Of a stretch of 64,000 bases of DNA, positions 1 through 64,000 are shown in pieces. The position numbers were made by a program, and so were the translations under genes. The stretch is from NCBI GenBank assembly GCA_963662655.2, contig CAXXTU010000002.1, forward strand, positions 1,696,001 to 1,760,000, in the 5' to 3' direction. This stretch comes from Candidatus Cloacimonadales bacterium. GTDB taxonomy: Bacteria > Cloacimonadota > Cloacimonadia > Cloacimonadales > JAIOQZ01. The notes below the pieces were generated by a model. It did not search any database and was not told the origin of the DNA. It saw only the letters and a list, made by a program, of their open reading frames with translations. Numbering within the stretch: position 1 is the first letter of the stretch; each line of letters starts with the position of its first letter.

Positions 1-120
1 ACTTCGAAATCCGTCTCTACTTATAAAGCATCGAGCGATCCAGTCTCCGTGGAATTTCGACTTCATTGAACAAATAAAGTATCCTGAAACGCCCGAAAGC
101 CTTTCTGGCAGAGGAATACC

Positions 121-148
121 TTGACAAATTCGTTATAACCATTATTCT
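121..148 (+). promoter_or_regulatory. Putative sigma70 promoter of the Rrf2/sulfate operon
   Basis: TTGACA(121-126)-N16-TATTCT(143-148), upstream of the Rrf2 gene. Confidence 0.5.
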
Positions 149-176
149 ATATTCATATCAATATTGAAGGAAATCG

Positions 177-641
177 TTGATGAAAATCTCGAAGAAAACG
201 GATTATGCACTGAGAGCGCTCGTCTACCTGGCGATCGATACGGACAAGCTGCACTCTATTCGTCATATCGCGAAAGAGAACGATATCCCGAAGCGCTTCC
301 TCGAACACATCATGCTCGATCTGAAGGACGCCGGCTGGGTCAAGGGGGTTCCCGGCAGGGACGGCGGGTACCGGATTCTAGTCGATCCCGCAAAGCTAAC
401 CATCGGTCGTGTCGTCCGTTACTACGACAGCATGCTCGCTCCGATCGCGTGTGTCTCAAGTTGCGAGTACGAGGAATGCTCACAGGAAAGCGCATGCCGC
501 TTCAGGCGCTTGTTTCTCAATATTCGCAACCACATCGCTCACATGCTCGACAACGTAACCATCAAGGATCTCGCGAATTTCGATCCTGTTTTACAAGAAG
601 AATTAAAGGAATCGATCACGGTTGACGATAATAGTGCATAG
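177..641 (+). CDS. Rrf2 family transcriptional regulator (CymR/IscR-like)
   Basis: N-terminal KISKKTDYALRALVYLA, IPKRFLEHIM, GRDGGY and a Cys-rich C-terminal segment. The start may be the ATG at 180. Confidence 0.9.
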   Translation: MMKISKKTDYALRALVYLAIDTDKLHSIRHIAKENDIPKRFLEHIMLDLKDAGWVKGVPGRDGGYRILVDPAKLTIGRVVRYYDSMLAPIACVSSCEYEECSQESACRFRRLFLNIRNHIAHMLDNVTIKDLANFDPVLQEELKESITVDDNSA

Positions 642-696
642 GTCTTTTTTTTAAGCCATAAACTTACACCGATACAGTCGTGATTTATACGGGAGA

Positions 697-1779
697 ATGA
701 TTATGAAATTGTTACTCAGAATTTTTTTTATTGGATTACTGGCCGCTGCGGCCCTGACAGGCTGCTCGGACCAGACGAAATCATCGGATTTGACACTGCT
801 GAATGTGTCGTACGATCCCACGCGGGAATTCTACAAGGAGTTCAACCAGGCCTTTTGCGAGCACTGGAAGAACCTGCACGGCATAACGCCGACCATCCAG
901 CAATCGCACGGTGGCGCGGGGAAACAGGCGCGCAGCGTGATCGACGGCCTCCCCGCCGATGTTGTAACGCTCGCACTGGCATACGACATCGACGCCATCA
1001 GCGAGAAGACGGGGCTCTTCCCGGCCGATTGGCAAAAGAGGCTACCAAACAACTCCTGCCCCTACACATCCACGATCGTATTTCTCGTTCGAAAGGGAAA
1101 TCCGAAGGGGATTCGCGATTGGGACGACCTCCTGAAATCGGACGTCGAAGTAATCACGCCCAATCCCAAAACTTCCGGCGGCGCACGCTGGAACTACCTG
1201 GCAGCCTGGGGATACTTCCTGAGAAAGGAGCTCGACAACTTCAGCAAGCTCAAGAATCCGGCTTACCTGAGTAAAGTTCGCGCCGCCCAGGACATCGCCA
1301 GAGCGAAAGTCGCGGAACTCTATCGCCACGTTCCCGTGCTCGACACCGGAGCGAGAGGCTCCACCACGACTTTCATCCAGCGCGGAATCGGCGATGTCCT
1401 TCTCGCGTGGGAAAACGAGGCGTACCTCACCATCAACGAGTTCGATCCCGATCAGTTCGAGATTGTGATCCCGTCCATCAGCATCCAGGCAGAACCTCCC
1501 GTGACGCTTGTCGATAAAAACGCCGAGTCGCATGGTGTCCGTGAACTCGCGGAAGCGTACCTCGCGTTCCTCTACTCCCCAACCGGTCAGCGTCTGGTGG
1601 CACGGCACTACTATCGTCCGCTCCACCCGGAATTCGCCGATCCCGTCGACAACAACCGCTTCGAATATGTTATTACCTTCAAAATCGAAGAAGTCTTCGA
1701 AGGCTGGCAGCAAGCGCAGCGGAAACATTTTGCGGATGGCGGAATCTTCGATCAAATCTATCTCGTCCAGCAGCAGTAA
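697..1779 (+). CDS. sbp: Sulfate ABC transporter substrate-binding lipoprotein
   Basis: [26 protein letters not shown] and [15 protein letters not shown] motifs; lipobox LTGC. Confidence 0.95.
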
Positions 1780-1789
1780 GGATTATGCC

Positions 1790-2620
1790 ATGAAACTCAA
1801 GCACCACAGCGTCCTGCCCGGGTTCGGGATGAGCCTCGGCTACACGCTGCTCTATCTGGGACTTATCGTCCTGCTGCCTCTCGCCGCACTAACCGTCAAC
1901 AGCAGTAAGATCGGCTGGAGCGGATTCTGGAATGTCATGACCGACGCCCGTGTTGTAGCATCTTTCAAACTCACCTTCACAACCGCTTTGGCGGCAGCGA
2001 CGGTCAATGCCGTGTTCGGGCTTCTCATCGCATGGTTTCTGGTCCGGGTGCAGTTTCCCGGGAAGAGGATTATCGACGCCCTCATCGACCTGCCTTTCGC
2101 ACTACCCACTGCTGTCAGTGGAATCGCGCTGACAGCGATCTACGCACCCAATGGGTGGATCGGCAAGCCGCTTCTCGACGCGGGGATACGAATCGCCTTC
2201 ACGCCGGTCGGGATCACCATTGCCATGATTTTCATCGGTCTTCCGTTCGTGGTTCGAACCGTGCAGCCGGCAATCGAAGAGCTAGATCAGGAGGTGGAAG
2301 AGGCTTCTCTTTGCCTGGGAGCTTCCCGCTTCAGAACCTTCCGCTGCGTGATCCTCCCGCTGATACTCCCCTCACTTCTGACCGGCTTCGCGATGGCCCT
2401 CGCAAGAGCGCTGGGCGAGTACGGTTCGGTCGTTTTCATCGCGGGTAACATGCCGATGAAAACCGAGATCGCCTCGCTGCTGATCATCACCAAGCTGGAG
2501 CAGTACGATTATACCGGGGCTACCGCAATCGCTCTGGGAATGCTGATCATTTCGTTCGTGCTGCTGCTTTCGATCAACCTGCTCCAATCCTGGAGCGGCA
2601 ACCGTCTGAAAGAGGTATGA
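1790..2620 (+). CDS. cysT: Sulfate ABC transporter permease CysT/CysU
   Basis: [18 protein letters not shown] loop, [19 protein letters not shown] at 1790, just after the sbp stop. Confidence 0.93.
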
Positions 2621-2621
2621 C

Positions 2622-3461
2622 ATGAACCGTGTAACACTACGCCCCGGGCTGCGATCGTCTAAGGCGGTCGAAATCGCGATAACCGCAGCGACGCTGCTTT
2701 TTCTGGGAGCTTTTCTATTGCTGCCGCTAGCGATCGTGTTCGGGGAGGCATTCCGGCAGGGAGTGCGCGTGTGGATGGAGAGCATCGTCAATCCCGAAGC
2801 GCTCTCGGCCATCCGCATGACGTTGCTCGTAACCGCGATCTCCGTACCGCTCAATATCGTGTTCGGAATTGCTGCCGCGTGGTCGCTATCCAAGTTTCGG
2901 TTCAGGGGCAGAAACCTGGTCATCACGCTGATCGATCTGCCGTTCGCGGTCTCGCCGGTGATCTCCGGTCTGATCTTCGTGCTTCTCTTCGGTGCGCATG
3001 GATGGCTGGGCCCCTGGCTTGGCGAACACAATATTCGCATCATCTTCGCGGTGCCCGGAATCGTGCTTGCAACGCTTTTTGTGACATTCCCATACGTGGC
3101 CAGGGAGTTGATCCCCCTGATGACCGAGCAGGGAACGCAAGAGGAGCAGGCCGCCCTCACGCTGGGGGCAAGCGGCTGGAAAACATTTTGGAAGGTTACG
3201 ATTCCCAATATCAAGTGGGGATTGATCTACGGCGTTATCTTGTGCAACGCGCGTGCGATGGGTGAATTCGGTGCGGTTTCCGTTGTGTCGGGACACATAC
3301 GCGGACACACCAACACCCTTCCGTTGCAAACCGAGATTTTATACAATGAATATCACTTCACCGCCGCGTTCGCAGTCGCTTCGCTCCTGGCGATGCTGGC
3401 TCTGCTGACAATCGTTCTCAAATCGGTGGTCGAGTGGAAGACAAAGGAGTGTCGCTCATGA
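2622..3461 (+). CDS. cysW: Sulfate ABC transporter permease CysW
   Basis: [43 protein letters not shown]. Confidence 0.95.
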
Positions 3462-4525
3462 GTATTACATTGCAGAACATCACCAAAAGTTTCGATCATT
3501 TCCAGGCGATTAAGGATATTTCGCTGACCTTCAAGGATGGCGAGTTGACTGCGCTACTCGGGCCTTCAGGCTCGGGTAAAACCACCCTGCTGCGACTGGT
3601 TGCGGGACTCGAGCTTCCGGACGAGAATCCCGAATCGAGAATCCTTTTCAACGATGCGGATGTCGCCCGGAAACCGGCGAGTCAGCGCAATGTCGGCTTT
3701 GTTTTCCAGCACTACGCGCTGTTCCGCCACATGACGGTTTTCGAGAACATCGCCTTCGGCCTGCGCGTGATGAAACGCTCACAGCGACCACCCAAGGCTG
3801 AAATCCGGGATCGCGTCAACGAGCTGCTGAAGCTGATACAGCTCGGTGCGATGGCCAACAGAATGCCCTCCCAGCTCTCTGGCGGACAACGTCAGCGGGT
3901 AGCGCTCGCGAGAGCGCTCGCGATTCGCCCGAAAGTTCTTCTGCTCGACGAACCCTTCGGTGCGCTGGACGCCAAGGTTCGAACGGAGCTCCGGCGCTGG
4001 CTGCGCGAGCTCCACGATCAATTGCACATCACCAGCATCTTCGTCACGCACGATCAGGAGGAAGCGCTCGAAGTGGCCGACCGGATCGTCGTGATGAACC
4101 AGGGAGCCATCGAGCAAACCGGAACACCCGACGAGGTGTTCCACCACCCGGCCAGCGAGTTCGTCCTGCAATTCCTGGGCGACGTAAACGTTTTCCACGG
4201 CAGGTTCAACGGCTCGTCATCGCGGTTTCACCGCATCGATACCGATCATCCTTCCCGCATGCTGGTGCGTCCGCATGAAATCGAAGTTCTGCTCAATCCC
4301 CTTGGGAATCCGGACGCAATCCCCGTGCAGACGCATCGGGTTCTCACAGCGGGAGCCGTCGTGAAGCTGGAATTCATCGATTCCCTGCATCAAAGCATTC
4401 AGGTCCACCTCTCGCATGCAGATTATACACGTACCCCCGTTCACCCGGGCATGAAGGTGTACCTCCGCCCGAGAAGCCAGTATAATCCATTTGTGCGAAG
4501 TGCGGCCAACGGCTACGGGCATTAG
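3458..4525 (+). CDS. cysA: Sulfate ABC transporter ATP-binding protein CysA
   Basis: [46 protein letters not shown] overlap with cysW. Confidence 0.95.
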
Positions 4526-4642
4526 TATTTTTTACACCAAAGGAAGCCGACCGAGGAAAGATCATAAATTCCTTGCCGTATTCTCCCTGTGTGATTGTAT
4601 TTTGTTTCGAAAGTATTAAATCGATAACTGAATGGGGAGTGT

Positions 4643-5374
4643 ATGGGTTTTCTGAAGAATATTTTCAGCAGCAGCGAAGAAGTGCCGGAAGAAGCAACAC
4701 AGCTGTTTGAAGAAGGCAAGTCTCTTTTTAAGAAAAAGGCCTACGACGAAGCCATCAACACACTGAAGAAGGGATTGGCAATTTACAAGAAGGACGCGGA
4801 AGCGAATTACCTCCTTGGGCGGCTCTATCTCGCCATGAACAATCCTACCGAAGCGAAGCTGCATCTCCTCAAGGCAACCGAATACGATAAGAACTATTTC
4901 CAGGCTTTCTACGAGCTGGGGAATATCTATCTTCGGGAGAAGGACTACCCCAAGGCGATCGAAGCCTTTAAAAGGGAAATCGAGATCGAGCCCAACCCCG
5001 AGAGAACCATCGCGGTGGCGAGAGAGATTCGCCGGATCGAGCGAGACTCGGCTGCGGCGGACTTCCTGCAGAAATCACTCCATTCCGTATCCAAGATCAA
5101 ACGCAATTTCAAACCCTCCATGACAGCGATGGCCTACTACGAGCTGGGCGATATCTTCCTGGAGATGGCCAAGTACGAAGAAGCGTACGACCAGCTTTCC
5201 AAAGCCGTTAAAATGTACCCTCGTCATGCGAACGCTCACTATAAACTCAGCCAGATTCTCGCCCGGAAGGGAGAATCGAAGAAGTCGATCGAGCACATGA
5301 AGGAGGCAGCCAAGCTCGGGCACAAAGAGTGCCAGAGCAAGCTTCTGAAATGGAAAATCGGCTGGAAGGATTGA
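4643..5374 (+). CDS. Tetratricopeptide repeat protein
   Basis: Repeated AYYELG/ANYLLG...A...P helical-pair motifs; GGGGAG RBS. Confidence 0.85.
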   Translation: MGFLKNIFSSSEEVPEEATQLFEEGKSLFKKKAYDEAINTLKKGLAIYKKDAEANYLLGRLYLAMNNPTEAKLHLLKATEYDKNYFQAFYELGNIYLREKDYPKAIEAFKREIEIEPNPERTIAVAREIRRIERDSAAADFLQKSLHSVSKIKRNFKPSMTAMAYYELGDIFLEMAKYEEAYDQLSKAVKMYPRHANAHYKLSQILARKGESKKSIEHMKEAAKLGHKECQSKLLKWKIGWKD

Positions 5375-5410
5375 TCTCCGGCAGATGATAAACCAAGAAA
5401 CGACGCCAGC

Positions 5411-6286
5411 ATGAAAGAAGAATTCAGACGCATTACAAGCAACGAAAAAGAAGCCATCCTTAAGATGACTGAAAACATCTGGGATGGCGAAGACTATACC
5501 AAAATCGTGTTCGACGAGTGGGTCGAGAACACGCGAAATCCATTTATCGCGCTCTGGCTCGACGACGAGCTTTCCGGCATCGGACGATTGAGCTGGGTTA
5601 CCGAGAGCGACGCCTGGCTGGAAGGACTCAAGAAGCATCCCGCGTGCGAGCATCGTGGCGTTGGGAGTAAATTCCTCGAGCACTTCCTCGACATGATACG
5701 CAGCCGCGATCGGGTCGATTCCATCCGGTTTTCCACCTATTTCCCGAATGTCGAATCGATCGCCCTGAACACCAGGCGCGGTTTTTACCATAAGTATTCG
5801 TATTCTCATCTCGTTTACGAGATATCCGGCGAGGAGAAGCCTGCTGAAGGCGTTGTTGAAATAGCCAAGAGCAAGGAAGATTTCCTGCCGCTTTTCATAA
5901 ACTCCGGCTTCAATCGCGACATGAAAGAACTTATCGCGTTCGGCTGGGTGTTCTATCCGGCTGCCCCGGAGAATTTCCAGCGATTCATCGAAAAGGGTTA
6001 CATTCTCGCCACCGGAGGTGGTAGCCTCGATGGCGCGATCCTCCTGATTCATTCTCCCAAAGAGAAGTCCATGAACATTTTAGCGATTCACGCGGAATGT
6101 AGCGATGTAATGGATCGCCTGCTCACGGCTGCGAAGCATTGCGCACTCCAGAGAAATATTCCCCGGATCACCCTCATGGCTCCCGACGATGCGGAGACTT
6201 TGCGTCGTTTCCGTACGAATGGATTCACAAGCTGGGAGAAAGAAAACGACGTCTACCTCTTCGAGCTTCCGCTCGATCGTCTCTGA
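5411..6286 (+). CDS. Putative GNAT-fold N-acetyltransferase
   Basis: AWLEGLKKHPACEHRGVGSK resembles GNAT motif A; second GNAT-like half ending in FRTNGF. Confidence 0.65.
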   Translation: MKEEFRRITSNEKEAILKMTENIWDGEDYTKIVFDEWVENTRNPFIALWLDDELSGIGRLSWVTESDAWLEGLKKHPACEHRGVGSKFLEHFLDMIRSRDRVDSIRFSTYFPNVESIALNTRRGFYHKYSYSHLVYEISGEEKPAEGVVEIAKSKEDFLPLFINSGFNRDMKELIAFGWVFYPAAPENFQRFIEKGYILATGGGSLDGAILLIHSPKEKSMNILAIHAECSDVMDRLLTAAKHCALQRNIPRITLMAPDDAETLRRFRTNGFTSWEKENDVYLFELPLDRL

Positions 6287-6502
6287 CAAGCGCGACCATG
6301 TGTTCAGAACAATAGCATGAATAAAGCAAAAATAAATTAATTATTAACGATAGGCCATTCAACATGCCGACCGCCATTACCCCATCAATATAGCTTTACA
6401 AGCGGTTCATCGGGGTTTCAAACTTCCAGATACGGAACGACAATTTGTTGATTTTCTTGACATGGAAATGAATGTGATTTGATTTTTACCGATGGAGGAT
6501 TC

Positions 6503-6895
6503 ATGAAGAAAATAGTTTTTTTCTTTTTATCCCTAATCATCCTTGCAGCATGCAGCGCTACCAAAACTCTCGAGGAAAGAGAACTCGCCACCAATCGATA
6601 TCAAGCAGGCGTCCTCAAGAGAAGCTGTGTGGAACAAAACATCTCAAACGCACTTACCACCGAGGCTGATTCCCTGTATCTGGTCGGCACTGAATTCGAG
6701 CGAACCTTTCGCCCAGAAAAAGCCATCGCTGCGATGGATCGAGCCATCGTCATCTACAGCCTCGCTCTTGCACAGCGAGACATGGACGAGAGCCAGCAAA
6801 GACACCATAATCAGGTTGAATCGCTCGAAATGGCGAAAAAGCAGCTCGAGTTCACCAAACGTATGCTGGACGAGATGAAAGGAGGCACGGAATGA
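6503..6895 (+). CDS. Lipoprotein (helical), partner of the downstream OmpA-domain protein
   Basis: MKK-hydrophobic-LAAC lipobox; GGAGG RBS; overlaps the next gene. Confidence 0.75.
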   Translation: MKKIVFFFLSLIILAACSATKTLEERELATNRYQAGVLKRSCVEQNISNALTTEADSLYLVGTEFERTFRPEKAIAAMDRAIVIYSLALAQRDMDESQQRHHNQVESLEMAKKQLEFTKRMLDEMKGGTE

Positions 6896-7776
6896 TGAAG
6901 AAACTTATGATCGTTTCGTTGCTGGCGCTTCTCCTGTTCCCGGCACTGGTTTTCGCCTCGAACGGCAGCGACTCGCTAATGACAAAGCTCGTTAAAACCA
7001 AGGATTTGCTGTACCAGCGATACAAAGAATACATCGATTCGGGGGTGGTACGCGAGGTGTATCTATACCCTCTCGCGCTCGCTCGTATCGATGAAGCGCT
7101 CGACCTCTACAAATCGTCCCCGAAAGCCAGCAATACGCGGCAGCAAATCGAGCTCGCGGATATGCTCGCCGAGGCGGCGCTGAACCAGATGACCGCTGCC
7201 ATGAACTATTCCATGGCCTTCCGGCTTCAGGAAGAGACGGAAAAGACCTTCCGGCAGATCGCGACAATGCGCGAGGAAATCAACACGCTTCAGCAAAACC
7301 AGGCGGTTGAAGAGGCGCACAAACTGCAAATGCAGATCGCCATGCAACAGCAAGAGATCGAAAGGCAGCGCGAGGAAGCGCAGCAGCGTTTCGATCAACT
7401 CAAGAGCGAGCTGATCAGCGTGAGGCAGGATGCTCGCGGAACGATCATCAGTATGTCGGACATCCTTTTCGATGTGAATCAGGCAACGCTGACGTCAGAC
7501 CTGAAGATCAACCTCGCCAAGATAACCGGAATCTTGCTGGTTTACAAAGACCTGAATATTACGATCGAGGGGCATACCGATAACACGGGAAGCAGGGATT
7601 ACAACCAGACCCTCTCGGAGAATCGCGCCGAAAACGTATTGACTTTCCTGACGGAACAGGGAGTTTCGCCCACAAGATTATCTTCGACCGGCTATGGATT
7701 CGACAAGCCTGTTGCCGATAATAACACAGCGGAAGGAAGACGGAAGAATCGACGAGTTGATTTGGTAATCCGATAA
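6892..7776 (+). CDS. OmpA family peptidoglycan-binding protein with coiled coil
   Basis: Signal peptide; IEGHTDNTG, NQTLSENRA, GRRKNRRVDL. Confidence 0.92.
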   Translation: MMKKLMIVSLLALLLFPALVFASNGSDSLMTKLVKTKDLLYQRYKEYIDSGVVREVYLYPLALARIDEALDLYKSSPKASNTRQQIELADMLAEAALNQMTAAMNYSMAFRLQEETEKTFRQIATMREEINTLQQNQAVEEAHKLQMQIAMQQQEIERQREEAQQRFDQLKSELISVRQDARGTIISMSDILFDVNQATLTSDLKINLAKITGILLVYKDLNITIEGHTDNTGSRDYNQTLSENRAENVLTFLTEQGVSPTRLSSTGYGFDKPVADNNTAEGRRKNRRVDLVIR

Positions 7777-7781
7777 GCGAT

Positions 7782-8993
7782 ATGGATCGAAAAATACTTG
7801 TTTTTGATGAAGACGCGTTTCGTCTGAAGGACTTGCGCTACAAGTTCCAGCCTCTGGCGGAGGAATTCAGGTTTGAGTATATCGAGGATCGCTCGAAGCT
7901 GATAACCGTTTTGGAAGATGAATTCGACGTTTTCCTGTGCAAAACAGCGTTCTACGACCATGAGACCATCAATATATTGAACACGATCGGTGAGAGCTTT
8001 CCCGAAGTAATCCGCATCGTCATCACGGATTCGGAGCAGCAGCTTCACCGCCTTCAATCATCCACAAGCGCCCACCGGTATTTCGGGCACGATCATGAGA
8101 TCGATGACTTACGGCATGCCATCAATCACTTCTTCCACCTCAATGAAATCGTGCAGAATCCCAAAATGCGGCAGATTGTCAACAACATGCATTCGCTGCC
8201 CACTTTGCCGTACATCTATACCGAAATCATGCGCAAATTGAAGGATCCGGACAGCTCGCCGCGAGATATCGGCATTCTGATCGAGAAAGACCTGAGCCTC
8301 ACTGCCGAGGTTCTGCGCATCGTCAATTCTTCGTATTACGCCATTCGCAACAAGATATCCAATCCCACGCAGGCCGTTGTGATGCTGGGGATGGGAACCG
8401 TACGCGACATCGTGCTGTCGCTGTTCCTGTATAATCATTTCAAGGTCCGCAGCTTCAAAGGCATATCCTTCAAGAGCATCTGGAATCATTCGCTTTCAAC
8501 GGCAGGTTTCGCCCGGCAAATTGCCTTGACCGACAGGAAGCTTCTGGTCAATTCGGGCGAGGCGTTCATCTCGGGGCTTTTGAACTGCATCGGTACATTG
8601 TTCATGGCGCAGGAGTTTCCCGAGGATTATTTCCAGGTGGTGATGAAGGCCGAGAAGGATAAAATCCATCTGCAGGAAGCCGAAGAGAGTATCTTCGAAT
8701 TCAACCACAACGAGATCGGCGCATACCTCATGGGATTCTGGGGGCTTTCCGATTCGATCGTGGAAGCAATCGCATACAGCGATAACATCGAGATCGTTTG
8801 CCAGCCTGACATAACGAACGCTCTTGTGATCTATCTGGCAAAGCGGGTCGATTTCGCTCGCCATCCGAACTGGTGCCTGGGGAAATTACCTGAAATCGAT
8901 ATAGGACGAATGAAGGAACTGCCTTTCTGGGGAGATGTTGAACCCTGCCTGGAAACGCTTTTGAAAACTGGATTCGAAGAGGATGTGGAATGA
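7782..8993 (+). CDS. HDOD domain protein with degenerate receiver domain
   Basis: LPTLP, DLSLTAEVLRIVNS, AVVMLG, WNHS, W-G-L motifs of HDOD; N-terminal REC-like region. Confidence 0.85.
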   Translation: MDRKILVFDEDAFRLKDLRYKFQPLAEEFRFEYIEDRSKLITVLEDEFDVFLCKTAFYDHETINILNTIGESFPEVIRIVITDSEQQLHRLQSSTSAHRYFGHDHEIDDLRHAINHFFHLNEIVQNPKMRQIVNNMHSLPTLPYIYTEIMRKLKDPDSSPRDIGILIEKDLSLTAEVLRIVNSSYYAIRNKISNPTQAVVMLGMGTVRDIVLSLFLYNHFKVRSFKGISFKSIWNHSLSTAGFARQIALTDRKLLVNSGEAFISGLLNCIGTLFMAQEFPEDYFQVVMKAEKDKIHLQEAEESIFEFNHNEIGAYLMGFWGLSDSIVEAIAYSDNIEIVCQPDITNALVIYLAKRVDFARHPNWCLGKLPEIDIGRMKELPFWGDVEPCLETLLKTGFEEDVE

Positions 8994-10384
8994 AGAAACT
9001 TAAAGTCAAGATCATTGATCAGGATGCAAACACAGCCGAATACACGCAATACCTTCTGCAAAACTTGGGGTATACACCGATTATCGGAACATCGACCAAA
9101 CGCGTGGACATACTGGCGGAGAAGCCGGACATCATCCTGATGAACCTGGATATCTCCAAGAAGAATGGAGACTTTCTCTTCAGTGCTGAATCCATGCGCT
9201 CCGAGTTCAACATTCCATTGATCTATCTTCTCGACTATCTCGATGACGAGGACATCTACCGAGCCACGGAGACAAGTCCATACGGATTCTTGATGAAACC
9301 GTTCGAGAAGCTCGAGCTGCATATCGCCATCCAGGCAGCCATACAGAATTTCCGAAACGAGCAAGCGTTGAGAGCCAGCGAAGAGCGGCATCGCATGCTC
9401 ACGATGAACTCCTCGGATATCACCGAGATTCTCGGCGAGGATGGAATCATCCTGTTCGAAAGCGCTGCCGTGGAAAGGATTCTCGGCTATAACGCCGGTA
9501 CACGACTGGGGGAAAAGCTTCTTGATTACGTACATCCGGACGATCGGCACCAGCTCCACAAGATGTTCATGGAACTGCTCTCGTTGAGCTCTCCGAAGGT
9601 GAAAGCCGAATTCCGGGTCAGACACGTGCAGGGCCACTGGCTGGTTTTCGAAAGCATCGGTTGCAATCTCGTGCACGATCCCGCGATACGGGGGCTTGTC
9701 CTGAATACGCGGGATATCACCGAGCGCAAGAAAGCCGAAGAGGAGATCAGGCGAATCGGTAAGGCCGTGGACGGAGCCAGCGACGCAATTTGCATTCTGG
9801 ACCCCGACGGCAAAATGATCTATCAGAATCAGGCTTTCGAAGACCTTTTCGGATACACCCTGGACGAGATGAACCAGGAAAACCGGCTCGAATCGCTGTA
9901 CAGCAACCCCGACACCATCCTGTCCATCCTCGAGACGGCCGGCTTGCGGCAATCGTGGGTGACGGAGACCCCGATGCGAAATCGTGATAACGAGCGGCTC
10001 ATTGTATCGCTGAGAGCCGATGTCATCCGCTCGGATCAAGATCAGATAGAGGGAATTGTGTGCATCCACACCAACACGACAGACCAACGGGCCATCGAGA
10101 AGGAGATCGCCGAGCTGGAGAAACGCAACTCCGTGCTGGCCATGGCGGTAACGGCGAATCATGAGATCAATCAGCCTCTGATGGTTATCAACGCGAATAT
10201 CGAGATGCTCCACTCGAATCTGCCGGACGATGTAAAGAAAAGCAATCGCCGCTACTTCGACCGCGCGACCATTGCCATTGAGCGCATCAGGAACATCCTC
10301 GACAGCTATAAGCAATTACAATCGATCAATTTCGACGAGTATACGACCGGAACGCAAATGGTGAAGTACGGGAACGAAGACTAG
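8990..10384 (+). CDS. REC-PAS-PAS-HisKA signalling protein lacking a HATPase domain
   Basis: REC-like N-terminus (GFLMKPF); PAS/PAC (VHPDDR, RDITERKKAEE); H-box HEINQPL about 70 aa from the C-terminus. Confidence 0.8.
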   Translation: MKKLKVKIIDQDANTAEYTQYLLQNLGYTPIIGTSTKRVDILAEKPDIILMNLDISKKNGDFLFSAESMRSEFNIPLIYLLDYLDDEDIYRATETSPYGFLMKPFEKLELHIAIQAAIQNFRNEQALRASEERHRMLTMNSSDITEILGEDGIILFESAAVERILGYNAGTRLGEKLLDYVHPDDRHQLHKMFMELLSLSSPKVKAEFRVRHVQGHWLVFESIGCNLVHDPAIRGLVLNTRDITERKKAEEEIRRIGKAVDGASDAICILDPDGKMIYQNQAFEDLFGYTLDEMNQENRLESLYSNPDTILSILETAGLRQSWVTETPMRNRDNERLIVSLRADVIRSDQDQIEGIVCIHTNTTDQRAIEKEIAELEKRNSVLAMAVTANHEINQPLMVINANIEMLHSNLPDDVKKSNRRYFDRATIAIERIRNILDSYKQLQSINFDEYTTGTQMVKYGNED

Positions 10385-10397
10385 CGAGGTTATCGCT

Positions 10398-10526
10398 TCG
10401 TTGCATCTTCGCCCGTTTCGCTCTCCAGCGTGTATATAACACGTTTGCGTTTTCAAAGGTAAAAGATAAATCACTCCAACGTGTAACAACACGCCTGCGA
10501 GCGAAATCAAACGAATCTGCTGCCGA
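10398..10526. repeat. Dispersed structured hairpin element, copy 1
   Basis: GCATCTTCGCCCG...TATATAACAC...AACAACAC...AAACGAATCTGC; stems TTTCGCTC/GAGCGAAA and ACACGTT/AACGTGT. Confidence 0.85.
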
Positions 10527-10528
10527 TC

Positions 10529-12268
10529 TTACAATTTGGTATCGATACCGAAGTGAATGAAGCCGTTCTGGGGCTCCGTCCACTTACCTTGCGAATAGCT
10601 AAGCGCGTAATCGAGCTGCAACTGCCCGATCGCCGTTTCAACGCGCAATCCCAGCCCGTAGCCGAAAAGATCGTCCAGTCGCTCGACCTCATCCCCATTG
10701 TGGAACTCCACGTAACCGTAATCGACGAACACGAAGAGCCTCGAGAGACGCGAGAGCAATTGCCGGACTTCGAGATTGATCCATCCGAGCCTGTGGCCGT
10801 GGAACTGGTTTTCGCGAAAACCGCGAAGACTCTGGCTTCCTCCCATCTCGAAGCTTTCGTAATCCTCCAGATCGGTCTTTTCCTTCTCCTTCGCGTTGAT
10901 GGACGTCGCGAGCACAAGCCTTTTGTAGAGCTTCTTATAGTGACTCCAGCCAAGCTCGGTTGTATAGTAATCGTGGTATTCCCCTTCGATCTGCTGGAAG
11001 GTGTGGTAGTACCGGATGTTGAAATCGTCCCCGGACGAGGGATTTCGTTCGTAATCGACGTCGTTGTAATTCCAGAAAACGCCGGCCTTGCGGAAGGAGG
11101 TTTTCTCGACAACGGCAGGCCGCATCGAACCAGGGTAGACATCCTCCACGCCGAGGTATATGCCGAATTTCTGGTAGAGCGTGTAGTAATACACCTCCAG
11201 GTCCACCGCCGACTGGATGTAGATCGAATCGACCTCTTGCCGGTAGAAATCGATGTCGGCGGCGATGGGGATATCGCCAAATCCTGATTCATGGTAGCCC
11301 AGCTTCACGTAGCTGCGCGACTTGCTGTAACGCTGCCACTTGAGCGAAAGCGCGCGGTCGGTGCCGAACAGATTGAGAAAATCGAGATTGATGTAGCCTG
11401 TAAACTCGTCGCCGGAGTCGCCAGTATTGTTATAACCCACGATACCCGTGAGGTTGATCATCTTGTCCTCGGTAATGCGGAACAACACGGTTCTGGCGTC
11501 GGTGGGAACGATCTCACACTCGCGAATGTATGACTTCTTGCTCAGATTCTCGGTAATTCGATTGATCGTTGAGAGCGTCAGCAGATCGACCTGCCGGATG
11601 CGTGAAATCCTGAGCAGGGTTTCCTCCGTCGTGACCTTGTTTCCTTCGAACCGGTATTTCTCGGCGTAGCAGCGGGGACCTTCGGAGACACCGAGGTACG
11701 CGTTGTATCCCTCATCGATGTAAACGATGGAATCCAGCCAAGCCTCAGCGAAGAGGAAGCCCATCTCCCCATAGATGCTGGGAATCTGATAAATCGCGGC
11801 GGATAGCTCCTCCAGCGAAACAGGCTGATCCTGGGGCATCCCCGTGAACTCACGCAGCTTGAAATCGGAGAATAGCCGATTTCCCCGGAAGATTACCTCC
11901 CCCGCCTTAACATCGGCGTTCTCGTGGATGGTGAAGAAGACATCAACCCAGCCGGCATCGACGATTTCAATGCGCGGATACTCCACGGTGACGTGGTACT
12001 TACCGTATCGCTGATAATACTCCATGATGTCTTTGCAATCCGCGTTCGCACGATCCTGATCGTACCATTCCTCCACCTCGAGATGAACGACCGAGAGGAG
12101 TTGCCTGTCCGTGAAGAACGCATTGCCCTGGAAACGTATGGAACGCACTCGCAACCTGTTCTCTTGCGCATTCGACGCAAGGGATAGCATCAGAAAAATG
12201 AATACGACGATCCACTTGAGATGGTTGATATTATGGCGCTTCAAGATTGGTTTGGAGCGTTCGCTCAT
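10529..12268 (-). CDS. Omp85/BamA-TamA family outer membrane protein with POTRA domains
   Basis: Three POTRA starts (IRFQGN, IFRGN, RFEGN); GGSQSLRGF; GYGLGLRV; C-terminal IHFGIDTKL. Confidence 0.9.
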   Translation of the reverse strand: MSERSKPILKRHNINHLKWIVVFIFLMLSLASNAQENRLRVRSIRFQGNAFFTDRQLLSVVHLEVEEWYDQDRANADCKDIMEYYQRYGKYHVTVEYPRIEIVDAGWVDVFFTIHENADVKAGEVIFRGNRLFSDFKLREFTGMPQDQPVSLEELSAAIYQIPSIYGEMGFLFAEAWLDSIVYIDEGYNAYLGVSEGPRCYAEKYRFEGNKVTTEETLLRISRIRQVDLLTLSTINRITENLSKKSYIRECEIVPTDARTVLFRITEDKMINLTGIVGYNNTGDSGDEFTGYINLDFLNLFGTDRALSLKWQRYSKSRSYVKLGYHESGFGDIPIAADIDFYRQEVDSIYIQSAVDLEVYYYTLYQKFGIYLGVEDVYPGSMRPAVVEKTSFRKAGVFWNYNDVDYERNPSSGDDFNIRYYHTFQQIEGEYHDYYTTELGWSHYKKLYKRLVLATSINAKEKEKTDLEDYESFEMGGSQSLRGFRENQFHGHRLGWINLEVRQLLSRLSRLFVFVDYGYVEFHNGDEVERLDDLFGYGLGLRVETAIGQLQLDYALSYSQGKWTEPQNGFIHFGIDTKL

Positions 12269-13332
12269 CGGCCTGGGAAATCCTCGCGAATCACGGCAAG
12301 CAGGGTTTCGATCAACCGGTCTTCGGGGACTTTCGTGACAATTTCGCCCTTGCGGAATACAAGCCCCTCGCCGATGCCGCCGGCGATTCCGTAGTCCGCT
12401 TCCCGGGCCTCACCCGGGCCATTCACTACGCAACCCATCACCGCAACGGTAATGGGGATTTCTCGCATGTGATCGAGGCTCTTCTCGACGTTCTGCGCCA
12501 GCGTCACCAGATCGATGCGGGTTCTGCCGCAGGTCGGGCAGGATACGATATGAAGCCCCTGACGCAAGTCCAGCGCTTTGAGAATCTCGAATCCCACGTA
12601 AACCTCTTTCACCGGATCGGCTGTCAAGGATACGCGAATCGTATCGCCGATTCCCTGAGAAAGCAACGTACCGATCCCCACCGACGAACGGATGGTTCCG
12701 GTGTACTCCGTACCGGCCTCGGTCACACCGAGATGCAGGGGATAATCGACACGATCGCTCAGGATGCGGTAGGCCTCGATCATCATGGGAACCGAGGACG
12801 CCTTGACGGATATCTTCATCTCTTGATAACCGCACTTCTCCAGGATAGCGACGTGCTTGAGAGCGCTCTCAACCAAGGCGAGAGGCGTCACGCCGTATTT
12901 CTCCAGAAGCTCCTTCTCTACCGAGCCGCTGTTCACGCCGATACGGATCGGAATCCGTTTCTCGCGCGCGGCATCGACAACCTTCATCACGTTTGCCTCG
13001 GAACCGATGTTACCGGGATTGAGCCGCAATCCGTCGATCCCGTGCTTGAGCGCTTCCAGCGCCAGGCGGTAGTTGAAATGGATGTCGGCGATCAGGGGCG
13101 AGTCCGTGGCCTTGCGGATTTCCGCAAGCGCGACGGCAGCCTCCATATCGGGGACGGCGAGCCGTATGACCTGGCACCCCGCCGATTCCAGCGCACGGAT
13201 CTGCCCGAGAGTCTTTGTGACATCTTCCGTGGGAGTACTGGTCATGCTTTGCACGGAGACGGGATTGTCTCCGCCGATGTATAAGTCGCGCAGCTTGAGG
13301 ACGCGCGTCTTTCTGCGTTGAATGGGTTCCAC
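12265..13332 (-). CDS. ispG: (E)-4-hydroxy-3-methylbut-2-enyl-diphosphate synthase
   Basis: VQSMT, ADIHF, RLNPGNIG, RIGVNSGS, HLGVTEAG, SCPTCGR, MGCVVNGPGEA. Confidence 0.97.
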   Translation of the reverse strand: MEPIQRRKTRVLKLRDLYIGGDNPVSVQSMTSTPTEDVTKTLGQIRALESAGCQVIRLAVPDMEAAVALAEIRKATDSPLIADIHFNYRLALEALKHGIDGLRLNPGNIGSEANVMKVVDAAREKRIPIRIGVNSGSVEKELLEKYGVTPLALVESALKHVAILEKCGYQEMKISVKASSVPMMIEAYRILSDRVDYPLHLGVTEAGTEYTGTIRSSVGIGTLLSQGIGDTIRVSLTADPVKEVYVGFEILKALDLRQGLHIVSCPTCGRTRIDLVTLAQNVEKSLDHMREIPITVAVMGCVVNGPGEAREADYGIAGGIGEGLVFRKGEIVTKVPEDRLIETLLAVIREDFPGR

Positions 13333-13333
13333 C

Positions 13334-13975
13334 TTACACTCCTTCCCGATCCGGGTCCCAGATTATGCGATGCAACTGCAATTGCAGCCTAACGGGTGGC
13401 TTCTCATCGATGATCCATCCCGCCAGCTCTTCCGGATCGAGCTCTCCCAGGATTGGAGAAAGCAGATTCGTGTAGTTCGCCAGACTGTACTTGTGGATGA
13501 ACTCGATCGCGAACTCGTAGTCGAAGCGATCCGTGAGAACGAACTTGATCTCGTCGCGGTCGGGCTTGAGGTAGGAGAGGTTGTCGAGGAGAAACGATTC
13601 CTGCTCCCAGCTCCCCGGGCACTTGACATCCATGATGATGCGCACCTCGTCCGGGATATCCTTCAGCAGGATGGAGCCGTTTGTTTCGAGCAGAACCGTG
13701 TACTCGAGTTCGACCAATCGCTCCATGAGCGGGATAACCTCTTCCTGGCATAGGGGTTCTCCGCCGGTGATTTCCACGAGTTTTACCGGCTCGTACTCCG
13801 CGATGCGCTCGACGATATCGTCGATTTCGAGCGCGAACTCCGGCTCGAAGGCGTATTCGGTGTCGCAATACCTGCAACGCAGGTTGCAGCCGGATAGTCT
13901 GATGAAAACACAGGGCAAACCGGCGTAGGTCGATTCACCCTGAATGCTGTTGTATATTTCGTATAGTTGTATCAT
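13334..13975 (-). CDS. queE: 7-carboxy-7-deazaguanine synthase (radical SAM)
   Basis: EIYNSIQGES, FIRLSGCNLRCRYCDT, TGGEP, ETNG, QLQLHRIIW. Confidence 0.88.
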   Translation of the reverse strand: MIQLYEIYNSIQGESTYAGLPCVFIRLSGCNLRCRYCDTEYAFEPEFALEIDDIVERIAEYEPVKLVEITGGEPLCQEEVIPLMERLVELEYTVLLETNGSILLKDIPDEVRIIMDVKCPGSWEQESFLLDNLSYLKPDRDEIKFVLTDRFDYEFAIEFIHKYSLANYTNLLSPILGELDPEELAGWIIDEKPPVRLQLQLHRIIWDPDREGV

Positions 13976-15174
13976 TCTACAGGCATGTATGGGAATGTTT
14001 TCCGGTAGCCGAGATATGATTCGATCTCGTCGAGGATTTTTGCGGGATTGCCAAAGACGAATTTCTCGCGGTTGCCGATCTTGAAGATGGAGTACTGGGC
14101 TTCGTCCAGTTTGCATGCCTCGAGATACTCGATGTCCCCGTACAGGATGTGATTGTTCACGACAAATACCCGAATGTTTTCCGTGTTGGAAAGCAGGATA
14201 TTCTCGAACGGATCCTCGTCCAACTGATCCATCACCAGCAGATTGCCGGAGAGGTCGTTGAGTCGCCCGTACTTGAGTGGCTTGAGCAGCGCGTACGCGG
14301 CGTTCACCGTCACCATGCGATAGAGTTCCTTGGCGGGGATGAGCGGCTTGAGTTCGTGCGCCTTGCGGATTTCGCTGAACAGATTCACGGTTCCGGACAT
14401 GGTCGAGTCCGTTCCCAGCACGACGTTAACGCCGCGCTGCAGGCATTCCTCGATGTCCGCCGTCCGATCCAGCAGGTATTCGTTCGAGCCCGGGCACCAG
14501 CAGATGGACGCGCCGGCCTCTCCCACCCGGGCGATCTCCTCTTTCGTGAAGGAAACCGCGTGAATCATGAGCGTGTTGCGGCGAAGCAGTCCACGCTCCA
14601 TCAGCAGGGCGAACTCGCCCCGGGTTCTTTCGTCAAGGCCCTCGCCGACATGAATGATGAACGGGCGGGTTCCGCCCGTGGCTTCCATCTCTTCCTCGGC
14701 TTTCTTACCACCCCACCAGTTCCCCAGCGTGAGAGAATGGCATTGCCAGTACTCTTCGAGGACTTCGATCGGGCGGTTTTTGTAATAAAGCGGGATTTGT
14801 CTGGGCGCGTGATCCTGCACGAGGCCCACACCGGAAAAAAGGTTTTTGTATACTCCAAGATTAACCAGGATTTTTGCATTTCCCTCGGTCAAATTGAACG
14901 AGCCATCGTTGAGCCATACCTTGTCGCGTTCGCGATAGGAATTCGCCTCTTTCATGTCCTCGACCCATATATGCGAATTCACATAGGGTCTGTTGTTGCC
15001 GGCTCTCGGGTACCAATTGCCCACCAGATGATCGTGCGAATTGATCAACGGCGGATAAGCAATCGAATTCCGTATCTCACGAATCGTTGTGTTCGAGAAT
15101 CCTCCCAGACGGATTTCGGTGTTCTTCAAAACCCGGTCTGGACTTTCAACCGCACAAGGGAGATAAAAAATCAT
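13972..15174 (-). CDS. Amidohydrolase superfamily protein
   Basis: NSHDHL (HxH), IHVGEG, IHAV, CPGSN and GTDS metal-binding motifs; start taken at MIFYL. Confidence 0.85.
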   Translation of the reverse strand: MIFYLPCAVESPDRVLKNTEIRLGGFSNTTIREIRNSIAYPPLINSHDHLVGNWYPRAGNNRPYVNSHIWVEDMKEANSYRERDKVWLNDGSFNLTEGNAKILVNLGVYKNLFSGVGLVQDHAPRQIPLYYKNRPIEVLEEYWQCHSLTLGNWWGGKKAEEEMEATGGTRPFIIHVGEGLDERTRGEFALLMERGLLRRNTLMIHAVSFTKEEIARVGEAGASICWCPGSNEYLLDRTADIEECLQRGVNVVLGTDSTMSGTVNLFSEIRKAHELKPLIPAKELYRMVTVNAAYALLKPLKYGRLNDLSGNLLVMDQLDEDPFENILLSNTENIRVFVVNNHILYGDIEYLEACKLDEAQYSIFKIGNREKFVFGNPAKILDEIESYLGYRKTFPYMPVE

Positions 15175-15176
15175 GC

Positions 15177-16355
15177 TCAGTCCTTGAATTTCTTGTTCAG
15201 AAGCGGTAATACTTCGAAGACGTCTCCTACGATTCCCAGGTCGGCCACTTTGAATATCGGCGCGTCGGGATCCTTGTTTATTGCGATGATATAGTCGGAC
15301 GAAGACATACCGGCAAGGTGTTGGATCGCGCCGGAGATACCGCAAGCGATGTAAATCTTCGGTTTGATGGTCTTGCCCGTCTGCCCCACCTGGTGAGGAT
15401 AAGGAATCCACTCGGCATCGACGGCCGCCCTGGAAGCGCCCACGGCGCCGCCGAGGTGTTTCGCGAGCTCGTGGAGCATCTCGAAATTCTTGGGCTCCTT
15501 CATGCCGCGTCCGCCGGAAACGACGAAGTTCGCTTCGGAGATGTTCACGGTCTGCGTATCGTCTTTTACGCGCTCCAGAAGGAAGGTCTCCATGTCGTCG
15601 AAATCGACCTGCTCGCTCACGACGGTTCCCGAGCGCTCCATATCCTTTTCGAGAGGTGTCATCACCTTGTGGCGCACGGTTGCCATCTGCGGGCGGTGAT
15701 CCGGCGTAAGGATGGTCGCCATGATGTTACCGCCGAAAGCCGGACGGGTCTGCAGGAGGTTTCCGCTTTCAATATCGATGTCGAGCCCTGTGCAATCGGC
15801 TGTGAGCCCCGTATGGAGCTTGACCGCCACACGCGGAATGAACGATCTTCCGATGTTCGTCGCACCGGCGAGAATGATCTCCGGTTTGTATTGTTCTGCG
15901 AGCTTGGTCATCGCGAGGGTGAAAGGCAAGTCGTCGAATTGCTCCAGAAGCGGATGATCCACGGTGATTACCTTGTCTGCGCCGTAGGCGATCAGTTCCT
16001 CGGCGAGGGCTTCCACCTCGTTCCCGAAGAGGATGGCGGTAAGTTCGCACTCACGCTGGTCGGCGAGCTCGCGTCCCTTGCCCAGAAGTTCGAGCGAGAC
16101 CGGAGCGACCTCTTTGCCGTCGTGAAGTTCGGAAAATACCCAGACGCCTTTATACTGGCTCTTGTCGACATCGACTTTCCCGCGTTTGCGGATGATGATT
16201 GCATCGAATTTGCACTCGCTGACACACGCCCCGCAGAGAACGCATTTGTCCGCATCGATCTCCGCAAGTTTATCTTTTATTTCGATTGCGTCGTAAGCGC
16301 AAGCCCTCAGGCAAGCGCCGCAACCCACACATTTTTCAACGATTACTTCAATCAT
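15177..16355 (-). CDS. etfA: Electron transfer flavoprotein alpha subunit with N-terminal 2[4Fe-4S] ferredoxin
   Basis: Two CxxCxxCxxxC motifs; GLTADCT, RPAFGGN, GASRAAVD, QVGQTGK, GISGAIQHLAGM. Confidence 0.95.
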   Translation of the reverse strand: MIEVIVEKCVGCGACLRACAYDAIEIKDKLAEIDADKCVLCGACVSECKFDAIIIRKRGKVDVDKSQYKGVWVFSELHDGKEVAPVSLELLGKGRELADQRECELTAILFGNEVEALAEELIAYGADKVITVDHPLLEQFDDLPFTLAMTKLAEQYKPEIILAGATNIGRSFIPRVAVKLHTGLTADCTGLDIDIESGNLLQTRPAFGGNIMATILTPDHRPQMATVRHKVMTPLEKDMERSGTVVSEQVDFDDMETFLLERVKDDTQTVNISEANFVVSGGRGMKEPKNFEMLHELAKHLGGAVGASRAAVDAEWIPYPHQVGQTGKTIKPKIYIACGISGAIQHLAGMSSSDYIIAINKDPDAPIFKVADLGIVGDVFEVLPLLNKKFKD

Positions 16356-16664
16356 TTAAACTCCCATGGTAAATTTTGATAAACAAAGAATTACTTCCGG
16401 AAACGGATGCCCTGTCAAGCATATTTTGTAAAAATACTGATATTTTCGCGAAGCAAACAGGCTGTATATCTACTTTCATCTCCGAATTTTGCCCCGGCAT
16501 CCACGTACGGTATTCAGAAACAGAAGCCTTGACCAAACAATCGCGGTTTGATAATTGTGATCGAATAGCTAATTTCTATACGAAAATGCAACAACAGGTT
16601 GCTCCATTGCGCATGGAAAGCTTGCTGGAAACATAAAGTAAAAAACAAAGAGATTCACCCATAC

Positions 16665-17063
16665 ATGAAGAAGCAAAAAGTACCGCAAGATCAAACCTCG
16701 CTGGATTACATCCGCGAAATCTGCTACGCAGTCGACGAAAACGGGAAATATACGAAGGTTCAGAGCTCCGGTTGGGAAGCGAAAGACACCGCGCTCAATC
16801 TCGCTTGGGACGTCCTGAACGAGCATTTGCAGGATACCATCCGCAAAGTTAAAGAAGGAGAGCTGAGTCCGCTGGCCTATTTCATGGAGAAGAACCAGTT
16901 GGACGCACACATGCTCTCCGGCTATACGGGGATATCCTCCCGAAAAATCAAGAAGCACCTCCACCCCGGGCATTTCGGAAAACTCGACGACCGAACGATA
17001 CAGCGCTACGCGGAGTTCTTCCGAATCTCACCGGCGGAATTCGTCAACCCGGAGTTGCCATGA
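16665..17063 (+). CDS. Conserved hypothetical protein (MKKxxVPQD type), first gene of the BtrH/ABC/ACP module
   Basis: VPQD, YAVDENGKY, SSGWEAK, SPLAYFMEK; overlaps the next gene. Confidence 0.7.
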   Translation: MKKQKVPQDQTSLDYIREICYAVDENGKYTKVQSSGWEAKDTALNLAWDVLNEHLQDTIRKVKEGELSPLAYFMEKNQLDAHMLSGYTGISSRKIKKHLHPGHFGKLDDRTIQRYAEFFRISPAEFVNPELP

Positions 17064-18061
17064 AGACCAATTTCAATCACTATCAGGCAGCCCATTGCGA
17101 AAGCGGCGTAACCACGGCCCTGCTCCGAAACATGGGGCTCGACATCGAGGAACCTCTGGTCTTCGGGATCGGAAGCGGATTGTTCTTCTGCTATCTTCCG
17201 TTCATCAAGGTCTACGGCATCCCCATGAGCACGTTCCGCTACCTGCCGGGAACCATTTTTAAATCTTGCTGCAAGCGACTCGGCGTGAAGTACACCGTGC
17301 GGACATACCGCAAGCCGCAGGACGGCATGGCGGATATGGATCGTCACCTGGAAAAAGGGCATCCCGTTGCCGTACAGACCAGCGTATACTGGCTCTCGTA
17401 CCTGCCGGAAAAACTCCGGTTCCATTTCAACGCTCATAACATCATCGTCATCGGAAAAGATAAGGGAGGCTACCTCGTTAGCGACCCGATCCTGCAGGAG
17501 CCTGTTTTCTGCAGCGCGGACGACCTGCAAAGAGCGAGGTTCGCGCAGGGAATCATGGCGCCGAAGGGCCGGCTGTACTATCCGTCCTTCGTGCCTGAGA
17601 ATATCGATTATACAAAGCCAATCGCACAGGGGCTGAAGAAGGTGTGCAAGCGCATGACGGGGAATCCGTTACCGTTTTTCGGAGTACGCGGAATTCGCTT
17701 CCTCGCAAAACAGATGAGGACATGGCCCGAGAAGCTCGGAGACCGCAAGGCCGCCCTCTACCTGGCGCAGCTCATCCGCATGCAGGAAGAGATCGGCACC
17801 GGCGGCGCGGGATTCCGCTTCATGTTCGCATCCTTCCTGCAAACGGCGTCCGAGCGCCTCAAGAATCCGGTTCTGATGGACTGCTCGACGAAAATGACCG
17901 CCGCGGGAGACCTCTGGCGGGAATTCGCACTCCTGGCTGCCCGGAACTGCAAGGGCAGGGCAAAGCCGGAAGAATCGTACGACCACCTCGCGGAGACCAT
18001 CATCCGGTGCGCCGACCGCGAAGAAGAAATTTACAGACAAATTATGGGAACACTCGGCTGA
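17060..18061 (+). CDS. BtrH N-terminal domain (papain/NlpC-P60-like fold) protein, possible acyltransferase or peptidase
   Basis: HCESG, FGIGSGL, FHFNAH, SDP triad pattern; QEEIGTGGAGFR. Confidence 0.85.
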   Translation: MKTNFNHYQAAHCESGVTTALLRNMGLDIEEPLVFGIGSGLFFCYLPFIKVYGIPMSTFRYLPGTIFKSCCKRLGVKYTVRTYRKPQDGMADMDRHLEKGHPVAVQTSVYWLSYLPEKLRFHFNAHNIIVIGKDKGGYLVSDPILQEPVFCSADDLQRARFAQGIMAPKGRLYYPSFVPENIDYTKPIAQGLKKVCKRMTGNPLPFFGVRGIRFLAKQMRTWPEKLGDRKAALYLAQLIRMQEEIGTGGAGFRFMFASFLQTASERLKNPVLMDCSTKMTAAGDLWREFALLAARNCKGRAKPEESYDHLAETIIRCADREEEIYRQIMGTLG

Positions 18062-18804
18062 TGAACGGCATCCACATCGAGAATATCGTCAAGACCTATC
18101 GCAAGGCGACGGTTCCGGCCGTGAACAGGCTTTCGCTTCATATTCGCGAGCACGAGATTTACGGGCTCCTCGGACCGAACGGAGCGGGGAAAACCACTAC
18201 GCTTTCCATGCTTAGCGGGCTCCTCCGGCACGATGAAGGGCAATTCTATTACCAAAACGGCGATCGCAAGACCGACATCGCGAAGATGCGCGAAAAGCTG
18301 GGAGTCGTTCCGCAAAACATCGCGCTCTACCCCACGCTGACCGCCCGGGAGAACCTTTGGTTCTTCGGCTCGATGCACGGTGTTGAGCCAGGTGAACTTC
18401 GCCGGAGGATCGATGGGCTCCTCGAACTCATGGGGCTTGCATCCGTCGCTGAGAAACCGATGCGAACCTTCTCAGGAGGGATGAAGCGACGCCTCAACCT
18501 GATCGCGGGACTCTTGCACAATCCTGAGATATTGCTTCTGGACGAGCCGACTGCAGGTGTGGACGTGCAGTCGCGAAACGTGATCCTGGAATTCCTCGCC
18601 GGATTGAAGAAGCAGGGGACCACGGTGATTTACACGTCGCACTACCTCGATGAAGCGGAGAGGCTCTGCGATCACATTTGCATCATCGATCAGGGAAGAA
18701 GTATCGCAACGGGCTCCCCGAAGGAACTGCTCGCGGCAAACGCCGATTGCAGCGATCTCTACGACATCTTCCTGAAGATCACCGGCAAGGAATTGAGGGA
18801 CTGA
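18061..18804 (+). CDS. ABC-2 type exporter ATP-binding protein
   Basis: GPNGAGKT, FSGGMKRR, LDEPTAGVD, YTSHY. Confidence 0.92.
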   Translation: MNGIHIENIVKTYRKATVPAVNRLSLHIREHEIYGLLGPNGAGKTTTLSMLSGLLRHDEGQFYYQNGDRKTDIAKMREKLGVVPQNIALYPTLTARENLWFFGSMHGVEPGELRRRIDGLLELMGLASVAEKPMRTFSGGMKRRLNLIAGLLHNPEILLLDEPTAGVDVQSRNVILEFLAGLKKQGTTVIYTSHYLDEAERLCDHICIIDQGRSIATGSPKELLAANADCSDLYDIFLKITGKELRD

Positions 18805-18805
18805 C

Positions 18806-20041
18806 ATGAGAAGGCTGCTCGAATCCACCCGTAAAGAACTTCTGATCCTGCTGAGAGACCCCGTGGGGATGCTGGTCATTTTCATCATGCCGCTTCTGTT
18901 TCTGCTCGTGATCACCCTGCTGCAAGACAACACCTTGAAATCGTTCCGCGAGACGAAGTTCAGCGCCGCGATCGTAAACCTGGATTCCGATTCCATTGGC
19001 GAGAAGCTTCATTGCGCCATGCGGAATTCGCGCTATTTCGAGATCGATTGCGATCATGGCCTCGCAGACGGACAAGCGTTACGGCAAGCGGTTCTCGACG
19101 AGAAATACAAGGTCGGTGTGATCATCCCCAAGGGATTCGACGACGCCATTCGCGCAAGGACGGAGGGAATCTTTCAGGATGCCGGCAATACCGTGGAAAT
19201 TCCGGAGATACAGATTGTCATCGATCCCATGATTTGGACATCGTTCCGCTACATCATCGAGCTCTCCATCGACAGGCTGGTGATGGAGATCGAGCGGGAA
19301 TCCATGCTTTCCGCTTCCACCGACATCCTCAGGCAAGTCGCCCCCGACGCGAAGATCGAGCTACCGGAGCCTGTACCGCTCTACAGCATCGGCTACGCGT
19401 CGCCCAATCCGGATATTCCGCCCAATTCCAGTCAGCAGAACGTACCTGCCTGGACGCTTTTCGCCATGTTCTTCATCGCGCTTCCCCTGGCGGGGAACCT
19501 TATCCGGGAACGCTCGGACGGTTGCTTCCAGCGGCTTCTGATCATCCCGGGAAGCATGACGTATTACCTTGGCGGCAAGTTCATCGTGTATATTGGCGTG
19601 TGTGTTGTTCAGTTCTGCCTGATGGCGCTCGTCGGGCTGTATCTGTTGCCCGTTCTCGGCGCTGGAGCGATTCACCTGGGGACACACCCCCTGGCGTTGA
19701 TTGTCACGATCGTCTCCGCGGCTGCCGCTGCCACGGCTTTCGGAATGCTTATCGGCGTGTTTGCCCGGACCTTCGAGCAGGCCTCCCTCGCCGGGGCTTT
19801 TTCCGTGGTGATTCTTTCAGCAATCGGCGGTATCATCGTCCCGGTTTACGCGATGCCGTCCTTCTTCCGCAAGATCGCTTTCCTCTCCCCGCTGAACTGG
19901 GGGCAGGAAGCTTTTCTCGCGATCTTCATTCGGGACGCTGGATTCCAACTGCTTCTACCGCAGTTCATTCCCCTGTGGATATTCTTCGGAATCGTATTCG
20001 CGGTATCGCTGTACAGGCTTCACCATACGAGAAATGATTGA
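18806..20041 (+). CDS. ABC-2 type exporter permease
   Basis: KELLILLRDP, QQNVPAWTLFAMFF, multiple TM helices, SPLNWG. Confidence 0.9.
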   Translation: MRRLLESTRKELLILLRDPVGMLVIFIMPLLFLLVITLLQDNTLKSFRETKFSAAIVNLDSDSIGEKLHCAMRNSRYFEIDCDHGLADGQALRQAVLDEKYKVGVIIPKGFDDAIRARTEGIFQDAGNTVEIPEIQIVIDPMIWTSFRYIIELSIDRLVMEIERESMLSASTDILRQVAPDAKIELPEPVPLYSIGYASPNPDIPPNSSQQNVPAWTLFAMFFIALPLAGNLIRERSDGCFQRLLIIPGSMTYYLGGKFIVYIGVCVVQFCLMALVGLYLLPVLGAGAIHLGTHPLALIVTIVSAAAAATAFGMLIGVFARTFEQASLAGAFSVVILSAIGGIIVPVYAMPSFFRKIAFLSPLNWGQEAFLAIFIRDAGFQLLLPQFIPLWIFFGIVFAVSLYRLHHTRND

Positions 20042-20085
20042 CGAACGTTTCATCACTTGTATAGTTGACATTCGGAGAAAAAAAC

Positions 20086-20358
20086 ATGAATAAAGATACC
20101 TTGATCCAAGAATTGAAAGAGATGATCGTCGAGGTGTGCAACCTCGTTGAAGTGGGTGTCGATGTCGATTCGATCGGCAACGACGACATCTTAATCGATC
20201 CCAACGGCGCGATCGGCCTGGATTCCCTCGACGCGGTGGAAATCGTTGCAGCAGTCGAGAAACGTTACGGCGTGAGAGTCTCCAACACGAACACATCCCT
20301 GAAAGTATTGCAATCCGTTAGCACCCTGGCGGATTATATCCTGGAGAACGGTAAGTAA
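20086..20358 (+). CDS. Acyl carrier protein
   Basis: GLDSLDAVEIV phosphopantetheine motif; small acidic protein; GGAG RBS. Confidence 0.92.
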   Translation: MNKDTLIQELKEMIVEVCNLVEVGVDVDSIGNDDILIDPNGAIGLDSLDAVEIVAAVEKRYGVRVSNTNTSLKVLQSVSTLADYILENGK

Positions 20359-20382
20359 TTCCCTTTTTATATTCGATAATAT

Positions 20383-20411
20383 GGGCATACTCAAACCGAT
20401 ATGCCCTTTTT
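20383..20411 (+). terminator. Putative intrinsic terminator after ACP
   Basis: GGGCATA...TATGCCC followed by TTTTT. Confidence 0.6.
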
Positions 20412-20565
20412 CTTTGTGACCGCACGGGTTCGTCCTTGCACTTCCCTCCCCCCAATTCCATCTTCCTCGCTATCGCACCACGGAATATAGATTTTCATCC
20501 TTCACTTGACAAGAGATGACTTGAAAGCTCGAATGTAGTTTGAATAAATGTTTTCGGGAGGTCTT

Positions 20566-23500
20566 ATGATTATCGATTCCCGCTATGAGGTAATCGAACG
20601 AATGGGCACCGGACTTTGGGCAACCGTATACAAAGTTCAGGATATCAGAACAGGCAACATTTACGCGTTGAAACTCTTCCACAAACTCGATTCGGAGAGC
20701 TTTTACGAGCGGTTCTCGGCCGAAGATATGCACCACATCACCAAGCTGGAGCATCCCAACCTGCTTCAGGTGGTCAATTTCGGCAACATGGGCAAGCATA
20801 TCTACTACCTGAGCGAGTTTTGCGGCGGAAGATCGCTCAGCACATTCAAGTTCAAGAAATACAACATCGAGCTGCTGTACGACATCATCGTGCAGATATG
20901 CTACGCATTGAACGCGCTCCACCTTCAGGACATTGTACATAAGGATCTCAAGCCCGAAAACATCATGTACAATATCGTCCGCAACAAGCCTGTCGTGAAG
21001 GTGCTCGACTTCGGTTTCGCCAAGATCGATTTCCAGAAAAGCCAGCAGACCATCAGCGGCAGCCTTCCCTACGTGGCTCCGGAAATATACCTCGGAAAGG
21101 GCGCGCAGTTCGCCAGCGATTATTATTCTCTCGGCGTTACGCTGTATAAAATTACTACGGGAATGCACCCGTTCTCCGTGGAGCAGATCACCAACCTCAT
21201 TCAGGGCAATCAACAGACTTTCATCCCGAAGTTCCCGCGCGAACTCAACCGCGACATCCCGCCACAGCTCGAGAAATTTATTCTCACGCTTCTCGAAAAA
21301 AATCCCAGCGACCGTTACCCCGATATCGAGAGCATTATCTCGTACATCAACCGCATCCAGTTGAAGACCTATCCCTTCTCGCAGCGGCGATCCGCGGTGA
21401 CCATGCTCAAATTCCGCAGCTACTTCGTTCGCGAAACCCATGCGCATCAGCTTCTGGACTACATTCCGCTCATCTCGGCAGGCAACGGGAAACTCGTCGT
21501 TGTGATCGGCGGCGACGGCATTGGAAAAAATAACATGCTTTCCCTTTTCCGGTATCACCTGCTCACCGACGACTTTTTTATCTTCGATTACGAATGCAGC
21601 GCCACCAACAAGGATCCATTCTTCGCGCTGGTGAAGGAATTCTACTTCTCCATGACAACCAACGAGAAGCTTTCAGCCGACCTCAAGAACATCTCCGAGA
21701 AGATGAGAAAATACCTCTTCGAGTCCGAGGAATCAGCCGAAAACGTTTCCGAAAACAAGGACGAGCTCAAGATCGATTTCAACTCGACCCGTAATTTCCT
21801 CTTCCACCTCTCGGAAGAGAAACCGCTCATCTACATCATTCGGGCAGGACAGTTCCTCACACGTGAGACCATAGATTTCGTTAATTCCATCTCCAAGGAC
21901 ATGATCGAACGCAAAATCCTGTTCATCATCAGCGTCGACGATCCCAGCAAGGTCAATGGGCTCATACACTCCATTCAGTTCCGCATCGAGCCTTTCTCGA
22001 AGCAGCAAACGATCGAGTATGTACAGAAGCTGGTTCAGACAAAGGTTCCGGAAGACTTCGCGGAGTTTATCTGGAAGCGAACCAGCGGTATTCCGGTCTT
22101 CATTCGCGATATCCTGATCGACCTCACAGAGAAAAAGGACATCTGGAAACGCGGAAAATTCCATTTGGATCAAGTCTCCCAGGATTACGAACTACCGAAA
22201 CACCTGCTTCACTCGGTTTTCAACCGCATGGGACACCTGACGCAGGAGGTCTATTCGTATCTGCAGAAGCTCTCCGTGCTCCAGACTCCCATATCGAAGC
22301 CCCTCGCCCAGATGATTCTGGACATCGACGAGAAGACATTCTTCTTCATGATCCACGACGCCCTGAACAACGAAGTCCTGGTCGTTCGCGACGAGTACTA
22401 CTACTTTGCGTTCGATGAATCGCAGAAGAGACTTCGCGAGGAATGCGACAAGAAGACGGTCAAAGCAATATCCAAAAAAGTGTTGGAGTTTTTCGACGAC
22501 AAAGAGATTACGCAAGTAAGTATATGCCGTGGAGTTATCAAGAACGCCATCCTGGCGGACAACTACAGCGCGGTTCGCAAATACAAGCTCCGCCTGATCA
22601 AGATATACAATCGATACTACATGCAAGACGAGGCGTTCAACGAAATCAGCGAAGTGATTTCCATCGATTTCTCGGAGAAAGTCAAGCTTAGCCGGAAAGA
22701 CATCATGCACGACCTCTCCGTATTCTCCGAAAAGGCGGAACTCACCGGCTTGATCCAGAAAGCGCTCGAGAGGATCGAATCGATCGACGATCTGCCGGAT
22801 ATCTTCGAGAAGTACTACATTCGCGGCAGCTTCTACGTGGCGCTGGACAAATACCAATCGGCGCGCGAGCAATTCGAGATCGCGCTGAACAAGTCCATCA
22901 CCGGCAAGCAAAGGATGATGGCGGTGATCGGCATTATCTGGAGCTCGTTCCGCCTGAGCGACCTCGAGACATCCACCCAGTACCTGCAGATGTACGACAG
23001 CGTCTTCATGACACCCGACCTGCGTGTGTGGTTCATGGACAGGAAAGCGCTTGTCATGGGATCCTCCGGCCGCCCGAACGAGGCAATCACGATGGTGGAG
23101 GAATTCATCTCCAGCCTGGAAATGAACGACGACACTAACTTCCTGGTACGGCTCGGTTCGCTGTACAACAACCTCGCCTTCCTCTACATCAGCCAGAAAT
23201 CCATCGAGGAGGCGAACAAGAATTTCCACAAGGCGCGAGAGATATGGGAAAAGGTTAACTACGTCCGCTCGCTCGGCCTTGTCTATAACAACATCGGCGA
23301 CCTCGCGCTTCGACAAGGCGACACCCAGACAGCCTTCGAGTACTTCACGCAAGCGCTCGATATCTGCGAGAAAGTTGATCAGAAGCGCGGCCAGGTCCTC
23401 GCGTTCGTCAATTTCGGCGAGGCGTACATCAAGATCGGCGAGTTCCAGAAAGCCGAGGCTTCCCTGAACCGCGCAAAGAAAATCAACGCGGAGATCGAGA

Positions 23501-26043
23501 GTGTTGAGTACACCGACTCCATCAATAACAACCTCGCACTCGCCAAGAGCAAGATCAAGGGATTCGGGCATTTTTACAGATTCATCGAGCATACCTGCCC
23601 CGAATTGATCGAAGGAAAAATCGAAAACTTCAATCCGCTGGTAAAGTCCTATTTCTACTATCTCTATCAAATAGGCAACGTCAGCCATATCAACCAGATA
23701 ATTCAAAACAACACGTTTCTGGACTTCGAGAAGCTGCATGAGGAGGAATTCCAGTACCACCTGATCGGACTTCGCTTCATGATCGTAGGCAACTGGAAGG
23801 AAGCCCTTGTCAACCTCCACAAGGCGAAATCGTACTCCGAGCGCAACAAGAGCGCATTTGCCCAGGCGATCCTCAACATCCGCGAAGCCGAGTGCTACAT
23901 TGGCCTCAAGATGGCCGAAGACGCCTCCAACGCGCTCGACAGAGCCCAGGTGATGGCTGAGAAGCACTCCTTTAGCTATTGGCAAAACGCAGTTGACGTT
24001 TTCCGCTGCGATGTCGATCTCCTGATCAGCAGCATACCGCTCCGCAAGGTCTTGAGAAACTTGCTGTTGCTGCTGGAAAAGGCGAGAGGACGCGAATTGT
24101 TCCTGATGGAGATCGCCATCCTGAAGCGTCTTTGCAAAATATACGCGGAACTCAAGGCGGAGAGCAGGACCAGAGATTACCTCAAGCAACTGCATGAAGC
24201 CGTCAACAATGCCGTTGACGGTCTCCCGGAAGGAGACGCACGCCTTTTCCATTTGAACACGTTTTCAGACCAGAAAGAGGATGGCGAAGTCAAATCAGTT
24301 TACATCGAATCCAGGAAGAGATTTTTCAAAGACGGATGGCAGGAGATGCTTTACGACCTCTTCAAGCTGAACGAGATCGACCGGATGAAGTTCTTCATCG
24401 ACAAAACCATCACGAATCTGCTCGCCCCGGCATCGTACGCGATCGTCCTCTCCGAGGACTGGCAGAACCGCGGGAAACCTTTCCTCTCCTACAACATGGA
24501 CGAAGAATACCTGTTCGGTACCGACCTCGATCCTATCGTCGATAAGGCCGTTGCCGAGAACCGCATCATCAGTCGCTTCATCAACGGCGCGCACACGGTA
24601 ATCGTACCGCTCAGAATCAGGTCGACCCACGTTGGCTGTTTCATCATCGCGGATGAAGGCGAAATGGAATTCAAGGGTATAGAGATGCGGATGGTCAAAG
24701 CGCTGAAGCTTCATCTTACCTCCATTCTCATGCGCATCAAGGAGTACGGCGAACTGAGCCAGAAGATGAGCATGCTCCAGCAATTGATGCAGGTGGAGCA
24801 GGAACTGTTCTCGATATACGACATCAACAAGCTCGAAACGGAGATCGTGTCGTTCGCAATCAATTTCACGCGGTACAGTCGCGGATTCCTGATAAAGAAG
24901 GACGAGTACGGAAACTACGTCTATCAGGTCGCGATGGACGATAAAAACCAGATTCTATCGGAGTGGGTGAACATCAGTAAAACGCTGCTCAGCGAAGTCC
25001 AGATGACCAAGGAACCCATATTCACCATCAACGCGATGGTGGACAACACCTTCAAGAACTCCATCAGCGTTCAGGACTACCAGCTCCACTCCATATACTG
25101 CGCCCCAATCTACGTCGACAACGAGCTCCACGGATTCCTCTATCTGGACAACTACAATTCCTCGCGCAAGGAGTTGCCGCTCAACAAGGATTTCATGCGG
25201 ATCCTTTTGATCCAGATATCGATCGCGCTGAAGAACGCCAAACAGTACGACGCGCTCATGAAGAAAAACCTGGAGCTCCACACGCTCGACACGGTGAAGG
25301 ATAACTTCATAGCCATCGTTTCTCACGAGCTCAATACGCCGCTCGTCTCGCTACAGGGTTACGTGAACAGGTTGCGCAAGGAGATCGACTGGAAGGACGA
25401 CGAGCAAAGTAAAAACCTCTCTCGCGTCGAGGACAGCGTTCACAAGCTCCTCTCCACCACCAAGGACATCGTCACGCTGAACAAATACAGCATGATCTCC
25501 TCCATTCCGAAGGAACCCACGGAAATCAAGCCTCTGATGGAAGAAATCGCGAAGAAAGCGGAACTCGTCTCCATCAAGCGTCACATGAACATCCAGCTCG
25601 AGATTCCCGAGGACCTTCCGCGCGTGGAACTCAACTGGGAAGCTTGCGACTTGATGGTCTACAATCTCGTTCTGAATTCGATACGCTTCACGAAAGACTT
25701 CGGAAAGATCGTGATCGGCGCACGGCACTCGGCTTTCCCAAGAGAGAAGATCGACGACAGGCCCTCCATCGTGTTCTACGTGCAGGATAATGGAATGGGG
25801 ATACCCGCTCACGAGCAGGAGAACATCTTCAAGAAATTTTACGAGGTCAACGACCTGTGGTCGCACAAATCGGGATTTGTCGAGTATCGCTCCAGCGGCT
25901 TGGGATTGGGACTCGCCACCACGAAGAGGATTTCCGAGCTTCACGATGGCAAAATATGGCTGAAGAGCAAGGAAGGGGAAGGAACTACCGTTTTTATCGC
26001 CATTCCGCTCGCAGGAAGTAAGAGAATCGTAAAAGGGAAATAA
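20566..26043 (+). CDS. Hybrid Ser/Thr kinase - P-loop NTPase - TPR - GAF - histidine kinase
   Basis: HKDLKPEN/DFG/YVAPE; GGDGIGKN; TPR repeats (YNNLA, YNNIG); GAF (SIYCAPI, GFLYLDN); SHELNTPL, DNGMGIP, GLGLGL, GEGTT. GGAGG RBS before 20566. Confidence 0.9.
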   Translation: MIIDSRYEVIERMGTGLWATVYKVQDIRTGNIYALKLFHKLDSESFYERFSAEDMHHITKLEHPNLLQVVNFGNMGKHIYYLSEFCGGRSLSTFKFKKYNIELLYDIIVQICYALNALHLQDIVHKDLKPENIMYNIVRNKPVVKVLDFGFAKIDFQKSQQTISGSLPYVAPEIYLGKGAQFASDYYSLGVTLYKITTGMHPFSVEQITNLIQGNQQTFIPKFPRELNRDIPPQLEKFILTLLEKNPSDRYPDIESIISYINRIQLKTYPFSQRRSAVTMLKFRSYFVRETHAHQLLDYIPLISAGNGKLVVVIGGDGIGKNNMLSLFRYHLLTDDFFIFDYECSATNKDPFFALVKEFYFSMTTNEKLSADLKNISEKMRKYLFESEESAENVSENKDELKIDFNSTRNFLFHLSEEKPLIYIIRAGQFLTRETIDFVNSISKDMIERKILFIISVDDPSKVNGLIHSIQFRIEPFSKQQTIEYVQKLVQTKVPEDFAEFIWKRTSGIPVFIRDILIDLTEKKDIWKRGKFHLDQVSQDYELPKHLLHSVFNRMGHLTQEVYSYLQKLSVLQTPISKPLAQMILDIDEKTFFFMIHDALNNEVLVVRDEYYYFAFDESQKRLREECDKKTVKAISKKVLEFFDDKEITQVSICRGVIKNAILADNYSAVRKYKLRLIKIYNRYYMQDEAFNEISEVISIDFSEKVKLSRKDIMHDLSVFSEKAELTGLIQKALERIESIDDLPDIFEKYYIRGSFYVALDKYQSAREQFEIALNKSITGKQRMMAVIGIIWSSFRLSDLETSTQYLQMYDSVFMTPDLRVWFMDRKALVMGSSGRPNEAITMVEEFISSLEMNDDTNFLVRLGSLYNNLAFLYISQKSIEEANKNFHKAREIWEKVNYVRSLGLVYNNIGDLALRQGDTQTAFEYFTQALDICEKVDQKRGQVLAFVNFGEAYIKIGEFQKAEASLNRAKKINAEIESVEYTDSINNNLALAKSKIKGFGHFYRFIEHTCPELIEGKIENFNPLVKSYFYYLYQIGNVSHINQIIQNNTFLDFEKLHEEEFQYHLIGLRFMIVGNWKEALVNLHKAKSYSERNKSAFAQAILNIREAECYIGLKMAEDASNALDRAQVMAEKHSFSYWQNAVDVFRCDVDLLISSIPLRKVLRNLLLLLEKARGRELFLMEIAILKRLCKIYAELKAESRTRDYLKQLHEAVNNAVDGLPEGDARLFHLNTFSDQKEDGEVKSVYIESRKRFFKDGWQEMLYDLFKLNEIDRMKFFIDKTITNLLAPASYAIVLSEDWQNRGKPFLSYNMDEEYLFGTDLDPIVDKAVAENRIISRFINGAHTVIVPLRIRSTHVGCFIIADEGEMEFKGIEMRMVKALKLHLTSILMRIKEYGELSQKMSMLQQLMQVEQELFSIYDINKLETEIVSFAINFTRYSRGFLIKKDEYGNYVYQVAMDDKNQILSEWVNISKTLLSEVQMTKEPIFTINAMVDNTFKNSISVQDYQLHSIYCAPIYVDNELHGFLYLDNYNSSRKELPLNKDFMRILLIQISIALKNAKQYDALMKKNLELHTLDTVKDNFIAIVSHELNTPLVSLQGYVNRLRKEIDWKDDEQSKNLSRVEDSVHKLLSTTKDIVTLNKYSMISSIPKEPTEIKPLMEEIAKKAELVSIKRHMNIQLEIPEDLPRVELNWEACDLMVYNLVLNSIRFTKDFGKIVIGARHSAFPREKIDDRPSIVFYVQDNGMGIPAHEQENIFKKFYEVNDLWSHKSGFVEYRSSGLGLGLATTKRISELHDGKIWLKSKEGEGTTVFIAIPLAGSKRIVKGK

Positions 26044-26050
26044 ATTTCAG

Positions 26051-26659
26051 CTATTCCGGCAGAGCGATGTATCCCTGGATATGGTGGTCCATCGCTCTTT
26101 CTTTGAGCTCCGTCCGCCTCCCGCTCGCGCCGTCGGACAGCGTGAACACCACATTGCCTTCTGCCGAGAATAGAACGTTCTTCGCGAAATTCACCTCAAC
26201 TACCACCCCGATATGGCAGAAATCCTTCTGTCCCTCGAGAAGCTGTCGGAACACCACCAGATCCCCCGCGACTGGCCGATAAGCTTTTGCATCGCGCCAA
26301 AACAGGTTTCCGGGCAGAATCGCCCAATCGTACCACGCACGAACAAGCGCGAGGGTTGGATGATTCGGGATCGGTTGATAGGGAATTGCGTACCCTGCCT
26401 GTCGGGTACAATAGTGGACAAACACCCCGCACCAGGCAAAGCCACTTTCACAATTGCTGAATTGCTCTGTATTGCCGTTCCTGTTCAGCAATACCCTGAA
26501 CGGAGCAAGATACTTCTCGATCGCTTCACCATAGTTGCCCGGCATGATCGCCTGATAATTTTGCATGGCTTCATGTCGTGCGATTTCTATTAACCTTTTC
26601 CTCATACCCGCCAAAAGTCTTTCGCGCTGACCTGTGTCAAGACGTTTACAAGCTTCCAT
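26051..26659 (-). CDS. CHAP domain protein (putative peptidoglycan amidase/peptidase)
   Basis: AWCGVFV, PVAGDLVVF, HIGVV, AEGN catalytic pattern; start codon lies inside the IS direct repeat. Confidence 0.8.
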   Translation of the reverse strand: MEACKRLDTGQRERLLAGMRKRLIEIARHEAMQNYQAIMPGNYGEAIEKYLAPFRVLLNRNGNTEQFSNCESGFAWCGVFVHYCTRQAGYAIPYQPIPNHPTLALVRAWYDWAILPGNLFWRDAKAYRPVAGDLVVFRQLLEGQKDFCHIGVVVEVNFAKNVLFSAEGNVVFTLSDGASGRRTELKERAMDHHIQGYIALPE

Positions 26660-26661
26660 AG

Positions 26662-28155
26662 GAGAGATAACCCCAAATCGGGAGCGAGCGTCCGTTCTGC
26701 CAAAGGGGTGTCATTTTATACCCCCAATTTTTCATACGAACCTGACCTTGAGCTGTAAATGCTCTTTCCACCTTCCTTTATCGGGCTTTATCCAGTACCA
26801 GTCAAACCATCGGAAACACTCCGAAATGACGTAGGTTAACCTGTAGTAAATGAAGTAACCTCGGCGCTTCCAGTCACTTTTCCGTTCGATAAACGCCGAC
26901 ATCATAATCGATTGTAATCCGGGCACATCCGTAATCATCGAGTAAAGAAAACATACAGCGAGCCAGAAGATCGCATTCAGATTTTTCAGCCTGTGGTACT
27001 GCAAAAGGCGAATTTGCTCCCATCCGAAATCTTGCTTGAGTTGCCGGTGCATTTCTTCGACTTTCCATCTCGCACGGTAACTTGTGAGGGTGAACTCGAC
27101 GATCTTTCTTGCGTCCCAGTCACGTCCCGGAAAGTCGCACAAACAGTAAAAGAAACCGCCCTCTTCTCCATCGTGGTATCGCGCGACTACAAGCCACCCT
27201 TCCACCGTCTCCGGATTCTTTACAGGATGAGGATTCAGACGTATCTTGACGCGCTTCAGCCCAGCACGGAAATGATGTCCCGCATTCCAAAAATCCATGG
27301 TCAATTTCACTGACTTGCAGACACGCAGAAAGTCTTTTTCTTCAGCATCCTCGTCTATCAAATTGCGCGTACCTTTACTGCGAATAATGAACGAGTTTCC
27401 ATTGGCGTGGAAATGTCCGATCAACGAACGAATATCGTACCATCGATCCAACACGAAAACGCCACGATTGTTGCTATGGATCGTTATTTCATCGATTTGA
27501 TCACGTGTAACCGTTGAACGGGTATCATGCTCGATTTTGCTACTGTATATCTTGCTGCAAAGCGGAACGATCGAATGATTTGAAGGCGTCCCGACCAGGG
27601 CGACAGCATTGATCAAATGATAGCCTGACTCTGTTTTGTTGGCACTGGCGTCTCGTATCTTTTCCAGGCCTTCCATACGAGTTGCGTAAGGCTTGACGAT
27701 ATCGCTTTCGTCGATAAAGATCAGGCTGTCTCGTTCGAGCCGACGACTTTGCGAAGCTAACAGAATATCATGGATATCCGATGCTAAATCTTCTTGATCG
27801 AGATGTCGGTATAAGCGTCCACTGGTCTTGCGTAATGGGATTTGTTCATGTAGCGAACGGGCTGCCTGGCGTACGATTACGCTTTGACTGGCGAGAATAC
27901 CTTTCGTCATTTGTTTCAAGAAGTTGAAGCGTGGAACACTGAGTTCCGCCTTGTACTTGCGCATGAAATTGTGAAATTTTCCTTGCATCTGGTGGAACTG
28001 CTGCTTAAGTTGACCTTGCATATTGGCTCCTTTGTTAGTTTTTTGGTCGAAACTATTTTGGCAAAGGAGCCTTTTTTCACAATCTATTTCTTCTCAAATC
28101 CGCTAATAATAACATGTCTCCAGCTTTTGCCTAAATCTTTTTGGGGGTATTCCTG
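26662..28155 (-). mobile_element. IS4-superfamily-like insertion sequence, about 1.49 kb
   Basis: Flanked by the direct repeat GTTTACAAGCTTCCATAG (26644-26661 and 28156-28173). Imperfect terminal IRs: GAGAGATAACCCCAAA versus CAGGAATACCCCCAAA (12/16). Confidence 0.85.
26732..28021 (-). CDS. DDE transposase (IS4-like, YREK motif)
   Basis: IFIDESD, VLDRWYD, YRARWKVEEMHRQLKQ. Confidence 0.9.
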   Translation of the reverse strand: MQGQLKQQFHQMQGKFHNFMRKYKAELSVPRFNFLKQMTKGILASQSVIVRQAARSLHEQIPLRKTSGRLYRHLDQEDLASDIHDILLASQSRRLERDSLIFIDESDIVKPYATRMEGLEKIRDASANKTESGYHLINAVALVGTPSNHSIVPLCSKIYSSKIEHDTRSTVTRDQIDEITIHSNNRGVFVLDRWYDIRSLIGHFHANGNSFIIRSKGTRNLIDEDAEEKDFLRVCKSVKLTMDFWNAGHHFRAGLKRVKIRLNPHPVKNPETVEGWLVVARYHDGEEGGFFYCLCDFPGRDWDARKIVEFTLTSYRARWKVEEMHRQLKQDFGWEQIRLLQYHRLKNLNAIFWLAVCFLYSMITDVPGLQSIMMSAFIERKSDWKRRGYFIYYRLTYVISECFRWFDWYWIKPDKGRWKEHLQLKVRFV

Positions 28156-28189
28156 GTTTACAAGCTTCCATAGCAAATCCCGGCCTCGA

Positions 28190-28318
28190 GGCGTGAGCAA
28201 ATTCGTTCGATCCATTTACCGCGTGGTGTTTCACGGTGGAAGATTTCTTCTAACTACTCTCATTTACGGAACCGTGGTATATCCACGGGGTAAATGGATC
28301 GGGCGAAGATGCCACGCC
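28190..28318. repeat. Dispersed structured hairpin element, copy 3
   Basis: GGCGTG-A-GCAAATTCGTTCGATCCATTTACC...GGTAAATGGATCGGGCGAAGATGC-CACGCC. Confidence 0.9.
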
Positions 28319-28340
28319 GGTTGGCCATTACCGGATAACT

Positions 28341-31300
28341 TTACTTCTTCCTCGTATTCTTGCGGGATGTATCCGCTTTTCGCTGAGGCTGAACGCTCTC
28401 GGTTTGCACTTCAACCCGGTTCACTTCTTCCATTATCCCATGATTCACGCTTGTCATTACTGGGAGCGCCCATCGCACTTCATCTGTAGATGCGACAACA
28501 TGGAAATACTGCCTGCTCTGTGTTACAGGAAGATCCCAAGCTGTTCCGGCAATGATCGCCGCTGGACTGCCCCAATCTCCCACATAAGGATCGGATGAGG
28601 TGAATATCTTGTACGAACTCGCGCCCGGAACGGCATTCCAGGTCAGATGGAAAGCGCCTTCGGAATACTCGATCGCCAGATTCTGCGGAGCAGCCAAAGC
28701 ACCGCTTTGCCACGGATCGAATAGCACGGCTCCGTAACTTCCATTGTTCTCATCATCAAAAATATGCGAATCGATCGTCAGTGAATCCGGGTAGTCCCAC
28801 ACATTGTAAAACGCGTTGATGTCGTATGCGCTATAGTTTGCCACCTGCCACACGCCGCCATCGTTATCGTGGATATGGTTGTTGCCAATATCCTCGACGT
28901 TCTGATTGCCCAGATTCGGCTGGCAATTACCCTGAATCAGTACGCCATACGATTGATTGTACCGGACAATGGAGTTCCTCACCATAGGATTGGAGTTGTT
29001 GATATCCACCCCGTACTGAGCGCTATACTCGATCAGACATCCATCCAGCATGCACGCGCCGGTATCGATTAATTGAATCCCGCTGTCGATTCCGTTTGTG
29101 TTACCTGCATAACATACATATAGATTCTCCATCGATGCTTCGCCGATCAATGCCCCGCTTCCACTGACACGGATACCGTACCAGTCTCCCACCGATGGCG
29201 AGCTTGCCGTTCCATCCGAGTTCGTGTCCCCATAGATGGAGTCGTCCTTCAGCGATGTCATCACAACCGGCTCAATAGCCGTTCCGGCCACATTCAAGGT
29301 TCCAGTAACATACAAATACCCATCGGCGCTGTTTTTAAAAACGCTGCCAGGCTCGATATTCAAGACACCTGTATCCAATACATTCAACGCATTCCCAGGG
29401 ATAAACGGAAATCCATCCTCCGAATCGATCGTTACATCGCTATCGACATTACATCGTAGAAACATTCCGTTGATCTGGTTGCCGGATCCGGTATTCCCGT
29501 TCATACTTTGCAAGATACCCTCGATGTACCTCAAGCCATATTCACCGTTGTCGATGAAGCTATTATTCTGAATCACGGGCGCTGATGTAGAACCGTAGAT
29601 CAATATTCCGGAAAACGCGTTCCCCTCGAACGTCGATTCCGTAAATTCGGGAGAGCTGCTCTCGATCCTGATGCCCTCTCGCTGGCTGAATGACGACTCG
29701 CTATTGCTGAATCTGCACGATTCATCCGCGCTCAGGAACTTAAGGTTTGCATCGATGCTATTGCTGTTTCCCCCGTAAAGAATCCGGCAGTGATCGAATT
29801 GCCCGATTCCTTCATTGGTTCCCGTGCCGTTGATCTGGATTCCGTACCAGTCACCGCCGGCAGGCTCGGACGCGTCCAGATCGTGGTTGGTGTCTCCGCC
29901 GATCTCATCGTCCTTGATCGAGGTGATGTATATTTCATTTCCGTAATTTCCAGAAGCAATCAAGCTTCCCTGCACGTTAAGGAGCGACGATGGCTGTCCC
30001 TTCACTCGGACACCCGGTAGGAACTCCAGACTTGCCCCAGATTGCACGAAAACTGTCCCAGATAGAATGAATGGAAACGTTGAAGAACCGCATTCCCAAA
30101 CAGCGTTCCCGGAAACGGTTCCCCGTACGCCGAAACCGTTATAACCGTTGTCGCTCCCCGCGTTGCCGCTGTAGGAACTAATGATCGTGTCCTCCAGGAG
30201 CACTCCGTACGAACCGTTCGATGTAAACACGTTGTTATTGATTACAGGATTGGAAGTCGTTGTCTGACCATAAATTCCATTCAGAACGTTATGGCTGAAC
30301 ACTGAGTTCACGATTTCCGGACTCGAGTACTGAATATGAATCCCGTGCTGAGCGCTGTATTCGCAAAGACTGTTCGAGAACCACGAGCTCTCCGCCTCAT
30401 AGAAACGCAGGCTTGCATCCAGGCCATTCAAATTGCCGCCATAGGCGAATATGCAGTTGTCGAACTGGCCGACTCCGTCGTTATCGCTAGAGCCGTAAAT
30501 ATAAATGGCATCCCAGTCTCCCGGTACTGCATCCCCGTTATCGCCATCGGTATCACCCGATCGTGCATCGTCTTTTATCGAAGTGAACACGACCGGTGAC
30601 TCACTCGTCCCGTTCGCGTCCAGCGTCCCGAAAACGGTCATTCTTCGTTGCCAGCCTGATTTGATCGTCGTTCCGGCAGAAAGCGTCAATACGACATCGT
30701 CATTGACCGTGATCGCTTCGTACATGATGAATGGAAAATTCGGGTCCGTGTTATGCGACCATACCGCGTCCGCTGTGACCGTTCCGCCCAGTCCGAACCC
30801 GTTGTAAACATTCCCGCTGCCGGAATTATCCGAATACGAACACAATGTGCATCCGCTCAGATATACGCCGAAAAACCCGTTATCATTGAACGTGCAGGCG
30901 TCGATTGTAGGCATGGAGGCAGCGCTGTTGGCGTAGATACCACTGCTCAAGTTGTTGTTGAACTGTGAACCGGAGATTTCCACGCTGCAATTGTATATGC
31001 GAATTCCGTAAACGTGGCTGAAGTTGCACTCGCTGTTACGGAACCACCCGTGCGAGTTATTGAAATAAAGGTTTGCATCGAAATTCGAAGTGTCTCCGCC
31101 ATAGCGAATACTCACATGATCGTACTTGCCCCAACTGTCGTTGGTGTGCCGGATACCATGCCAGTCACCCGGTTGAGGCGTCGTGCTCGTCGAATCGCTG
31201 TTGGTATCTCCGCCGATGCTATCGTCTTTGAGGGAGGTAAACACAATCTGATCGCGCGCGGTGCTTTCCGCATTCATGGTACCTTCGATGTAGACCGCGC

Positions 31301-34300
31301 TTCCGCCCACTGCCTTGAAGACCGTCCCCGGGACAATGGTAAGCGTATCGCCGGAGTAAACGGTTATCGCACCGGTAATAATGTACGGGAAAGACGGAGC
31401 GGCTCCCGACCATGTGACGACATCGTCGGTAACGCCGTTGATACCGAAGCCGTTGTAACCGTTACCCGATCCGGTATTGCCTTCATACGAGTTGAGCAGG
31501 ATATTGTACAGATGTGCCCCGTAACCGACGTTGCCGTAAAACGTATTGTTGTTGATCGTCGCCAGCGTTGCCGTCCCGGTTCCCTTGATCCCATTTTCGA
31601 GATTGTCGGCAAGAACGCAATTGTGTATCTGCGCCGAGGAGTTGTAGAGGTAAATCCCATCTCTGGCACTTTTCTCGAAAGTGCAATTGGTGATCATCGA
31701 GCCGAAATCCGCATGAAGATAGAGGTTGGCATCGCTTGTTCCGGCCGAATTCCCGCCGTACCGGAAGATACAGTTTTCAAGCACAGCAAATCCATCGCTT
31801 TCGCTCCCCACGATCCAATAGCCAAACCAGTCGCCAGGCTGGGCGGGATCCGTGGAATCGTTCGTATCACCGCCGTATTCATCGTCTCGGAAGCTGGTGA
31901 ACACGATCGGATGCAGCGAATCCGCCACTGCGTTCAGGCACCCATTGATGTAGTGCTCCACGCCACTCGACTTCACAATGGAGCCTGGAGCCAGATCGAG
32001 CGTCATGCCCAGAGGAACCGTGACCGAGGCCGGATGAACAAACGGGAAATCCGCTGCGCCGGAAGCCCAGTACGACGACTCTCCCAGCGTTCCGTTCAGC
32101 GCGAAACCGTTGTAACGGTTACCCGTACCGCGATTGCCCGTGTATGAAATCAGCCGACAGCTGTTGAGGTAAATGCCGTAGCTTCCGTTATTGTCGCAAA
32201 CATTGTCTGTCAGGTGCGTAACCGTTGTCGTTCCGCTTGAATAAATGCCATTTAAGCTGTTGTTCGAGCACACGTTGTTTTCCAGCCACGTCACGTTCCC
32301 GAGATTATGAATTCCGTTCGATGAGCTGAATTCGATGATTGAATTCCGTACATAGCAGGAATCGCTGTTGGAAAATTTCAGATTGGCATCGGCAGTTCCG
32401 GCTGTGTTCCCGCCATAACGCACATAACACCACTCGTACCGTCCAATTCCCTGATTGTTGCTGGAACCGTCATGCAACACCCCATACCAGTTTCCCGCTG
32501 CCGGGGATGTCGTAGCGTTATCCGTATCCCCGGAAAACGTATCGTCGTATATCGAGGTGAATACAATCGGGTCCTCTTCCGTTGCGATCGCGTTAATTTC
32601 CCCGTACACAGACATCTGTCTAGAATCCTTGAACTTGAGCGTCGTGCCTGGGGAGATGTTCAGTACACTGTCCGCTTGCACGGTAATATTGGCATCAGCA
32701 ACATAAGGGAAGCTCGGGTGCGATTGCGTCCAGACTGAACCGTTCGCCACAATACCGCTTATACCGACACCATCGATGCCGTTGCCCGATCCGCTGTATC
32801 CCTCGAGAGAGTGCAGTAGAACATTGTTGAACAAAGCTCCATGCTGTCCGTTGTCATAGAACTCGCAACCGTAAACGTAAGGGTTTGTGTTGGTTCCGCT
32901 CAAGTATACACCGTTCAACAGGTTGCCACGGAAGACGCTGTTTTGTATATTGACGTCGCAACCAACTCCCCTGATACCTTGCGTAGAGCTGTATTCGATC
33001 CAGCCGTCGTTGAAATGGAAATCATCGCAGTAAAAAAGGTAAATATTCGCGTCCGGAATGCCACTGCTGTTACCGCCGTATCGGATCCGGCAGTAGTCGA
33101 AATGACCAATCCCCTGATTTTCGTTAACGCCATATACATAGATGCCTTGCCAATCTCCGGTTGAGGGATCGACTCGTGCCCCGTCCGTGTTACCGCCAAA
33201 GCTGTCGTCCCGGATGGACGTTATCACGACCGGTGAAACGGAGGTTCCATTGGCGTCCAGCGTGCCATAGCAAGTGAGAGAAGAATTCATTTCCGCTTTT
33301 ATAATGGTTCCCATCAGGAGCGTAAGACTTGCCCCCTGCTGGACCGTGTTGGAAGCATTTAAAATGAATGGAAACGACGCCTGCGGGTGCGACCACTCGA
33401 CATCGCCGAAGATATTGCCATACACGGCGAAACCGTTGTATTGATTACCGGTTCCCGTGTTACCGCTGTAATCCATCAAGTGGCAGCCATTCATGAATGC
33501 GGCATAGTTCTGATTATCGGTAAATGTACAGTTGGTTACGACAGGCTCGCTGTCGCTTCCGGTCACGTACAACCCGTTGTGGAGATTCCCGGTGAAATGG
33601 CTGTTCGTGATGATCGGAGCGCATTGGTTGGCTCTCAATCCCCGCATCGCGCTGTACTCGATGTGGCTGTTGTTGAAAATAGCGCTTGGGGAACTGCTGA
33701 AATAGAGGGCGCAGTCATAGGACGAACTCGTGTTTCCTGCATAACGGATTCTGCAATAATCGAATTCCCCGTTTCCGGGGGAGTCAACCGAACTATATGC
33801 ACATTGAATTCCCATCCAATCTCCGTGAGAGGGGCTTGTTGCGTCCTCGTTGTTGTTTGTGTCGCCGCCGTACGTATCGTCATGAATCGATGTGATGACG
33901 ACCGGCCGAGCGGAGGTTCCGTTGACATCGATACTCGAATAGATATTGAAGTTAGCGCCTCCGAGTCCCTTGATGACGGTTCCTTCATGTATCGTTAAGG
34001 GCTGCCCCTCAGAGAATATCAGGCCGCCATTGACGACAAACGGGAAATCTTCGTTGTCTTGAAGATGGCTCGCGCTGAACCCACCGGTCAGAACAATGCC
34101 GTTGATTCCGTTGTTGTCGCCGGAGTTCTGGATAACGGAATTGTATCCGATCTGGCTTCCCGTTGTTATATAAGCCGCATAGCTTCCGTTGTTCTCGAAA
34201 GTGTTGTCAATAACCGTGACAACCGCGTTCTGGTTGATGTAAAGTCCATACTGTCCGTTATCGGAAAACGAACAATGCTGAATATCGGGAGAGCACTGAT

Positions 34301-34796
34301 AGGTCTGCAAACCGTGGTTCTGACTGAGACCAATGGTGCAGTAGTAGAATGTACACCAGTCCCCCGCAACCCGGATGTTGGAATCGTAAACGCTCAGGGT
34401 GTTTCCTCCGTAGCGCACAATCGCATAGTTCATCGTGCAGGTACCGTCGATATTGATGCCATACCAGTCACCCGGCTGGGGATCGCCGCTCGAATCGCCG
34501 ATACTCTGGCCAACGGAGTCGTCGTTCTTCGAGGTTATGTAAACGGGACTCATGGACGTTCCCTGTGCGACAATGTCTCCGTAGCAATTCAAAACGGTGC
34601 TGCCGTTGAACTTGACAACCGCCCCGGCAGCAATGGTCAGCGTTGAGCCCTCGTTGACTGTCGCGTTGGATGTAACATACCACGTGTTACCGCCCGTAAG
34701 CGTCATTCCTGAAATATCGCCCGAAAGAACGCTGTATGATAATAGCGCACCGGGCAATAGCAAAGCAAGGAAAAGAATCATCGGAATTATCTTCAT
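28341..34796 (-). CDS. Large secreted parallel beta-helix repeat protein (putative surface protein/adhesin)
   Basis: Signal peptide; nine modules of about 220 aa with VFTSxxDDxxGGDTN...GDWxGI; N-G-rich coils; FN3-like C-terminal segment. Confidence 0.85.
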   Translation of the reverse strand: MKIIPMILFLALLLPGALLSYSVLSGDISGMTLTGGNTWYVTSNATVNEGSTLTIAAGAVVKFNGSTVLNCYGDIVAQGTSMSPVYITSKNDDSVGQSIGDSSGDPQPGDWYGINIDGTCTMNYAIVRYGGNTLSVYDSNIRVAGDWCTFYYCTIGLSQNHGLQTYQCSPDIQHCSFSDNGQYGLYINQNAVVTVIDNTFENNGSYAAYITTGSQIGYNSVIQNSGDNNGINGIVLTGGFSASHLQDNEDFPFVVNGGLIFSEGQPLTIHEGTVIKGLGGANFNIYSSIDVNGTSARPVVITSIHDDTYGGDTNNNEDATSPSHGDWMGIQCAYSSVDSPGNGEFDYCRIRYAGNTSSSYDCALYFSSSPSAIFNNSHIEYSAMRGLRANQCAPIITNSHFTGNLHNGLYVTGSDSEPVVTNCTFTDNQNYAAFMNGCHLMDYSGNTGTGNQYNGFAVYGNIFGDVEWSHPQASFPFILNASNTVQQGASLTLLMGTIIKAEMNSSLTCYGTLDANGTSVSPVVITSIRDDSFGGNTDGARVDPSTGDWQGIYVYGVNENQGIGHFDYCRIRYGGNSSGIPDANIYLFYCDDFHFNDGWIEYSSTQGIRGVGCDVNIQNSVFRGNLLNGVYLSGTNTNPYVYGCEFYDNGQHGALFNNVLLHSLEGYSGSGNGIDGVGISGIVANGSVWTQSHPSFPYVADANITVQADSVLNISPGTTLKFKDSRQMSVYGEINAIATEEDPIVFTSIYDDTFSGDTDNATTSPAAGNWYGVLHDGSSNNQGIGRYEWCYVRYGGNTAGTADANLKFSNSDSCYVRNSIIEFSSSNGIHNLGNVTWLENNVCSNNSLNGIYSSGTTTVTHLTDNVCDNNGSYGIYLNSCRLISYTGNRGTGNRYNGFALNGTLGESSYWASGAADFPFVHPASVTVPLGMTLDLAPGSIVKSSGVEHYINGCLNAVADSLHPIVFTSFRDDEYGGDTNDSTDPAQPGDWFGYWIVGSESDGFAVLENCIFRYGGNSAGTSDANLYLHADFGSMITNCTFEKSARDGIYLYNSSAQIHNCVLADNLENGIKGTGTATLATINNNTFYGNVGYGAHLYNILLNSYEGNTGSGNGYNGFGINGVTDDVVTWSGAAPSFPYIITGAITVYSGDTLTIVPGTVFKAVGGSAVYIEGTMNAESTARDQIVFTSLKDDSIGGDTNSDSTSTTPQPGDWHGIRHTNDSWGKYDHVSIRYGGDTSNFDANLYFNNSHGWFRNSECNFSHVYGIRIYNCSVEISGSQFNNNLSSGIYANSAASMPTIDACTFNDNGFFGVYLSGCTLCSYSDNSGSGNVYNGFGLGGTVTADAVWSHNTDPNFPFIMYEAITVNDDVVLTLSAGTTIKSGWQRRMTVFGTLDANGTSESPVVFTSIKDDARSGDTDGDNGDAVPGDWDAIYIYGSSDNDGVGQFDNCIFAYGGNLNGLDASLRFYEAESSWFSNSLCEYSAQHGIHIQYSSPEIVNSVFSHNVLNGIYGQTTTSNPVINNNVFTSNGSYGVLLEDTIISSYSGNAGSDNGYNGFGVRGTVSGNAVWECGSSTFPFILSGTVFVQSGASLEFLPGVRVKGQPSSLLNVQGSLIASGNYGNEIYITSIKDDEIGGDTNHDLDASEPAGGDWYGIQINGTGTNEGIGQFDHCRILYGGNSNSIDANLKFLSADESCRFSNSESSFSQREGIRIESSSPEFTESTFEGNAFSGILIYGSTSAPVIQNNSFIDNGEYGLRYIEGILQSMNGNTGSGNQINGMFLRCNVDSDVTIDSEDGFPFIPGNALNVLDTGVLNIEPGSVFKNSADGYLYVTGTLNVAGTAIEPVVMTSLKDDSIYGDTNSDGTASSPSVGDWYGIRVSGSGALIGEASMENLYVCYAGNTNGIDSGIQLIDTGACMLDGCLIEYSAQYGVDINNSNPMVRNSIVRYNQSYGVLIQGNCQPNLGNQNVEDIGNNHIHDNDGGVWQVANYSAYDINAFYNVWDYPDSLTIDSHIFDDENNGSYGAVLFDPWQSGALAAPQNLAIEYSEGAFHLTWNAVPGASSYKIFTSSDPYVGDWGSPAAIIAGTAWDLPVTQSRQYFHVVASTDEVRWALPVMTSVNHGIMEEVNRVEVQTESVQPQRKADTSRKNTRKK

Positions 34797-35069
34797 CAGA
34801 ACCTCCTGACAGGTTGTTCAATTCATTTGTATCACGTATTTTCGAGAATATATTGTTGTACTTGAAAAGTAAACATGTCAAGTAAAACGCAATTTAAAAA
34901 TACATTAATCGAGCAAATGTGTTGAGGCAACTATTAATTTCGCGAAGGAATCGAGGGTAAAAGATAATCCTTGCCAAAAAAAACGGGATGCAGGTTTTCT
35001 CGACGAGAATATTGTCATGTGACGATTTCAGAGTAAATTGAGCAATAAAATGTTATTTGGAGGTTTGAA

Positions 35070-35294
35070 ATGGATAGAGAATCCGTCGAAATGGTACTCG
35101 ATAAAGTACGTCCGGCCATCCAGGCTGACGGTGGCGATGTTGAATTGATCAATATCCGCGCGGATAACGTGATTGAAGTACGCCTCAAAGGCGCATGCGG
35201 AAGCTGCCCGATGGCGACTCTCACTCTCAAGGCCGGTATTGAACGCGTCCTGAAGGAAGAAATTCCTGAAGTGAAAGAAGTTATCTCCGTATAA
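35070..35294 (+). CDS. NifU C-terminal domain (Nfu-type) Fe-S carrier
   Basis: VRPAIQADGGDVEL, LKGACGSCP; GGAGG RBS. Confidence 0.93.
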   Translation: MDRESVEMVLDKVRPAIQADGGDVELINIRADNVIEVRLKGACGSCPMATLTLKAGIERVLKEEIPEVKEVISV

Positions 35295-35312
35295 TCGACA
35301 TTGAAATAGCTT

Positions 35313-35338
35313 AAGAGAGGCTATGCCTCTCTTTTTTT
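35313..35338 (+). terminator. Intrinsic terminator
   Basis: AAGAGAGGC-TAT-GCCTCTCTT followed by a T tract. Confidence 0.85.
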
Positions 35339-35477
35339 CTATCTGATACACTTTCCGTTTTACATGCCATGACACGGAATATGAAAAGATGCGGAAGTTG
35401 TTCTTTGAGGTGATTTTTCATTTGAAATGGCAGAATAGCACATGGCATTTCAAACGAAAAACCGCATGAGAAGAAAT

Positions 35478-37376
35478 ATGAAAAACGTTTTGCGAATTTA
35501 CAAGATAGCGAGCCGGTATTGGGAGTTTCTGGTCGGTGGCGTGATAACCATGATCCTCTACGCGATGTTCAGCGGTGTCAGCGTGACCATGGCCATTCCC
35601 CTGTTCGATTATGTCTTTGCAGTTGATAAAACCAATGTTGTATACTCCGATGTTTCGTCCTTGTTGAACGCATTGATGGAGCAGATCAGGTTGTTTAACG
35701 AGGCGAATCCGAGTATCGGAACGTGGACCGATATGGCCGAGCTAAAGCCGCTGTTTGCCAATTTACAGGAGATCATGGCGGTATCGGATTCCTATGTGCT
35801 GCTCCAGATTATCGCTGTCGCCACGGTTTCCCTCTATTTTCTTCGCAGTCTGTTTTTCTTTTTGAACAAAGTCATGTTCGTGAATCTTCGCGGGAAAACC
35901 ATCCGCGACCTGCGTAACATGATGATGGAATCGTATCTCCGGCAGAGCATCGCTTTTTTCGGAAAAAATCGCTCCGGTGACTCACTTGTTCGCATGGTGA
36001 ACGATGGCGAGATTGTGAGCCGGCAGTTCCTCGATCAGATATTCAACATCCTCCGGAACGCGATAACCGTATTGATTTTCTTACGTATCGCGCTTTTCCT
36101 CAATGCGAAACTCTTCTTGATCAGCATCGTGATCCTGCCGGTATTCTCAGGCTCACTCAACTACCTCGGCAACAAGATACGCAAGTACGCCAAGCGTGTA
36201 CAGAAACAGTTTTCCAATATGTTCTCGGCGATCGAAGAGATCATGCGAAACATGAAGATCGTCAAGGCTTATGCCCGTGAAGAATATGAATACAAGCGCG
36301 TGAAGGATATCAACAAGAAGCATTTCAAGTACTGGCGGAAATCGGAAGTCTACAACTCGATGGGCATGCCTTTCTCGGAGATCAATAGCGCGATAACCGG
36401 AATGATCGTGCTGCTGATTGGCGGAAGAATGGTTCTCAGCGGAGACGGCAGTTTCACGTTCGGTGATTTCTCGGCCTTCCTTTTCGCCATATTCTCCATG
36501 CTGCATCCCGTGAAGGAGATCGCCAAGGCTTACATGGAAATCCGCAGAGCCGCGGTTTCCCTGGAACGCGTTTCCTACGTCCTCGACCTCGATCCGGAAA
36601 TCATTGACGATCCTAACGCCATTCACAAGACCTCATTCGATGGCAGCATCAAGCTCGAGAATGTCCGTTTCAGCTACGATGAATCCAAGGAGATTTTGAG
36701 CGACATCAACCTGACAATCAAGAAGGGCGAGAAGGTGGCGCTTGTCGGTTCGAGCGGATCGGGCAAGACCACGCTTGTCAACCTGCTGTGCAGGATGTAC
36801 GATGCTTCTTCGGGCGTGATCCTGGTTGACGGTACGCCGATCAAGAAGATCAAGCTGACGGATCTGAAGCGTCTCTTCGGGTACGTTACGCAGAATTCGA
36901 TCCTTTTCTCCGATACTGTCGAATACAATATCCGATACGGCTCGCTGGAGGAAGTCTCGATGGAGCAGGTGGAAAAAGCCAGCAGGATCGCCCATGCGGA
37001 GGAGTTTATCGTTCAGATGGACAAGGGGTACGAGACGCTTCTCAACGCGGGAGGTTCCAACCTCTCCGGCGGACAGCAGCAACGGCTTTGCATCGCCCGA
37101 TCGATCGTCGGCGATCCTCCGATCCTGATATTCGATGAAGCGACCAGCGCGCTCGATACGGAATCCGAACGTAAGGTTCAAGAGGCCATGGACAACGCCA
37201 CGCGCAACCGCACCGTGATCATGATCGCCCACCGGCTTTCAACCGTTCTCGCGTCCGACCGTATTTACGTGATGGACAAGGGCAAGATCGTTGGGGCGGG
37301 AACGCACGGCGAGCTTCTCGAAACCTGCCCACGCTACAAGACACTGTACGACATGCAGTTCGCGGATCAGCGATAA
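35478..37376 (+). CDS. MsbA-like ABC exporter (fused permease and ATPase)
   Basis: N-terminal TM domain; GSSGSGKT, LSGGQQQR, DEATSALD, IAHRLST. Start could be 35442, 35466 or 35478. Confidence 0.9.
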   Translation: MKNVLRIYKIASRYWEFLVGGVITMILYAMFSGVSVTMAIPLFDYVFAVDKTNVVYSDVSSLLNALMEQIRLFNEANPSIGTWTDMAELKPLFANLQEIMAVSDSYVLLQIIAVATVSLYFLRSLFFFLNKVMFVNLRGKTIRDLRNMMMESYLRQSIAFFGKNRSGDSLVRMVNDGEIVSRQFLDQIFNILRNAITVLIFLRIALFLNAKLFLISIVILPVFSGSLNYLGNKIRKYAKRVQKQFSNMFSAIEEIMRNMKIVKAYAREEYEYKRVKDINKKHFKYWRKSEVYNSMGMPFSEINSAITGMIVLLIGGRMVLSGDGSFTFGDFSAFLFAIFSMLHPVKEIAKAYMEIRRAAVSLERVSYVLDLDPEIIDDPNAIHKTSFDGSIKLENVRFSYDESKEILSDINLTIKKGEKVALVGSSGSGKTTLVNLLCRMYDASSGVILVDGTPIKKIKLTDLKRLFGYVTQNSILFSDTVEYNIRYGSLEEVSMEQVEKASRIAHAEEFIVQMDKGYETLLNAGGSNLSGGQQQRLCIARSIVGDPPILIFDEATSALDTESERKVQEAMDNATRNRTVIMIAHRLSTVLASDRIYVMDKGKIVGAGTHGELLETCPRYKTLYDMQFADQR

Positions 37377-37413
37377 AGCTTCCCGGATTTCTTCTCATTG
37401 GACCGGGTCGGCA

Positions 37414-37498
37414 ATCCGATGCACCTTCGCCCGATCGCACCACTCCGTCGTGGATATAACACGCCTGCGCGCCGGATCGAACGAATCTGCTATCGGAT
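37414..37498. repeat. Dispersed structured hairpin element, copy 2 (short, inner stem missing)
   Basis: ATCCGAT-GCACCTTCGCCCGATC...GATATAACAC...GATCGAACGAATCTGC-T-ATCGGAT. Confidence 0.85.
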
Positions 37499-37587
37499 GG
37501 CTTAGGCTTTTCTACCCAACTCAGCTAAACATTCTGTAACCCATCATTACAAAGCTTAATTTATAAATGAAATTTAATTTAATATTC

Positions 37588-37615
37588 TTGACATAGCGCT
37601 CCTTTTTCGTACATT
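37588..37615 (+). promoter_or_regulatory. Putative sigma70 promoter of the terS-terL-portal module
   Basis: TTGACA-N16-TACATT preceded by an AT-rich UP-like tract; GGAGG RBS at 37623. Confidence 0.65.
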
Positions 37616-37633
37616 CATACGCGGAGGGTGTAT

Positions 37634-38056
37634 ATGTCAGAAAAGAAAGCAGTCGAATTCGATCCCAATCTTCATCCGCATCTGGTGTATCTATATCGCG
37701 ACCGCGGGTACACGCAGAAGAAGATCGCTGAAGCTCTTGAGATCAGTGTTGGGCAATTGATGAGCTGGATCAGGATGTATCCTCGGGTCAAGCAGGCTTA
37801 TCAGATTGTTCCGGAGAAAATGGACATCGTCATCGAGGAAGCGCTCAAGAAGATGATGGATGGCTACGAGAAGAAAGAAACCATCGAGACGTACAAGACG
37901 AACAAGGAGGGTCAGGAGGAGCTTGTGGAGCGCAAGGTCACGACAAAGCACGTCGATGGTAACCCAACTGCGCTGAAGATATGGGTGGAACGCTTCCTCA
38001 AGGACAACGACGAGGACTTCGGCGAGGACTACGAAGAGGCGGAGTTTTCCGAGTGA
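37634..38056 (+). CDS. Putative terminase small subunit (N-terminal HTH)
   Basis: HTH GYTQKKIAEALEISVGQLMSW; GYEKKE...VTTKHV..NPTALKIW pattern; GTGA overlap with terL. Confidence 0.7.
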   Translation: MSEKKAVEFDPNLHPHLVYLYRDRGYTQKKIAEALEISVGQLMSWIRMYPRVKQAYQIVPEKMDIVIEEALKKMMDGYEKKETIETYKTNKEGQEELVERKVTTKHVDGNPTALKIWVERFLKDNDEDFGEDYEEAEFSE

Positions 38057-39288
38057 ACCTGAGGCTCCGGCGCAAGGATTTCCTCCCCCACCAGTGGGAA
38101 TTCCTGACCAGCGAGAATCCGATCAAGGCGCTGGTTTCCGGATTCGGCGGCGGCAAGACGCATGTGTTCTTGCGGGAAACGCTGTTGAACCACCTCTTCA
38201 TGAGAAACCGCAGGGGAAAATCCAACGGCTGGATTGTGTATCCCACCTACGCATTGGCAGAAGAGCTGTTCTGCGAACCATTCCAGGAGCTGCTTCGCAA
38301 GTACCGTATCCGCTTTGATTATAAGGCAACTCGACTTCGCTTCGAGAGCAAGTACGGCGTGATCCGCGTCTACCAATTGCAAACACCTGCGCGCATGGTG
38401 GGGAGCGAACTGACCTACATCGGTTTCGACGAGTTCGACATCGGTAGCTACAAGAATTGCGAAATCGCCTATCAGAAGGCGATCGGGCGACTCAGAGGCT
38501 GCGAGAACGCCAGGCTGTACATTGTAACAACGCCGGAAGGCTTCCATTATACCTACAAACTCTTCAAAGAGGAAGGGGCGGCCAAACATCTCATACAAGC
38601 AAAGACAACTGATAATCCCCACCTTCCGGCGAGTTACATCCACTACCTGAGAAGCCAGTACGACGAGAACCTCCTCAGGCGCTACATGAACGGGGAGTTC
38701 GTCAACCTGAACACCGCGCAGGCGTACTACAACTTCGAGCGTGAGCGGCACGTGAAAGAGGTCGAATGCACGTACGCGCCGGAATACTACGTCGGCATGG
38801 ATTTCAACATCGACCCGATGACGGCGGTGGTCGGCGTGTTCCGCGACGACAGGTATGAGGTATTGAACGAGTTCTGGCTCAAGAACAGCAACACCGAACG
38901 CATGTGCAAGGTTATATCGCAGGACTTTGATCCGAACCGGATCGTCGTGTACCCGGACATGACGGGCATCAAGCGTTCCACCAGCGCCGCGGTGGGACTC
39001 ACGGACATCAAGATTCTCAAATCGAACGGATTCCGCGTCAAAGCGACACGCAACCCGCTGGTGAGAGACCGCATCAACGCGGTCAACAACGCGCTCGCGA
39101 AAGGCAAGCTCCTGATCCATCCGCGATGCAGGCACCTCATCCGCGACCTCGAGCAGGTCAGTCGCGACAAGCACGGCGAGCTGGACAAGTCCAGCCCCGA
39201 TTTGACCCACATATCCGACGCGATGGGATATGCGGTCTGGAACCTGTTTCCCATCGTCAGTCAACCCGACTGGCGGACATCAGCATAA
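38053..39288 (+). CDS. Phage terminase large subunit
   Basis: Q-motif LPHQ, Walker A GFGGGKT, Walker B IGFDE, motif III TTPEG; nuclease GMDFN...HISDAMGY. Confidence 0.92.
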   Translation: MNLRLRRKDFLPHQWEFLTSENPIKALVSGFGGGKTHVFLRETLLNHLFMRNRRGKSNGWIVYPTYALAEELFCEPFQELLRKYRIRFDYKATRLRFESKYGVIRVYQLQTPARMVGSELTYIGFDEFDIGSYKNCEIAYQKAIGRLRGCENARLYIVTTPEGFHYTYKLFKEEGAAKHLIQAKTTDNPHLPASYIHYLRSQYDENLLRRYMNGEFVNLNTAQAYYNFERERHVKEVECTYAPEYYVGMDFNIDPMTAVVGVFRDDRYEVLNEFWLKNSNTERMCKVISQDFDPNRIVVYPDMTGIKRSTSAAVGLTDIKILKSNGFRVKATRNPLVRDRINAVNNALAKGKLLIHPRCRHLIRDLEQVSRDKHGELDKSSPDLTHISDAMGYAVWNLFPIVSQPDWRTSA

Positions 39289-39306
39289 CAAAAAGGAGAG
39301 GCATGA

Positions 39307-40683
39307 ATGGAAACGATGATCAGAAACATGCAACAGGCTTCGCGCTGGAACGAAGACATCCAGCGCAGGCTGCGCACGAGAAAGTACCTGGATTATTACC
39401 GCAACCGGTGCAAGGAATACATCGCGGAGCGGATCGACAGCATGGTCGATGGCGAAGAGGCGAAGGAGCTCAAGAAGTACATCGAGCACGACAACATCAC
39501 CGAGCGTTTCGTCGATGAGATCAGCCTGGTCTTCGCCGAGAAGGTGAAAATCACCGCGAGGCGAAGAAAGCCGGACGGCTCGCTCGTCGAAGACGCGGAA
39601 GCCCAGAAGGAGATCGAGCGGCTGCTGCGGCAGACCCGGTTCCAGGTCACAATGAAAGAGGTTGAACGCCTCACCAAGCTCATCTTCGACGTCGCCGTAC
39701 TGCCGCAGGTTCGCGACGGCAAGGTAGAGCTGGATATCATTACCGGGGACAAGGCGTTCGTAATCCAGCAGATCAAGAACACGGTCAAGGCCGAGCAGTT
39801 CTATTATCAGGTCGGACTCAGGGAAAATACCGCGCTCGCGGAACGCGTAGATATCTTCCACTTCTGGACGGCTGATGGACGCAAATACCAGTGCGAGATC
39901 ATGGCCAACGGTCAGCCGGACCCGCAGAGCGTCACCCATCTCAACCACATTGCGTATCCGAACATGCCGGTCGTCATGTTCCGCAACTATCTCCCCATCG
40001 ATACCTTCTGGTTCGACGGCGAAAACGCCATCGTTGAGAAGAATATCGCCATCGATCTCAAACGCACCGACCTCGCCATGGCCGAGGCCTACAACATACC
40101 GCAGCTCTTCACAACAGGCACGCGCGAGAATCAGGACATGAAAAAGGGCCGCACCTTCAAGATCGATATCCCACGCAACGACATGGGAGAAGCCGTAGGA
40201 GATGCCAAGTATCTCTCTCCCAACGAACCGCTGAAGGAACTGAACGAGATGATTAACAGCCGCATCGAGCAACTCGGGCTTTCAAAGGGTCTCTCCAAAT
40301 CGCTGATAAGCGGGACGACGGTTTCCTCCGGCTACGCGCTTGCGCTGTCGAAATACGAGATCGTCGAGAGAAACCGCAGACAGCGCGACTATTACTACGA
40401 TTCCGTTCTGGAACTGGTCGAAAACATGATCATTACCGCGAATCGGGGACTTGGGTGGGAAATCCCGGAAGACCTGGTTCTCGGAGTCGATTTCGGGGAA
40501 ATCCGCTTCGGCGTTTCGGATCAGGAGAAGGAAGAAATCCGTCAGATGAAGCTTCAAAACGGCACGATCTCGCGCATCGATATCATGCTGGAAGACAATC
40601 CCGAACTGGATCGCGATATGGCGATCGAACAAGCGACACGCATCGATTCCGAAAACCTGCGATTCGCACAGACAGCTTCGTAA
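39307..40683 (+). CDS. Putative phage portal protein (SPP1 gp6-like)
   Basis: 458 aa directly after terL; YLDYY, NITERFVD, PVVMF, SGYAL, GTISR motifs typical of SPP1-type portals. Confidence 0.7.
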   Translation: METMIRNMQQASRWNEDIQRRLRTRKYLDYYRNRCKEYIAERIDSMVDGEEAKELKKYIEHDNITERFVDEISLVFAEKVKITARRRKPDGSLVEDAEAQKEIERLLRQTRFQVTMKEVERLTKLIFDVAVLPQVRDGKVELDIITGDKAFVIQQIKNTVKAEQFYYQVGLRENTALAERVDIFHFWTADGRKYQCEIMANGQPDPQSVTHLNHIAYPNMPVVMFRNYLPIDTFWFDGENAIVEKNIAIDLKRTDLAMAEAYNIPQLFTTGTRENQDMKKGRTFKIDIPRNDMGEAVGDAKYLSPNEPLKELNEMINSRIEQLGLSKGLSKSLISGTTVSSGYALALSKYEIVERNRRQRDYYYDSVLELVENMIITANRGLGWEIPEDLVLGVDFGEIRFGVSDQEKEEIRQMKLQNGTISRIDIMLEDNPELDRDMAIEQATRIDSENLRFAQTAS

Positions 40684-40697
40684 CAATAGCAATCTCA

Positions 40698-41091
40698 GGC
40701 ATGAGCAGATTCGTTCGATCTGCCATGAAGACGGGGTGTTACACGTCTAATTTCGGCTTTCGCATAGCGGAAACGAAATCACGAGCGTTGTGATTTCATG
40801 CAATGAAATCATGTTAGCGGATTTTCGGCTTTCGCATAGCGGAAACGAAATCACGAGCGTTGTGATTTCATGCATTGAAATCATGTTAGCGGATTTTCGG
40901 CTTTCGCATAGCGGAAACGAAATCACGAGCGTTGTGATTTCATGCATTGAAATCATGTTAGCGGATTTTCGGCTTTCGCATAGCGGAAACGAATACTTGA
41001 GCGTAAGCCTTTCGCTACGCGAAAGGCGAAAGCGCATAATTAGACGTGTTATATCCCCTTCTCAGGGTAGATCGGGCGAAGATGCCATGCC
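40698..41091. repeat. Dispersed structured hairpin element, copy 4, with loop expanded by a tandem array
   Basis: GGCATG-A-GCAGATTCGTTCGATC...ACACGTCTAATT [array] AATTAGACGTGT-TATAT...GATCGGGCGAAGATGC-CATGCC. Confidence 0.9.
40751..40993. repeat. 72-bp tandem repeat, 3 full units plus 27 bp
   Basis: Units start at 40751, 40823, 40895 and 40967; one substitution seen (TGCAATG versus TGCATTG). Confidence 0.95.
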
Positions 41092-41104
41092 GGGAATCGA
41101 AAGG

Positions 41105-41953
41105 TCAATTGACCATCATGTCCCCATATCCCCGGTAGTAGGTCTCCCCAACCTTTATATAGTAATACAATCGCAGCAGCTCCCCTGCCTCCGCCTCGAT
41201 ACCCGTTGCGGTAACCGTATGCCACCCCGCGTTTACCTGAGAATCCACGATCCCTCGTACGAGCTCGCCATCCTCATCAATAAGGACGATTACCACCCAG
41301 GCCTGGGAGTTGACAGTGAATCCGATCGTAAACGAATCGTGGAACGAATTGGGGTATGCCGGAAAGACTCTCGGGTAACTCGCCGGCTCTGCGATCTCCC
41401 CGAAATCGATCGAAGCGGGACCTGTTATCTCCGGTGTTTCAACTCCATCCGTGTAGGCGAGTAGCCAGTAGTAATAAATGAAACCCTCGTGCAATCCCTC
41501 ATCCATATAGCTGTACAAATGCGATTCCGTGTAATTTCCGGAAGGAATGATGTCGAACGTGATAGGAATCGATGTCTCATAGGCCGGTTGGAGACTTCTT
41601 CGCAGGTGATACCCAAGCATATTGTTTTCGTAATCGGTTTCCCAGTGTATCGAGCAGTTGTCTTCCGAGAACTGATAGACATAGAACGAATCGACATACA
41701 CATACCGGCCACCGGCATTCACTCCCCGTCCGCTGACCATCTCCATGTGCCAGTCGAGGCTGTCGATCGGAGTCAGGAGATCGCCATCAGCGCCCATGTG
41801 GGTGTAACCATTGAAATCGCCGATGTACGCTTCGAAATCATAGCCATCGATCTCCACCCACTCCTTCTTCTCGGGCGAAGTCGAATCGTCATCGCATCCG
41901 GCAAACATGATCAGCATCACGATGCCGAATATCAAAATTGCACCTTTATTCAT
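41105..41953 (-). CDS. Lipoprotein with C-terminal FlgD-Ig-like segment
   Basis: Lipobox FAGC; WETDYENNMLGY; AYPNSF motif. Confidence 0.7.
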   Translation of the reverse strand: MNKGAILIFGIVMLIMFAGCDDDSTSPEKKEWVEIDGYDFEAYIGDFNGYTHMGADGDLLTPIDSLDWHMEMVSGRGVNAGGRYVYVDSFYVYQFSEDNCSIHWETDYENNMLGYHLRRSLQPAYETSIPITFDIIPSGNYTESHLYSYMDEGLHEGFIYYYWLLAYTDGVETPEITGPASIDFGEIAEPASYPRVFPAYPNSFHDSFTIGFTVNSQAWVVIVLIDEDGELVRGIVDSQVNAGWHTVTATGIEAEAGELLRLYYYIKVGETYYRGYGDMMVN

Positions 41954-43938
41954 CGCTCATCCTCTTTATATGGATTTCCATAATCAATAACCCTGTGAAT
42001 CTCTCCTGTCTTGTCAAACAATATCCACTCCCCGGATCGCATCCCATTGACGTAATCGCCCTGAAGCTTGCTCCCATCGGGTGTCCACTCTGTCCATCGC
42101 CCCTGACGTAAACCAGCCTCTATATTGCCTTCCGCCACCGGGCTGTTATTGCAGCCGAAGAAACGCCACACACCTTCTCGGTTGCCCAGGTCATACGAAC
42201 CGACAGCATAATTCCCGCCCGGATACTGCTCCAGCCATACGCCGTCCTTAAGGCCCGAACGATACTCGCCCTCCGAAACGATATTCGCCTGACTATCGAA
42301 AAACTGCCAGTGCCCTTCTCGATTTCCATCTCGTATCACTCCCTTCATAACAAGCCTTTGCCCTGCGTCAAACACTCTCAGATTGCCTGAGTGACTCCCG
42401 TTCTTGTATTCTTGCGCATACAAGTTGTCATCACCACGACAACGACTCACCCACCATCCGATGCGCTTCCCCGAATATTCGATTCCATACTCGGACGTCC
42501 CGTCATCAGACGTGGTAAAGAAAAGCCCCTTTGGCTCTCCATTCAAGTAAAGCCCTTTTGTATAGATACCGGTTTCTTCGTCCCAAGATTCGCATAGGCC
42601 GTTCAACCTGCCGTTCTCAATTGTACACAGGCAATACGAGCCATCTTGATCCTGCCGAAAAACGCTCCCTTCAAGAGTCCCCATATCGTACTGCGCAGTC
42701 ATCCGAACTCGTCCATCCCCACTGTAAAACTCAGCAACGCCATCTCGTGAGCCGCTTCGATACGTAACGCGCGAACAAACCGAGCCATCCACACGACACA
42801 CAATTGAAAAGCCCTCTTCCACCGGTAGTTGCTCCTCATCGAGATAAAAATCCTCAAATGGATCGTACATTCGATAGCGATGAACCTCTCTTAATACTCC
42901 TCGTCCATCGTAAATCAGTCTTTCTCCGACTTCCTGTCCATTCGTAAAGTGGCTTTCCCTGCTAAGCGTTCCCTGTTCGTCGAACCATGTCCATTTGCCT
43001 TCACGTAATCCCTTTCGGACATCGCCCTCACACCAGGAGCCGTCCGCAAAATAATCCACCCAGCGCCCGTCGGGGATCCCGCGCTTGTATCCATGCAACC
43101 AATCGAGCTTTCCATCGCTGCCGCGTGCGCTCCAGTTGCCGATCCTCAGATTGTTGTTGAAACTGCCCTGTACCGTTTCGCCTCCGGAATAATAGAAACG
43201 CCACTTGCCTTCCATCTTCCCCTGCTTGTACTCCCCCTCCGAGCGCATCGCGTCGGTGGAATCCCAGCTTGTCCAGTAACCGGTTCGAAGATCGTTGGTG
43301 TACTCACCCTCGAAACGCACGCCCTGCTCGTCCCATTCCTTCCAGATGCCCTGCTTCCGCTCGAAGCGGATAACACCCTCCGAACGCTTCGAACCGTCCG
43401 GGTACCACATAATCCACTTTCCGTCCGCGTAATTGTTGGCGTAAGCGCCCTGACCCTCCGGTTTCCCGTCGGGATACCATTTCTTCCACGCGCCGTTGAG
43501 CTTTCCGTCCACGTAGAAACCTTCGCTACTCATGATACCATTGGGATGCCAGGTAATCCACGCCCCGTCCTGCTTTCCATCCTTGAAAGCTCCCTGGGCC
43601 TGCTTTTCCCCGTTTTCGTGGTAAACCACCACCATCGTATCCACAAACACATCGGGATCGACCGATTCCAGTCGCGTCCGCATCCGCAAACTCCCCGAAC
43701 GATAATAATCGCTCACGAATCCCTTCGGTTTCCCGTCCTCGTATTCGAGCTCACGATAATAGACGCACCCTTCCTCTCGCTTAACCGGCTTCCAGTAGCG
43801 ATCGAACCAGTGAATCCATTTCCCGGTGCGTTTCCCATTCGCATCTAACTGATTCGGAGCCCCGGGAAGCTCTGCATATAGGGCGTACAGGCTGAAAAGC
43901 GCCAGCAGAAGAAAAAGAAATTTCCTTGGTTTCATCAT
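41950..43938 (-). CDS. Secreted MORN-variant (YwqK-like) repeat protein
   Basis: Signal peptide; many GxWxxWYxDGxxxxEGxY repeats. Confidence 0.85.
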   Translation of the reverse strand: MMKPRKFLFLLLALFSLYALYAELPGAPNQLDANGKRTGKWIHWFDRYWKPVKREEGCVYYRELEYEDGKPKGFVSDYYRSGSLRMRTRLESVDPDVFVDTMVVVYHENGEKQAQGAFKDGKQDGAWITWHPNGIMSSEGFYVDGKLNGAWKKWYPDGKPEGQGAYANNYADGKWIMWYPDGSKRSEGVIRFERKQGIWKEWDEQGVRFEGEYTNDLRTGYWTSWDSTDAMRSEGEYKQGKMEGKWRFYYSGGETVQGSFNNNLRIGNWSARGSDGKLDWLHGYKRGIPDGRWVDYFADGSWCEGDVRKGLREGKWTWFDEQGTLSRESHFTNGQEVGERLIYDGRGVLREVHRYRMYDPFEDFYLDEEQLPVEEGFSIVCRVDGSVCSRVTYRSGSRDGVAEFYSGDGRVRMTAQYDMGTLEGSVFRQDQDGSYCLCTIENGRLNGLCESWDEETGIYTKGLYLNGEPKGLFFTTSDDGTSEYGIEYSGKRIGWWVSRCRGDDNLYAQEYKNGSHSGNLRVFDAGQRLVMKGVIRDGNREGHWQFFDSQANIVSEGEYRSGLKDGVWLEQYPGGNYAVGSYDLGNREGVWRFFGCNNSPVAEGNIEAGLRQGRWTEWTPDGSKLQGDYVNGMRSGEWILFDKTGEIHRVIDYGNPYKEDER

Positions 43939-44051
43939 TGTGATTCTTGATTCATCATTTGTTATTCGTCAAGGAGATTCATTTTCACGCATTCATATCG
44001 TGAGGGGTAGTAACATCGCGAGAGTGAGCAGTTCAATTATGGAATGGCTCG

Positions 44052-44624
44052 TCAGAAGTTCAAGCCGAAGGTCATTTGCCATGCGGCGATATCGACGTAA
44101 TCGCTATCGTTCCAGTAATGTACGTTCTCATTCGGGGTCATGCTTGTCGCGAAATACTTCACTTGCACCTGGAAAACAGAACTCTGGAAGCCAAGAAGAA
44201 AATGGAGCCCGTACGAAGCGCTGGTCTGGGTGCTGCTGCCATCGGTCGTTTCGCCCTTCCACTCGGCATGCTCCCAATGAAAGTAATATCCGGTTCCGAC
44301 CCCCATATAGACATAGGACCAAACGCCACCTTCACGTACCAGGAATGTGGTTGTTAGTGGAATCAAGCGATAGTAGTAATCCATGTCGCCCAGTGCGTTG
44401 TTCCCACTTGACGAACTCTCGCTATAGATATAGTCGATATTGATTTCCGATCCGTAACCTTCTTCTCCCCACTTACGAATCTCCATCCCGAACGAATACG
44501 CGTCGTCGTAGGCATTGTCGAATTGATGCTGCGGAATCAGGTAACCAACGTGAAAACCGACAATCGCCGGTATTTCAACGATAGCAAGGCAGAGAATTAT
44601 CATCGACAGTAGCCGTTTTCTCAT
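44052..44624 (-). CDS. Small outer-membrane beta-barrel protein
   Basis: Signal peptide; IPLT, YMGVGTGYY; C-terminal TFGLNF. Confidence 0.75.
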   Translation of the reverse strand: MRKRLLSMIILCLAIVEIPAIVGFHVGYLIPQHQFDNAYDDAYSFGMEIRKWGEEGYGSEINIDYIYSESSSSGNNALGDMDYYYRLIPLTTTFLVREGGVWSYVYMGVGTGYYFHWEHAEWKGETTDGSSTQTSASYGLHFLLGFQSSVFQVQVKYFATSMTPNENVHYWNDSDYVDIAAWQMTFGLNF

Positions 44625-44632
44625 CGATTCCC

Positions 44633-45250
44633 CTATATCATCTCATGGGCGCTTTCTTCCGGCTCTTCCGATTCTTCCTGCTCGTGGACACCAACTTCTT
44701 GCAAATCCACCCTATCGGGAATCAACCGCCAACCGTACGCTGTGTCAATGATTTGTGGAATGGTCAACATGAACTTCTTACCGCTGTATTCGAAACGAAT
44801 CTCCATCCGCTGGACATCCTGATGAAAGAAACGCTGATCAACCGGCGATGCCTTCATGATCGCCCTTTCGACAGCATTCCAATTGATCCGGTAGTTATTC
44901 TCGCCGATGTTCTTCACCGTCCAGAACTCCGTCTCGAACTGATCATCGAGCTGCTGAAGCAACTGAGTTGTCCGGTACACTTGAATATCGTATTCCTTCT
45001 TCTCCTGAGCGCTCAAAGCGGAGTAGTTTTCCTCCAGCTTCTTCATCATGATCATCCTGTGAAGCTGAACCGGCGTAAGTACATTCAGCCGCATCCGATC
45101 GTAATCGCTTGCTGCAATGGCTTCGATGATCGAATCGGCCAACGCCTGACGGGTCGAATTGCGCTTCTCTATCGAGATGTCTTTCGCGGCACATCCGGAG
45201 AGTATCATTACAGCTAAGATCAAATATATAATCGCTTTACCGTTCATCAT
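44633..45250 (-). CDS. Hypothetical lipoprotein
   Basis: Lipobox LSGC; operon position. Confidence 0.7.
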   Translation of the reverse strand: MMNGKAIIYLILAVMILSGCAAKDISIEKRNSTRQALADSIIEAIAASDYDRMRLNVLTPVQLHRMIMMKKLEENYSALSAQEKKEYDIQVYRTTQLLQQLDDQFETEFWTVKNIGENNYRINWNAVERAIMKASPVDQRFFHQDVQRMEIRFEYSGKKFMLTIPQIIDTAYGWRLIPDRVDLQEVGVHEQEESEEPEESAHEMI

Positions 45251-45633
45251 GGAATCTTCACGTCTTCCTTTTTCCGTTTGAAGAAATACTTCTCGCCAAA
45301 CACGTTGGTGATTTCCATCTCGTCCCGACGCAGGAAGACGTAATCCATACGCTCCACAGGCTTCTCCATCGGGTGGAAGATCATGGTTTTGTAATCGTAC
45401 TGGAAGAAGCCTTTGTTCAGCTCCGATTTCACGTTACCGTCAATGTCCGATTGAACGAGCATGGAATAGGTGCTGTCCGCGTGCAACTCCAGACGAATCA
45501 GGTCGCCGTTTTGCCGGGGACTCGCCCACTCCCAGGTACCGTATATCGTTGTCGAGTCCTGTCGGGAATTCTCTTTTGAGCATGCCCCGAGCAGAATCAT
45601 CGTTACCAGAAACGTAAATAGCCAATACTTCAT
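45247..45633 (-). CDS. Lipocalin-like lipoprotein
   Basis: Lipobox LGAC; IYGTWEW...LELHADSTY. Confidence 0.65.
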   Translation of the reverse strand: MKYWLFTFLVTMILLGACSKENSRQDSTTIYGTWEWASPRQNGDLIRLELHADSTYSMLVQSDIDGNVKSELNKGFFQYDYKTMIFHPMEKPVERMDYVFLRRDEMEITNVFGEKYFFKRKKEDVKIP

Positions 45634-46091
45634 CAGTATTTCCCAACAACTCCCCGTACCCATTCAACGATGGCGGTTTCATCTTTAAGCGGCGTCTTCA
45701 CACTGATCGTGTCCAGAACCGTAGCGGACGGGAAGAGCGCTTTCATCTGTTCGAGCGTGCGTCCCGGTTTGTCCGCGCATGTGCAGAAGAATGCTACCTT
45801 CTTGCCTGCCATCGGATACGAAGCCCCAAGAGAATTGATCATCGGGGCGGCGTGGCCGGCCCAGACGGGGCCCCCCACAAAGATCAAATCGTACTCGGCG
45901 GGATCGATCGCAAGTGGCTCCATATCGGGTGCCATTTTCATCATCGCTTGAAAACCCGCGATGATCACAGGCTGCAATTTTTTCCCTTTCGGTACAAGCT
46001 TGATCATGTCTCCAGCTGTCACCGAATGAATCACCTCAGCAATCCGCTCTGTTTTTCCTGTAGCAGAGAAATAAAGTACCAGTGTGTTCAT
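45633..46091 (-). CDS. Flavodoxin family protein
   Basis: YFSATGKTERIA, YDLIFVGGPVW, GKKVAFFCT; GGAGG RBS. Confidence 0.88.
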   Translation of the reverse strand: MNTLVLYFSATGKTERIAEVIHSVTAGDMIKLVPKGKKLQPVIIAGFQAMMKMAPDMEPLAIDPAEYDLIFVGGPVWAGHAAPMINSLGASYPMAGKKVAFFCTCADKPGRTLEQMKALFPSATVLDTISVKTPLKDETAIVEWVRGVVGKY

Positions 46092-46243
46092 GTGCAACCT
46101 CCCTGATATACCGGAATTTATGGACGATGATTTTGTTGTCAACCAAAGAGTGACCTCGCTTCATTCTGCCGAAAAAAAAGATTCTTGACATCTTTCGATT
46201 CAAGTGGATACTTAATGTAGATTTACACGACAACAAAGCAGGT

Positions 46244-46771
46244 ATGATGAAAGCGCTCGGAATTGTTTTTTGTATCGTTATGGTATGCTCCGCCTTAGCA
46301 GCCAGCGAACTGAATCCGCTACAGGAAATCGGGGACATCTACTGGGGAATCTCAGCCGACACCCTGAGTAATCGGTATGAGGACTCGGTGATCGATTTCA
46401 ACGACATCGCGATTGTTTGCAACGGGACCTATCAGGAATTTCCAGCGTACATCACCTATATTTTCTACGAAGAGGGCCTGAGCATGGTCACCTTCAACCT
46501 GCAGATTACCGGCGAAGACCGGGATCAATTCTTTACAGCCTACCAACATATCTATTCTCATTTAAAAAATTCTTATGGCCGCCCCATCGAAGATCAAGAA
46601 ATCGGAACAGATATTGCAAATGAACAAGTTTATAATGAAATCAGTAGCGGCCAACGGCAGATCAGCTCGTTCTGGGTTGTCGGCGATACGCGGTTAATAC
46701 TGAGTTTGAAGAAGAGCCGGTTATCCGAATATCCGGTTTCAGTGGTGGTCCTTTACTCACACAATCAGTAA
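46244..46771 (+). CDS. Secreted hypothetical protein
   Basis: Signal peptide; WGIS...LKNSYGRP pattern. Confidence 0.65.
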   Translation: MMKALGIVFCIVMVCSALAASELNPLQEIGDIYWGISADTLSNRYEDSVIDFNDIAIVCNGTYQEFPAYITYIFYEEGLSMVTFNLQITGEDRDQFFTAYQHIYSHLKNSYGRPIEDQEIGTDIANEQVYNEISSGQRQISSFWVVGDTRLILSLKKSRLSEYPVSVVVLYSHNQ

Positions 46772-46795
46772 GCGGCATCTGATAAGGAGCGTATT

Positions 46796-47335
46796 ATGAA
46801 ATGGATACTGGCAGGATTGTTGTGCCTTCTTGCGTTAACTTCTCTATTCACGGAAACGATGGTCGTCCATACACAGGAGCAAGATTACTCGTTCGATGTC
46901 GATGATGTTAACATCATTACCATATTTCACGATACCAATATTCTGTCGATCAACACACCGGACGGCGACTTCGATTTTCACATGCTGGACGACATCATAT
47001 CGATCGATTTCGAGGGAACCGCGGTTGATCCCGGACTCGAAGAGATCGGCCAGCACGTCCCCATTCAGTTCTTGAAGAACTATCCGAATCCATTCAATCC
47101 CGAGACAGCCATCCGTTTTTCCACGGGTGTCAGCGCGAAAGTGAACCTCACGATATACAATGTGAAGGGGCAGAAGGTGAAGACGCTGATCAACGAACGC
47201 CTCGACCAGGGAGAGCACTCGATCAAATGGCAGGGAACGGATGAAGTGGGAAAGAAAGTCGGTGGAGGGAACTATTTTTATCGGTTGAAAGTCGGTGATG
47301 AAGTAAAAACTCGTAAAATGCTGCTGCTGAAGTAG
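46796..47335 (+). CDS. Small secreted protein with FlgD-Ig/T9SS-like C-terminal domain
   Basis: Signal peptide; NYPNPFNPET, IYNVKGQKVKTL, GNYFYRL, KMLLLK. Confidence 0.85.
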   Translation: MKWILAGLLCLLALTSLFTETMVVHTQEQDYSFDVDDVNIITIFHDTNILSINTPDGDFDFHMLDDIISIDFEGTAVDPGLEEIGQHVPIQFLKNYPNPFNPETAIRFSTGVSAKVNLTIYNVKGQKVKTLINERLDQGEHSIKWQGTDEVGKKVGGGNYFYRLKVGDEVKTRKMLLLK

Positions 47336-47344
47336 GAGGAAGCC

Positions 47345-48544
47345 ATGAGAAATGCAATGATTGCTCTGATGCTCGCTTTGTGCCTGAGTCTCACCGCTAC
47401 AAGCATGATCATCGAACGCGGAGAGCAGGCGCGTATCATCGTCCCCATCGATAACGTCGACAGTCTTTATTTCGCGAACGAAACAGCCGGCGAACAGGTC
47501 ATGCAACTACGGTTCGAATACCAGGAATCGTTTTCGCCTCTCGGTAATTATTTGATCATGGTCGAACTGATGGATTCATACGGTAATCTTGTGCTCGATG
47601 CTCCACCGGTTACCTTCTCTTTCGTCTACGATCCTCCCGGAGGCGCCAGCATCAACGGGGAAGTTTACACGGTAGACGATTCGCTGACCGTGGATTCAGT
47701 CAACGGCGTTGCCACCGCGCACCTCCTCGGCCATAACGAAAACGGACTCGCCGTATTGCGTGCCGCCGTGGAAAGCAATGGAATGATCATTTCCGAGACC
47801 CATTCTTTCGTGCTGCACTGCGCCCCCGTCGAGAACATCACCATTCAAGCAGGGAACGCGACCTACAATGTGGGTAGCGGCTATTGGGCACTACCCGTCA
47901 GCGCGCTTTGTACGAGTTCCGACGGAGAAAACGCTCAGTACGGCGTGGCAGCCTGGTACTCGATCGCCGATGACGACATCGAATGGTGCAGTATCGTTGC
48001 CGAGACCTATATTGGAAACCATACAACTTACTCGGATTCATTGCAGGGAGTGGCCAGTTCGGTTCTGACGTACGACGGCTCGTACTCCCTCCGGGAAGTG
48101 CCTGTTCGCGTCATGTGCGGTAACTGCGATGTTACCGAATACATCCAGCTTCCTATCGGTGAGCCGCAAGTAGAAGTGCTGCCAGTACCCGGCCATCTGG
48201 ACTGGACTGAAGATAACGTGGATGAATCGCTGGTTGGAGAATTTCTCGTGTCCGTGACCGACGGGCAGGGAAACCCGGTCGATGGAGCCGTTCTTTCTTT
48301 TTCCTCCACCCGAGGTGAGTTCATCGAACCTGAAGAGCAGTATCAGGTACCGGATGAAGAATGGTGGGTCGTTCAAACGGTTAATGGGATATCGTATGCG
48401 AGGATCGAATTTCAGCCGTACGAATGTCCACCGGTTGAGAATCCGCCGAACGAAGTTTTTGTCGAGGTTACAGTCACTTTACTGGAGACTTATGTAACCG
48501 ACATGACCGCATCATTTCTCATCAACTACAACGAGCCGGAATAA
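47345..48544 (+). CDS. Secreted Ig/invasin-like protein (paralog 1)
   Basis: Signal peptide; DSYGN, VTDGQGNPV, STRGEF, ECPP..PPNEV motifs shared with the next gene. Confidence 0.7.
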   Translation: MRNAMIALMLALCLSLTATSMIIERGEQARIIVPIDNVDSLYFANETAGEQVMQLRFEYQESFSPLGNYLIMVELMDSYGNLVLDAPPVTFSFVYDPPGGASINGEVYTVDDSLTVDSVNGVATAHLLGHNENGLAVLRAAVESNGMIISETHSFVLHCAPVENITIQAGNATYNVGSGYWALPVSALCTSSDGENAQYGVAAWYSIADDDIEWCSIVAETYIGNHTTYSDSLQGVASSVLTYDGSYSLREVPVRVMCGNCDVTEYIQLPIGEPQVEVLPVPGHLDWTEDNVDESLVGEFLVSVTDGQGNPVDGAVLSFSSTRGEFIEPEEQYQVPDEEWWVVQTVNGISYARIEFQPYECPPVENPPNEVFVEVTVTLLETYVTDMTASFLINYNEPE

Positions 48545-49755
48545 TGGAGCAGAACATGAAACTCACAAGCTGCATAATTCTTCTCATTGCCGTTGTCGCG
48601 CTCTCGGCTGTCAGCATTGTAGTGGAACGGGCAGGGCAACCCAACATCGCCGTATCCACATCCGATATCGTTGATATCAGCTTCACGGATTCCGCTGTGG
48701 GCGTTGAAGTCGGCTCAATCGATTTCTTCAACACCGAACAATACATGACGAGCAATGCGTCGATGACGCTGAATCTTGCAATCCTCGATATCTACGGCAA
48801 CACGGTGGACAACAATCAGAACGTGGATTTCTATTTCGCAATGAGTCCACCAACCGGTGCGAACCTGAACGGTCAGGTTACAGAGCCGCTTGTTCCCGTT
48901 ACCGTAACACCGGATAATGGAATCGCATCGATAACGCTCAACAGCGGCGAGGGCGGTGTCGCGGTCGTCAGCGCAAGCATGACGGATTTTCACGGCAGCG
49001 CGCTCGAGCGATCGCACGTGATTACGATTTACAACTCCGCAGTTACCACCGCGGGAATCGTCAATCTGATGGGGGTTGGAACGAATTACGGCTCCGGTCA
49101 ATGGAGAAGCACCGCTTCAGCGATCTGTTCGTGCGATCAAGGCTTTGCGTCTCCCGACGGCCTCCCCTGCACTTTTTCCATCGTTGATCAGAGCATCGAT
49201 TGGGCAAACATCGAGGGCAACACCGAAACAGGCGCGGAAAACTATCATGGATTCGCCGCTACAGGTTGCGCCTACACGAATCTTGTGTATCATGGAAGCC
49301 ACTCGCTGGAGACCCTCCTTCTTCAGTTCAGCATCCTGGATGTGACCGTGCAGGGAGAGATCGTTCTCCCGCTGAACGGCTCACAGATATCCATGGTGAT
49401 CGATCCGACCAATCCAGCCTGGACGTACGGAATGGATGCAAGCGAACCGGTAATCGCCAACGTTATCATCTACGTCCAGGACGGCCAGGGCTGCGACGTC
49501 TCCCATGCCGAGTTCAGGCTCGCGTCAACCCGAGGAACGTTCATCGAGGCGGAGGAGCAGTACCAGGTTGAAGGCGCGGAAAACAACCGCATCAAGAGCG
49601 TTGACGGAGTTGCGATCGGTCGCCTGCAATTTATCTGGGCAGAATGCCCTCCCGTCGTGCCGCCCCCCAACGAGGTTAACGTGACGGTTTCCGCCATTCT
49701 CGAGTACGACCAATCAACGACGTGCGCCACGCTGAACCTCCTAAATTATAATTGA
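48544..49755 (+). CDS. Secreted Ig/invasin-like protein (paralog 2)
   Basis: Colinear similarity to 47345-48544 (DIYGN, DGQG, STRGTF, EEQYQV, ECPP..PPNEV). Start may be 48556. Confidence 0.7.
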   Translation: MEQNMKLTSCIILLIAVVALSAVSIVVERAGQPNIAVSTSDIVDISFTDSAVGVEVGSIDFFNTEQYMTSNASMTLNLAILDIYGNTVDNNQNVDFYFAMSPPTGANLNGQVTEPLVPVTVTPDNGIASITLNSGEGGVAVVSASMTDFHGSALERSHVITIYNSAVTTAGIVNLMGVGTNYGSGQWRSTASAICSCDQGFASPDGLPCTFSIVDQSIDWANIEGNTETGAENYHGFAATGCAYTNLVYHGSHSLETLLLQFSILDVTVQGEIVLPLNGSQISMVIDPTNPAWTYGMDASEPVIANVIIYVQDGQGCDVSHAEFRLASTRGTFIEAEEQYQVEGAENNRIKSVDGVAIGRLQFIWAECPPVVPPPNEVNVTVSAILEYDQSTTCATLNLLNYN

Positions 49756-49773
49756 CGTATTCAGGCTTGCTAC

Positions 49774-49818
49774 AACAATGTCTTTGGGAGAAAATTTTCT
49801 CCCAAAGACATTGTTTTT
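49774..49818 (+). terminator. 42-bp perfect palindrome, probable terminator
   Basis: AACAATGTCTTTGGGAGAAAA|TTTTCTCCCAAAGACATTGTT followed by TTT. Confidence 0.75.
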
Positions 49819-49844
49819 AACCTGATAACTCGTACGGAGGAATC

Positions 49845-50153
49845 GTGAGTATCTCGAAAAAATACTTGAAATCCAAATCTATCTGCAAGGTGACATTCAA
49901 GTTACCTCACCAGGCTTGCGGCCCCGCCACTAAAGTCTGCATCGTGGGCGACTTCAACAATTGGGATGTGCAGGCAGACCCCATGTTGAAGCTGAAAAGC
50001 GGCGACTTCAAAATCGTTTTAGACCTCGAGCCGGGTAATTCCTACCAGTATCGCTATCTCATCGATGGCAAGAAGTGGGAGAACGACTGGAAGGCGGACG
50101 AGTATGTCCATTCTCCGTTTGGAAATTGCGAAAATTCGGTTGTGATCATATAA
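49845..50153 (+). CDS. Isoamylase early-set (CBM48-like) domain protein
   Basis: CKVTFKL, IVGDFNNW, YQYRYLIDG..WEND; GGAGG RBS, GTG start. Confidence 0.9.
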   Translation: MSISKKYLKSKSICKVTFKLPHQACGPATKVCIVGDFNNWDVQADPMLKLKSGDFKIVLDLEPGNSYQYRYLIDGKKWENDWKADEYVHSPFGNCENSVVII

Positions 50154-50285
50154 TCCGAAGCGAATAGAATCCTGAAACCTTCAGCGAGAATCTACGCTGC
50201 AAGTCTCTTTATATTTTACTCACGCTTTATTGCGAGTTGTTTATAAATCCCTGATTAACAAAGCATTAGGATTGGCGGAAGTCAA

Positions 50286-50915
50286 ATGAAACATGACATC
50301 GAAGATGTAGTTATTCGTGGAGAGATGGTAGAACTCAAACCTATCCGGGATCGTCATTTCAAGCAGTTCACACAGTGGTATGAGAAAAAGCGCATCCGAA
50401 GGCACCTACTGCGCGACGACCTGCCCGGATTGAGAAACAGCCTGAGGCGCTTTTTGATCAATTACAGGCTCCGACCCATCATACAATCGATCTACCAGTA
50501 CTGGCTGGACAACGGTATCGGCTTCATGATCAAAGTGAGGGACGAGAACATCGGAACGATCTGCGCTTGGGAGATTCAGCCGGGCATCTTCCGGCTGCAA
50601 GTGATGATCGGGCGAAGAAAGCACTGGGGGCAGAAGTTCGGCACCGAAGCGATCCATATCCTCACCCAGTATCTCTTCACCGCACATTCAACCAAAGCGG
50701 TAATATGCGCCGATATCCATCCCCTGAACAAACGCTGCACAAAAGCATTCGCAAACTGCGGATTCTCCCTTTGTAACGATGAGCAGTCGGACGCGTACCG
50801 CGAGATGACCAGGTATCCAAAACACCTGATCAACTACCCCCTCACGGATTCCGGCAAGGAAAGACTTCAAACCTACGAACTCACAGAAGCAATGTGGAAC
50901 GACATCAGAAAGTGA
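50286..50915 (+). CDS. RimJ/RimL-type GNAT protein
   Basis: MIGRRKHWGQKFGTEA, HPLNKRCTKAFANCGF. Confidence 0.75.
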   Translation: MKHDIEDVVIRGEMVELKPIRDRHFKQFTQWYEKKRIRRHLLRDDLPGLRNSLRRFLINYRLRPIIQSIYQYWLDNGIGFMIKVRDENIGTICAWEIQPGIFRLQVMIGRRKHWGQKFGTEAIHILTQYLFTAHSTKAVICADIHPLNKRCTKAFANCGFSLCNDEQSDAYREMTRYPKHLINYPLTDSGKERLQTYELTEAMWNDIRK

Positions 50916-50920
50916 AAGCC

Positions 50921-51673
50921 ATGAAGAACCTCTTGGAATACTCGACCATCTTGATTGTTCTAACCGCGTTGCTCACGGTAGCAGGATGCCAACCGAAAAA
51001 CGCGCCTGCCGTAGCCGAAACGGTAAAAGTCGATTCAACAGCCGTTAAATCGCTGGTGATGCACCTACCGTTCGATGGCTCGATCAGTGACTCAAGCATG
51101 TACCGCCAGATTGTGAGCGGCCACAACATCCAGTTCTGCACGGATCGGTTCGGCAATGCGAATTCCGCAATCGATCTGAACGGAAAATCATCCTGGCTCG
51201 ATATCGAATCGGACTCGCGCCTCGATTTCCACGACAAGCAGAGCTTTTCGGTTACGTGCTGGGTGAAAGTGGATCGCTTCACCATCGACTGGAGCATCTT
51301 GCGCAAGAAGGGAAACCCGGTGCAATACTTCTTCGGGTTCGAGGACGATCGCGTGGCCTTCGGCCTGGACAGCGACGAATCGACAACCTACTCGCAAACC
51401 ACACTTTTCCCGGATACCTGGTACTTCGTGGCAGGTGTTTACAACGCTGAGGACATGCAGCTTTCGATCTACATCAACTCGCTACTGGATTCCCGGATTC
51501 AGGTGCTTAGCCTGTTCAAGAGCAAGCCCGGAGACCTCGAGACCGGACGGACATCCACCAGAAAGCACGTCTATTATCTTGATGGAGCGCTGGACGAACT
51601 GAGGGTATATAATCGTCCTCTCAGCGATGAAGAACTGCAGGAACTCTATCACGCAAAAGGATGGAACCTCTGA
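50921..51673 (+). CDS. LamG-like jellyroll lipoprotein
   Basis: Lipobox VAGC; DRFGNANSAI, FSVTCWVK, WYFVAGVY, GALDELRVYNRPLS. Confidence 0.88.
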   Translation: MKNLLEYSTILIVLTALLTVAGCQPKNAPAVAETVKVDSTAVKSLVMHLPFDGSISDSSMYRQIVSGHNIQFCTDRFGNANSAIDLNGKSSWLDIESDSRLDFHDKQSFSVTCWVKVDRFTIDWSILRKKGNPVQYFFGFEDDRVAFGLDSDESTTYSQTTLFPDTWYFVAGVYNAEDMQLSIYINSLLDSRIQVLSLFKSKPGDLETGRTSTRKHVYYLDGALDELRVYNRPLSDEELQELYHAKGWNL

Positions 51674-52010
51674 TCCAACCTGCATCAAGAACGAACAATG
51701 CACATATACCATTTCGGCTTTGGCGCTACATCAATCAGAGAGATAGAGAATACAAAAAGGGTTCATCAGGCGGAAAATCGTATTACATTGATTAAACATT
51801 CCAACAGATAGCGTCACCATTTGTTCGAAACGACATTCAAGATAAAGCAATAGATTGAATAATAATAATTGTGAAAGATTGGAATTTGCGCATGGCTATA
51901 TTTCCAAAGAAATTTTCCCGGAAATACAGCCACTATTACAAGTTGTTATCAGTCAGTTCAATTATTGAGAGATACAGCGTAACACGTTATGATTAAAGAG
52001 GCTCTACCCT

Positions 52011-52493
52011 TTAGTCATCAAGAAACGCAATACTCAGTGCGCTTTCGACAGTTGCAGTTCCAGATTTGATCATCTTGATGATCTCTTGAACTTTCTTATT
52101 GTAACCTTCGCGCAATTTGATGTTCATCGAAATTTGATCCACCAGCTTGTTCTGTGTTTCAGTAAGGCGAATCAGTATCGCTCTCATATCGGCTTCCATT
52201 TCCTCGTCATTCTCATAGGTGATTTTCTGAGGTTCGCGGACAGCGCCGTAATAAAGAGGGCGATCAGCAAGCTCTTTCGGGAAGTCGACAAACATGTCGC
52301 CCTTATCGGAGTACAACCAGTTGAGGTTGATTTTGAAACGGGCCATAAGGTTTGCCGTCGTTTCTGCTCTCGGACTGCTATGATCAGACTCAATTTTTGA
52401 TAGTGCTGCTGAGCTGATATCCAGTTCTTTTGCGAATTCGGCCTGGGTCATGCCGATGGCATGTCGGATAGCCTTGAATTTTTTTCCGAACAT
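52011..52493 (-). CDS. XRE-family HTH regulator (cI-like N-terminus, coiled-coil C-terminus)
   Basis: MTQAEFAKELDISSAALSKIE...INLNWL; AAGGAGG RBS. Confidence 0.85.
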   Translation of the reverse strand: MFGKKFKAIRHAIGMTQAEFAKELDISSAALSKIESDHSSPRAETTANLMARFKINLNWLYSDKGDMFVDFPKELADRPLYYGAVREPQKITYENDEEMEADMRAILIRLTETQNKLVDQISMNIKLREGYNKKVQEIIKMIKSGTATVESALSIAFLDD

Positions 52494-52528
52494 AGTACCT
52501 CCTTGACGTTATATATCTCTAGCACGAG

Positions 52529-52765
52529 CTAATGTTTATTTGGGGGCGATTTCTCGTCAAGAAATATACTGCCTTTACCGCTGATGAACCAGTTCAAATT
52601 CACATTCAGCTTCGTTAATAGATTCGCGTGAACACTTGCGCTTGGGGAATTTATGTTTGCCTCAAGCTTGGATATCGCCGCCCCAGATACCCCCAATATT
52701 TTCGCCAATTCTTTCTGTTTAAGCCCAGTTAAATTTCTGATAGTTTTCAACCGCTCGCCGTACAT
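52529..52765 (-). CDS. XRE-family HTH regulator (paralog of 52011-52493)
   Basis: LKQKELAKILGVSGAAISKLE...VNLNWF; AAGGAGG RBS. Confidence 0.85.
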   Translation of the reverse strand: MYGERLKTIRNLTGLKQKELAKILGVSGAAISKLEANINSPSASVHANLLTKLNVNLNWFISGKGSIFLDEKSPPNKH

Positions 52766-52781
52766 GACGTACCTCCTTCGC

Positions 52782-52885
52782 GTTAACTTAAGTTAACTAA
52801 AAGCTTGACAAATTACTCATATTCCTGCATTATTTGCTTCAAATACAGCCAGTGTTAATTATACTTAAACTCGTTTAAGTGTCAA
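52782..52885. promoter_or_regulatory. Face-to-face promoters with palindromic operators
   Basis: Minus strand: TTGACA(52885-52880)-N16-TATAAT. Plus strand: TTGACA(52805)-N17-CATTAT. Palindromes GTTAACTTAAGTTAAC (52782-52797) and ACTTAAAC-TC-GTTTAAGT (52863-52880). Confidence 0.75.
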
Positions 52886-52906
52886 ACAAAATTTCGGAGG
52901 TATAGT

Positions 52907-53134
52907 ATGGTACAGATTTTATCAGGAAAGCAAGTACGGTTGAAACGCATCGAGCACGACCTGTCCATGAATGAATTGGCAAGGCGTCTGAACGTAACGC
53001 CGACATGGATGTCGCTTGTGGAAAACGGCAAACAGTGCGGTGAACCGGTTCGATCGAAGGCGACCGTATATTTCCAGCAAATCGAGATGGAAAGCCTACG
53101 TAACCAGATTAATCAGAATAACAACGAACAATAA
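52907..53134 (+). CDS. Cro-like HTH protein
   Basis: LSMNELARRLNVTPTWMSLVENG; GGAGG RBS; divergent from the XRE pair. Confidence 0.8.
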   Translation: MVQILSGKQVRLKRIEHDLSMNELARRLNVTPTWMSLVENGKQCGEPVRSKATVYFQQIEMESLRNQINQNNNEQ

Positions 53135-53200
53135 TCCATGATCTGGCTGTATTCAGGAATGGATGAAGGCATATTTGGGGATGTGAAATTCAATTGAAGG

Positions 53201-53629
53201 ATGAAGAAAATGACAGAAAGGCAATGGATGTATCAGATAAGAGAACGGATCAACAGATTCAAGTCGATCCCCGGCGTTAGGATACCGATTTACGAGTCGC
53301 ATGCCGGCGTTGATTTTGGAAGATACCTTGGGATCATCAGAGAAGACGGGCTTTGGAGAAGCATCGATGTCGACTTCTCCCGAAGCGATTACTCTCCTCT
53401 GGCAGAAGAGCGCTCGGAGATAGCTCAGCACGTCGTACAGAGCGTTCAGGAGATCGAGGAGCTGTTGAATATCATCGAGCGCCTCTATACGGAAAACCAG
53501 ATACTGAAGGGGAAATTGCGTTTCCTGTATGGGGAGATGCACAACATCTGTCAGAATCGAACCGTGATCAAAGAGGATATCGAGGAATACAGCTTCTCTC
53601 CAAGGCTTGGCATTCAGCCTTCGTTCTGA
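53201..53629 (+). CDS. Hypothetical protein with coiled-coil C-terminus
   Basis: 142-aa ORF following the cro-like gene and ending before a terminator. Confidence 0.55.
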   Translation: MKKMTERQWMYQIRERINRFKSIPGVRIPIYESHAGVDFGRYLGIIREDGLWRSIDVDFSRSDYSPLAEERSEIAQHVVQSVQEIEELLNIIERLYTENQILKGKLRFLYGEMHNICQNRTVIKEDIEEYSFSPRLGIQPSF

Positions 53630-53636
53630 TGCAAGG

Positions 53637-53666
53637 AAGCGTCCGGGATCTATCCGGACGCTTTTT
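53637..53666 (+). terminator. Intrinsic terminator between convergent genes
   Basis: AAGCGTCCGG-N7-CCGGACGCTT followed by TTT. Confidence 0.8.
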
Positions 53667-53675
53667 GAATAGGAC

Positions 53676-55619
53676 CTATTCTTCCGGTTTGATATTCACT
53701 TTGAAACTGAAAACGGAACCCTTTCCGGGCTGGCTATTCACTGAAATCATTCCACCCATCAACTCCACAAGTCTTGCACAGATCGTTAGACCAAGCCCTG
53801 TTCCGCGGTAACGGCGAGTCGTGGATTTCGATAGCTGCTCGAACGCCGCGAAGATTTTCTCCCGGTCCATCTCGCTAATGCCGATACCGCTATCCTCGAT
53901 CTTCACGTCAAGCCATCCGTCCTCGTAATCGCACTTCATCAAGACAAAGCCCGAGCTCGTGAATTTTATCGCATTGCTCAAAAGATTCCAAATAACCTGG
54001 CTTATCCTTCCATCGTCGCCGACAGCGATCTCGGGAACGTTTCTGGAGATGTACAGATCGTACTCGATACCCTTGGCCTGGGCAATCTCCTTGTGCATAT
54101 CAAATACCGAGCGAAGCAATCGCGGAAGGTTGATAATATGCTTCTCGATGTGCAGCGTATGCGTCTCGATTTTAGAAAAATCGAGAATCGTGTTCACGAT
54201 GTTCATCAGCTGCTTTCCGGAAGAATTGATCGCCTCCAGCTTCTCACGCTTCTCATGGTTTTCTTCTTCTGCGAGCAAGATTTCGGCGAATCCGATAACC
54301 GCGTTCAAAGGCGTCTGTATCTCATGACTCACGTTGGTGAGAAACTCGTTCTTGCTTCGATTGGCCGCTTCGGATGTTATGATTGCATCCTGCAACTGTA
54401 CAACCGTATCCTTGTGGCTTTTAATCTCACGAGAGAGGGCCATCGTGCGCTTCTCGACAATTGATTCGAGGTCGTCGTTGATATCGATGATGGCCTTCTC
54501 CTTTTCATCGATCTGCCGCTGCATGAACAAGATGTTGTTGGAGATTTTCGTCAGCTCGTCCTTTTCTGTAAGATCGAGCTTCTCTTCCCGGCTTCCACTC
54601 GCAATACGGTTCAGCGCATGGTTGATCACGGTGATCCTGTCGATTATATTCTTGCCGATATAGCCAGATACGATGAAGTACGTAATGACGATGGAAAGCA
54701 TGGCGATGACGATGGAAATGATCAGGATCATCCGCTGATGAACGTGAATGGAAGAGAAATCGAAGACGATCTTGATCCACAGGTCGTCTTCCGGCACGGA
54801 GGATTTCACCACGCGAAACGCTGAAGGATAATAGCTTTCAACGAATCCATTGTTCTCTATGGTGAACGGGCGCTTGTTTTTCACCATTTCGTAAATCTCA
54901 TCGCTCATCTGCGTCTCTTCGCGGATCAGCGACCACTGTCCAACGGGATTGACCGAATAGATGTCGAGCTCGATAATAAAGGAGCTGTTATCGGCAACCT
55001 CCTGGAACAAATCGCCGGACAGGTAGCCGCCCAACGCTTCGGAGAAATACATGCTTATATACTCTTGCAAACTGATGGAAACTTCGATAATGATGTCGGA
55101 ATCGATGGGGCTGTAATAAGCGTATTTCTTGATCGTGCCTGTTTTACTCGATATCGAAATTCGTTCTGTCTGCACAATCCCCTGATTCAAGATTTCCTGC
55201 AAGAAGCGATTGAAGGTCTTGGATATTTTACGAAGATTGAAATTCAAGTCGGGCTCGAATGTCGTGTTGAAAATCAGACCGTCCTGATCGATCAGATAGA
55301 GGTCGTTAAAACCGTACTTGTTCAGGAGAGCCTTCATGTCCCGTTGCGAAAGGTTATTCAAATCGTTCTTTGAAGCCAGTAATTCGGTAGCCAATCCCGG
55401 GAGCTCTTGTTCAATCTTCAGATCCATCCGCTTCTCAATCTCGAACATCAGCATGTCATATTCATTCAATCTGGATGCGATTGACCGGTGCGTGTCATTG
55501 ATGATCGAATCTTTCAATAATCCCGAGTAGTAGAACGAAGCCAGATAGATGCAGCCACTAACCAGAATGATTGAAGATGCAATGATAATGAGGAAGTAGC
55601 GCGTCAGCTTTTTTTTCAT
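53676..55619 (-). CDS. Membrane sensor histidine kinase (periplasmic sensor, HAMP, HisKA, HATPase)
   Basis: Two TM helices; SHEIQTPLN, NLLSNAIKFT, DSGIGI, GTGLGL, GKGSVF. Confidence 0.93.
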   Translation of the reverse strand: MKKKLTRYFLIIIASSIILVSGCIYLASFYYSGLLKDSIINDTHRSIASRLNEYDMLMFEIEKRMDLKIEQELPGLATELLASKNDLNNLSQRDMKALLNKYGFNDLYLIDQDGLIFNTTFEPDLNFNLRKISKTFNRFLQEILNQGIVQTERISISSKTGTIKKYAYYSPIDSDIIIEVSISLQEYISMYFSEALGGYLSGDLFQEVADNSSFIIELDIYSVNPVGQWSLIREETQMSDEIYEMVKNKRPFTIENNGFVESYYPSAFRVVKSSVPEDDLWIKIVFDFSSIHVHQRMILIISIVIAMLSIVITYFIVSGYIGKNIIDRITVINHALNRIASGSREEKLDLTEKDELTKISNNILFMQRQIDEKEKAIIDINDDLESIVEKRTMALSREIKSHKDTVVQLQDAIITSEAANRSKNEFLTNVSHEIQTPLNAVIGFAEILLAEEENHEKREKLEAINSSGKQLMNIVNTILDFSKIETHTLHIEKHIINLPRLLRSVFDMHKEIAQAKGIEYDLYISRNVPEIAVGDDGRISQVIWNLLSNAIKFTSSGFVLMKCDYEDGWLDVKIEDSGIGISEMDREKIFAAFEQLSKSTTRRYRGTGLGLTICARLVELMGGMISVNSQPGKGSVFSFKVNIKPEE

Positions 55620-55645
55620 AAGATGTTTTTCCGCGAAACAGGCAA

Positions 55646-55885
55646 TTACATGTAGTATTTTTTCTTTCTGCGGTGCCCCTTTTTACCGCCTTTCCGCATC
55701 TTAATTTCCCGTTTTTTGTCTTTTGTAATTCTTGCGATAATCAGGCCAATAACAGGCGTCAGAACTAACGATAGAATGAAACCGGTCCCGAATCTGTTCC
55801 CACGTTGGTAATTATAGTACGCCACGACTAAACACAATGCAAAGTAAACAAGAAAAACGAGTACGCTAATGAATCCCATGCTCAT
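55646..55885 (-). CDS. Small membrane protein with basic tail
   Basis: Two TM segments (GFILSLVLTPVIGLII); GGAG RBS. Confidence 0.65.
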   Translation of the reverse strand: MSMGFISVLVFLVYFALCLVVAYYNYQRGNRFGTGFILSLVLTPVIGLIIARITKDKKREIKMRKGGKKGHRRKKKYYM

Positions 55886-56047
55886 TATAAGAACTCCATC
55901 CGGATAAAAAGTCAGAATTTATTAATAAGCTAAAACTAAATGAAGAAATAGCAAAAAATAAAGCTCGCTCATTTTGTGAAGATGGCCATGTCCATGAAAA
56001 TGAAGGCTCCACGCCTAGCGCGAACCGTCAGAAGTGCGAAGGTTCCG

Positions 56048-56929
56048 TTATTTTCTTGTTACCGTGTATCCGCGATCCTGAAGCATCTTGACCAGACCAC
56101 GCTCTCCAAACATGTGCCCGACTCCAATAACAACGAAGTATTTGTTAGCGGAAGAGAGGAATCGCGACATTTTCTCAATCATCGCGGGGTGACGATCGTA
56201 GATGATTGCATCGTATAGCGGCTTCATCTCCTCAGAATTGACTTCACTCAAGAACATCTCTTTGATAACTTTGTCATCGCCGCGTTTCCAGGCATCCGTT
56301 ATCTTTGAAATGTTCTGATAAATCTCTGTTTGGGTTGTCATAGCATCCACCAGCTGAAGCTCTTGAAGGGAATCGGGGAAGGAATTGAACAGGTTGAGCT
56401 GGTAGATCAAGCCTTCCAGCTCGATGATCCCTTTTCCTTCCCTGCGTGCCTTGTTCATGAAGTATAGATCGATGCCGTGCTCTCCCGTAAAACCTGCCTT
56501 CGCGATCTCGCTCATTTGAATGGTCATCGAAACGAGCCAGGGTTTGTAAACCTGTATGGAGGCCAGGTTCATGCCGTACTCGGTGAGCCTATCGCTCAGC
56601 AGCTTGATCGTACCATTCGAGAGGTGATCCTTGATCGATTCACCGTATGGGTAAGATGCGAGCTTGATCATCTCCTGCTGGATGCTTCCCTGGTTTTGCG
56701 TATCGAGATCCGCTTCCACCACCAGGCTGTCGCATCCTTCAAAGGCTTGTTCGATCTTGGGTTGCAATGGATAGAAATCCTTGTTCGCCACGTGAATGGA
56801 TCCGAGAAGGTACATCGTTGTCGTTTCGGATTTGACTTCCCAAAGAAATCCGGTCGATTGTCCAAACAGCGACGGGATTATCGTTATTAAGGCAAGGAAC
56901 GTTAGCGCTTTAAGAGATTTATTTCTCAT
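56048..56929 (-). CDS. TraB/GumN family protein
   Basis: FLWEV, YLLGSIH, GIDLYF, LE..YQL, VIGVGHM.GERG. Confidence 0.9.
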   Translation of the reverse strand: MRNKSLKALTFLALITIIPSLFGQSTGFLWEVKSETTTMYLLGSIHVANKDFYPLQPKIEQAFEGCDSLVVEADLDTQNQGSIQQEMIKLASYPYGESIKDHLSNGTIKLLSDRLTEYGMNLASIQVYKPWLVSMTIQMSEIAKAGFTGEHGIDLYFMNKARREGKGIIELEGLIYQLNLFNSFPDSLQELQLVDAMTTQTEIYQNISKITDAWKRGDDKVIKEMFLSEVNSEEMKPLYDAIIYDRHPAMIEKMSRFLSSANKYFVVIGVGHMFGERGLVKMLQDRGYTVTRK

Positions 56930-57118
56930 GGTTTCCTCCAACTGCAAGTTACTTGTTCGCAAGATAGCATGATAGCGAGTTTTGTCAATCTCGCTTTTGG
57001 GGATATCATCCCAATTCTTTTTTTCTGGACGGAAATTTCATTTTGCGTAATTTTTACAATATACTCAGAATTCATAGATTGGAACCGGCATCAGAATGCT
57101 TTACCACATGGAGGAACA

Positions 57119-58033
57119 ATGCGTCTAATCACCCGTTCGGATTTCGATGGACTCGTCTGCGCAGCCTTGCTGGAAGAATTAAACATTATTGATGAAATTC
57201 TTTATACCCATCCAAAGGATATTCAAGACGGCAAAGTTCCCGTCACTCAAAACGACATTCTTGCAAATGTTCCGTACAGCAGCGGATGCGGTATATGGTT
57301 CGATCACCACCTCAGCGAACACGAAAGGCAGCAGCTCGATTTCGAATTTGATGGCGCAAGCGAAAACAAGCCCAGTTGCGCACGTGTGATATTCGAATAT
57401 TACCATCCGAAGTTTGGAAATCAGCTCGAGCGTTTTCGCGAGATCATCGACGCGGTGGACATTGCAGACAGCGGTCGTTACACCAAAGAGGACATCATCG
57501 ATCCGCAGGGTTGGATGATGCTGGCTTTCATCGCGGATCCCCGTACCGGATTCGGTTATCAGCGAACCTTCCGCATCAGTAATTTCGAGCTGATGAAGTC
57601 GCTTCCCTCAAGATTACGCAACCAGACGATCGAAGAGATACTCGGCTCACCGGATTTCATGGAGAGGATCGACACATACCGAGAGCAGATCGAAGAATAC
57701 AAGAAATTCATCCAAGAACACGGCAGGGCCGAAGGAGACGCGATCATTCTTGATTTCAGGGGCATTCACGATATTCCGACCGGCAATCGATTTATCGAAT
57801 ACGTCTTGTTCCCGGAGCAAAACATCTCCGTGCGGATGGTCGATTCGCGCGATCGCCATCGCGTAATGATATCCGTAGGCCACAGCACGATCAATCGTAC
57901 ATCGAAAGTGAATGTAGGATCCATGCTGCTTCAGTTTGGCGGAGGGGGACATTTCCGGGTTGGGACATGCCAGGTGATGGCAGGAGAGGCTGGAATTGTT
58001 CTGAACCGAATATTACACGACATCAACAAATAA
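57119..58033 (+). CDS. DHH-family phosphoesterase (nanoRNase/exopolyphosphatase-related)
   Basis: RLITRSDFDGLVCA, FDHH, GGGGH; GGAGG RBS. Confidence 0.88.
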   Translation: MRLITRSDFDGLVCAALLEELNIIDEILYTHPKDIQDGKVPVTQNDILANVPYSSGCGIWFDHHLSEHERQQLDFEFDGASENKPSCARVIFEYYHPKFGNQLERFREIIDAVDIADSGRYTKEDIIDPQGWMMLAFIADPRTGFGYQRTFRISNFELMKSLPSRLRNQTIEEILGSPDFMERIDTYREQIEEYKKFIQEHGRAEGDAIILDFRGIHDIPTGNRFIEYVLFPEQNISVRMVDSRDRHRVMISVGHSTINRTSKVNVGSMLLQFGGGGHFRVGTCQVMAGEAGIVLNRILHDINK

Positions 58034-58044
58034 TGGGGTAATTT

Positions 58045-58386
58045 ATGGAAAGAATTATTGCTCGATGCGGGTTATTTTGTGACGAGTGCGGCGCATACAA
58101 GGCGACACTCGCGGATGACAATGAGCTCAGGGCTCAAGTCTCGCAGGAGTGGTCGAAGATGTACGGCGTCGACATCAAGCCGGAGAATATCCATTGTCTT
58201 TCGTGCCAGGATGAAAGGGTGCTTTTTCACCATTGTACCGTCTGCGAAATGAGAAAGTGCGCAGTCGAGAGAAATCTCGCCAATTGCGGACTTTGCGCCG
58301 ACTACCCTTGCGAGATCATTGCGAAGTTCTTCGAGTTTGTTCCTGATTGTAAAACCGTTCTGGACAAGATTCACTCGGAGCGATAG
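58045..58386 (+). CDS. DUF3795 family Cys-rich protein
   Basis: IARCGLFCDEC, CLSC, CEMRKC, CGLCADYPC. Confidence 0.85.
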   Translation: MERIIARCGLFCDECGAYKATLADDNELRAQVSQEWSKMYGVDIKPENIHCLSCQDERVLFHHCTVCEMRKCAVERNLANCGLCADYPCEIIAKFFEFVPDCKTVLDKIHSER

Positions 58387-58404
58387 AAGAAAAAGTTTTT
58401 TTTG

Positions 58405-58434
58405 ACACCGGACACCTGTCCGGTGTTTTTTTTT
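58405..58434 (+). terminator. Intrinsic terminator
   Basis: ACACCGGACA-CC-TGTCCGGTGT followed by a T tract. Confidence 0.85.
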
Positions 58435-58465
58435 GCTGCAAACTCAAGTCTGCTGGCTAGCTCCT

Positions 58466-58646
58466 GCGGCGGGACGGCGCCCGAAACCATTCATCCAGCG
58501 CACATTCGCAAGAATTGGAGGGTCTGCGGATGCATGGGAATGTGCGCTGGATTTCATAAGGGTTTCGGTAAAAGCATTGGGAAGCTGTTTTTCGCCAACA
58601 GCTTCCCAATGCTTTTGTGCGCGAAGCGCACGCGCCGTCCCGCCGC
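58466..58646. other. Intergenic four-way-junction structured element (candidate ncRNA or ssDNA element)
   Basis: Perfect 15-bp outer stem enclosing three arms of 8+15 bp, 20 bp and 6 bp. Confidence 0.7.
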
Positions 58647-58796
58647 GCGGATGGTGCACAACGCAAGGATTGGGACTCGCTGATTTCTCACCTTGGGGCA
58701 CACCAGGGAGAGTCCGAACAATTTTTATTGACAACGATCTTTAAGTAATCGATAAATCATGTCATAAGGGAAAAAGTAAAAAATGAGGATAAAGAC

Positions 58797-61700
58797 ATGA
58801 GAAAAACGCTTTCATTTTTGACGCTTTTTGCGCTGGTATTGCCCATGCTGGCAATAGCGCTGAACGGAGACCCCAAGAGTTGGGATTCGAATGATTTCAT
58901 CGGCTTCGACCAGATTGGCGACAGCGATTTTGCGGATATCTCGTCAACGTATGCGCGAATCGAGGATGGCAGACTCTACTACCGCATCACGTTTGTGAAT
59001 ATGTCGCAGCGTAGCGATAACCGAATGACGGGCGACAGATTTGCCGACTCCGATGCAAGCTTGTCGCTGATGATAACGGATAACGCCCTGACTCAGGAAC
59101 TCAGTGTTCCGCTGTCGGATATCACGGTAAGAAACGGGCAATATCACTCGGTCAGAACGCCTCAGAACAACATGCTCGAGATCGAAATGCCGTGGAGCGG
59201 ATCAAGCAGCACTGAAACCGTTCGCTTCGATTGCTGCATTGAGCATGACGGCCGGATCGTCGAAAAGTTCACCGATCCATTGACCGATAGCGGTCGAGGT
59301 GGATCGCGCGGAGGCAATGCTGCGTTCGTTCATCACGGTAACCAGGGACTGACCTATACCGAGGTGTTTTACGGACAGTACCCGCAGGAAACCAGCGGAT
59401 TCGACGAGGTGCTGGAAGTCCACCAGGCAACGGGCATACCCGGTAATTTCCACATGTCTGGCACCCTGATGCCTGCCGCCGAATGGCACAATCCGGAGTT
59501 CAACGACTGGCTGGTAAACGGGGTCGAGAACGGCTACTGCGCCATGCTCTCATCTGCATTGGGACAGCACATCATGCCGTTCGTTCAGAATGAGATGAAC
59601 AACTGGGCCGTATCGGTCGAGAGCGATATGGTAGCGTACCGCTACGGATACGAACCGCATGTCGCCTGGGTTCCCGAACGCGTTTGGCTGAACCCGGGAG
59701 AATATCCCGAAGCCGGCGTTATTGACTGGCTTGGCGATAACTGGGTCCAGCATGGCGTCAATGCCGTGATCCTGGACGATAGCCCGCACCTCTGGTCCGG
59801 CGACAACCATAAAATCCACTGGATGAACAACAATCAGGGTATCACCCTCCGCTGCATACCCATCGATAACGAGTTCGTCGGATATATGCATTACGACGCA
59901 GGTAGCGCCATGAACCGCATCAACAGCACCGGCCAGTACGGAATCTGCGTTTACGGTACCGACTGGGAAGTGGCGGCCGAGATGAACGAACATCACGACT
60001 CCTCCTTCCTGGACAACTACGAAAGCGTCCTCTGGTACTGCCACGACAACTACCCTGCAGTCAATATCTGGGCGTTGGATTCCGCCATCAACAACAGCGA
60101 TTTCAACGGAAACGGCATCGACATCACGCCCGGAACGTACGGCCTTTGCGGAGGCGGGGACGGCTATGGCGGAAGCAACAACTCCTGGTACACCAACTGG
60201 GCGGGAACGGGATCGCACTCCGATCAGCACAGCCCACAATGGAACTACGGAACCGTATGGAACAACGCCTACGAAAACATCATGGCGAGCCCGGACAATA
60301 CCCTCTCGCAGCTCGCGTGGTATGTGCTTATGATCAACCTTCACGAAACCGCGTGGCACACAAGTGGAGAAATCGCAGACTGGGAGCACCGCTACTCGGC
60401 ACACATGAAGAACGCTAACGTTTACGCGGAAGCGTCTCGCTGGGCCAATGGGGACTACGAGCATACATCGGCGGCCTATCTCTCCGATATCGACAGAGAC
60501 GGCGTTGACGAGTTGGTGATGCACAACGATAAAATCTTTGCCGTTTTCGAATCGATCGGAGGACGCGCCCAGTGGATGTTCTGCAAAGACGGCAACGGAA
60601 ACGCTACATCCGTGGTCGGATCAGACGTAGCATACTACTCGGAAACGGACGGCGATTACAACGAAGGCTCCAGCAACCACGTCGCGGCTTTCTCGGATGT
60701 ATCGCCCAACTACCAGCACAGCCTGTACGCTTTCGATATTCTTCAGGGAGAAGGCGACCAGTTGATCGTTACTTTCACACATGAAGGAGTCTTCCGTTAT
60801 TGCACCCTCGATACAGGCAACAGTTACATCGATGTGAGCAACACTATCAATACCGGCGACCTCTACACCAAATCCGGCTGGACACCCGATCTGCTGGACA
60901 TTATTTGGTCCGGTAAATCACATATCCAACGCATGTGGGGAGATGACGCCTCCTACGCGGGACGGCGCAACAGCGCTACCGGCGCAACGGCAGCTTACGT
61001 GTTGGGAACCGCCGGCGCTTCGCACAACGGAACGTTTGAGGGCACCCTCGTGATGGGTGATGAAATCAAGGGCAGCGGTACTTTCCGTTACTTCCTTTAC
61101 GCCGGCTATACTTCCGATCCTTACGACGAATACTACACCAAGGTTACCGAGCTGGACAACCTCGCCACCCAGCTTGCTGACGATATCCCGCCGCAGATCG
61201 TGAACAGCGCTGCATATCATGCGGGAAACAATGTACTTCAGATCGTCTTCAACGAAGACGTGAGCCAGGCAACGGCGGAGAACGCAGACAACTACTCACT
61301 CAACGGATTCAGCGGCACGTACGAGGTTAGTGACGTGATGCTCTCCCACAGCCGCAAGGTCACCTTATGGCTCGATGGCACAATCCAGCCCGGAGACTCC
61401 GGCAACGTCATCGTAAGCGGCGTGGAAGACCTCAACGGAAACGTCATTCAGAACGGAGCAAACCAGGCAGCTCTCACATCCATGGTCATGCCCCACCTGG
61501 TTGGCACGATGAATAGCTGGACCCCTTCGAACCTCGACTACGATTTTGAAATCGTGGCAAACGGTCTGTGGAAACTCACGACCACCCTTCCGGCAGGATC
61601 CAATGAGTACAAGGTGATCGAATCCAACGATTGGGACAGTAACGACTGGCCGTCGGAGAACCAGATCATCGAGCTCGACGTCGATACGGAAATTACTTTC

Positions 61701-62375
61701 TGGGCGAACTGCGGGATGATGCCTCAGGTGAAATCGGGTGACGAATACGTTTGCCACAGCCCCAATCCACCGACTGTGGTCGGAGATTTCCTTTCCGAGA
61801 TCGGCGGTACCGACTGGAACCAGGAAACGACACTTACAAGCATGAACGACAACGGAACCGACGGTGACGAAGCTGCCGGAGACGGTCGTTTCAGCCTTCT
61901 GGTGAACATTCCAGGCGGCGATTACGAGTTCAAGGTAGTCCTCAATAACAACTGGGATCAGAACACATCCGGAAATGTAAACCTCCACATACCTTCGGCA
62001 GGATCGGAAGTGCTTTTCGTATACGAGATGTTCCAGAACCTTGTGTTCGTAAATGTTTTCAATGATGTTACGGAAGATCAGGCTGGCGATGTACCGGCGA
62101 TCCCGACAATCCAGTCTGTTTACCCGAATCCATTCAATCCGGACGTGAACATACGTTTCTCGCTTCCACACTCAGCGCATGTGGAAATCGACGTGTACAA
62201 CGTTGTTGGCCAGAAGGTTAAGAAACTCGTCAACGACATGATGGACGCAGGTAAACACAGCATTGTATGGCATGGCGATACCAATGAAGGGAAAACGTCA
62301 TCGTCCGGCGTGTATTTCTTCGTGTTGAAGACAGGCGACCAGAAATATGTGAAACGGGCGGTCATGATAAAATAG
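58797..62375 (+). CDS. Secreted GH57-like alpha-glucan-active enzyme with accessory beta-sandwich domains and FlgD-Ig CTD
   Basis: Signal peptide; HHGNQ, NFHMSGTL, WVPERVW, GTDWE resemble the GH57 conserved regions; VGTMNSW/YEFKV CBM-like repeats; VYPNPFNP CTD. Confidence 0.7.
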   Translation: MRKTLSFLTLFALVLPMLAIALNGDPKSWDSNDFIGFDQIGDSDFADISSTYARIEDGRLYYRITFVNMSQRSDNRMTGDRFADSDASLSLMITDNALTQELSVPLSDITVRNGQYHSVRTPQNNMLEIEMPWSGSSSTETVRFDCCIEHDGRIVEKFTDPLTDSGRGGSRGGNAAFVHHGNQGLTYTEVFYGQYPQETSGFDEVLEVHQATGIPGNFHMSGTLMPAAEWHNPEFNDWLVNGVENGYCAMLSSALGQHIMPFVQNEMNNWAVSVESDMVAYRYGYEPHVAWVPERVWLNPGEYPEAGVIDWLGDNWVQHGVNAVILDDSPHLWSGDNHKIHWMNNNQGITLRCIPIDNEFVGYMHYDAGSAMNRINSTGQYGICVYGTDWEVAAEMNEHHDSSFLDNYESVLWYCHDNYPAVNIWALDSAINNSDFNGNGIDITPGTYGLCGGGDGYGGSNNSWYTNWAGTGSHSDQHSPQWNYGTVWNNAYENIMASPDNTLSQLAWYVLMINLHETAWHTSGEIADWEHRYSAHMKNANVYAEASRWANGDYEHTSAAYLSDIDRDGVDELVMHNDKIFAVFESIGGRAQWMFCKDGNGNATSVVGSDVAYYSETDGDYNEGSSNHVAAFSDVSPNYQHSLYAFDILQGEGDQLIVTFTHEGVFRYCTLDTGNSYIDVSNTINTGDLYTKSGWTPDLLDIIWSGKSHIQRMWGDDASYAGRRNSATGATAAYVLGTAGASHNGTFEGTLVMGDEIKGSGTFRYFLYAGYTSDPYDEYYTKVTELDNLATQLADDIPPQIVNSAAYHAGNNVLQIVFNEDVSQATAENADNYSLNGFSGTYEVSDVMLSHSRKVTLWLDGTIQPGDSGNVIVSGVEDLNGNVIQNGANQAALTSMVMPHLVGTMNSWTPSNLDYDFEIVANGLWKLTTTLPAGSNEYKVIESNDWDSNDWPSENQIIELDVDTEITFWANCGMMPQVKSGDEYVCHSPNPPTVVGDFLSEIGGTDWNQETTLTSMNDNGTDGDEAAGDGRFSLLVNIPGGDYEFKVVLNNNWDQNTSGNVNLHIPSAGSEVLFVYEMFQNLVFVNVFNDVTEDQAGDVPAIPTIQSVYPNPFNPDVNIRFSLPHSAHVEIDVYNVVGQKVKKLVNDMMDAGKHSIVWHGDTNEGKTSSSGVYFFVLKTGDQKYVKRAVMIK

Positions 62376-62503
62376 GAACTGAGTTTGAAAAAGAAGGTTC
62401 GGAGGCGATAATCCGAAACCAGAATATACGGGGGTTGCATCGAGGATTGATCATGCGACCCCCGAAGCTTTGAGAATTGAGAAAATTGATCTTGCAGTAT
62501 GCC

Positions 62504-62628
62504 GCACGGGGCATCTTCGCCCGATCCCCGCTCCGGTGTGTATATACCACATCTTTGAACTATCGAACAAAATAATAAGATGTGGAACAACACACCTCCG
62601 CAGCGATCGAACGAATCTGCTCCCGCGC
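62504..62628. repeat. Dispersed structured hairpin element, copy 5
   Basis: GCATCTTCGCCCGATC...GGTGTG-TATATA-CCACATCTT...AAGATGTGG-AACAA-CACACC...GATCGAACGAATCTGC. Confidence 0.9.
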
Positions 62629-62661
62629 TTGTATTGTAAGCACTCACGAGAAGGAGAAATC

Positions 62662-62976
62662 ATGCAAGACATCCATGTAATATGCGAGTTGGTCGTTGTC
62701 ACCTACGACATAGGACCGAGCCTCTCGCCGTTTGTATCGCGCGTTGTGAAGCTGATCAAGGAAGATCGGAGGGTTGAGCATCAGCTCTGTCCTATGGGGT
62801 CGGTAATCGAAGGCCGTTGGGAGGATGTGATGAATCTTGTGGATCGCATCATGAGGACCTTCGCGCCGGATTTCGAGCGCGTGGGGATAACGTTGAAGGT
62901 CGATTATCGCCGGAGCAAGAAGGATCGGATCAGGGGTAAGGTGCAGTCGGTCGAAGAGAAGATGTCGAAGCTGTAA
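62662..62976 (+). CDS. MTH1187/YkoF thiamine-binding family protein
   Basis: SLSPFV, PMGSVIEG.WEDVM, RVGITLKVDYR..K...KVQSVEEK; AAGGAG RBS. Confidence 0.85.
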   Translation: MQDIHVICELVVVTYDIGPSLSPFVSRVVKLIKEDRRVEHQLCPMGSVIEGRWEDVMNLVDRIMRTFAPDFERVGITLKVDYRRSKKDRIRGKVQSVEEKMSKL

Positions 62977-63084
62977 TCGATTTTGCTGGTCACAATGGCG
63001 AATGAAAATAAAATTTGATTGACGAAATAGCAATTTGAGAACGTGTTACATAAAATATTAATTTCAACGATCGAGAGGAATAGT

Positions 63085-64000
63085 ATGAAGTATCGATTAC
63101 TGGCAATTTTTCTGATTCTCATCGCTTGCTTATCTGCACAGGAATTATCGGAGATGCGTGTAGTCGGCAATGCTCAGCGACTCGGCAATGAGATGGTGAG
63201 TCACAGCATCACGGACGCCAACGGCGAGATTTGCGCGGGTGTGGTGATCGTGTCGGATCTCATCGGTTTAACTTTCGACTCGTACAACGGCGTTGTGAAA
63301 GTCGATCAGTCCAAGCCGGGAGAAAGCACGCTTTACGTATCTCCGGGCGAGCGCGTGGTGCAGGTGTATAAAACCGGCTTCAAGCCTCTGAAGATCATGC
63401 TGTACGATTCGGGAATCCGGACACTGGAGAGTGGCCAGGTATGGAAGATCGAGATAACCGGCACCGTAAAGCTCGATATGATTCCGATCGTGATCAACAC
63501 AGATCCAGAGGGAGCATCCATATTTCTCGACGATGAGAATATCGGTACGGGAACGACGTTCAAAGCTGTTCCCGGAAAGCATAGACTGCGGGTGGAAATG
63601 CAAGGCTACGCGACCGGCGAGAAAGAGATCGAGGTCGATGTGGATCACATCCTGTTCGACATCAAGCTTCAGGAAATCTCGCAGCAGATCGTGACCATCA
63701 AATCCGTTCCTCCGGGAGCGACGATCTTTCTCAACAACATGCAGGAAGGCCAGACGGACAAGCAACTCCTGCGCTATCCGGGCATCTACGATCTGCGCCT
63801 CATGCTGGAGAAATACCGCACGGTGGAAGAGAAGATCACCATCTCCGAGAACGGCCCGAATACCTTTGCTTATACGCTGGAGAAGCTCGCGGCGACCCTG
63901 ACGGTTCAGGTCGTGCCGGCGGACGCCGAAATCTATCTGAACTCGCGGAAGCTTGATAGCAACGTCGTGGAGATATCTCCCGGAATGCACAAGCTGGAAG
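63085..64000 (+). CDS. Secreted PEGA-domain protein (truncated at the window end)
   Basis: ATG at 63085 after GAGG; signal peptide MKYRLLAIFLILIACLSA; INTDPEGASIFLD and IKSVPPGATIFLN repeats; not in the ORF track because there is no stop in the window. Confidence 0.8.
   Translation, partial: MKYRLLAIFLILIACLSAQELSEMRVVGNAQRLGNEMVSHSITDANGEICAGVVIVSDLIGLTFDSYNGVVKVDQSKPGESTLYVSPGERVVQVYKTGFKPLKIMLYDSGIRTLESGQVWKIEITGTVKLDMIPIVINTDPEGASIFLDDENIGTGTTFKAVPGKHRLRVEMQGYATGEKEIEVDVDHILFDIKLQEISQQIVTIKSVPPGATIFLNNMQEGQTDKQLLRYPGIYDLRLMLEKYRTVEEKITISENGPNTFAYTLEKLAATLTVQVVPADAEIYLNSRKLDSNVVEISPGMHKLE

Follow-up and report, generated by a model that had tools for sequence, protein, structure and literature searches.

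The five dispersed long hairpins of the window (the whole 64,000-nt stretch of DNA analysed) are, on balance, probably copies of a genus-restricted, likely non-autonomous mobile element. One of its strands is predicted to fold as single-stranded DNA, the shape of which would be recognised by a hairpin nuclease/ligase acting in trans; this enzyme is most likely of the HUH type, and its gene was not found. As to its kind, the best reading is a REPIN/ERIC/bcr1-like single-stranded-DNA hairpin element. The first-pass annotation had described a family of five; the two-contig genome holds about 140 such intergenic elements, with copies of roughly 125-190 nt and a rod of about 45-50 bp. A matrix scan gave 129 paired matches in the genome and none in the reversed main contig, thus the hairpin family is not due to chance. 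With genes predicted by our own hexamer caller, none of 140 copies reached more than 25 nt into a gene, in line with the intergenic location proposed for the five.

Sequence and folding agreed on all five copies, and the covarying stem pairs quoted for them are present. Copy 1 (10398..10526, minus strand) occupies a convergent gap between a PAS/HisKA gene ending at 10384 and a BamA-like gene ending at 10529; by skew its folding strand is the lagging-strand template, which is the minority orientation. Copy 2 (28190..28318, plus strand, majority orientation) lies 21 nt off the stop of a gene for a 2151-aa beta-helix protein and is antisense to it. Copy 3 (37414..37498, minus strand, minority orientation) is located 37 nt past an ABC transporter gene and is again antisense; downstream of the ortholog of this gene in one congener (G001) we observed another subtype with equal relative orientation. 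Copy 4 (40698..41091, plus strand, majority orientation) lies in a convergent gap, with arms at 40705-40752 and 41038-41085. Copy 5 (62504..62628, minus strand, minority orientation) follows a glycoside-hydrolase gene by 128 nt and precedes a small co-directional gene by 34 nt, being antisense to both. The strands are those of the consensus with G·A and G·T pairs (-, +, -, +, - for copies 1-5); those of copies 2 and 3 had initially been swapped. On this strand, DNA folding z-scores were -3.4, -9.2, -3.7 and -8.1 for copies 1, 2, 3 and 5, respectively, with 0 of 200 shuffles equally stable; copy 4 was folded without shuffles.

Loop lengths from near zero to about 280 nt had been reported, and both extremes proved to be of another nature. 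Copy 3 does not carry a tiny loop: its inner stem and loop are gone, and its loop appears short because short direct repeats recombined out the inner stem by deletion. In copy 4, what looks like a 285-nt 'loop' consists of 72-nt units in tandem (40751..41037, plus strand), three matched copies and a diverged tail, which belong to a second repeat family. These units bear small triloop hairpins, with GNA triloops in 41 of 76 nested repeat loops by a loose pattern; as a point against the main reading, 10 long-loop modules have a second triloop that is CTC on the folding strand. Single units occupy the apex of 22 other hairpin copies, and this second family is also free-standing elsewhere in the genome.

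Covariation was strong in a larger alignment. Among 25 copies, 24 of 42 pairs vary on both sides, and we observed 142 such cells against 45.8+/-6.2 in shuffled and 18-37 in slid alignments. Similarly, 44 neighbour pairs were picked on the basis of their loops' sequence; among the 347 base pairs in which these differed, 154 showed a double change from one Watson-Crick pair to another. The fold is strand-specific with conserved non-Watson-Crick positions, as had been claimed: the fixed G·A and G·T pairs favour folding of one strand, where G·T was counted 108 times versus 38 for A·C, and this folding strand comes out lower in energy for 119 of 125 copies as DNA and for 124 of 125 as RNA. It is G-rich in 121 of 125 copies, though mostly located on the C-rich strand. 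The fixed internal loops are tandem GA, TT/GG and TGTT/TATAT. Middle stems are near-perfect in 46 of 114 copies, and a GNA/GNA loop is retained in 48 of 114. In two copies (C2:2292355 and C2:2599694) the left arm has been converted to the complement of the right with erasure of the core mismatches, and at an orthologous site of two congeners (G002/G003, L105/L135) the middle stem is swapped on both arms while the inner hairpin is near-identical. Conservation is higher in the interior than in the outer stem and the flanks, which vary from species to species, a feature unusual for a transposon that speaks against a mobile element. A short subfamily carries a C-GAA-G cap. GCGNAGC mini-hairpins are extraordinarily stable as DNA and their RNA counterparts much less so, as stated in the part of PMC13037366 consulted, and we counted GNA triloop caps as pointing to DNA, not RNA. 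Tandem GA and G·U pairs are stable in RNA too, an observation against reading the fold as DNA only.

Orientation had been described as independent of context; it tracks instead replication and, separately, transcription. Both the replication polarity and the antisense bias are new relative to the first-pass annotation. The folding strand is the leading-strand template in 91 of 119 single copies on contig C2 (p=6e-9), and this bias is found in convergent and divergent gaps (46/60, p=4e-5) as well as among sense-oriented tandem copies (13/16). In G001, 32 of 33 distinct model matches have the folding strand as leading-strand template, and loci fetched from the three congeners (G001-G003) showed the majority polarity by local skew in 91 of 101 cases, counted without de-duplication. 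With respect to transcription, the folding strand is antisense to co-directional neighbours in 43 of 59 tandem gaps and is thus mostly missing from mRNA. Minority-orientation copies are less stable (-34.4 versus -39.2 kcal/mol for 24 and 57 copies, p=0.002) and account for 6 of the 8 copies that are short or have collapsed (p=0.004); these weaker copies could perhaps be older ones inverted by inversions. Sense and antisense copies are alike in stability (28 versus 15, p=0.64). On the copy tree, orientation showed no clustering overall (20 changes versus 21 shuffled), with one clade, picked post hoc, at 26:1 versus 31:23. Copies are spread over both replichores, and no dif-like site was found in the vicinity of the terminus.

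Convergent gaps harbour 54 of 128 copies and represent 164 of 1170 background gaps. Where the gap is at least 150 nt, a copy is carried by 166 of 849 gene 3′ ends and by 84 of 1077 5′ ends. The closest copy pairs (no score above 0.88, about 94% alike) have the element in common and not the flanks; 12 of 124 nearest neighbours lie less than 50 kb apart versus 3.9 expected (p=0.0025), and all 8 close doublets are tail-to-tail, like REP dimers. Synteny between G001 and G002/G003 gave 9 directional filled/empty comparisons at about 7 sites, and filled versus empty states were also observed between G003 and G002. In comparisons from G003 to G002, 13 of 14 sites were filled in both genomes, so that copies are long-lived, which fits host selection too. 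None of the empty sites found was close enough to delimit the element ends, and direct repeats of 3-5 nt, scored at 49 flank offsets as a sign of target-site duplication, did not exceed their frequency in partner shuffles (the best excess being 3 of 127). Genome-wide scans placed the arms solely at elements and remnants, with none at the ends of multi-copy ISs. An element lies at one of four junctions of the one inversion examined, and recombination from element to element as a source of rearrangements was unsupported. In contigs of one study, joints at elements were short-sided, fit cross-mapping among copies and are unreadable as excision.

Each of the three congeners carries the family. Of 147 further genomes scored in the order none does, and the five scored from sister genera and the bacterial family lack it. 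A gapped pattern, which catches shorter copies only, had matches in 4 of the 232 genomes of the phylum, each belonging to the same genus. A genome-contig search returned 8 matches, 6 in Cloacimonadales and 2 being chance spacings without the inner motif, and no match was obtained in the viral contigs, metagenome contigs, plasmids and phages searched. Rfam gave 0 matches in the 64-kb window, and none above gathering score for 8 copies, where sub-threshold matches were to miRNA precursors only, as any long hairpin gives. Both conditions named beforehand as refuting the finding, an Rfam match and a lack of covariation, were thus answered in its favour. Literature searches on Cloacimonad and REP-type repeats listed no account of the family; the REP and TIR family lists in the supplements of PMC3733652 could bear on its novelty.

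A co-occurring HUH/RAYT transposase, tyrosine recombinase or reverse transcriptase (RT) had been suggested as a lead, and none proved cognate. Recognition of the hairpin structure by a protein is accordingly something that we infer, since the gene of the cognate enzyme was not found. Y1/RAYT was rejected as mobiliser: PF01797 has no match in this genome, the one with most copies, Y1 genes are present in members of the bacterial family without the element, and around the 15 of 22 Y1 loci fetched from kin a stretch of about 1.5 kb is free of elements. IS110 occurs in G002 only, inserted in other palindromes and with no element alongside (10 of 17 loci seen). RT was discarded as well: G001 has none, the DRT-like gene of this genome is broken and, among four classified, group II intron RTs are found only in G002; no element was found inside the five RT loci. 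Two genus-wide tyrosine recombinases score as XerC/XerD (TIGR02249 at 110-128 bits versus a cut-off of 265 here), a classification that covers these two, apart from the four other PF00589 matches here and those of kin. GIY-YIG and DUF559 were excluded, no element lying beside the kin loci examined; DUF559 and IS200-like genes of kin have their own, unrelated hairpins. One pattern for a HUH-like motif had no match among called proteins 90-450 aa long, no common candidate emerged by eye from 55 ORFs that neighbour the elements of kin and lack a homologue here, and no transposase flanked by element arms was found among unpaired arms and close pairs. SbcD, sought as the putative hairpin-purging nuclease, scored above the family cut-off in 0 of 5 genomes.

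In a simple model, the enzyme would need the fixed internal loops and, elsewhere, pairing alone. Copies would land at single-stranded or hairpin-rich sites close to gene 3′ ends, to each other and to other palindromes. The two arms of a stem may change in concert, one being copied onto the other while the hairpin is folded, which would account for double changes being as common as single ones; the two converted left arms, the near-perfect middle stems and the stem exchanged between G002 and G003 count in favour of such copying. Polarity would arise mainly via loss: elements whose folding strand serves as lagging-strand template would fold at forks and collapse or be lost more often. The family is presumably now slow or silent in this genome.

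Several features could also be expected if the element worked as RNA, be it a small RNA or a long hairpin within 3′ UTRs, setting mRNA stability or processing under host selection. The bias to gene 3′ ends and convergent gaps, the G·U and tandem GA pairs and the stability of the folding strand as RNA agree with such a role, and ERIC, YPAL and bcr1 are reported to be transcribed, with a reported effect of ERIC on mRNA stability (PMC3184786, in the part consulted). We consider it unlikely, and a new ncRNA motif, as formerly suggested, disfavoured, because the folding strand is mainly antisense in tandem gaps, the replication bias remains where transcription is symmetric, the GNA caps are a DNA motif and Rfam offers no match above gathering score. 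Moreover, a run of at least 6 T within 8 nt follows the folding strand in 0 of 140 copies (6 of 140 for the other-strand equivalent), which also agrees with the earlier view that the hairpin is not a terminator. A host-domesticated, replication-polar DNA site, for instance a hairpin that sits on the leading-strand template, serves primosome assembly or single-strand initiation and aids fork restart, would explain the near-complete polarity in G001, the copies along both replichores and the long retention at orthologous sites with pairing kept; mini-hairpins are described in phage G4 and ssiA priming sites in the consulted part of PMC13037366. Yet the family is confined to one genus and absent from the sister-genus and family genomes scored, copy number and sites vary among species, a quarter of the copies here have the opposite orientation, and nested repeats and doublets look selfish, which makes this site quite improbable.

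An attC-like site had been put forward too; taken as a folded-strand recombination site on which a tyrosine recombinase would shuffle genome segments, it is supported in its strand polarity only. The R boxes of the attC consensus read RYYYAAC/GTTRRRY; such ends are absent from the hairpins, as first noted and now confirmed, there are no cassette arrays, and the two genus-wide recombinases score far under the integron-integrase cut-off. In addition, orthologous gene 3′ ends are not clearly enriched (14/58 versus 166/849), the synteny test in G002 was not significant (10/13 versus 3/8) and three of four inversion junctions lack an element, so we regard this site as very unlikely. As for a small retro-element, with the folding strand as RNA template that an RT copies into nicked exposed DNA strands, it is hardly probable given the lack of an RT common to the genus, of elements in the RT loci and of target duplication.

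Beyond the reading as a non-autonomous single-stranded-DNA hairpin element, we tentatively propose, at low probability, a separate class of self-editing hairpin mobile elements. Their folded single strand would be read via sheared G·A and G·T pairs and copied independently of any RAYT and of IS transposases, either through an enzyme not yet described or through host replication/repair proteins; on insertion the folding strand would join the nascent lagging strand, the reverse of IS200/IS605, stems would be rewritten arm-to-arm, and the elements would mark rearrangement hot spots. How enzyme-less palindromic repeats (CGTC REPs, ERIC, bcr1) spread and keep their fold is a long-standing question, for which a two-contig genome holding about 140 diverged copies, its three congeners and fixed non-canonical motifs mutable singly provide a test case. 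If an enzyme exists, it would be a new reader of single-stranded-DNA hairpins; if none exists, the repeat family would be maintained by host replication and repair; and if this is an ordinary RAYT-type family minus its enzyme, it would be one more lineage-specific repeat.

By membership tests the hairpin family is neither REP, nor MITE, nor attC. The REP/REPIN likeness first proposed holds for lifestyle: as REP/BIME/REPIN with RAYT are depicted in the consulted parts of PMC3116915, PMC3333891, PMC3733652 and PMC6006769, both are intergenic imperfect palindromes of high copy number found at gene 3′ ends and in convergent gaps, with inverted doublets, no target duplication and one special strand. 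According to the same parts, TnpA-REP binding in E. coli needs a conserved stem mismatch, and REPs consist of two short self-contained palindromes, whereas the hairpin family forms one rod. The likeness fails for membership: no GT(A/G)G or CGTC foot was found 5′ of the stem in the flanks of 127 copies here and 98 in kin, confirming the reported absence of the REP GTAG foot, and there is neither a flanking RAYT nor a Y1 gene in the genome. The bcr1 and ERIC/YPAL repeats are alike in size (125-170 bp), lineage restriction, copy number (up to about 130) and compensatory changes that hold the fold, and their mobiliser is not established either (PMC3184786, PMC6542083, both in part). From the same partial sources, bcr1 differs by its 5-bp direct repeats (TTTAT) and two-stem cruciform-like fold, and ERIC by TIRs and TA duplications. 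In the hairpin family no duplication was found, and the ends, of the GGCGTG/CACGCC type, are the variable part. Orientation linked to replication may be a trait of bcr1 too.

The attC sites of sedentary chromosomal integrons have a strand polarity as in the hairpin family (PMC5371416, in the part consulted), which differs from them in having no R boxes, arrays or integron integrase and in consisting of dispersed chromosomal singles. IS200/IS605 and their non-autonomous derivatives likewise possess a strand-specific hairpin, replication-linked orientation and no target duplication in the portion of PMC5027513 consulted, and we found no TnpA flanked by arms of the hairpin family. From that portion, the active strand of IS608 and ISDra2 prefers the lagging-strand template, whereas the folding strand of the hairpin family avoids it, i.e. 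with opposite polarity. Its replication polarity points from the IS200/IS605 rule toward the attC pattern.

The five hairpins of the window, at 10398-10526, 28190-28318, 37414-37498, 40698-41091 and 62504-62628, were recovered at the positions given in the first-pass annotation and fold as long imperfect hairpins. The folding strand, on which the consensus G·A and G·T pairs are read, is -, +, -, +, - for copies 1-5; the strands of copies 2 and 3 had been swapped in the first reading. Copy 3 has lost its inner stem; in copy 4, the sequence that makes up the long loop consists of tandem 72-nt units of a second repeat family. From the ends towards the apex, the folding strand carries an outer stem of 6-7 bp, a bulged A, GCA/TGC, the GA/GA tandem mismatch of purines, TTCG/CGAA and two T·G pairs; then come CGATC/GATCG, a middle stem that varies, the internal loop TGTT/TATAT, a top stem that also varies, and the loop. 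The DDE transposase at 26732-28021, IS4/IS701-like and 170 nt away from copy 2, showed no link to the hairpin family. A 2151-aa beta-helix protein with ~220-aa repeats (660-nt period) occupies 28341-34796. Exactly between copies 3 and 4 (37634-40683) is an isolated phage packaging remnant of three genes (terminase small and large subunits, portal), and no further structural genes of a phage adjoin it. Apart from this remnant, what lies between elements that are close to one another looks by eye like ordinary host genes.

The hairpin family is real and apparently undescribed in the literature searched. In the source genome G000 (3.81 Mb, two contigs, 99% complete, the window being on contig C2), arm profiles found 128 paired elements and an independent matrix scan 129, with none in the reversed contig; the union of the scans and of diverged copies inspected by hand comes to 140. 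The intergenic location first noticed extends to the whole set, none of the 140 overlapping by more than 25 nt a gene called with our own gene caller. A covariance model built on 25 copies and used, as had been proposed, to scan relatives gave matches in congeners only: 35, 41 and 62 in the genomes G001, G002 and G003 (150 candidates scored per genome, a few matches being opposite-strand duplicates) and no match in the 147 further genomes of the order that were scanned (21 candidates scored each). A gapped pattern matched 4 of 232 genomes of the phylum, all within the genus, and database records of loci with the same element carry the name Candidatus Cloacimonadales. Rfam, where a known family might have removed the novelty, gave nothing above threshold for the element.

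The claim that stems differ between copies yet still pair was borne out by covariation. Of 42 pairs in the alignment of 25 copies, 24 show changes on both sides, giving 142 cells against 45.8+/-6.2 in shuffles, which ignore relatedness, and 18-37 in slid controls. To reduce the effect of relatedness, copies were paired on loop sequence alone (44 pairs, 1408 scored base pairs): 347 base pairs differ, 154 by double Watson-Crick-to-Watson-Crick changes, 39 by other double changes and 154 by single ones. Watson-Crick pairing holds at outer pair 5 in 91% and at outer pair 6 in 90% of 127 parsed copies (36% and 44% expected). The non-Watson-Crick positions are largely conserved in the same copies, as had been asserted: the tandem mismatch is purine-purine in 125 and 124, and the two T·G pairs are kept in 111 and 113. 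Across 114 parsed copies the inner motif hardly varies, in part by construction; 13 copies, including those with the motif deleted or swapped between arms, are outside this count. The suspected strand specificity also held. The folding strand shows 108 G·T against 38 A·C, and in 121 of 125 copies it is rich in G, though most lie on the C-rich strand; the wobbles are therefore not accounted for by a mutation bias between strands. The conserved feature is the fold of one strand.

Two copies have their left arm turned into the complement of the right, with the core mismatches erased; middle stems are near-perfect in 46 of 114 copies and carry a GNA/GNA loop in 48 of 114. At orthologous G002/G003 sites with flanks 81-95% alike, entire segments of the stem are different in both arms: at L105/L135 the difference surrounds a near-identical inner hairpin, and L103/L125 and L109/L123 are further cases. 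Other orthologous pairs have hardly changed. From these coupled changes we infer arm-to-arm copying, which would occur while the element is folded. Core mismatches usually outlast this copying, hence something selects for them. A TGTT/TATAT-type loop with strands swapped between arms is seen in short subfamilies of G001-G003 and in about a dozen G000 copies; it is not expected from simple inversion and may be the trace of a tandem or circular intermediate.

By GC skew, C2 has its origin at about 2.65-2.77 Mb and its terminus at about 0.8 Mb; polarity counts are unaffected by the choice of origin within this estimate. The folding strand is the lagging-strand sequence, i.e. the leading-strand template, in 99 of 135 C2 copies; once doublets are set aside, the count is 91 of 119 (p=6e-9). 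Genes of G000 are 57% leading by our own calls; the bias is not a by-product of gene orientation, since it persists in convergent and divergent gaps (46/60, p=4e-5) and among sense-oriented tandem copies (13/16). A separate bias is seen in tandem gaps, 43 of 59 of which have an antisense folding strand. In the single-contig G001, 32 of 33 distinct matches follow the replication polarity (skew sampled at 20 places); in fetched kin loci 91 of 101 do so by local skew, overlaps and shared orthologues still being counted. Minority-orientation copies fold less stably than the majority (p=0.002) and include 6 of the 8 short or collapsed copies (p=0.004). In core motif score they do not fall below the majority (p=0.28). 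Age combined with inversion would produce the same picture. A tree of 81 C2 copies of standard length, with longer, shorter and C1 copies left out, shows no clustering of orientation (20 changes versus 21 shuffled). Nearest neighbours agree in orientation in 96 of 124 cases versus 75 expected, and one clade, picked afterwards, is 26:1.

The closest copy pairs have the element in common and different flanks, and their best score, 0.88, means no recent burst. Similar copies cluster locally (12/124 within 50 kb versus 3.9 expected), and close doublets are tail-to-tail in 8 of 8. Those at G000:C2 2349460-2349738 and 2468382-2468657 are nearly identical in members and spacer and are inverted relative to each other; it thus seems that a doublet was copied as a whole. 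No target duplication was found beyond shuffle level. Filled and empty sites, whose comparison the first-pass annotation had suggested, both occur between species: for syntenic sites, 9 directional comparisons show an empty site in G001 and 5 a filled one, G002 and G003 are both filled in 13 of 14, and one additional G003 site is empty in G002. The kin species, at about 75% amino-acid identity to G000, are too far apart for empty sites to fix the element ends; their elements often sit in mosaics with other palindromes. Relative to G000, and among fetched loci with comparison gaps of at least 150 nt, synteny is broken at 16/17 element gaps versus 24/57 other gaps in G001 (p=2e-4), 21/26 versus 21/44 in G003 (p=0.011) and 10/13 versus 3/8 in G002 (not significant). 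Matching gene ends in G000 are not clearly enriched for elements, and the single inversion examined has an element at 1 of 4 junctions. Elements mark plastic sites; a role for them in causing the breaks was not supported by these comparisons. Three of 12 near-identical 1.35-kb insertions, which from their protein we take to be ISL3-like, lie within 13-56 nt of an element (G000:C2 1506270, 1950515, 3484902). Several copies, 83-99% alike, of what by eye resembles a Mu-type prophage lie at C1 11-21 kb and C2 1-10 kb, 477-510 kb, 2.73-2.76 Mb and 3.29-3.32 Mb; a 192-nt tandem array (C2 3677268-3678422) runs off the contig end.

The search for a co-occurring RAYT, tyrosine recombinase or reverse transcriptase, also proposed earlier, yielded no mobiliser. 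PF01797 has no match in G000 (control positive in 6/14) and matches 6 of 7 other genomes of the taxonomic family, three of them without the element; four kin proteins exceed the RAYT cut-off, and none of 15 Y1 loci fetched from kin carries an element. IS110 occurs in G002 only, seated in other hairpins (L089-L098: two families, 7 copies at GTAG-type REPs and 10 at GTCAT-type palindromes). Reverse transcriptases are patchy and of unrelated types, and the tyrosine recombinases common to the genus are XerC and XerD; one G000 element lies 8 nt after xerD, and kin xerD loci are without it. No element was present at GIY-YIG and DUF559 loci. Seven of 8 stand-alone DUF559 nuclease genes (L186-L195, G001-G003) have purine/pyrimidine-tract hairpins of their own on their flanks; these hairpins are also dispersed in kin, and G000 has neither them nor a DUF559 gene.

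The second repeat family (~72-90 nt, GNA/ANA-triloop hairpins) forms free-standing tandem arrays and sits at the apex of 23 elements, in every case on the folding strand, e.g. at window 40751-41037 and at G000:C2 184465, 863000, 2347013 and 3160083. Tandem GA and G·U pairs suit DNA and RNA alike. DNA is favoured on three grounds: the link to replication, the bias towards antisense and the nature of the caps, namely C-GAA-G ending the short subfamily and GNA loops in 41 of 76 cases (loose pattern) in the nested repeat. According to PMC13037366, such mini-hairpins are extraordinarily stable as DNA and much less so as RNA, the RNA figure being that of a tetraloop. Against DNA stands CTC in one triloop of the nested module on the folding strand (10 cases).

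Our best reading, towards which we lean with some reserve, is an orphan, non-autonomous hairpin element of ssDNA. It belongs to none of REP/REPIN, bcr1, ERIC, attC and IS608, as these are described in the cited sources. The earlier suggestion of a REP/REPIN-like or attC-like site stands in part: the element has the REP/REPIN lifestyle (PMC3116915, PMC3333891, PMC3733652, PMC6006769) but neither their foot nor a cognate RAYT. Its size and its compensatory changes recall bcr1 and ERIC (PMC3184786, PMC6542083), but it is without target duplication. Finally, it shares its polarity with sedentary attC sites (PMC5371416), whereas relative to IS608 (PMC5027513) this polarity is reversed.

What the first reader, a model, noticed from the sequence alone, without database searches (positions are those of the whole stretch)
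37588..40683. Stand-alone terS-terL-portal DNA-packaging module without capsid, tail, integrase or replication genes
Three intact, tightly spaced genes encode a phage packaging motor with its ATPase and nuclease motifs preserved. They have their own TTGACA-N16-TACATT promoter. By eye the codon style resembles the host genes (C/G-ending codons). The flanks are an MsbA-like exporter and a lipoprotein operon, with no phage debris. A decaying prophage usually leaves pseudogenes. Inference: a domesticated packaging module, for example part of a gene-transfer-agent-like system split across loci, a satellite/hijacking module, or a dominant-negative anti-phage decoy.
Basis: partly seen in the sequence, partly recalled or inferred. 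Interest (0 to 1): 0.85.

Follow-up and report, generated by a model that had tools for sequence, protein, structure and literature searches.

The report
Domesticated phage particle genes in Cloacimonadota
These three genes are the DNA-packaging part of a phage-derived gene set whose head, tail and lysis genes lie 380 kb away; the set is inherited under selection across one bacterial family and likely works as a gene transfer agent of new ancestry, although no particle has been seen.

Summary
The terS-terL-portal trio is real and intact, but it is not stand-alone in the genome. A head-tail-lysis operon (scaffold, BPP-1/epsilon15-type capsid, tail tube, short tape measure, endolysin) lies 380 kb away. 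Neither block has an integrase or replication gene beside it.

The capsid gene is in 8 of 8 genomes of this Cloacimonadota family and 2 of 224 others; the portal is in 6 of 8 (the two misses are 90% and 81% complete). One genus keeps both blocks in one cluster. dN/dS of the trio is 0.06-0.16, and the virion tree separates the family's copies from phage copies.

Related phages carry the same genes contiguously, with a 767-899 aa tape measure (here 317-361 aa). So this is a domesticated, shortened siphophage particle system.

Best reading (0.6): a gene transfer agent of independent origin. Against it: TerS keeps a helix-turn-helix that known GTAs lack, this genome has lost a receptor-binding gene pair, and there are no expression or particle data. 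Main rival: a PBSX-like killer particle. I found no paper describing it.

The parts
37417..37490 (.). Genome-wide intergenic repeat just upstream of the promoter (approximate ends); marks the boundary where upstream neighbours differ between relatives
   Evidence: hits in 40 distinct 500-bp bins of the genome; for differing neighbours
37588..37615 (+). Sigma-70-like promoter TTGACA-N16-TACATT (predicted)
   Evidence: 10 of 12 matches; conserved in 4 of 4 aligned upstream regions
37623..37628 (+). Ribosome-binding site GGAGGG of terS (predicted)
   Evidence: sequence; kept in G001 and G003
37634..38056 (+). terS, small terminase, 140 aa, with an N-terminal helix-turn-helix
   Evidence: dN/dS 0.08-0.16
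38053..39288 (+). terL, large terminase, 411 aa, ATPase and RNase H-like nuclease motifs intact; GTG start (inferred) overlaps the terS stop
   Evidence: 35% to Dhillonvirus terminases; dN/dS 0.06-0.12
39307..40683 (+). Portal protein, 458 aa. Its partner head-tail-lysis operon lies outside the window at G000:C2:1,345,012-1,353,855 (minus strand, locus L030)
   Evidence: dN/dS 0.06-0.11; partner operon
40690..41050 (.). Genome-wide intergenic repeat, including a 72-bp unit x3.4 at 40751-40993; not specific to the module
   Evidence: 68 bins
41105..46142 (-). Convergent host lipoprotein/MORN/flavodoxin operon; the conserved downstream neighbour (whole operon in G001 and G003, a MORN gene in G006). 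Context, not shown to be part of the system

Best explanation
The trio is the DNA-packaging operon of a phage-derived gene set that this Cloacimonadota family has kept as chromosomal genes, and together with a head-tail-lysis operon 380 kb away it likely builds a gene-transfer-agent-type particle.

Shown: identity of the genes, the second operon, single-copy inheritance, purifying selection, loss of replication and integration genes, a shortened tape measure.

Inferred mechanism: in a subset of cells both operons are switched on from similar sigma-70-like promoters. Scaffold, capsid protein and portal form a prohead. TerS-TerL cuts the host chromosome and fills heads by the headful. A short non-contractile tail is added and the endolysin releases the particles. 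They deliver host DNA to kin cells, where it recombines. Since the genes cannot excise or replicate and lie far apart, the particle cannot propagate its own gene set.
For: 1. Partner operon in the same genome: scaffold (phrog_194), major capsid (PF20911 E 5e-23; model nearest Carin-1, BPP-1 and epsilon15 capsids), tail tube (PF18906, phrog_290), tape measure (phrog_25241), M15 endolysin (phrog_894).
2. In G004 and G007 the head-tail genes and terS-terL-portal form one cluster between host genes.
3. Capsid gene in 8 of 8 family genomes, one close copy each, and 2 of 224 other phylum genomes. Portal in 6 of 8.
4. dN/dS 0.06-0.16 for the trio and 0.03-0.05 for the capsid within the genus, with dS about 1-1.5 for terL and portal against 0.8-1.2 for rpoB.
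5. A tree of eight joined virion proteins gives the same order within the genus as rpoB and splits family copies from phage-type copies at 100%.
6. Phage-type contigs carry terS-terL-portal-(~246 aa gene)-scaffold-capsid contiguously, with a tape measure of 899 or 767 aa; family copies have 317-361 aa.
7. Controls behave differently: prophage B capsid is in 1 of 8 family genomes; the Mu-like prophage gene is in 7 of 8 but as 1-6 partly broken copies whose identity ignores host distance.
8. Multi-locus, replication-less layout is the stated GTA pattern (PMC11841831, PMC12946183).
Against: No particle, RNA or packaged-DNA data.
This genome, G004 and G007 lack the 84 + ~299 aa putative receptor-binding pair found in the operon of the other five genomes. 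The tail-completion gene is absent from this operon and phrog_26 was not found in G000. The G004/G007 cluster shows no endolysin.
G004/G007 carry a different TerL lineage (24% to ours, 58% to a phage-type contig), so exchange with phages continued or domestication happened twice.
A second tree (capsid, decoration, portal) did not resolve the order within the genus (support 54-60), and the order of genera is unresolved in every tree.
Purifying selection alone is also expected of active phages, and dS is near saturation.
The trio was not found in G002 or G005.
Confidence: 0.6

Rival explanations
1. PBSX-like killer particle: the same genes build a host-DNA-filled particle whose selected job is to kill competing relatives, not to transfer genes.
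For: The putative receptor-binding gene is the fastest-changing part (44-45% identity among G001, G002 and G003, against 62-99% for the other virion genes), as in tailocins (own knowledge). PMC12946183 raises this same alternative for FpGTA.
Against: No tail sheath gene was recognised in the operon; PBSX has a contractile tail (recalled). Three of 8 genomes lack the receptor-binding pair but keep the packaging motor under selection.
Confidence: 0.15
2. Anti-phage decoy or interference: portal, terminase and capsid subunits are made to poison the assembly of related phages.
For: Near-consensus promoters in front of both operons; close phage relatives exist in the same habitats' assemblies.
Against: A decoy needs neither intact ATPase and nuclease motifs nor a matched set of twelve head, tail and lysis genes under selection.
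Confidence: 0.08
3. Slowly decaying prophage remnant with no host function.
For: Stepwise gene losses (the ~246 aa head gene, tail completion, receptor-binding pair). The genome holds many other prophage remains.
Against: Frames stay open across synonymous saturation with dN/dS well under 1; capsid gene in 8 of 8 genomes of 4 genera; both halves kept conserved promoters after being separated.
Confidence: 0.07
4. Satellite or helper module that works with the resident Mu-like prophages.
For: Mu-like prophages occur in 7 of 8 family genomes; prophages A and B carry genes 25-58% like the receptor-binding pair that this operon lacks.
Against: No integrase or replication gene at either block; those prophages have their own terminase-, portal- and head-like ORFs (read partly by eye); G006 has the full set and no match to the Mu-like gene tested.
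Confidence: 0.04

Closest known systems
FpGTA of Faecalibacterium (PMC12946183, passages read)
   Same: Two operons far apart (about 125 kb there, 380 kb here; 2.3 Mb apart on the G001 contig), no replication genes, near-universal in a clade, outside Alphaproteobacteria.
   Different: FpGTA keeps TerS, TerL, portal and capsid in one operon, is podovirus-like and has a TerS without an obvious DNA-binding domain. Here the packaging trio is split from the capsid, the tail is siphophage-like, and TerS has a helix-turn-helix. Homology to FpGTA proteins was not tested.
RcGTA / Rhodogtaviriformidae (PMC11841831, PMC7296036, PMC7947584, passages read)
   Same: Vertically inherited head-tail genes, accessory genes at other loci, short tape measure (about 216 aa in RcGTA), likely headful terminase.
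   Different: Different ancestry: the capsid model is nearest Carin-1, BPP-1 and epsilon15, and the RcGTA capsid ranks 29th at 9% identity. It has a scaffold gene and no recognised prohead protease. In RcGTA terL and portal sit in the head-tail cluster (recalled).
PBSX of Bacillus subtilis (one passage in PMC12946183; the rest recalled)
   Same: Replication-less, lineage-wide phage particle genes with terminase, head, tail and lysis.
   Different: No sheath gene recognised here; packaging genes are at a separate locus in most genera.
Uncultured phage-type contigs L058/L059 (IMG/VR), L085-L097 (metagenomes) and the prophage-like copy in G119
   Same: Homologous terminase (28-48%), portal (27-45%), scaffold, capsid (35-43%), decoration, adaptor and tube genes in the same order.
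   Different: They are contiguous, keep a ~246 aa gene after the portal and a tail-completion gene, and have a 767-899 aa tape measure.

Membership tests
Gene transfer agents (viriforms) | Phage-derived packaging, head and tail genes in the chromosome, often at several loci | tested here: met
   two loci 379,779 bp apart
Gene transfer agents (viriforms) | No replication or integration genes with the structural genes | tested here: met
   0 of 87 flanking ORFs hit an integration family; the DNA-metabolism hits were a DnaX-like gene, an ABC ATPase and two ParA-like ATPases in host operons
Gene transfer agents (viriforms) | Long-term vertical inheritance under purifying selection | tested here: met
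   caveats: TerL replaced in one genus, second tree unresolved
Gene transfer agents (viriforms) | Small terminase without a DNA-binding domain (all known GTAs, PMC11841831) | tested here: not met
   HTH_23 over cut-off at residues 17-49; region kept in G001, G003 and G006. The 108-aa gene before terL in G004/G007 has no such hit
Gene transfer agents (viriforms) | Headful-type large terminase | tested here: inconclusive
   Nearest cultured phages are HK578-like coliphages at 35%; headful packaging was predicted for one Dhillonvirus (PMC9022532); no TerL class tree was built
Gene transfer agents (viriforms) | Particles are produced | not testable with these tools
   no culture, proteome or RNA data
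Gene transfer agents (viriforms) | Particles hold host DNA fragments, too small for the gene set, with no preference for own genes | not testable with these tools
   needs particle DNA sequencing; head size unknown
Gene transfer agents (viriforms) | Delivered DNA recombines in recipients | not testable with these tools
   ComEC domain in 8 of 8 family genomes, but also in 10 of 14 control genomes: permissive only
Gene transfer agents (viriforms) | Control by host or dedicated regulators | tested here: inconclusive
   conserved promoters and a single-copy palindrome in the head-tail leader in 6 of 8 genomes; no regulator identified
Rhodogtaviriformidae (RcGTA-like) | Descent from the RcGTA head-tail cluster | tested here: not met
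   capsid fold search ranks the RcGTA capsid 29th (9% identity), far below BPP-1-type capsids
PBSX-like particles / contractile tailocins | Contractile sheath gene (recalled) | tested here: not met
   none recognised among the 12 operon proteins scanned; five of them have no family hit
PBSX-like particles / contractile tailocins | Kills related strains | not testable with these tools
   needs culture
Phage satellites (PICI, cf-PICI, P4; features recalled) | Integrase and replication module on a mobile island | tested here: not met
   single-copy, clade-wide distribution
Ordinary prophage | Contiguous genome with integration and replication genes, patchy among relatives | tested here: not met
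   contrast with controls

The most novel reading that the evidence does not exclude
An independently domesticated particle system that does not package at random: its small terminase kept its DNA-binding helix-turn-helix, so it starts at one or a few chromosomal sites and fills successive heads from there, a host-owned form of lateral transduction. Moving the terminase-portal operon away from the capsid genes would then keep the particle from carrying its own gene set and fix which part of the chromosome is shared. It would be the first such system in Cloacimonadota, with several stages of domestication (joined or split, terminase swapped, receptor genes lost) visible in one family.
Probability: 0.2. 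Interest if true: 0.88.

Novelty: new variant of a known kind. Interest (0 to 1): 0.72.

Why it matters
How often phages have been domesticated into gene transfer agents is an open question, and a review calls new GTAs hard to find by sequence (PMC11841831). This is a candidate independent origin in a phylum for which my searches found none. The ancestral phage family is still in public metagenomes, so the changes that go with domestication can be read directly: relocation of the packaging operon, a tape measure cut to under half, and loss of specific genes. The retained TerS helix-turn-helix makes it a test of the idea that losing that domain is what makes GTA packaging non-specific. It also predicts where to look: particle-fraction long reads from habitats of this family.

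Tried and rejected
- Complex prediction of portal (2 copies) with the putative adaptor gave no verdict (score 0.00). Not used either way.
- Sequencing runs: no RNA holder listed. The two DNA runs (one sample, contigs only) cover trio and flanks at similar depth in X1 and add nothing on activity.
- Rfam: no family in the head-tail leader. The alignment of that leader was badly cut and was not used.
- TerL had no sequence match among solved structures. The atlas gave no usable hit for the adaptor-like protein.
- The profile search of 1.84 billion representatives with the portal alignment never left the queue (last poll), so the portal's wider range is untested.
- Single-gene trees of capsid and tail tube were mostly unresolved.
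- Codon usage was rejected as strong evidence.
- comM beside the head-tail operon was rejected as a clue: it is adjacent in G000 only, not in the fetched regions of the relatives.
- The downstream 72-bp array was rejected as part of the module: it is a genome-wide repeat.
- Presence across the family was rejected as sufficient on its own: a Mu-like prophage gene is in 7 of 8 too.
- The search for the ~246 aa phage gene (0 of 5 genomes) had no positive control genome.
- Earlier scan notes by place and by sequence returned nothing.
Full report
THE OBSERVATION. The window is C2:1,696,001-1,760,000 of a 3.81-Mb, two-contig genome rated 98.95% complete. Named homologues and record titles place its relatives in Candidatus Cloacimonadota/Cloacimonadales. 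Three open genes follow each other on the + strand: terS 37634-38056, terL 38053-39288 and portal 39307-40683. TerS matches phrog_309 (E 2.8e-14), TerL matches phrog_2 (E 1.9e-41) and both Pfam terminase domains, and the portal matches phrog_533 weakly (E 6.8e-6). A model of the portal (pLDDT 76) matches solved phage portals (best E 2.8e-12). TerL keeps its Walker A, Walker B, coupling and nuclease motifs (roles from my own knowledge). TerL and portal are single-copy in the genome. The promoter is as described. Its count is not above chance, but it is conserved with the same spacing in 4 of 4 aligned genomes. Codon use is host-like for terL and portal, but so is that of a Mu-like prophage, so I give it little weight.

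THE MISSING HALF IS IN THE GENOME. In two relatives of another genus (G004, G007) the portal ends a cluster whose other genes map to G000:C2:1.345-1.354 Mb. That locus (L030) is a compact minus-strand operon, 379,779 bp from terS. In order it encodes: scaffold 188 aa (phrog_194), major capsid 319 aa (PF20911, E 5e-23), a 151-aa likely decoration protein (weak phrog_427), a 245-aa likely adaptor and a 150-aa likely terminator (both by position only), tail tube 318 aa (PF18906 under cut-off, phrog_290), two likely chaperones, tape measure 361 aa (phrog_25241), a 591-aa tip protein that resembles viral LamG-domain proteins, a 149-aa gene, a 58-aa gene and an M15 endolysin. The capsid model (pLDDT 80) is nearest the Carin-1, BPP-1 and epsilon15 capsids. 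No sheath was recognised. I scanned 87 flanking ORFs from both loci in five genomes plus one from G005 (84 of 108 candidates, after dropping likely shadow frames, duplicates and ORFs scanned earlier, plus 3 added). None hit an integration, tail, connector or lysis family at E<=1e-5. One weak 'virion structural protein' hit 10 kb downstream is a LamG protein.

DISTRIBUTION. The capsid gene matched 10 of 232 phylum genomes: 8 of 8 in the family (4 genera; 89-91% identity in the genus, 64-77% in the family), plus G011 (56%) and G119 (36%). The portal matched 9 of 232, 6 of 8 in the family. Our TerL matched 6 of 41 genomes; G004 and G007 have a different TerL beside the portal. The trio was not found in G002 (90% complete) or G005 (81%). 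G002 also lacks a full-length orthologue of the neighbouring lipoprotein (best 31% partial, against 53-54% in G001 and G003), which suggests an assembly gap but does not prove one. A pattern scan of 185,579 species genomes with the capsid alignment confirmed 9 of 223 candidate stretches: 8 labelled Cloacimonadota/Cloacimonadales and 1 unlabelled (limited sensitivity). The downstream operon is conserved in G001 and G003 while upstream neighbours differ, and genome-wide repeats flank the trio.

CONTROLS. The capsid of prophage B matched 1 of 8 family genomes. A gene of the resident Mu-like prophage family matched 7 of 8, so presence alone proves little. But it occurs as 1-6 matches per genome, many partial, at 97% in G001, 79% in another genus and 57-59% in G002 and G003. 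That is a horizontal pattern, unlike the single intact copies above.

SELECTION AND TREES. Pairwise Nei-Gojobori dN/dS over three genus pairs is 0.08-0.16 for terS, 0.06-0.12 for terL and 0.06-0.11 for portal. The capsid gives 0.03-0.05. In the least saturated pair (G002-G003) head-tail genes give 0.05-0.17 and the endolysin 0.33. dS is near saturation in most pairs and could not be computed for some, so the values are approximate. dS of terL and portal (1.0-1.5) is of the order of rpoB's (0.8-1.2). rpoB gives G000,(G001,(G002,G003)) and a family clade. Eight joined virion proteins give the same genus order (support 88, 99) and set G011, G119 and a viral contig apart at 100. A three-gene tree with a further phage contig keeps that split at 100 but does not resolve the genus (54-60). 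The order of genera is unresolved throughout, and the trees are unrooted.

THE ANCESTOR. IMG/VR contigs L058/L059 and metagenome contig L085 carry terS-terL-portal, a ~246-aa gene, scaffold, capsid and decoration genes contiguously. In 7 of 13 metagenome portal loci that ~246-aa gene follows the portal directly; the rest end early or have small ORFs between. Their tape measure is 899 aa (767 aa in G119), against 361, 319 and 317 aa in the family. The ~246-aa gene was not found in 5 of 5 family genomes tested (no positive control). So one contiguous siphophage module was shortened, and its packaging trio moved: to the end of the cluster in one genus, to another locus in the others. The G007 TerL is 58% identical to that of phage-type contig L088 while their portals share 39%. 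This points to a later terminase swap or a second domestication. G011 is ambiguous (short contigs, tape measure at least 423 aa).

REGULATORY DNA. CTTGACA stands at the same place before the scaffold gene in 8 of 8 genomes. A palindrome, CGGTG-N5-CACCG followed by an A-run, lies in the leader. It occurs once per genome in 6 of 8 and is absent from G004 and G007 (pattern fitted to those six). It has no Rfam match. An operator or an RNA hairpin are both possible; its role is unexplained.

MECHANISM. Shown: gene identities, linkage, inheritance, selection, gene losses. Inferred: joint induction, prohead assembly, headful packaging of the chromosome, tail addition, lysis, delivery and recombination. 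The nearest cultured terminases are from HK578-like coliphages (35%), and headful packaging was predicted for one Dhillonvirus (PMC9022532, one passage). ComEC is present in 8 of 8 genomes, and in 10 of 14 controls. I put 0.9 on a host-maintained particle system and 0.6 on gene transfer as its job.

RESULTS AGAINST. TerS keeps a helix-turn-helix. It drifts faster than the C-terminal part (50-70% against 70-94% identity), which fits relaxed or changing specificity equally well. Known GTA TerS proteins lack such a domain (PMC11841831). G000 lacks, by a clean junction, the 84 + ~299 aa putative receptor-binding pair that G001, G002, G003, G005 and G006 have; G004 and G007 lack it too. The tail-completion gene is in the G006 operon and in phages but not in this one. 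No endolysin was seen in the G004/G007 cluster, and PF08291 was found in G007 elsewhere and not in G004. The fast-changing receptor gene suits a killer particle as well as a GTA.

COMPARISON AND NOVELTY. It works like a GTA by layout and evolution. Membership is unproven, since the defining tests are experimental and one common trait is not met. It is not RcGTA-like by descent. FpGTA is the closest analogue in organisation (PMC12946183). Four searches of the held library showed no paper on such a system in this phylum: 'gene transfer agent' + 'Cloacimon' gave 0, and the listings showed none. Subscription journals are not covered. What I read: PMC11841831 part 1 of 5 and passages; passages of PMC7947584, PMC9953437, PMC12946183, PMC7296036, PMC9022532 and PMC10883770; no supplements. 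Notes of this scan list similar split candidates in other lineages. They are unchecked and are not support, but they suggest this kind of element may be common, which lowers the surprise of any single case.

VERDICT. A real, family-wide, domesticated phage particle system; likely a gene transfer agent of new ancestry; new variant of a known kind; interest 0.72.

Noticed in passing
G000:C2:1,354,046-1,354,063 (L030:16047-16064) and relatives: Palindrome CGGTG-N5-CACCG plus A-run in the head-tail leader, single-copy in 6 of 8 family genomes and absent in the genus with the other terminase. Role unexplained.
   Followed up: partly
G000:C2 about 345-366 kb, 477-510 kb, 2,724-2,758 kb, 3,290-3,318 kb, 1-10 kb; C1 12-21 kb: Several copies of a Mu-like prophage family, many interrupted by blocks of unrelated genes (restriction-modification-like and secreted-protein-like ORFs, read by eye); head gene copies are 58-97% identical within the genome.
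   Followed up: partly
G000:C2:3,378,036-3,415,000: A separate prophage (B) with its own capsid (phrog_1005), found in no other family genome.
   Followed up: partly
L054:3260-4392 and L055:3669-4520: Prophages A and B share an 83%-identical putative receptor-binding gene, of the same family as the one missing from the conserved operon; G006 has a second such pair in another phage-like contig. A shared pool of tail-tip cassettes is possible.
   Followed up: partly
window 40690-41050 and 37417-37490: Two abundant intergenic repeat families (68 and 40 genomic bins); one forms a 72-bp tandem array here.
   Followed up: partly
L030:13076-13813 and relatives: The adaptor-like protein has a ~100-residue insertion in genus g1, G006, G011, G119 and the viral contig, absent in G004, G005, G007 and phage contig L087.
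   Followed up: no
window 26054-28021: A CHAP-like gene next to a DDE transposase; the same pair (by similarity) lies just beyond the head-tail operon in G002, and the CHAP-like gene near it in G003.
   Followed up: no
window 52011-52493: XRE-type helix-turn-helix gene 11 kb downstream of the portal; no link to the module was tested.
   Followed up: no
L046:4820-5852, L047:4786-5807: A pair of 133-aa pilin-like genes (label by eye) diverges from the head-tail promoter in G001 and G003 (same region in G002); in G000 their homologues lie 50 kb away and comM is there instead.
   Followed up: no
G000:C2:3,266,307-3,266,403: ARAGORN reports a 97-nt tRNA with an unassigned four-base anticodon; may be a tRNA-Sec miscall.
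   Followed up: no
window 28341-34796: A 2,151-aa secreted repeat protein with no phage family hit in the 700 residues scanned; related large genes lie near the cluster in G004 and G007.
   Followed up: no

Follow-up and report, generated by a model that had tools for sequence, protein, structure and literature searches.

The four-way junction element and its neighbourhood

The window is a stretch of 64,000 nucleotides from the source genome (G000; 3.81 Mb, 98.95% complete, with contigs C1 and C2). At 58466..58646 it carries a complete four-way-junction repeat unit of the long-P2/long-P3 size class, with the G-N-A loop on the + strand. The element lies between a DUF3795 gene upstream and a GH57 gene downstream. 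An intrinsic-terminator-like hairpin of the DUF3795 gene (58404..58435, + strand; hairpin 58404-58427 and a T tract) is a host feature outside the repeat, in agreement with the first-pass annotation, which had located the element after a terminator and before a GH57-like gene. On the other side, a TTGACA hexamer (58728..58733, + strand) is found upstream of the GH57 gene, and also upstream of GH57 orthologues in relatives without the repeat. A promoter scan at the hexamer gave no full promoter site; the hexamer is probably the -35 box of the host.

The junction is composed of five helices, all of which had been proposed from the sequence and all of which are perfect Watson-Crick (coordinates below refer to the + strand). 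First, the outer stem P1 pairs the 5' arm (58466..58480) with the 3' arm (58632..58646) at 15/15 positions, forming a terminal inverted repeat with a GGCG core that is near-invariant across the family. The P2 arm (88 nt, 58481..58568) consists of an 8-bp base (58481-58488/58561-58568; 8/8), an internal loop, a 15-bp stem (58493-58507/58538-58552; 15/15) and a variable tip. P3 (58570..58616; 20/20) is a perfect 20-bp hairpin of hypervariable sequence. Finally, P4 (58617..58631; 6/6) is a 6-bp stem with a GAA triloop, a DNA mini-hairpin motif. A single T at 58569 is the only unpaired base at the junction, as had been claimed. The element folds as RNA with an MFE of -121.4 kcal/mol (z -12.9) and as DNA with an MFE of -81.2 kcal/mol (z -13.8), and in both cases 0/200 shuffles fold equally well.

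The left flank (58441..58465, + strand) shows a weak family consensus, which reflects either a target preference or a decayed end, and the right flank (58647..58670, + strand) shows a weak consensus of the type usually seen on the left side. Together with a flip score of -5.5, the core of the window copy is apparently inverted with respect to its flanks. The stretch is spanned by single contigs from two runs of one sample with zero differences, although the assembly was possibly built from this very sample, which is thus not independent; as far as can be told, the element is no assembly artefact. Comparison of three contig sets over the element gave no joint or excised form, a result that says nothing on rare excision.

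Family members and their fold

BLAST of the window element against G000 returned a full-length paralogue that is 85% identical (C2:1692360-1692540), the closest one, and dozens of further matches to the P4-P1 end. Profile and structural descriptor searches yielded 76 dispersed copies, to which one was added later, giving 77 (75 complete and two truncated on the 5' side); the structural descriptor had 0 matches on reversed C2, the control. The copies stand beside unrelated genes in all four orientations, and 72/76 lie outside any crude ORF longer than 500 nt, the other four overlapping unverified crude ORF calls. The first-pass annotation had implied a singular element tied to the GH57 gene. 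This does not hold, since the 77 copies adjoin unrelated genes and the GH57 orthologues of the three congeneric genomes used for comparison (G001, G002 and G003) are without it in 3/3 cases. The element is one copy of a dispersed non-coding repeat family, likely a mobile one that folds as DNA, rather than an RNA gene unique to this locus.

Calculated with DNA parameters, P1 closes exactly three hairpins in 74/75 complete copies, which are 99-203 nt long and leave 0-4 unpaired bases at the junction. Only P4, the P1 core and the base of P2 are conserved in sequence. P3 and the distal part of P2 vary freely in sequence, yet remain Watson-Crick paired; P3 in particular is a near-perfect stem (median 19 bp) of almost free sequence. 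P2 falls into two length classes, 16-32 nt or 60-95 nt (mostly 79-95), and these hold even where distal P2 is unpaired. Perfect P1 pairing extends over 8-24 bp (median 15; 72 copies), so that terminal inverted repeats are present, and P1 differs in length and sequence between copies with changes matched on both arms. In 14 aligned copies, 24/38 pairs show changes in both partners and the slid controls collapse, a count that leans in favour of the fold because the structure was derived from the same sequences.

We also compared 10 hand-picked pairs of close copies over 562 aligned base pairs. The large majority (478) are unchanged, 28 have become a different Watson-Crick pair through changes in both partners (14 of them by transversions), 50 have changed on one side (7 to G.T and 10 to A.C) and 6 are broken; at unpaired positions, 91/299 differ. 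By score, the core is inverted between its flanks in 13/72 copies, about six of them clearly, the window copy included. In addition, 5/16 of the triloops that are not G-N-A are the reverse complement of G-N-A (p 0.003). Inversions and double changes of this kind fit template switching at inverted repeats.

The P4 loops bear on whether the fold acts as DNA or RNA. Among 76 copies, 56 have a G-N-A loop with all four bases at N (GAA 28, GGA 19, GCA 6, GTA 3), and GCGNAGC mini-hairpins are described as extra-stable in DNA, their RNA counterparts being much less so (PMC13037366). Mismatches show no wobble preference, with G.T and A.C at 10:10 in P3 and 3:2 in P2. Both results strengthen the hint of a DNA-level fold given in the first-pass annotation. 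Less in line with a purely DNA reading, the G-N-A strand is the lower in energy in only 19/72 copies (DNA parameters).

If the strand opposite the G-N-A loops were under selection as RNA, the element would be a 3'-end stabiliser, a terminator helper or a small RNA. In 49/76 copies the P4 end points to the 3' end of a gene on the opposite strand (p 0.015), which hints at a transcription-linked constraint, and the same bias is seen as 29 vs 12 in tandem contexts (p 0.012). The strong covariation (24/38 pairs changed on both sides) and a copy that G001 and G003 share at one site, though with different arms, agree with this reading, as does the Bacillus repeat bcr1, which is transcribed and keeps a cruciform-like RNA fold (PMC3184786). 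However, G.U is tolerated on neither strand, half of the double changes are transversions, the strand bearing the G-N-A loops is antisense to the neighbouring gene more often than the other strand, and the copies stand beside unrelated genes in every orientation. No Rfam 15 family matches at the gathering score in window positions 55000-62000, 19 copies and 9 further loci, where generic hairpin matches are sub-threshold only; ARAGORN detected no tRNA or tmRNA in the window. The first-pass annotation had likewise recognised no known RNA. We regard an RNA element as very doubtful.

Several observations concern the interiors and the surroundings of the copies. Family interiors have no match beyond chance in the rest of G000 except for one arm, and an origin of the interiors as captured spacers was rejected on this basis. 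The exception is the P3 arm of the copy at C2:1356016, which matches the second hairpin of family B. Family B is a second dispersed repeat of ~120 nt with two long hairpins and imperfect terminal inverted repeats; it is found at C2:2139561-2139760, C2:1253031-1253161 and ~18 more places in G000, and also at L116:1209-1265 in G002. A maintained outer stem was rejected as well, since each flank pairs with its own partner no more than 1-2 SD better than with others. A distant outer stem (score >=22) is present in 4/72 copies, against 1.7 expected, and in 2/3 of the relatives' copies. Perfect outer stems 30-55 nt away on both sides are seen at L022:1270-1570, L024:1380-1565 and G000 C2:940156 and C2:1165358. 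At C2:~100900-100960 (L159, - strand), a P1-like hairpin without an interior is bordered by family-like flanks; the hairpin, at C2:~100930, is possibly an empty target or a deletion product.

Mobility and the search for a mobilising enzyme

A pattern search allowing two mismatches gave 55 matches in G000, one each in G001, G002 and G003, and 0 in 37 other relatives. The single copies of the three congeneric genomes all form the full junction. Over the element, but not beyond it, the G002 copy shares 90.8% identity with G000 C1:115433-115548, and the genes flanking the G002 copy have no tblastn match in G000. Because the flanks are unrelated and coding DNA between these congeneric species is only ~72-79% identical, we infer a recent cross-species transfer. 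The distribution at orthologous sites is patchy. A site adjacent to queD holds a copy in both G001 and G003, the arms differing in length between the two, and none in G000 and G002, and the copies upstream of GH57, ridA, ksgA and gidA in G000 are absent there in 3/3 relatives, where gene order differs so that no clean empty site is available. A near-identical copy with unrelated flanks, together with these patchy sites, indicates that the element has moved.

In wider searches, the fold is absent from one metagenome match and six viral matches to the family, and from 10 extra short-pattern matches in G001-G003. An order-wide P1-P2 pattern matched in 30/201 genomes with 0 copies among the 19 loci inspected, and a covariance-model search matched in 2/151 genomes, with only 24 candidates scored per genome and the long copy known in G003 missed, which makes it a weak negative.

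Where two G000 copies are 79-90% identical in their interiors, their flanks are close to the background of 50-54%, alignments of close copies stop at about the P1 ends, and a weak consensus extends over ~25 nt on each side of the copies. Our reading is a unit bounded by P1 that is loosely selective for its target; alternatively, interior exchange between old copies would yield the same picture of flanks and interiors. The boundaries of the mobile unit are putative, as close strains offer no clean empty/filled pair. At 73/74 junctions there is no target-site duplication (TSD), and the longest direct repeat in the flanks is 4.9 vs 5.2 for random partners, a test that rests on the inferred ends and leaves some room for a duplication at other ends. 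If one IS-linked segmental duplicate (97%) is set aside, the two most similar copies share only 90% identity, and thus copying in the G000 lineage has probably stopped or is no longer frequent.

The possibility of a MITE had been raised in the first-pass annotation, and it holds as far as the element is multi-copy and mobile but not with regard to target duplication or an IS with matching ends. As a classical MITE, P1 would be the terminal inverted repeat (TIR) of a DDE transposon now missing or diverged beyond recognition, and the cross fold a by-product of internal palindromes perfected by template switching. The perfect P1 repeat (median 15 bp), the end of similarity at about the P1 ends and the size range, which is MITE-like (PMC3184786), speak for such an origin. 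The near-complete lack of a TSD (73/74 junctions), with flank direct repeats at background, stands against it. Furthermore, the two multicopy IS of G000 (ISL3 and IS3-like) have ends unrelated to P1, and the matched drift of both P1 arms would not normally be tolerated by a transposase binding site. A classical MITE also leaves the strand-specific G-N-A loop and the fixed three-hairpin topology unexplained, and we consider it unlikely. Beside this, 2/13 ISL3 copies end ~20-25 nt from a four-way 5' arm, across an A/T tract (G000 C2:2159253 and 2629395; L090 and L010).

We surveyed 151 ORF stretches next to copies, covering 76/77 copies, and read the remaining copy separately. Mobility genes among the 151 neighbouring ORFs are limited to three occurrences of an ISL3 transposase and a single XerC-like recombinase. 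No Y1/RAYT gene was detected in G000 by PF01797, NF047646, tblastn or HMMs built from relatives' proteins; a weak RAYT-HMM match near a copy is an ABC permease. PF04986 had 0 matches in four genomes, and its positive control was also without a match anywhere. None of the six tyrosine recombinase matches in G000 reaches the TIGR02249 cut-off for an integron integrase (0/6; two were scored as partial stretches). The single reverse transcriptase (RT) of G000 was rejected as the mobiliser, being an unrelated DRT/Abi-like fragment ~10 kb from the nearest copy. Its gene at L089:4400-5609 (G000 C2:~981400-982600) contains an internal TGA and is most similar, below the cut-off, to the defence RTs Drt3b/Drt4. 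G000 also contains an integrative island (L095; C2:3402000-3421000) with three tyrosine recombinases, an IS3-like insertion and, by sequence reading, primase-like and methylase-like genes. Long segments repeated at 88-99% identity (C1:5500-25200; C2:1-10000, 475000-510000, 2730000-2760000 and 3290000-3322000) are probably related prophage or integrative elements.

There are 11 Y1 matches in the three congeneric genomes, and the eight loci examined (L081-L088) represent six distinct sites. One RAYT and one IS200-type gene are over the NCBIfam cut-off. The Y1 genes are flanked by their own tandem short palindromes, and none of the eight loci examined out of 11 has a match to the four-way family. 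Three of the six distinct sites map within 61-115 nt of a G000 copy (p 0.01 per site, 0.08 per flank), an overlap that may reflect shared insertion-tolerant intergenic hot spots. Two Y1 sites, after xerC and before pcrB, are each used in two species. IS200/IS605 elements prefer the lagging strand; the four-way copies show no leading/lagging bias (36 vs 35 copies).

The relatives also contain a REP-like repeat, family C, with 57 exact 13-mer matches in G002, 79 in G003 and 5 in G001 (for example L161:1238-1366 and L163 in G003). Each member is an imperfect palindrome around a small hairpin, which in many cases has a GCA or GAA cap, and members occur as singlets, tandem arrays and inverted doublets. 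An inverted doublet can fold into the same cross (30 loci folded), and family C occupies the ridA and ksgA sites of G003 where G000 has the four-way family. The two families are unrelated in sequence, and family C has no element-like BLAST match in G000. This suggests an inverted REP-like doublet as the ancestor of the four-way fold, its two halves having drifted so far apart that the junction alone is left.

A distinct Holliday-junction-shaped ssDNA cassette could be moved or flipped by machinery other than HUH, namely host junction-processing enzymes, a tyrosine recombinase or template switching alone, and would enter a degenerate target hairpin via the P1 core. The four-way geometry with 0-4 unpaired bases in 74/75 copies, the inverted cores, the one P3 arm from another repeat family and the lack of an HUH gene in G000 are all consistent with it. 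The interior-less hairpin at C2:~100930 with its family-like flanks points the same way, but it is the single such site found and may be a deletion product. Likewise, the weak consensus of ~25 nt on both flanks agrees with this reading, although the flanks of close pairs are unrelated and outer flanks covary with their own partner little above other partners. No integron integrase is over the cut-off among the six tyrosine recombinase matches, and only 1/77 copies adjoins a recombinase gene (XerC-like), for which chance suffices. Such a cassette is improbable on balance. A broader version, which we hold to be rather unlikely, places the element in an undescribed cross-phylum class of Holliday-junction-shaped ssDNA cassettes. 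Their recognition code would be only geometry, arm length and one G-N-A mini-hairpin; they would integrate into a degenerate target hairpin and flip inside it, exchange arms with other repeats and pass between species with no transposase of their own, via a host junction-processing or unknown enzyme.

Proposed mechanism and comparison with known repeats

The explanation that we favour, somewhat better than evenly, is a non-autonomous element of the REP/REPIN type, folded likely as ssDNA and spread in trans by an HUH (Y1/RAYT) nuclease that is no longer seen in G000. The link to an HUH enzyme is indirect, through the Y1 genes of the relatives, the proximity of Y1 sites to copies and the cross-folding family C. 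Weighing against this explanation are the lack of a detected Y1/RAYT gene in G000, the missing guide tetranucleotide, the Y1 genes bordered by repeats other than this family, the even split between leading and lagging strand, the small share of copies in which the G-N-A strand is the lower in energy, and the orientation bias of the P4 end. The P1-bounded unit would fold while the DNA is transiently single-stranded, at the replication fork or during transcription. The HUH enzyme, acting in trans, would then recognize the invariant P1 core, the G-N-A mini-hairpin P4 and the junction geometry, and would cut and rejoin without target duplication, insertion favouring intergenic positions that match a loose consensus. 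As structural filler, P3 and distal P2 would matter through their length and pairing and not through their sequence. Template switching between arms would keep the stems perfect and flip loops and cores, and hairpin repeats would exchange arms. Finally, the mobilising nuclease would have been lost, leaving the element orphaned.

The four-way family is real, and it is a new structural variant among repeats of the REP/REPIN/MITE type. No description of it was found in the literature; supplements and subscription papers, which lie outside this coverage, might list it in repeat catalogues. What began as a candidate 'new RNA gene' is thus replaced by a well-sampled family of shape-conserved DNA repeats, and its 75 complete copies give precise rules: the three-hairpin topology is fixed, P2 has two length classes, the cap is G-N-A and the P3 sequence is free.

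We compared the family with the known repeat classes. REPIN, REP and BIME repeats with RAYT share the most general features, being extragenic, species-specific, multi-copy, patchy in relatives and predicted to fold as ssDNA with inverted arms, with no TSD seen (PMC3116915, PMC6006769). REP is defined by a GTAG/GTGG tetranucleotide 0-2 nt 5' of the hairpin foot (PMC6006769). In the four-way family this guide tetranucleotide is missing from the foot of P1 (either strand) and of P4 in all copies scanned (0/74). Nor is the family an inverted doublet of one REP unit, since P2 and P4 are unlike in sequence as well as size, and P1 is distinct from P3; the inverted doublet is found instead in the unrelated family C of G002 and G003. 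Furthermore, no RAYT was detected in G000, none of the eight Y1 loci examined in the relatives is flanked by the four-way family, and the conserved fold is a branched four-way junction rather than a simple hairpin. CGTC-tagged repeats are likewise described as being without a dedicated transposase (PMC3733652). The Y1/RAYT candidates of the same genus make the spread of REP-like repeats without a neighbouring RAYT testable in vitro.

The closest published cruciform repeat is bcr1 of the Bacillus cereus group. With a length of ~155 bp, bcr1 resembles the four-way family in size, in a cruciform-like fold kept by compensatory changes and in non-conserved genomic positions, but it has two inner stem-loops, 5-bp flanking direct repeats and a conserved sequence (PMC3184786). 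In the four-way family, P1 encloses three hairpins, the arms are hypervariable, a DNA mini-hairpin forms the cap and a TSD is missing. The bacterial MITEs Correia, RUP and Nezha are also short, non-coding and TIR-bounded with a stable fold (PMC3184786); for the four-way family, in contrast, neither a target duplication nor a cognate IS was found, and its TIR drifts with both arms matched.

The four-way family has a further likeness to integron attC sites, in which structure is conserved over sequence, the terminal region is variable and one strand is marked. In contrast to attC, the four-way copies are dispersed singletons in all orientations and not cassette arrays, G000 has no integron integrase over the cut-off, and, read by eye, the family is without RYYYAAC...GTTRRRY ends. 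If geometry and not sequence is recognized in the four-way family, the attC principle would be extended to a dispersed element.
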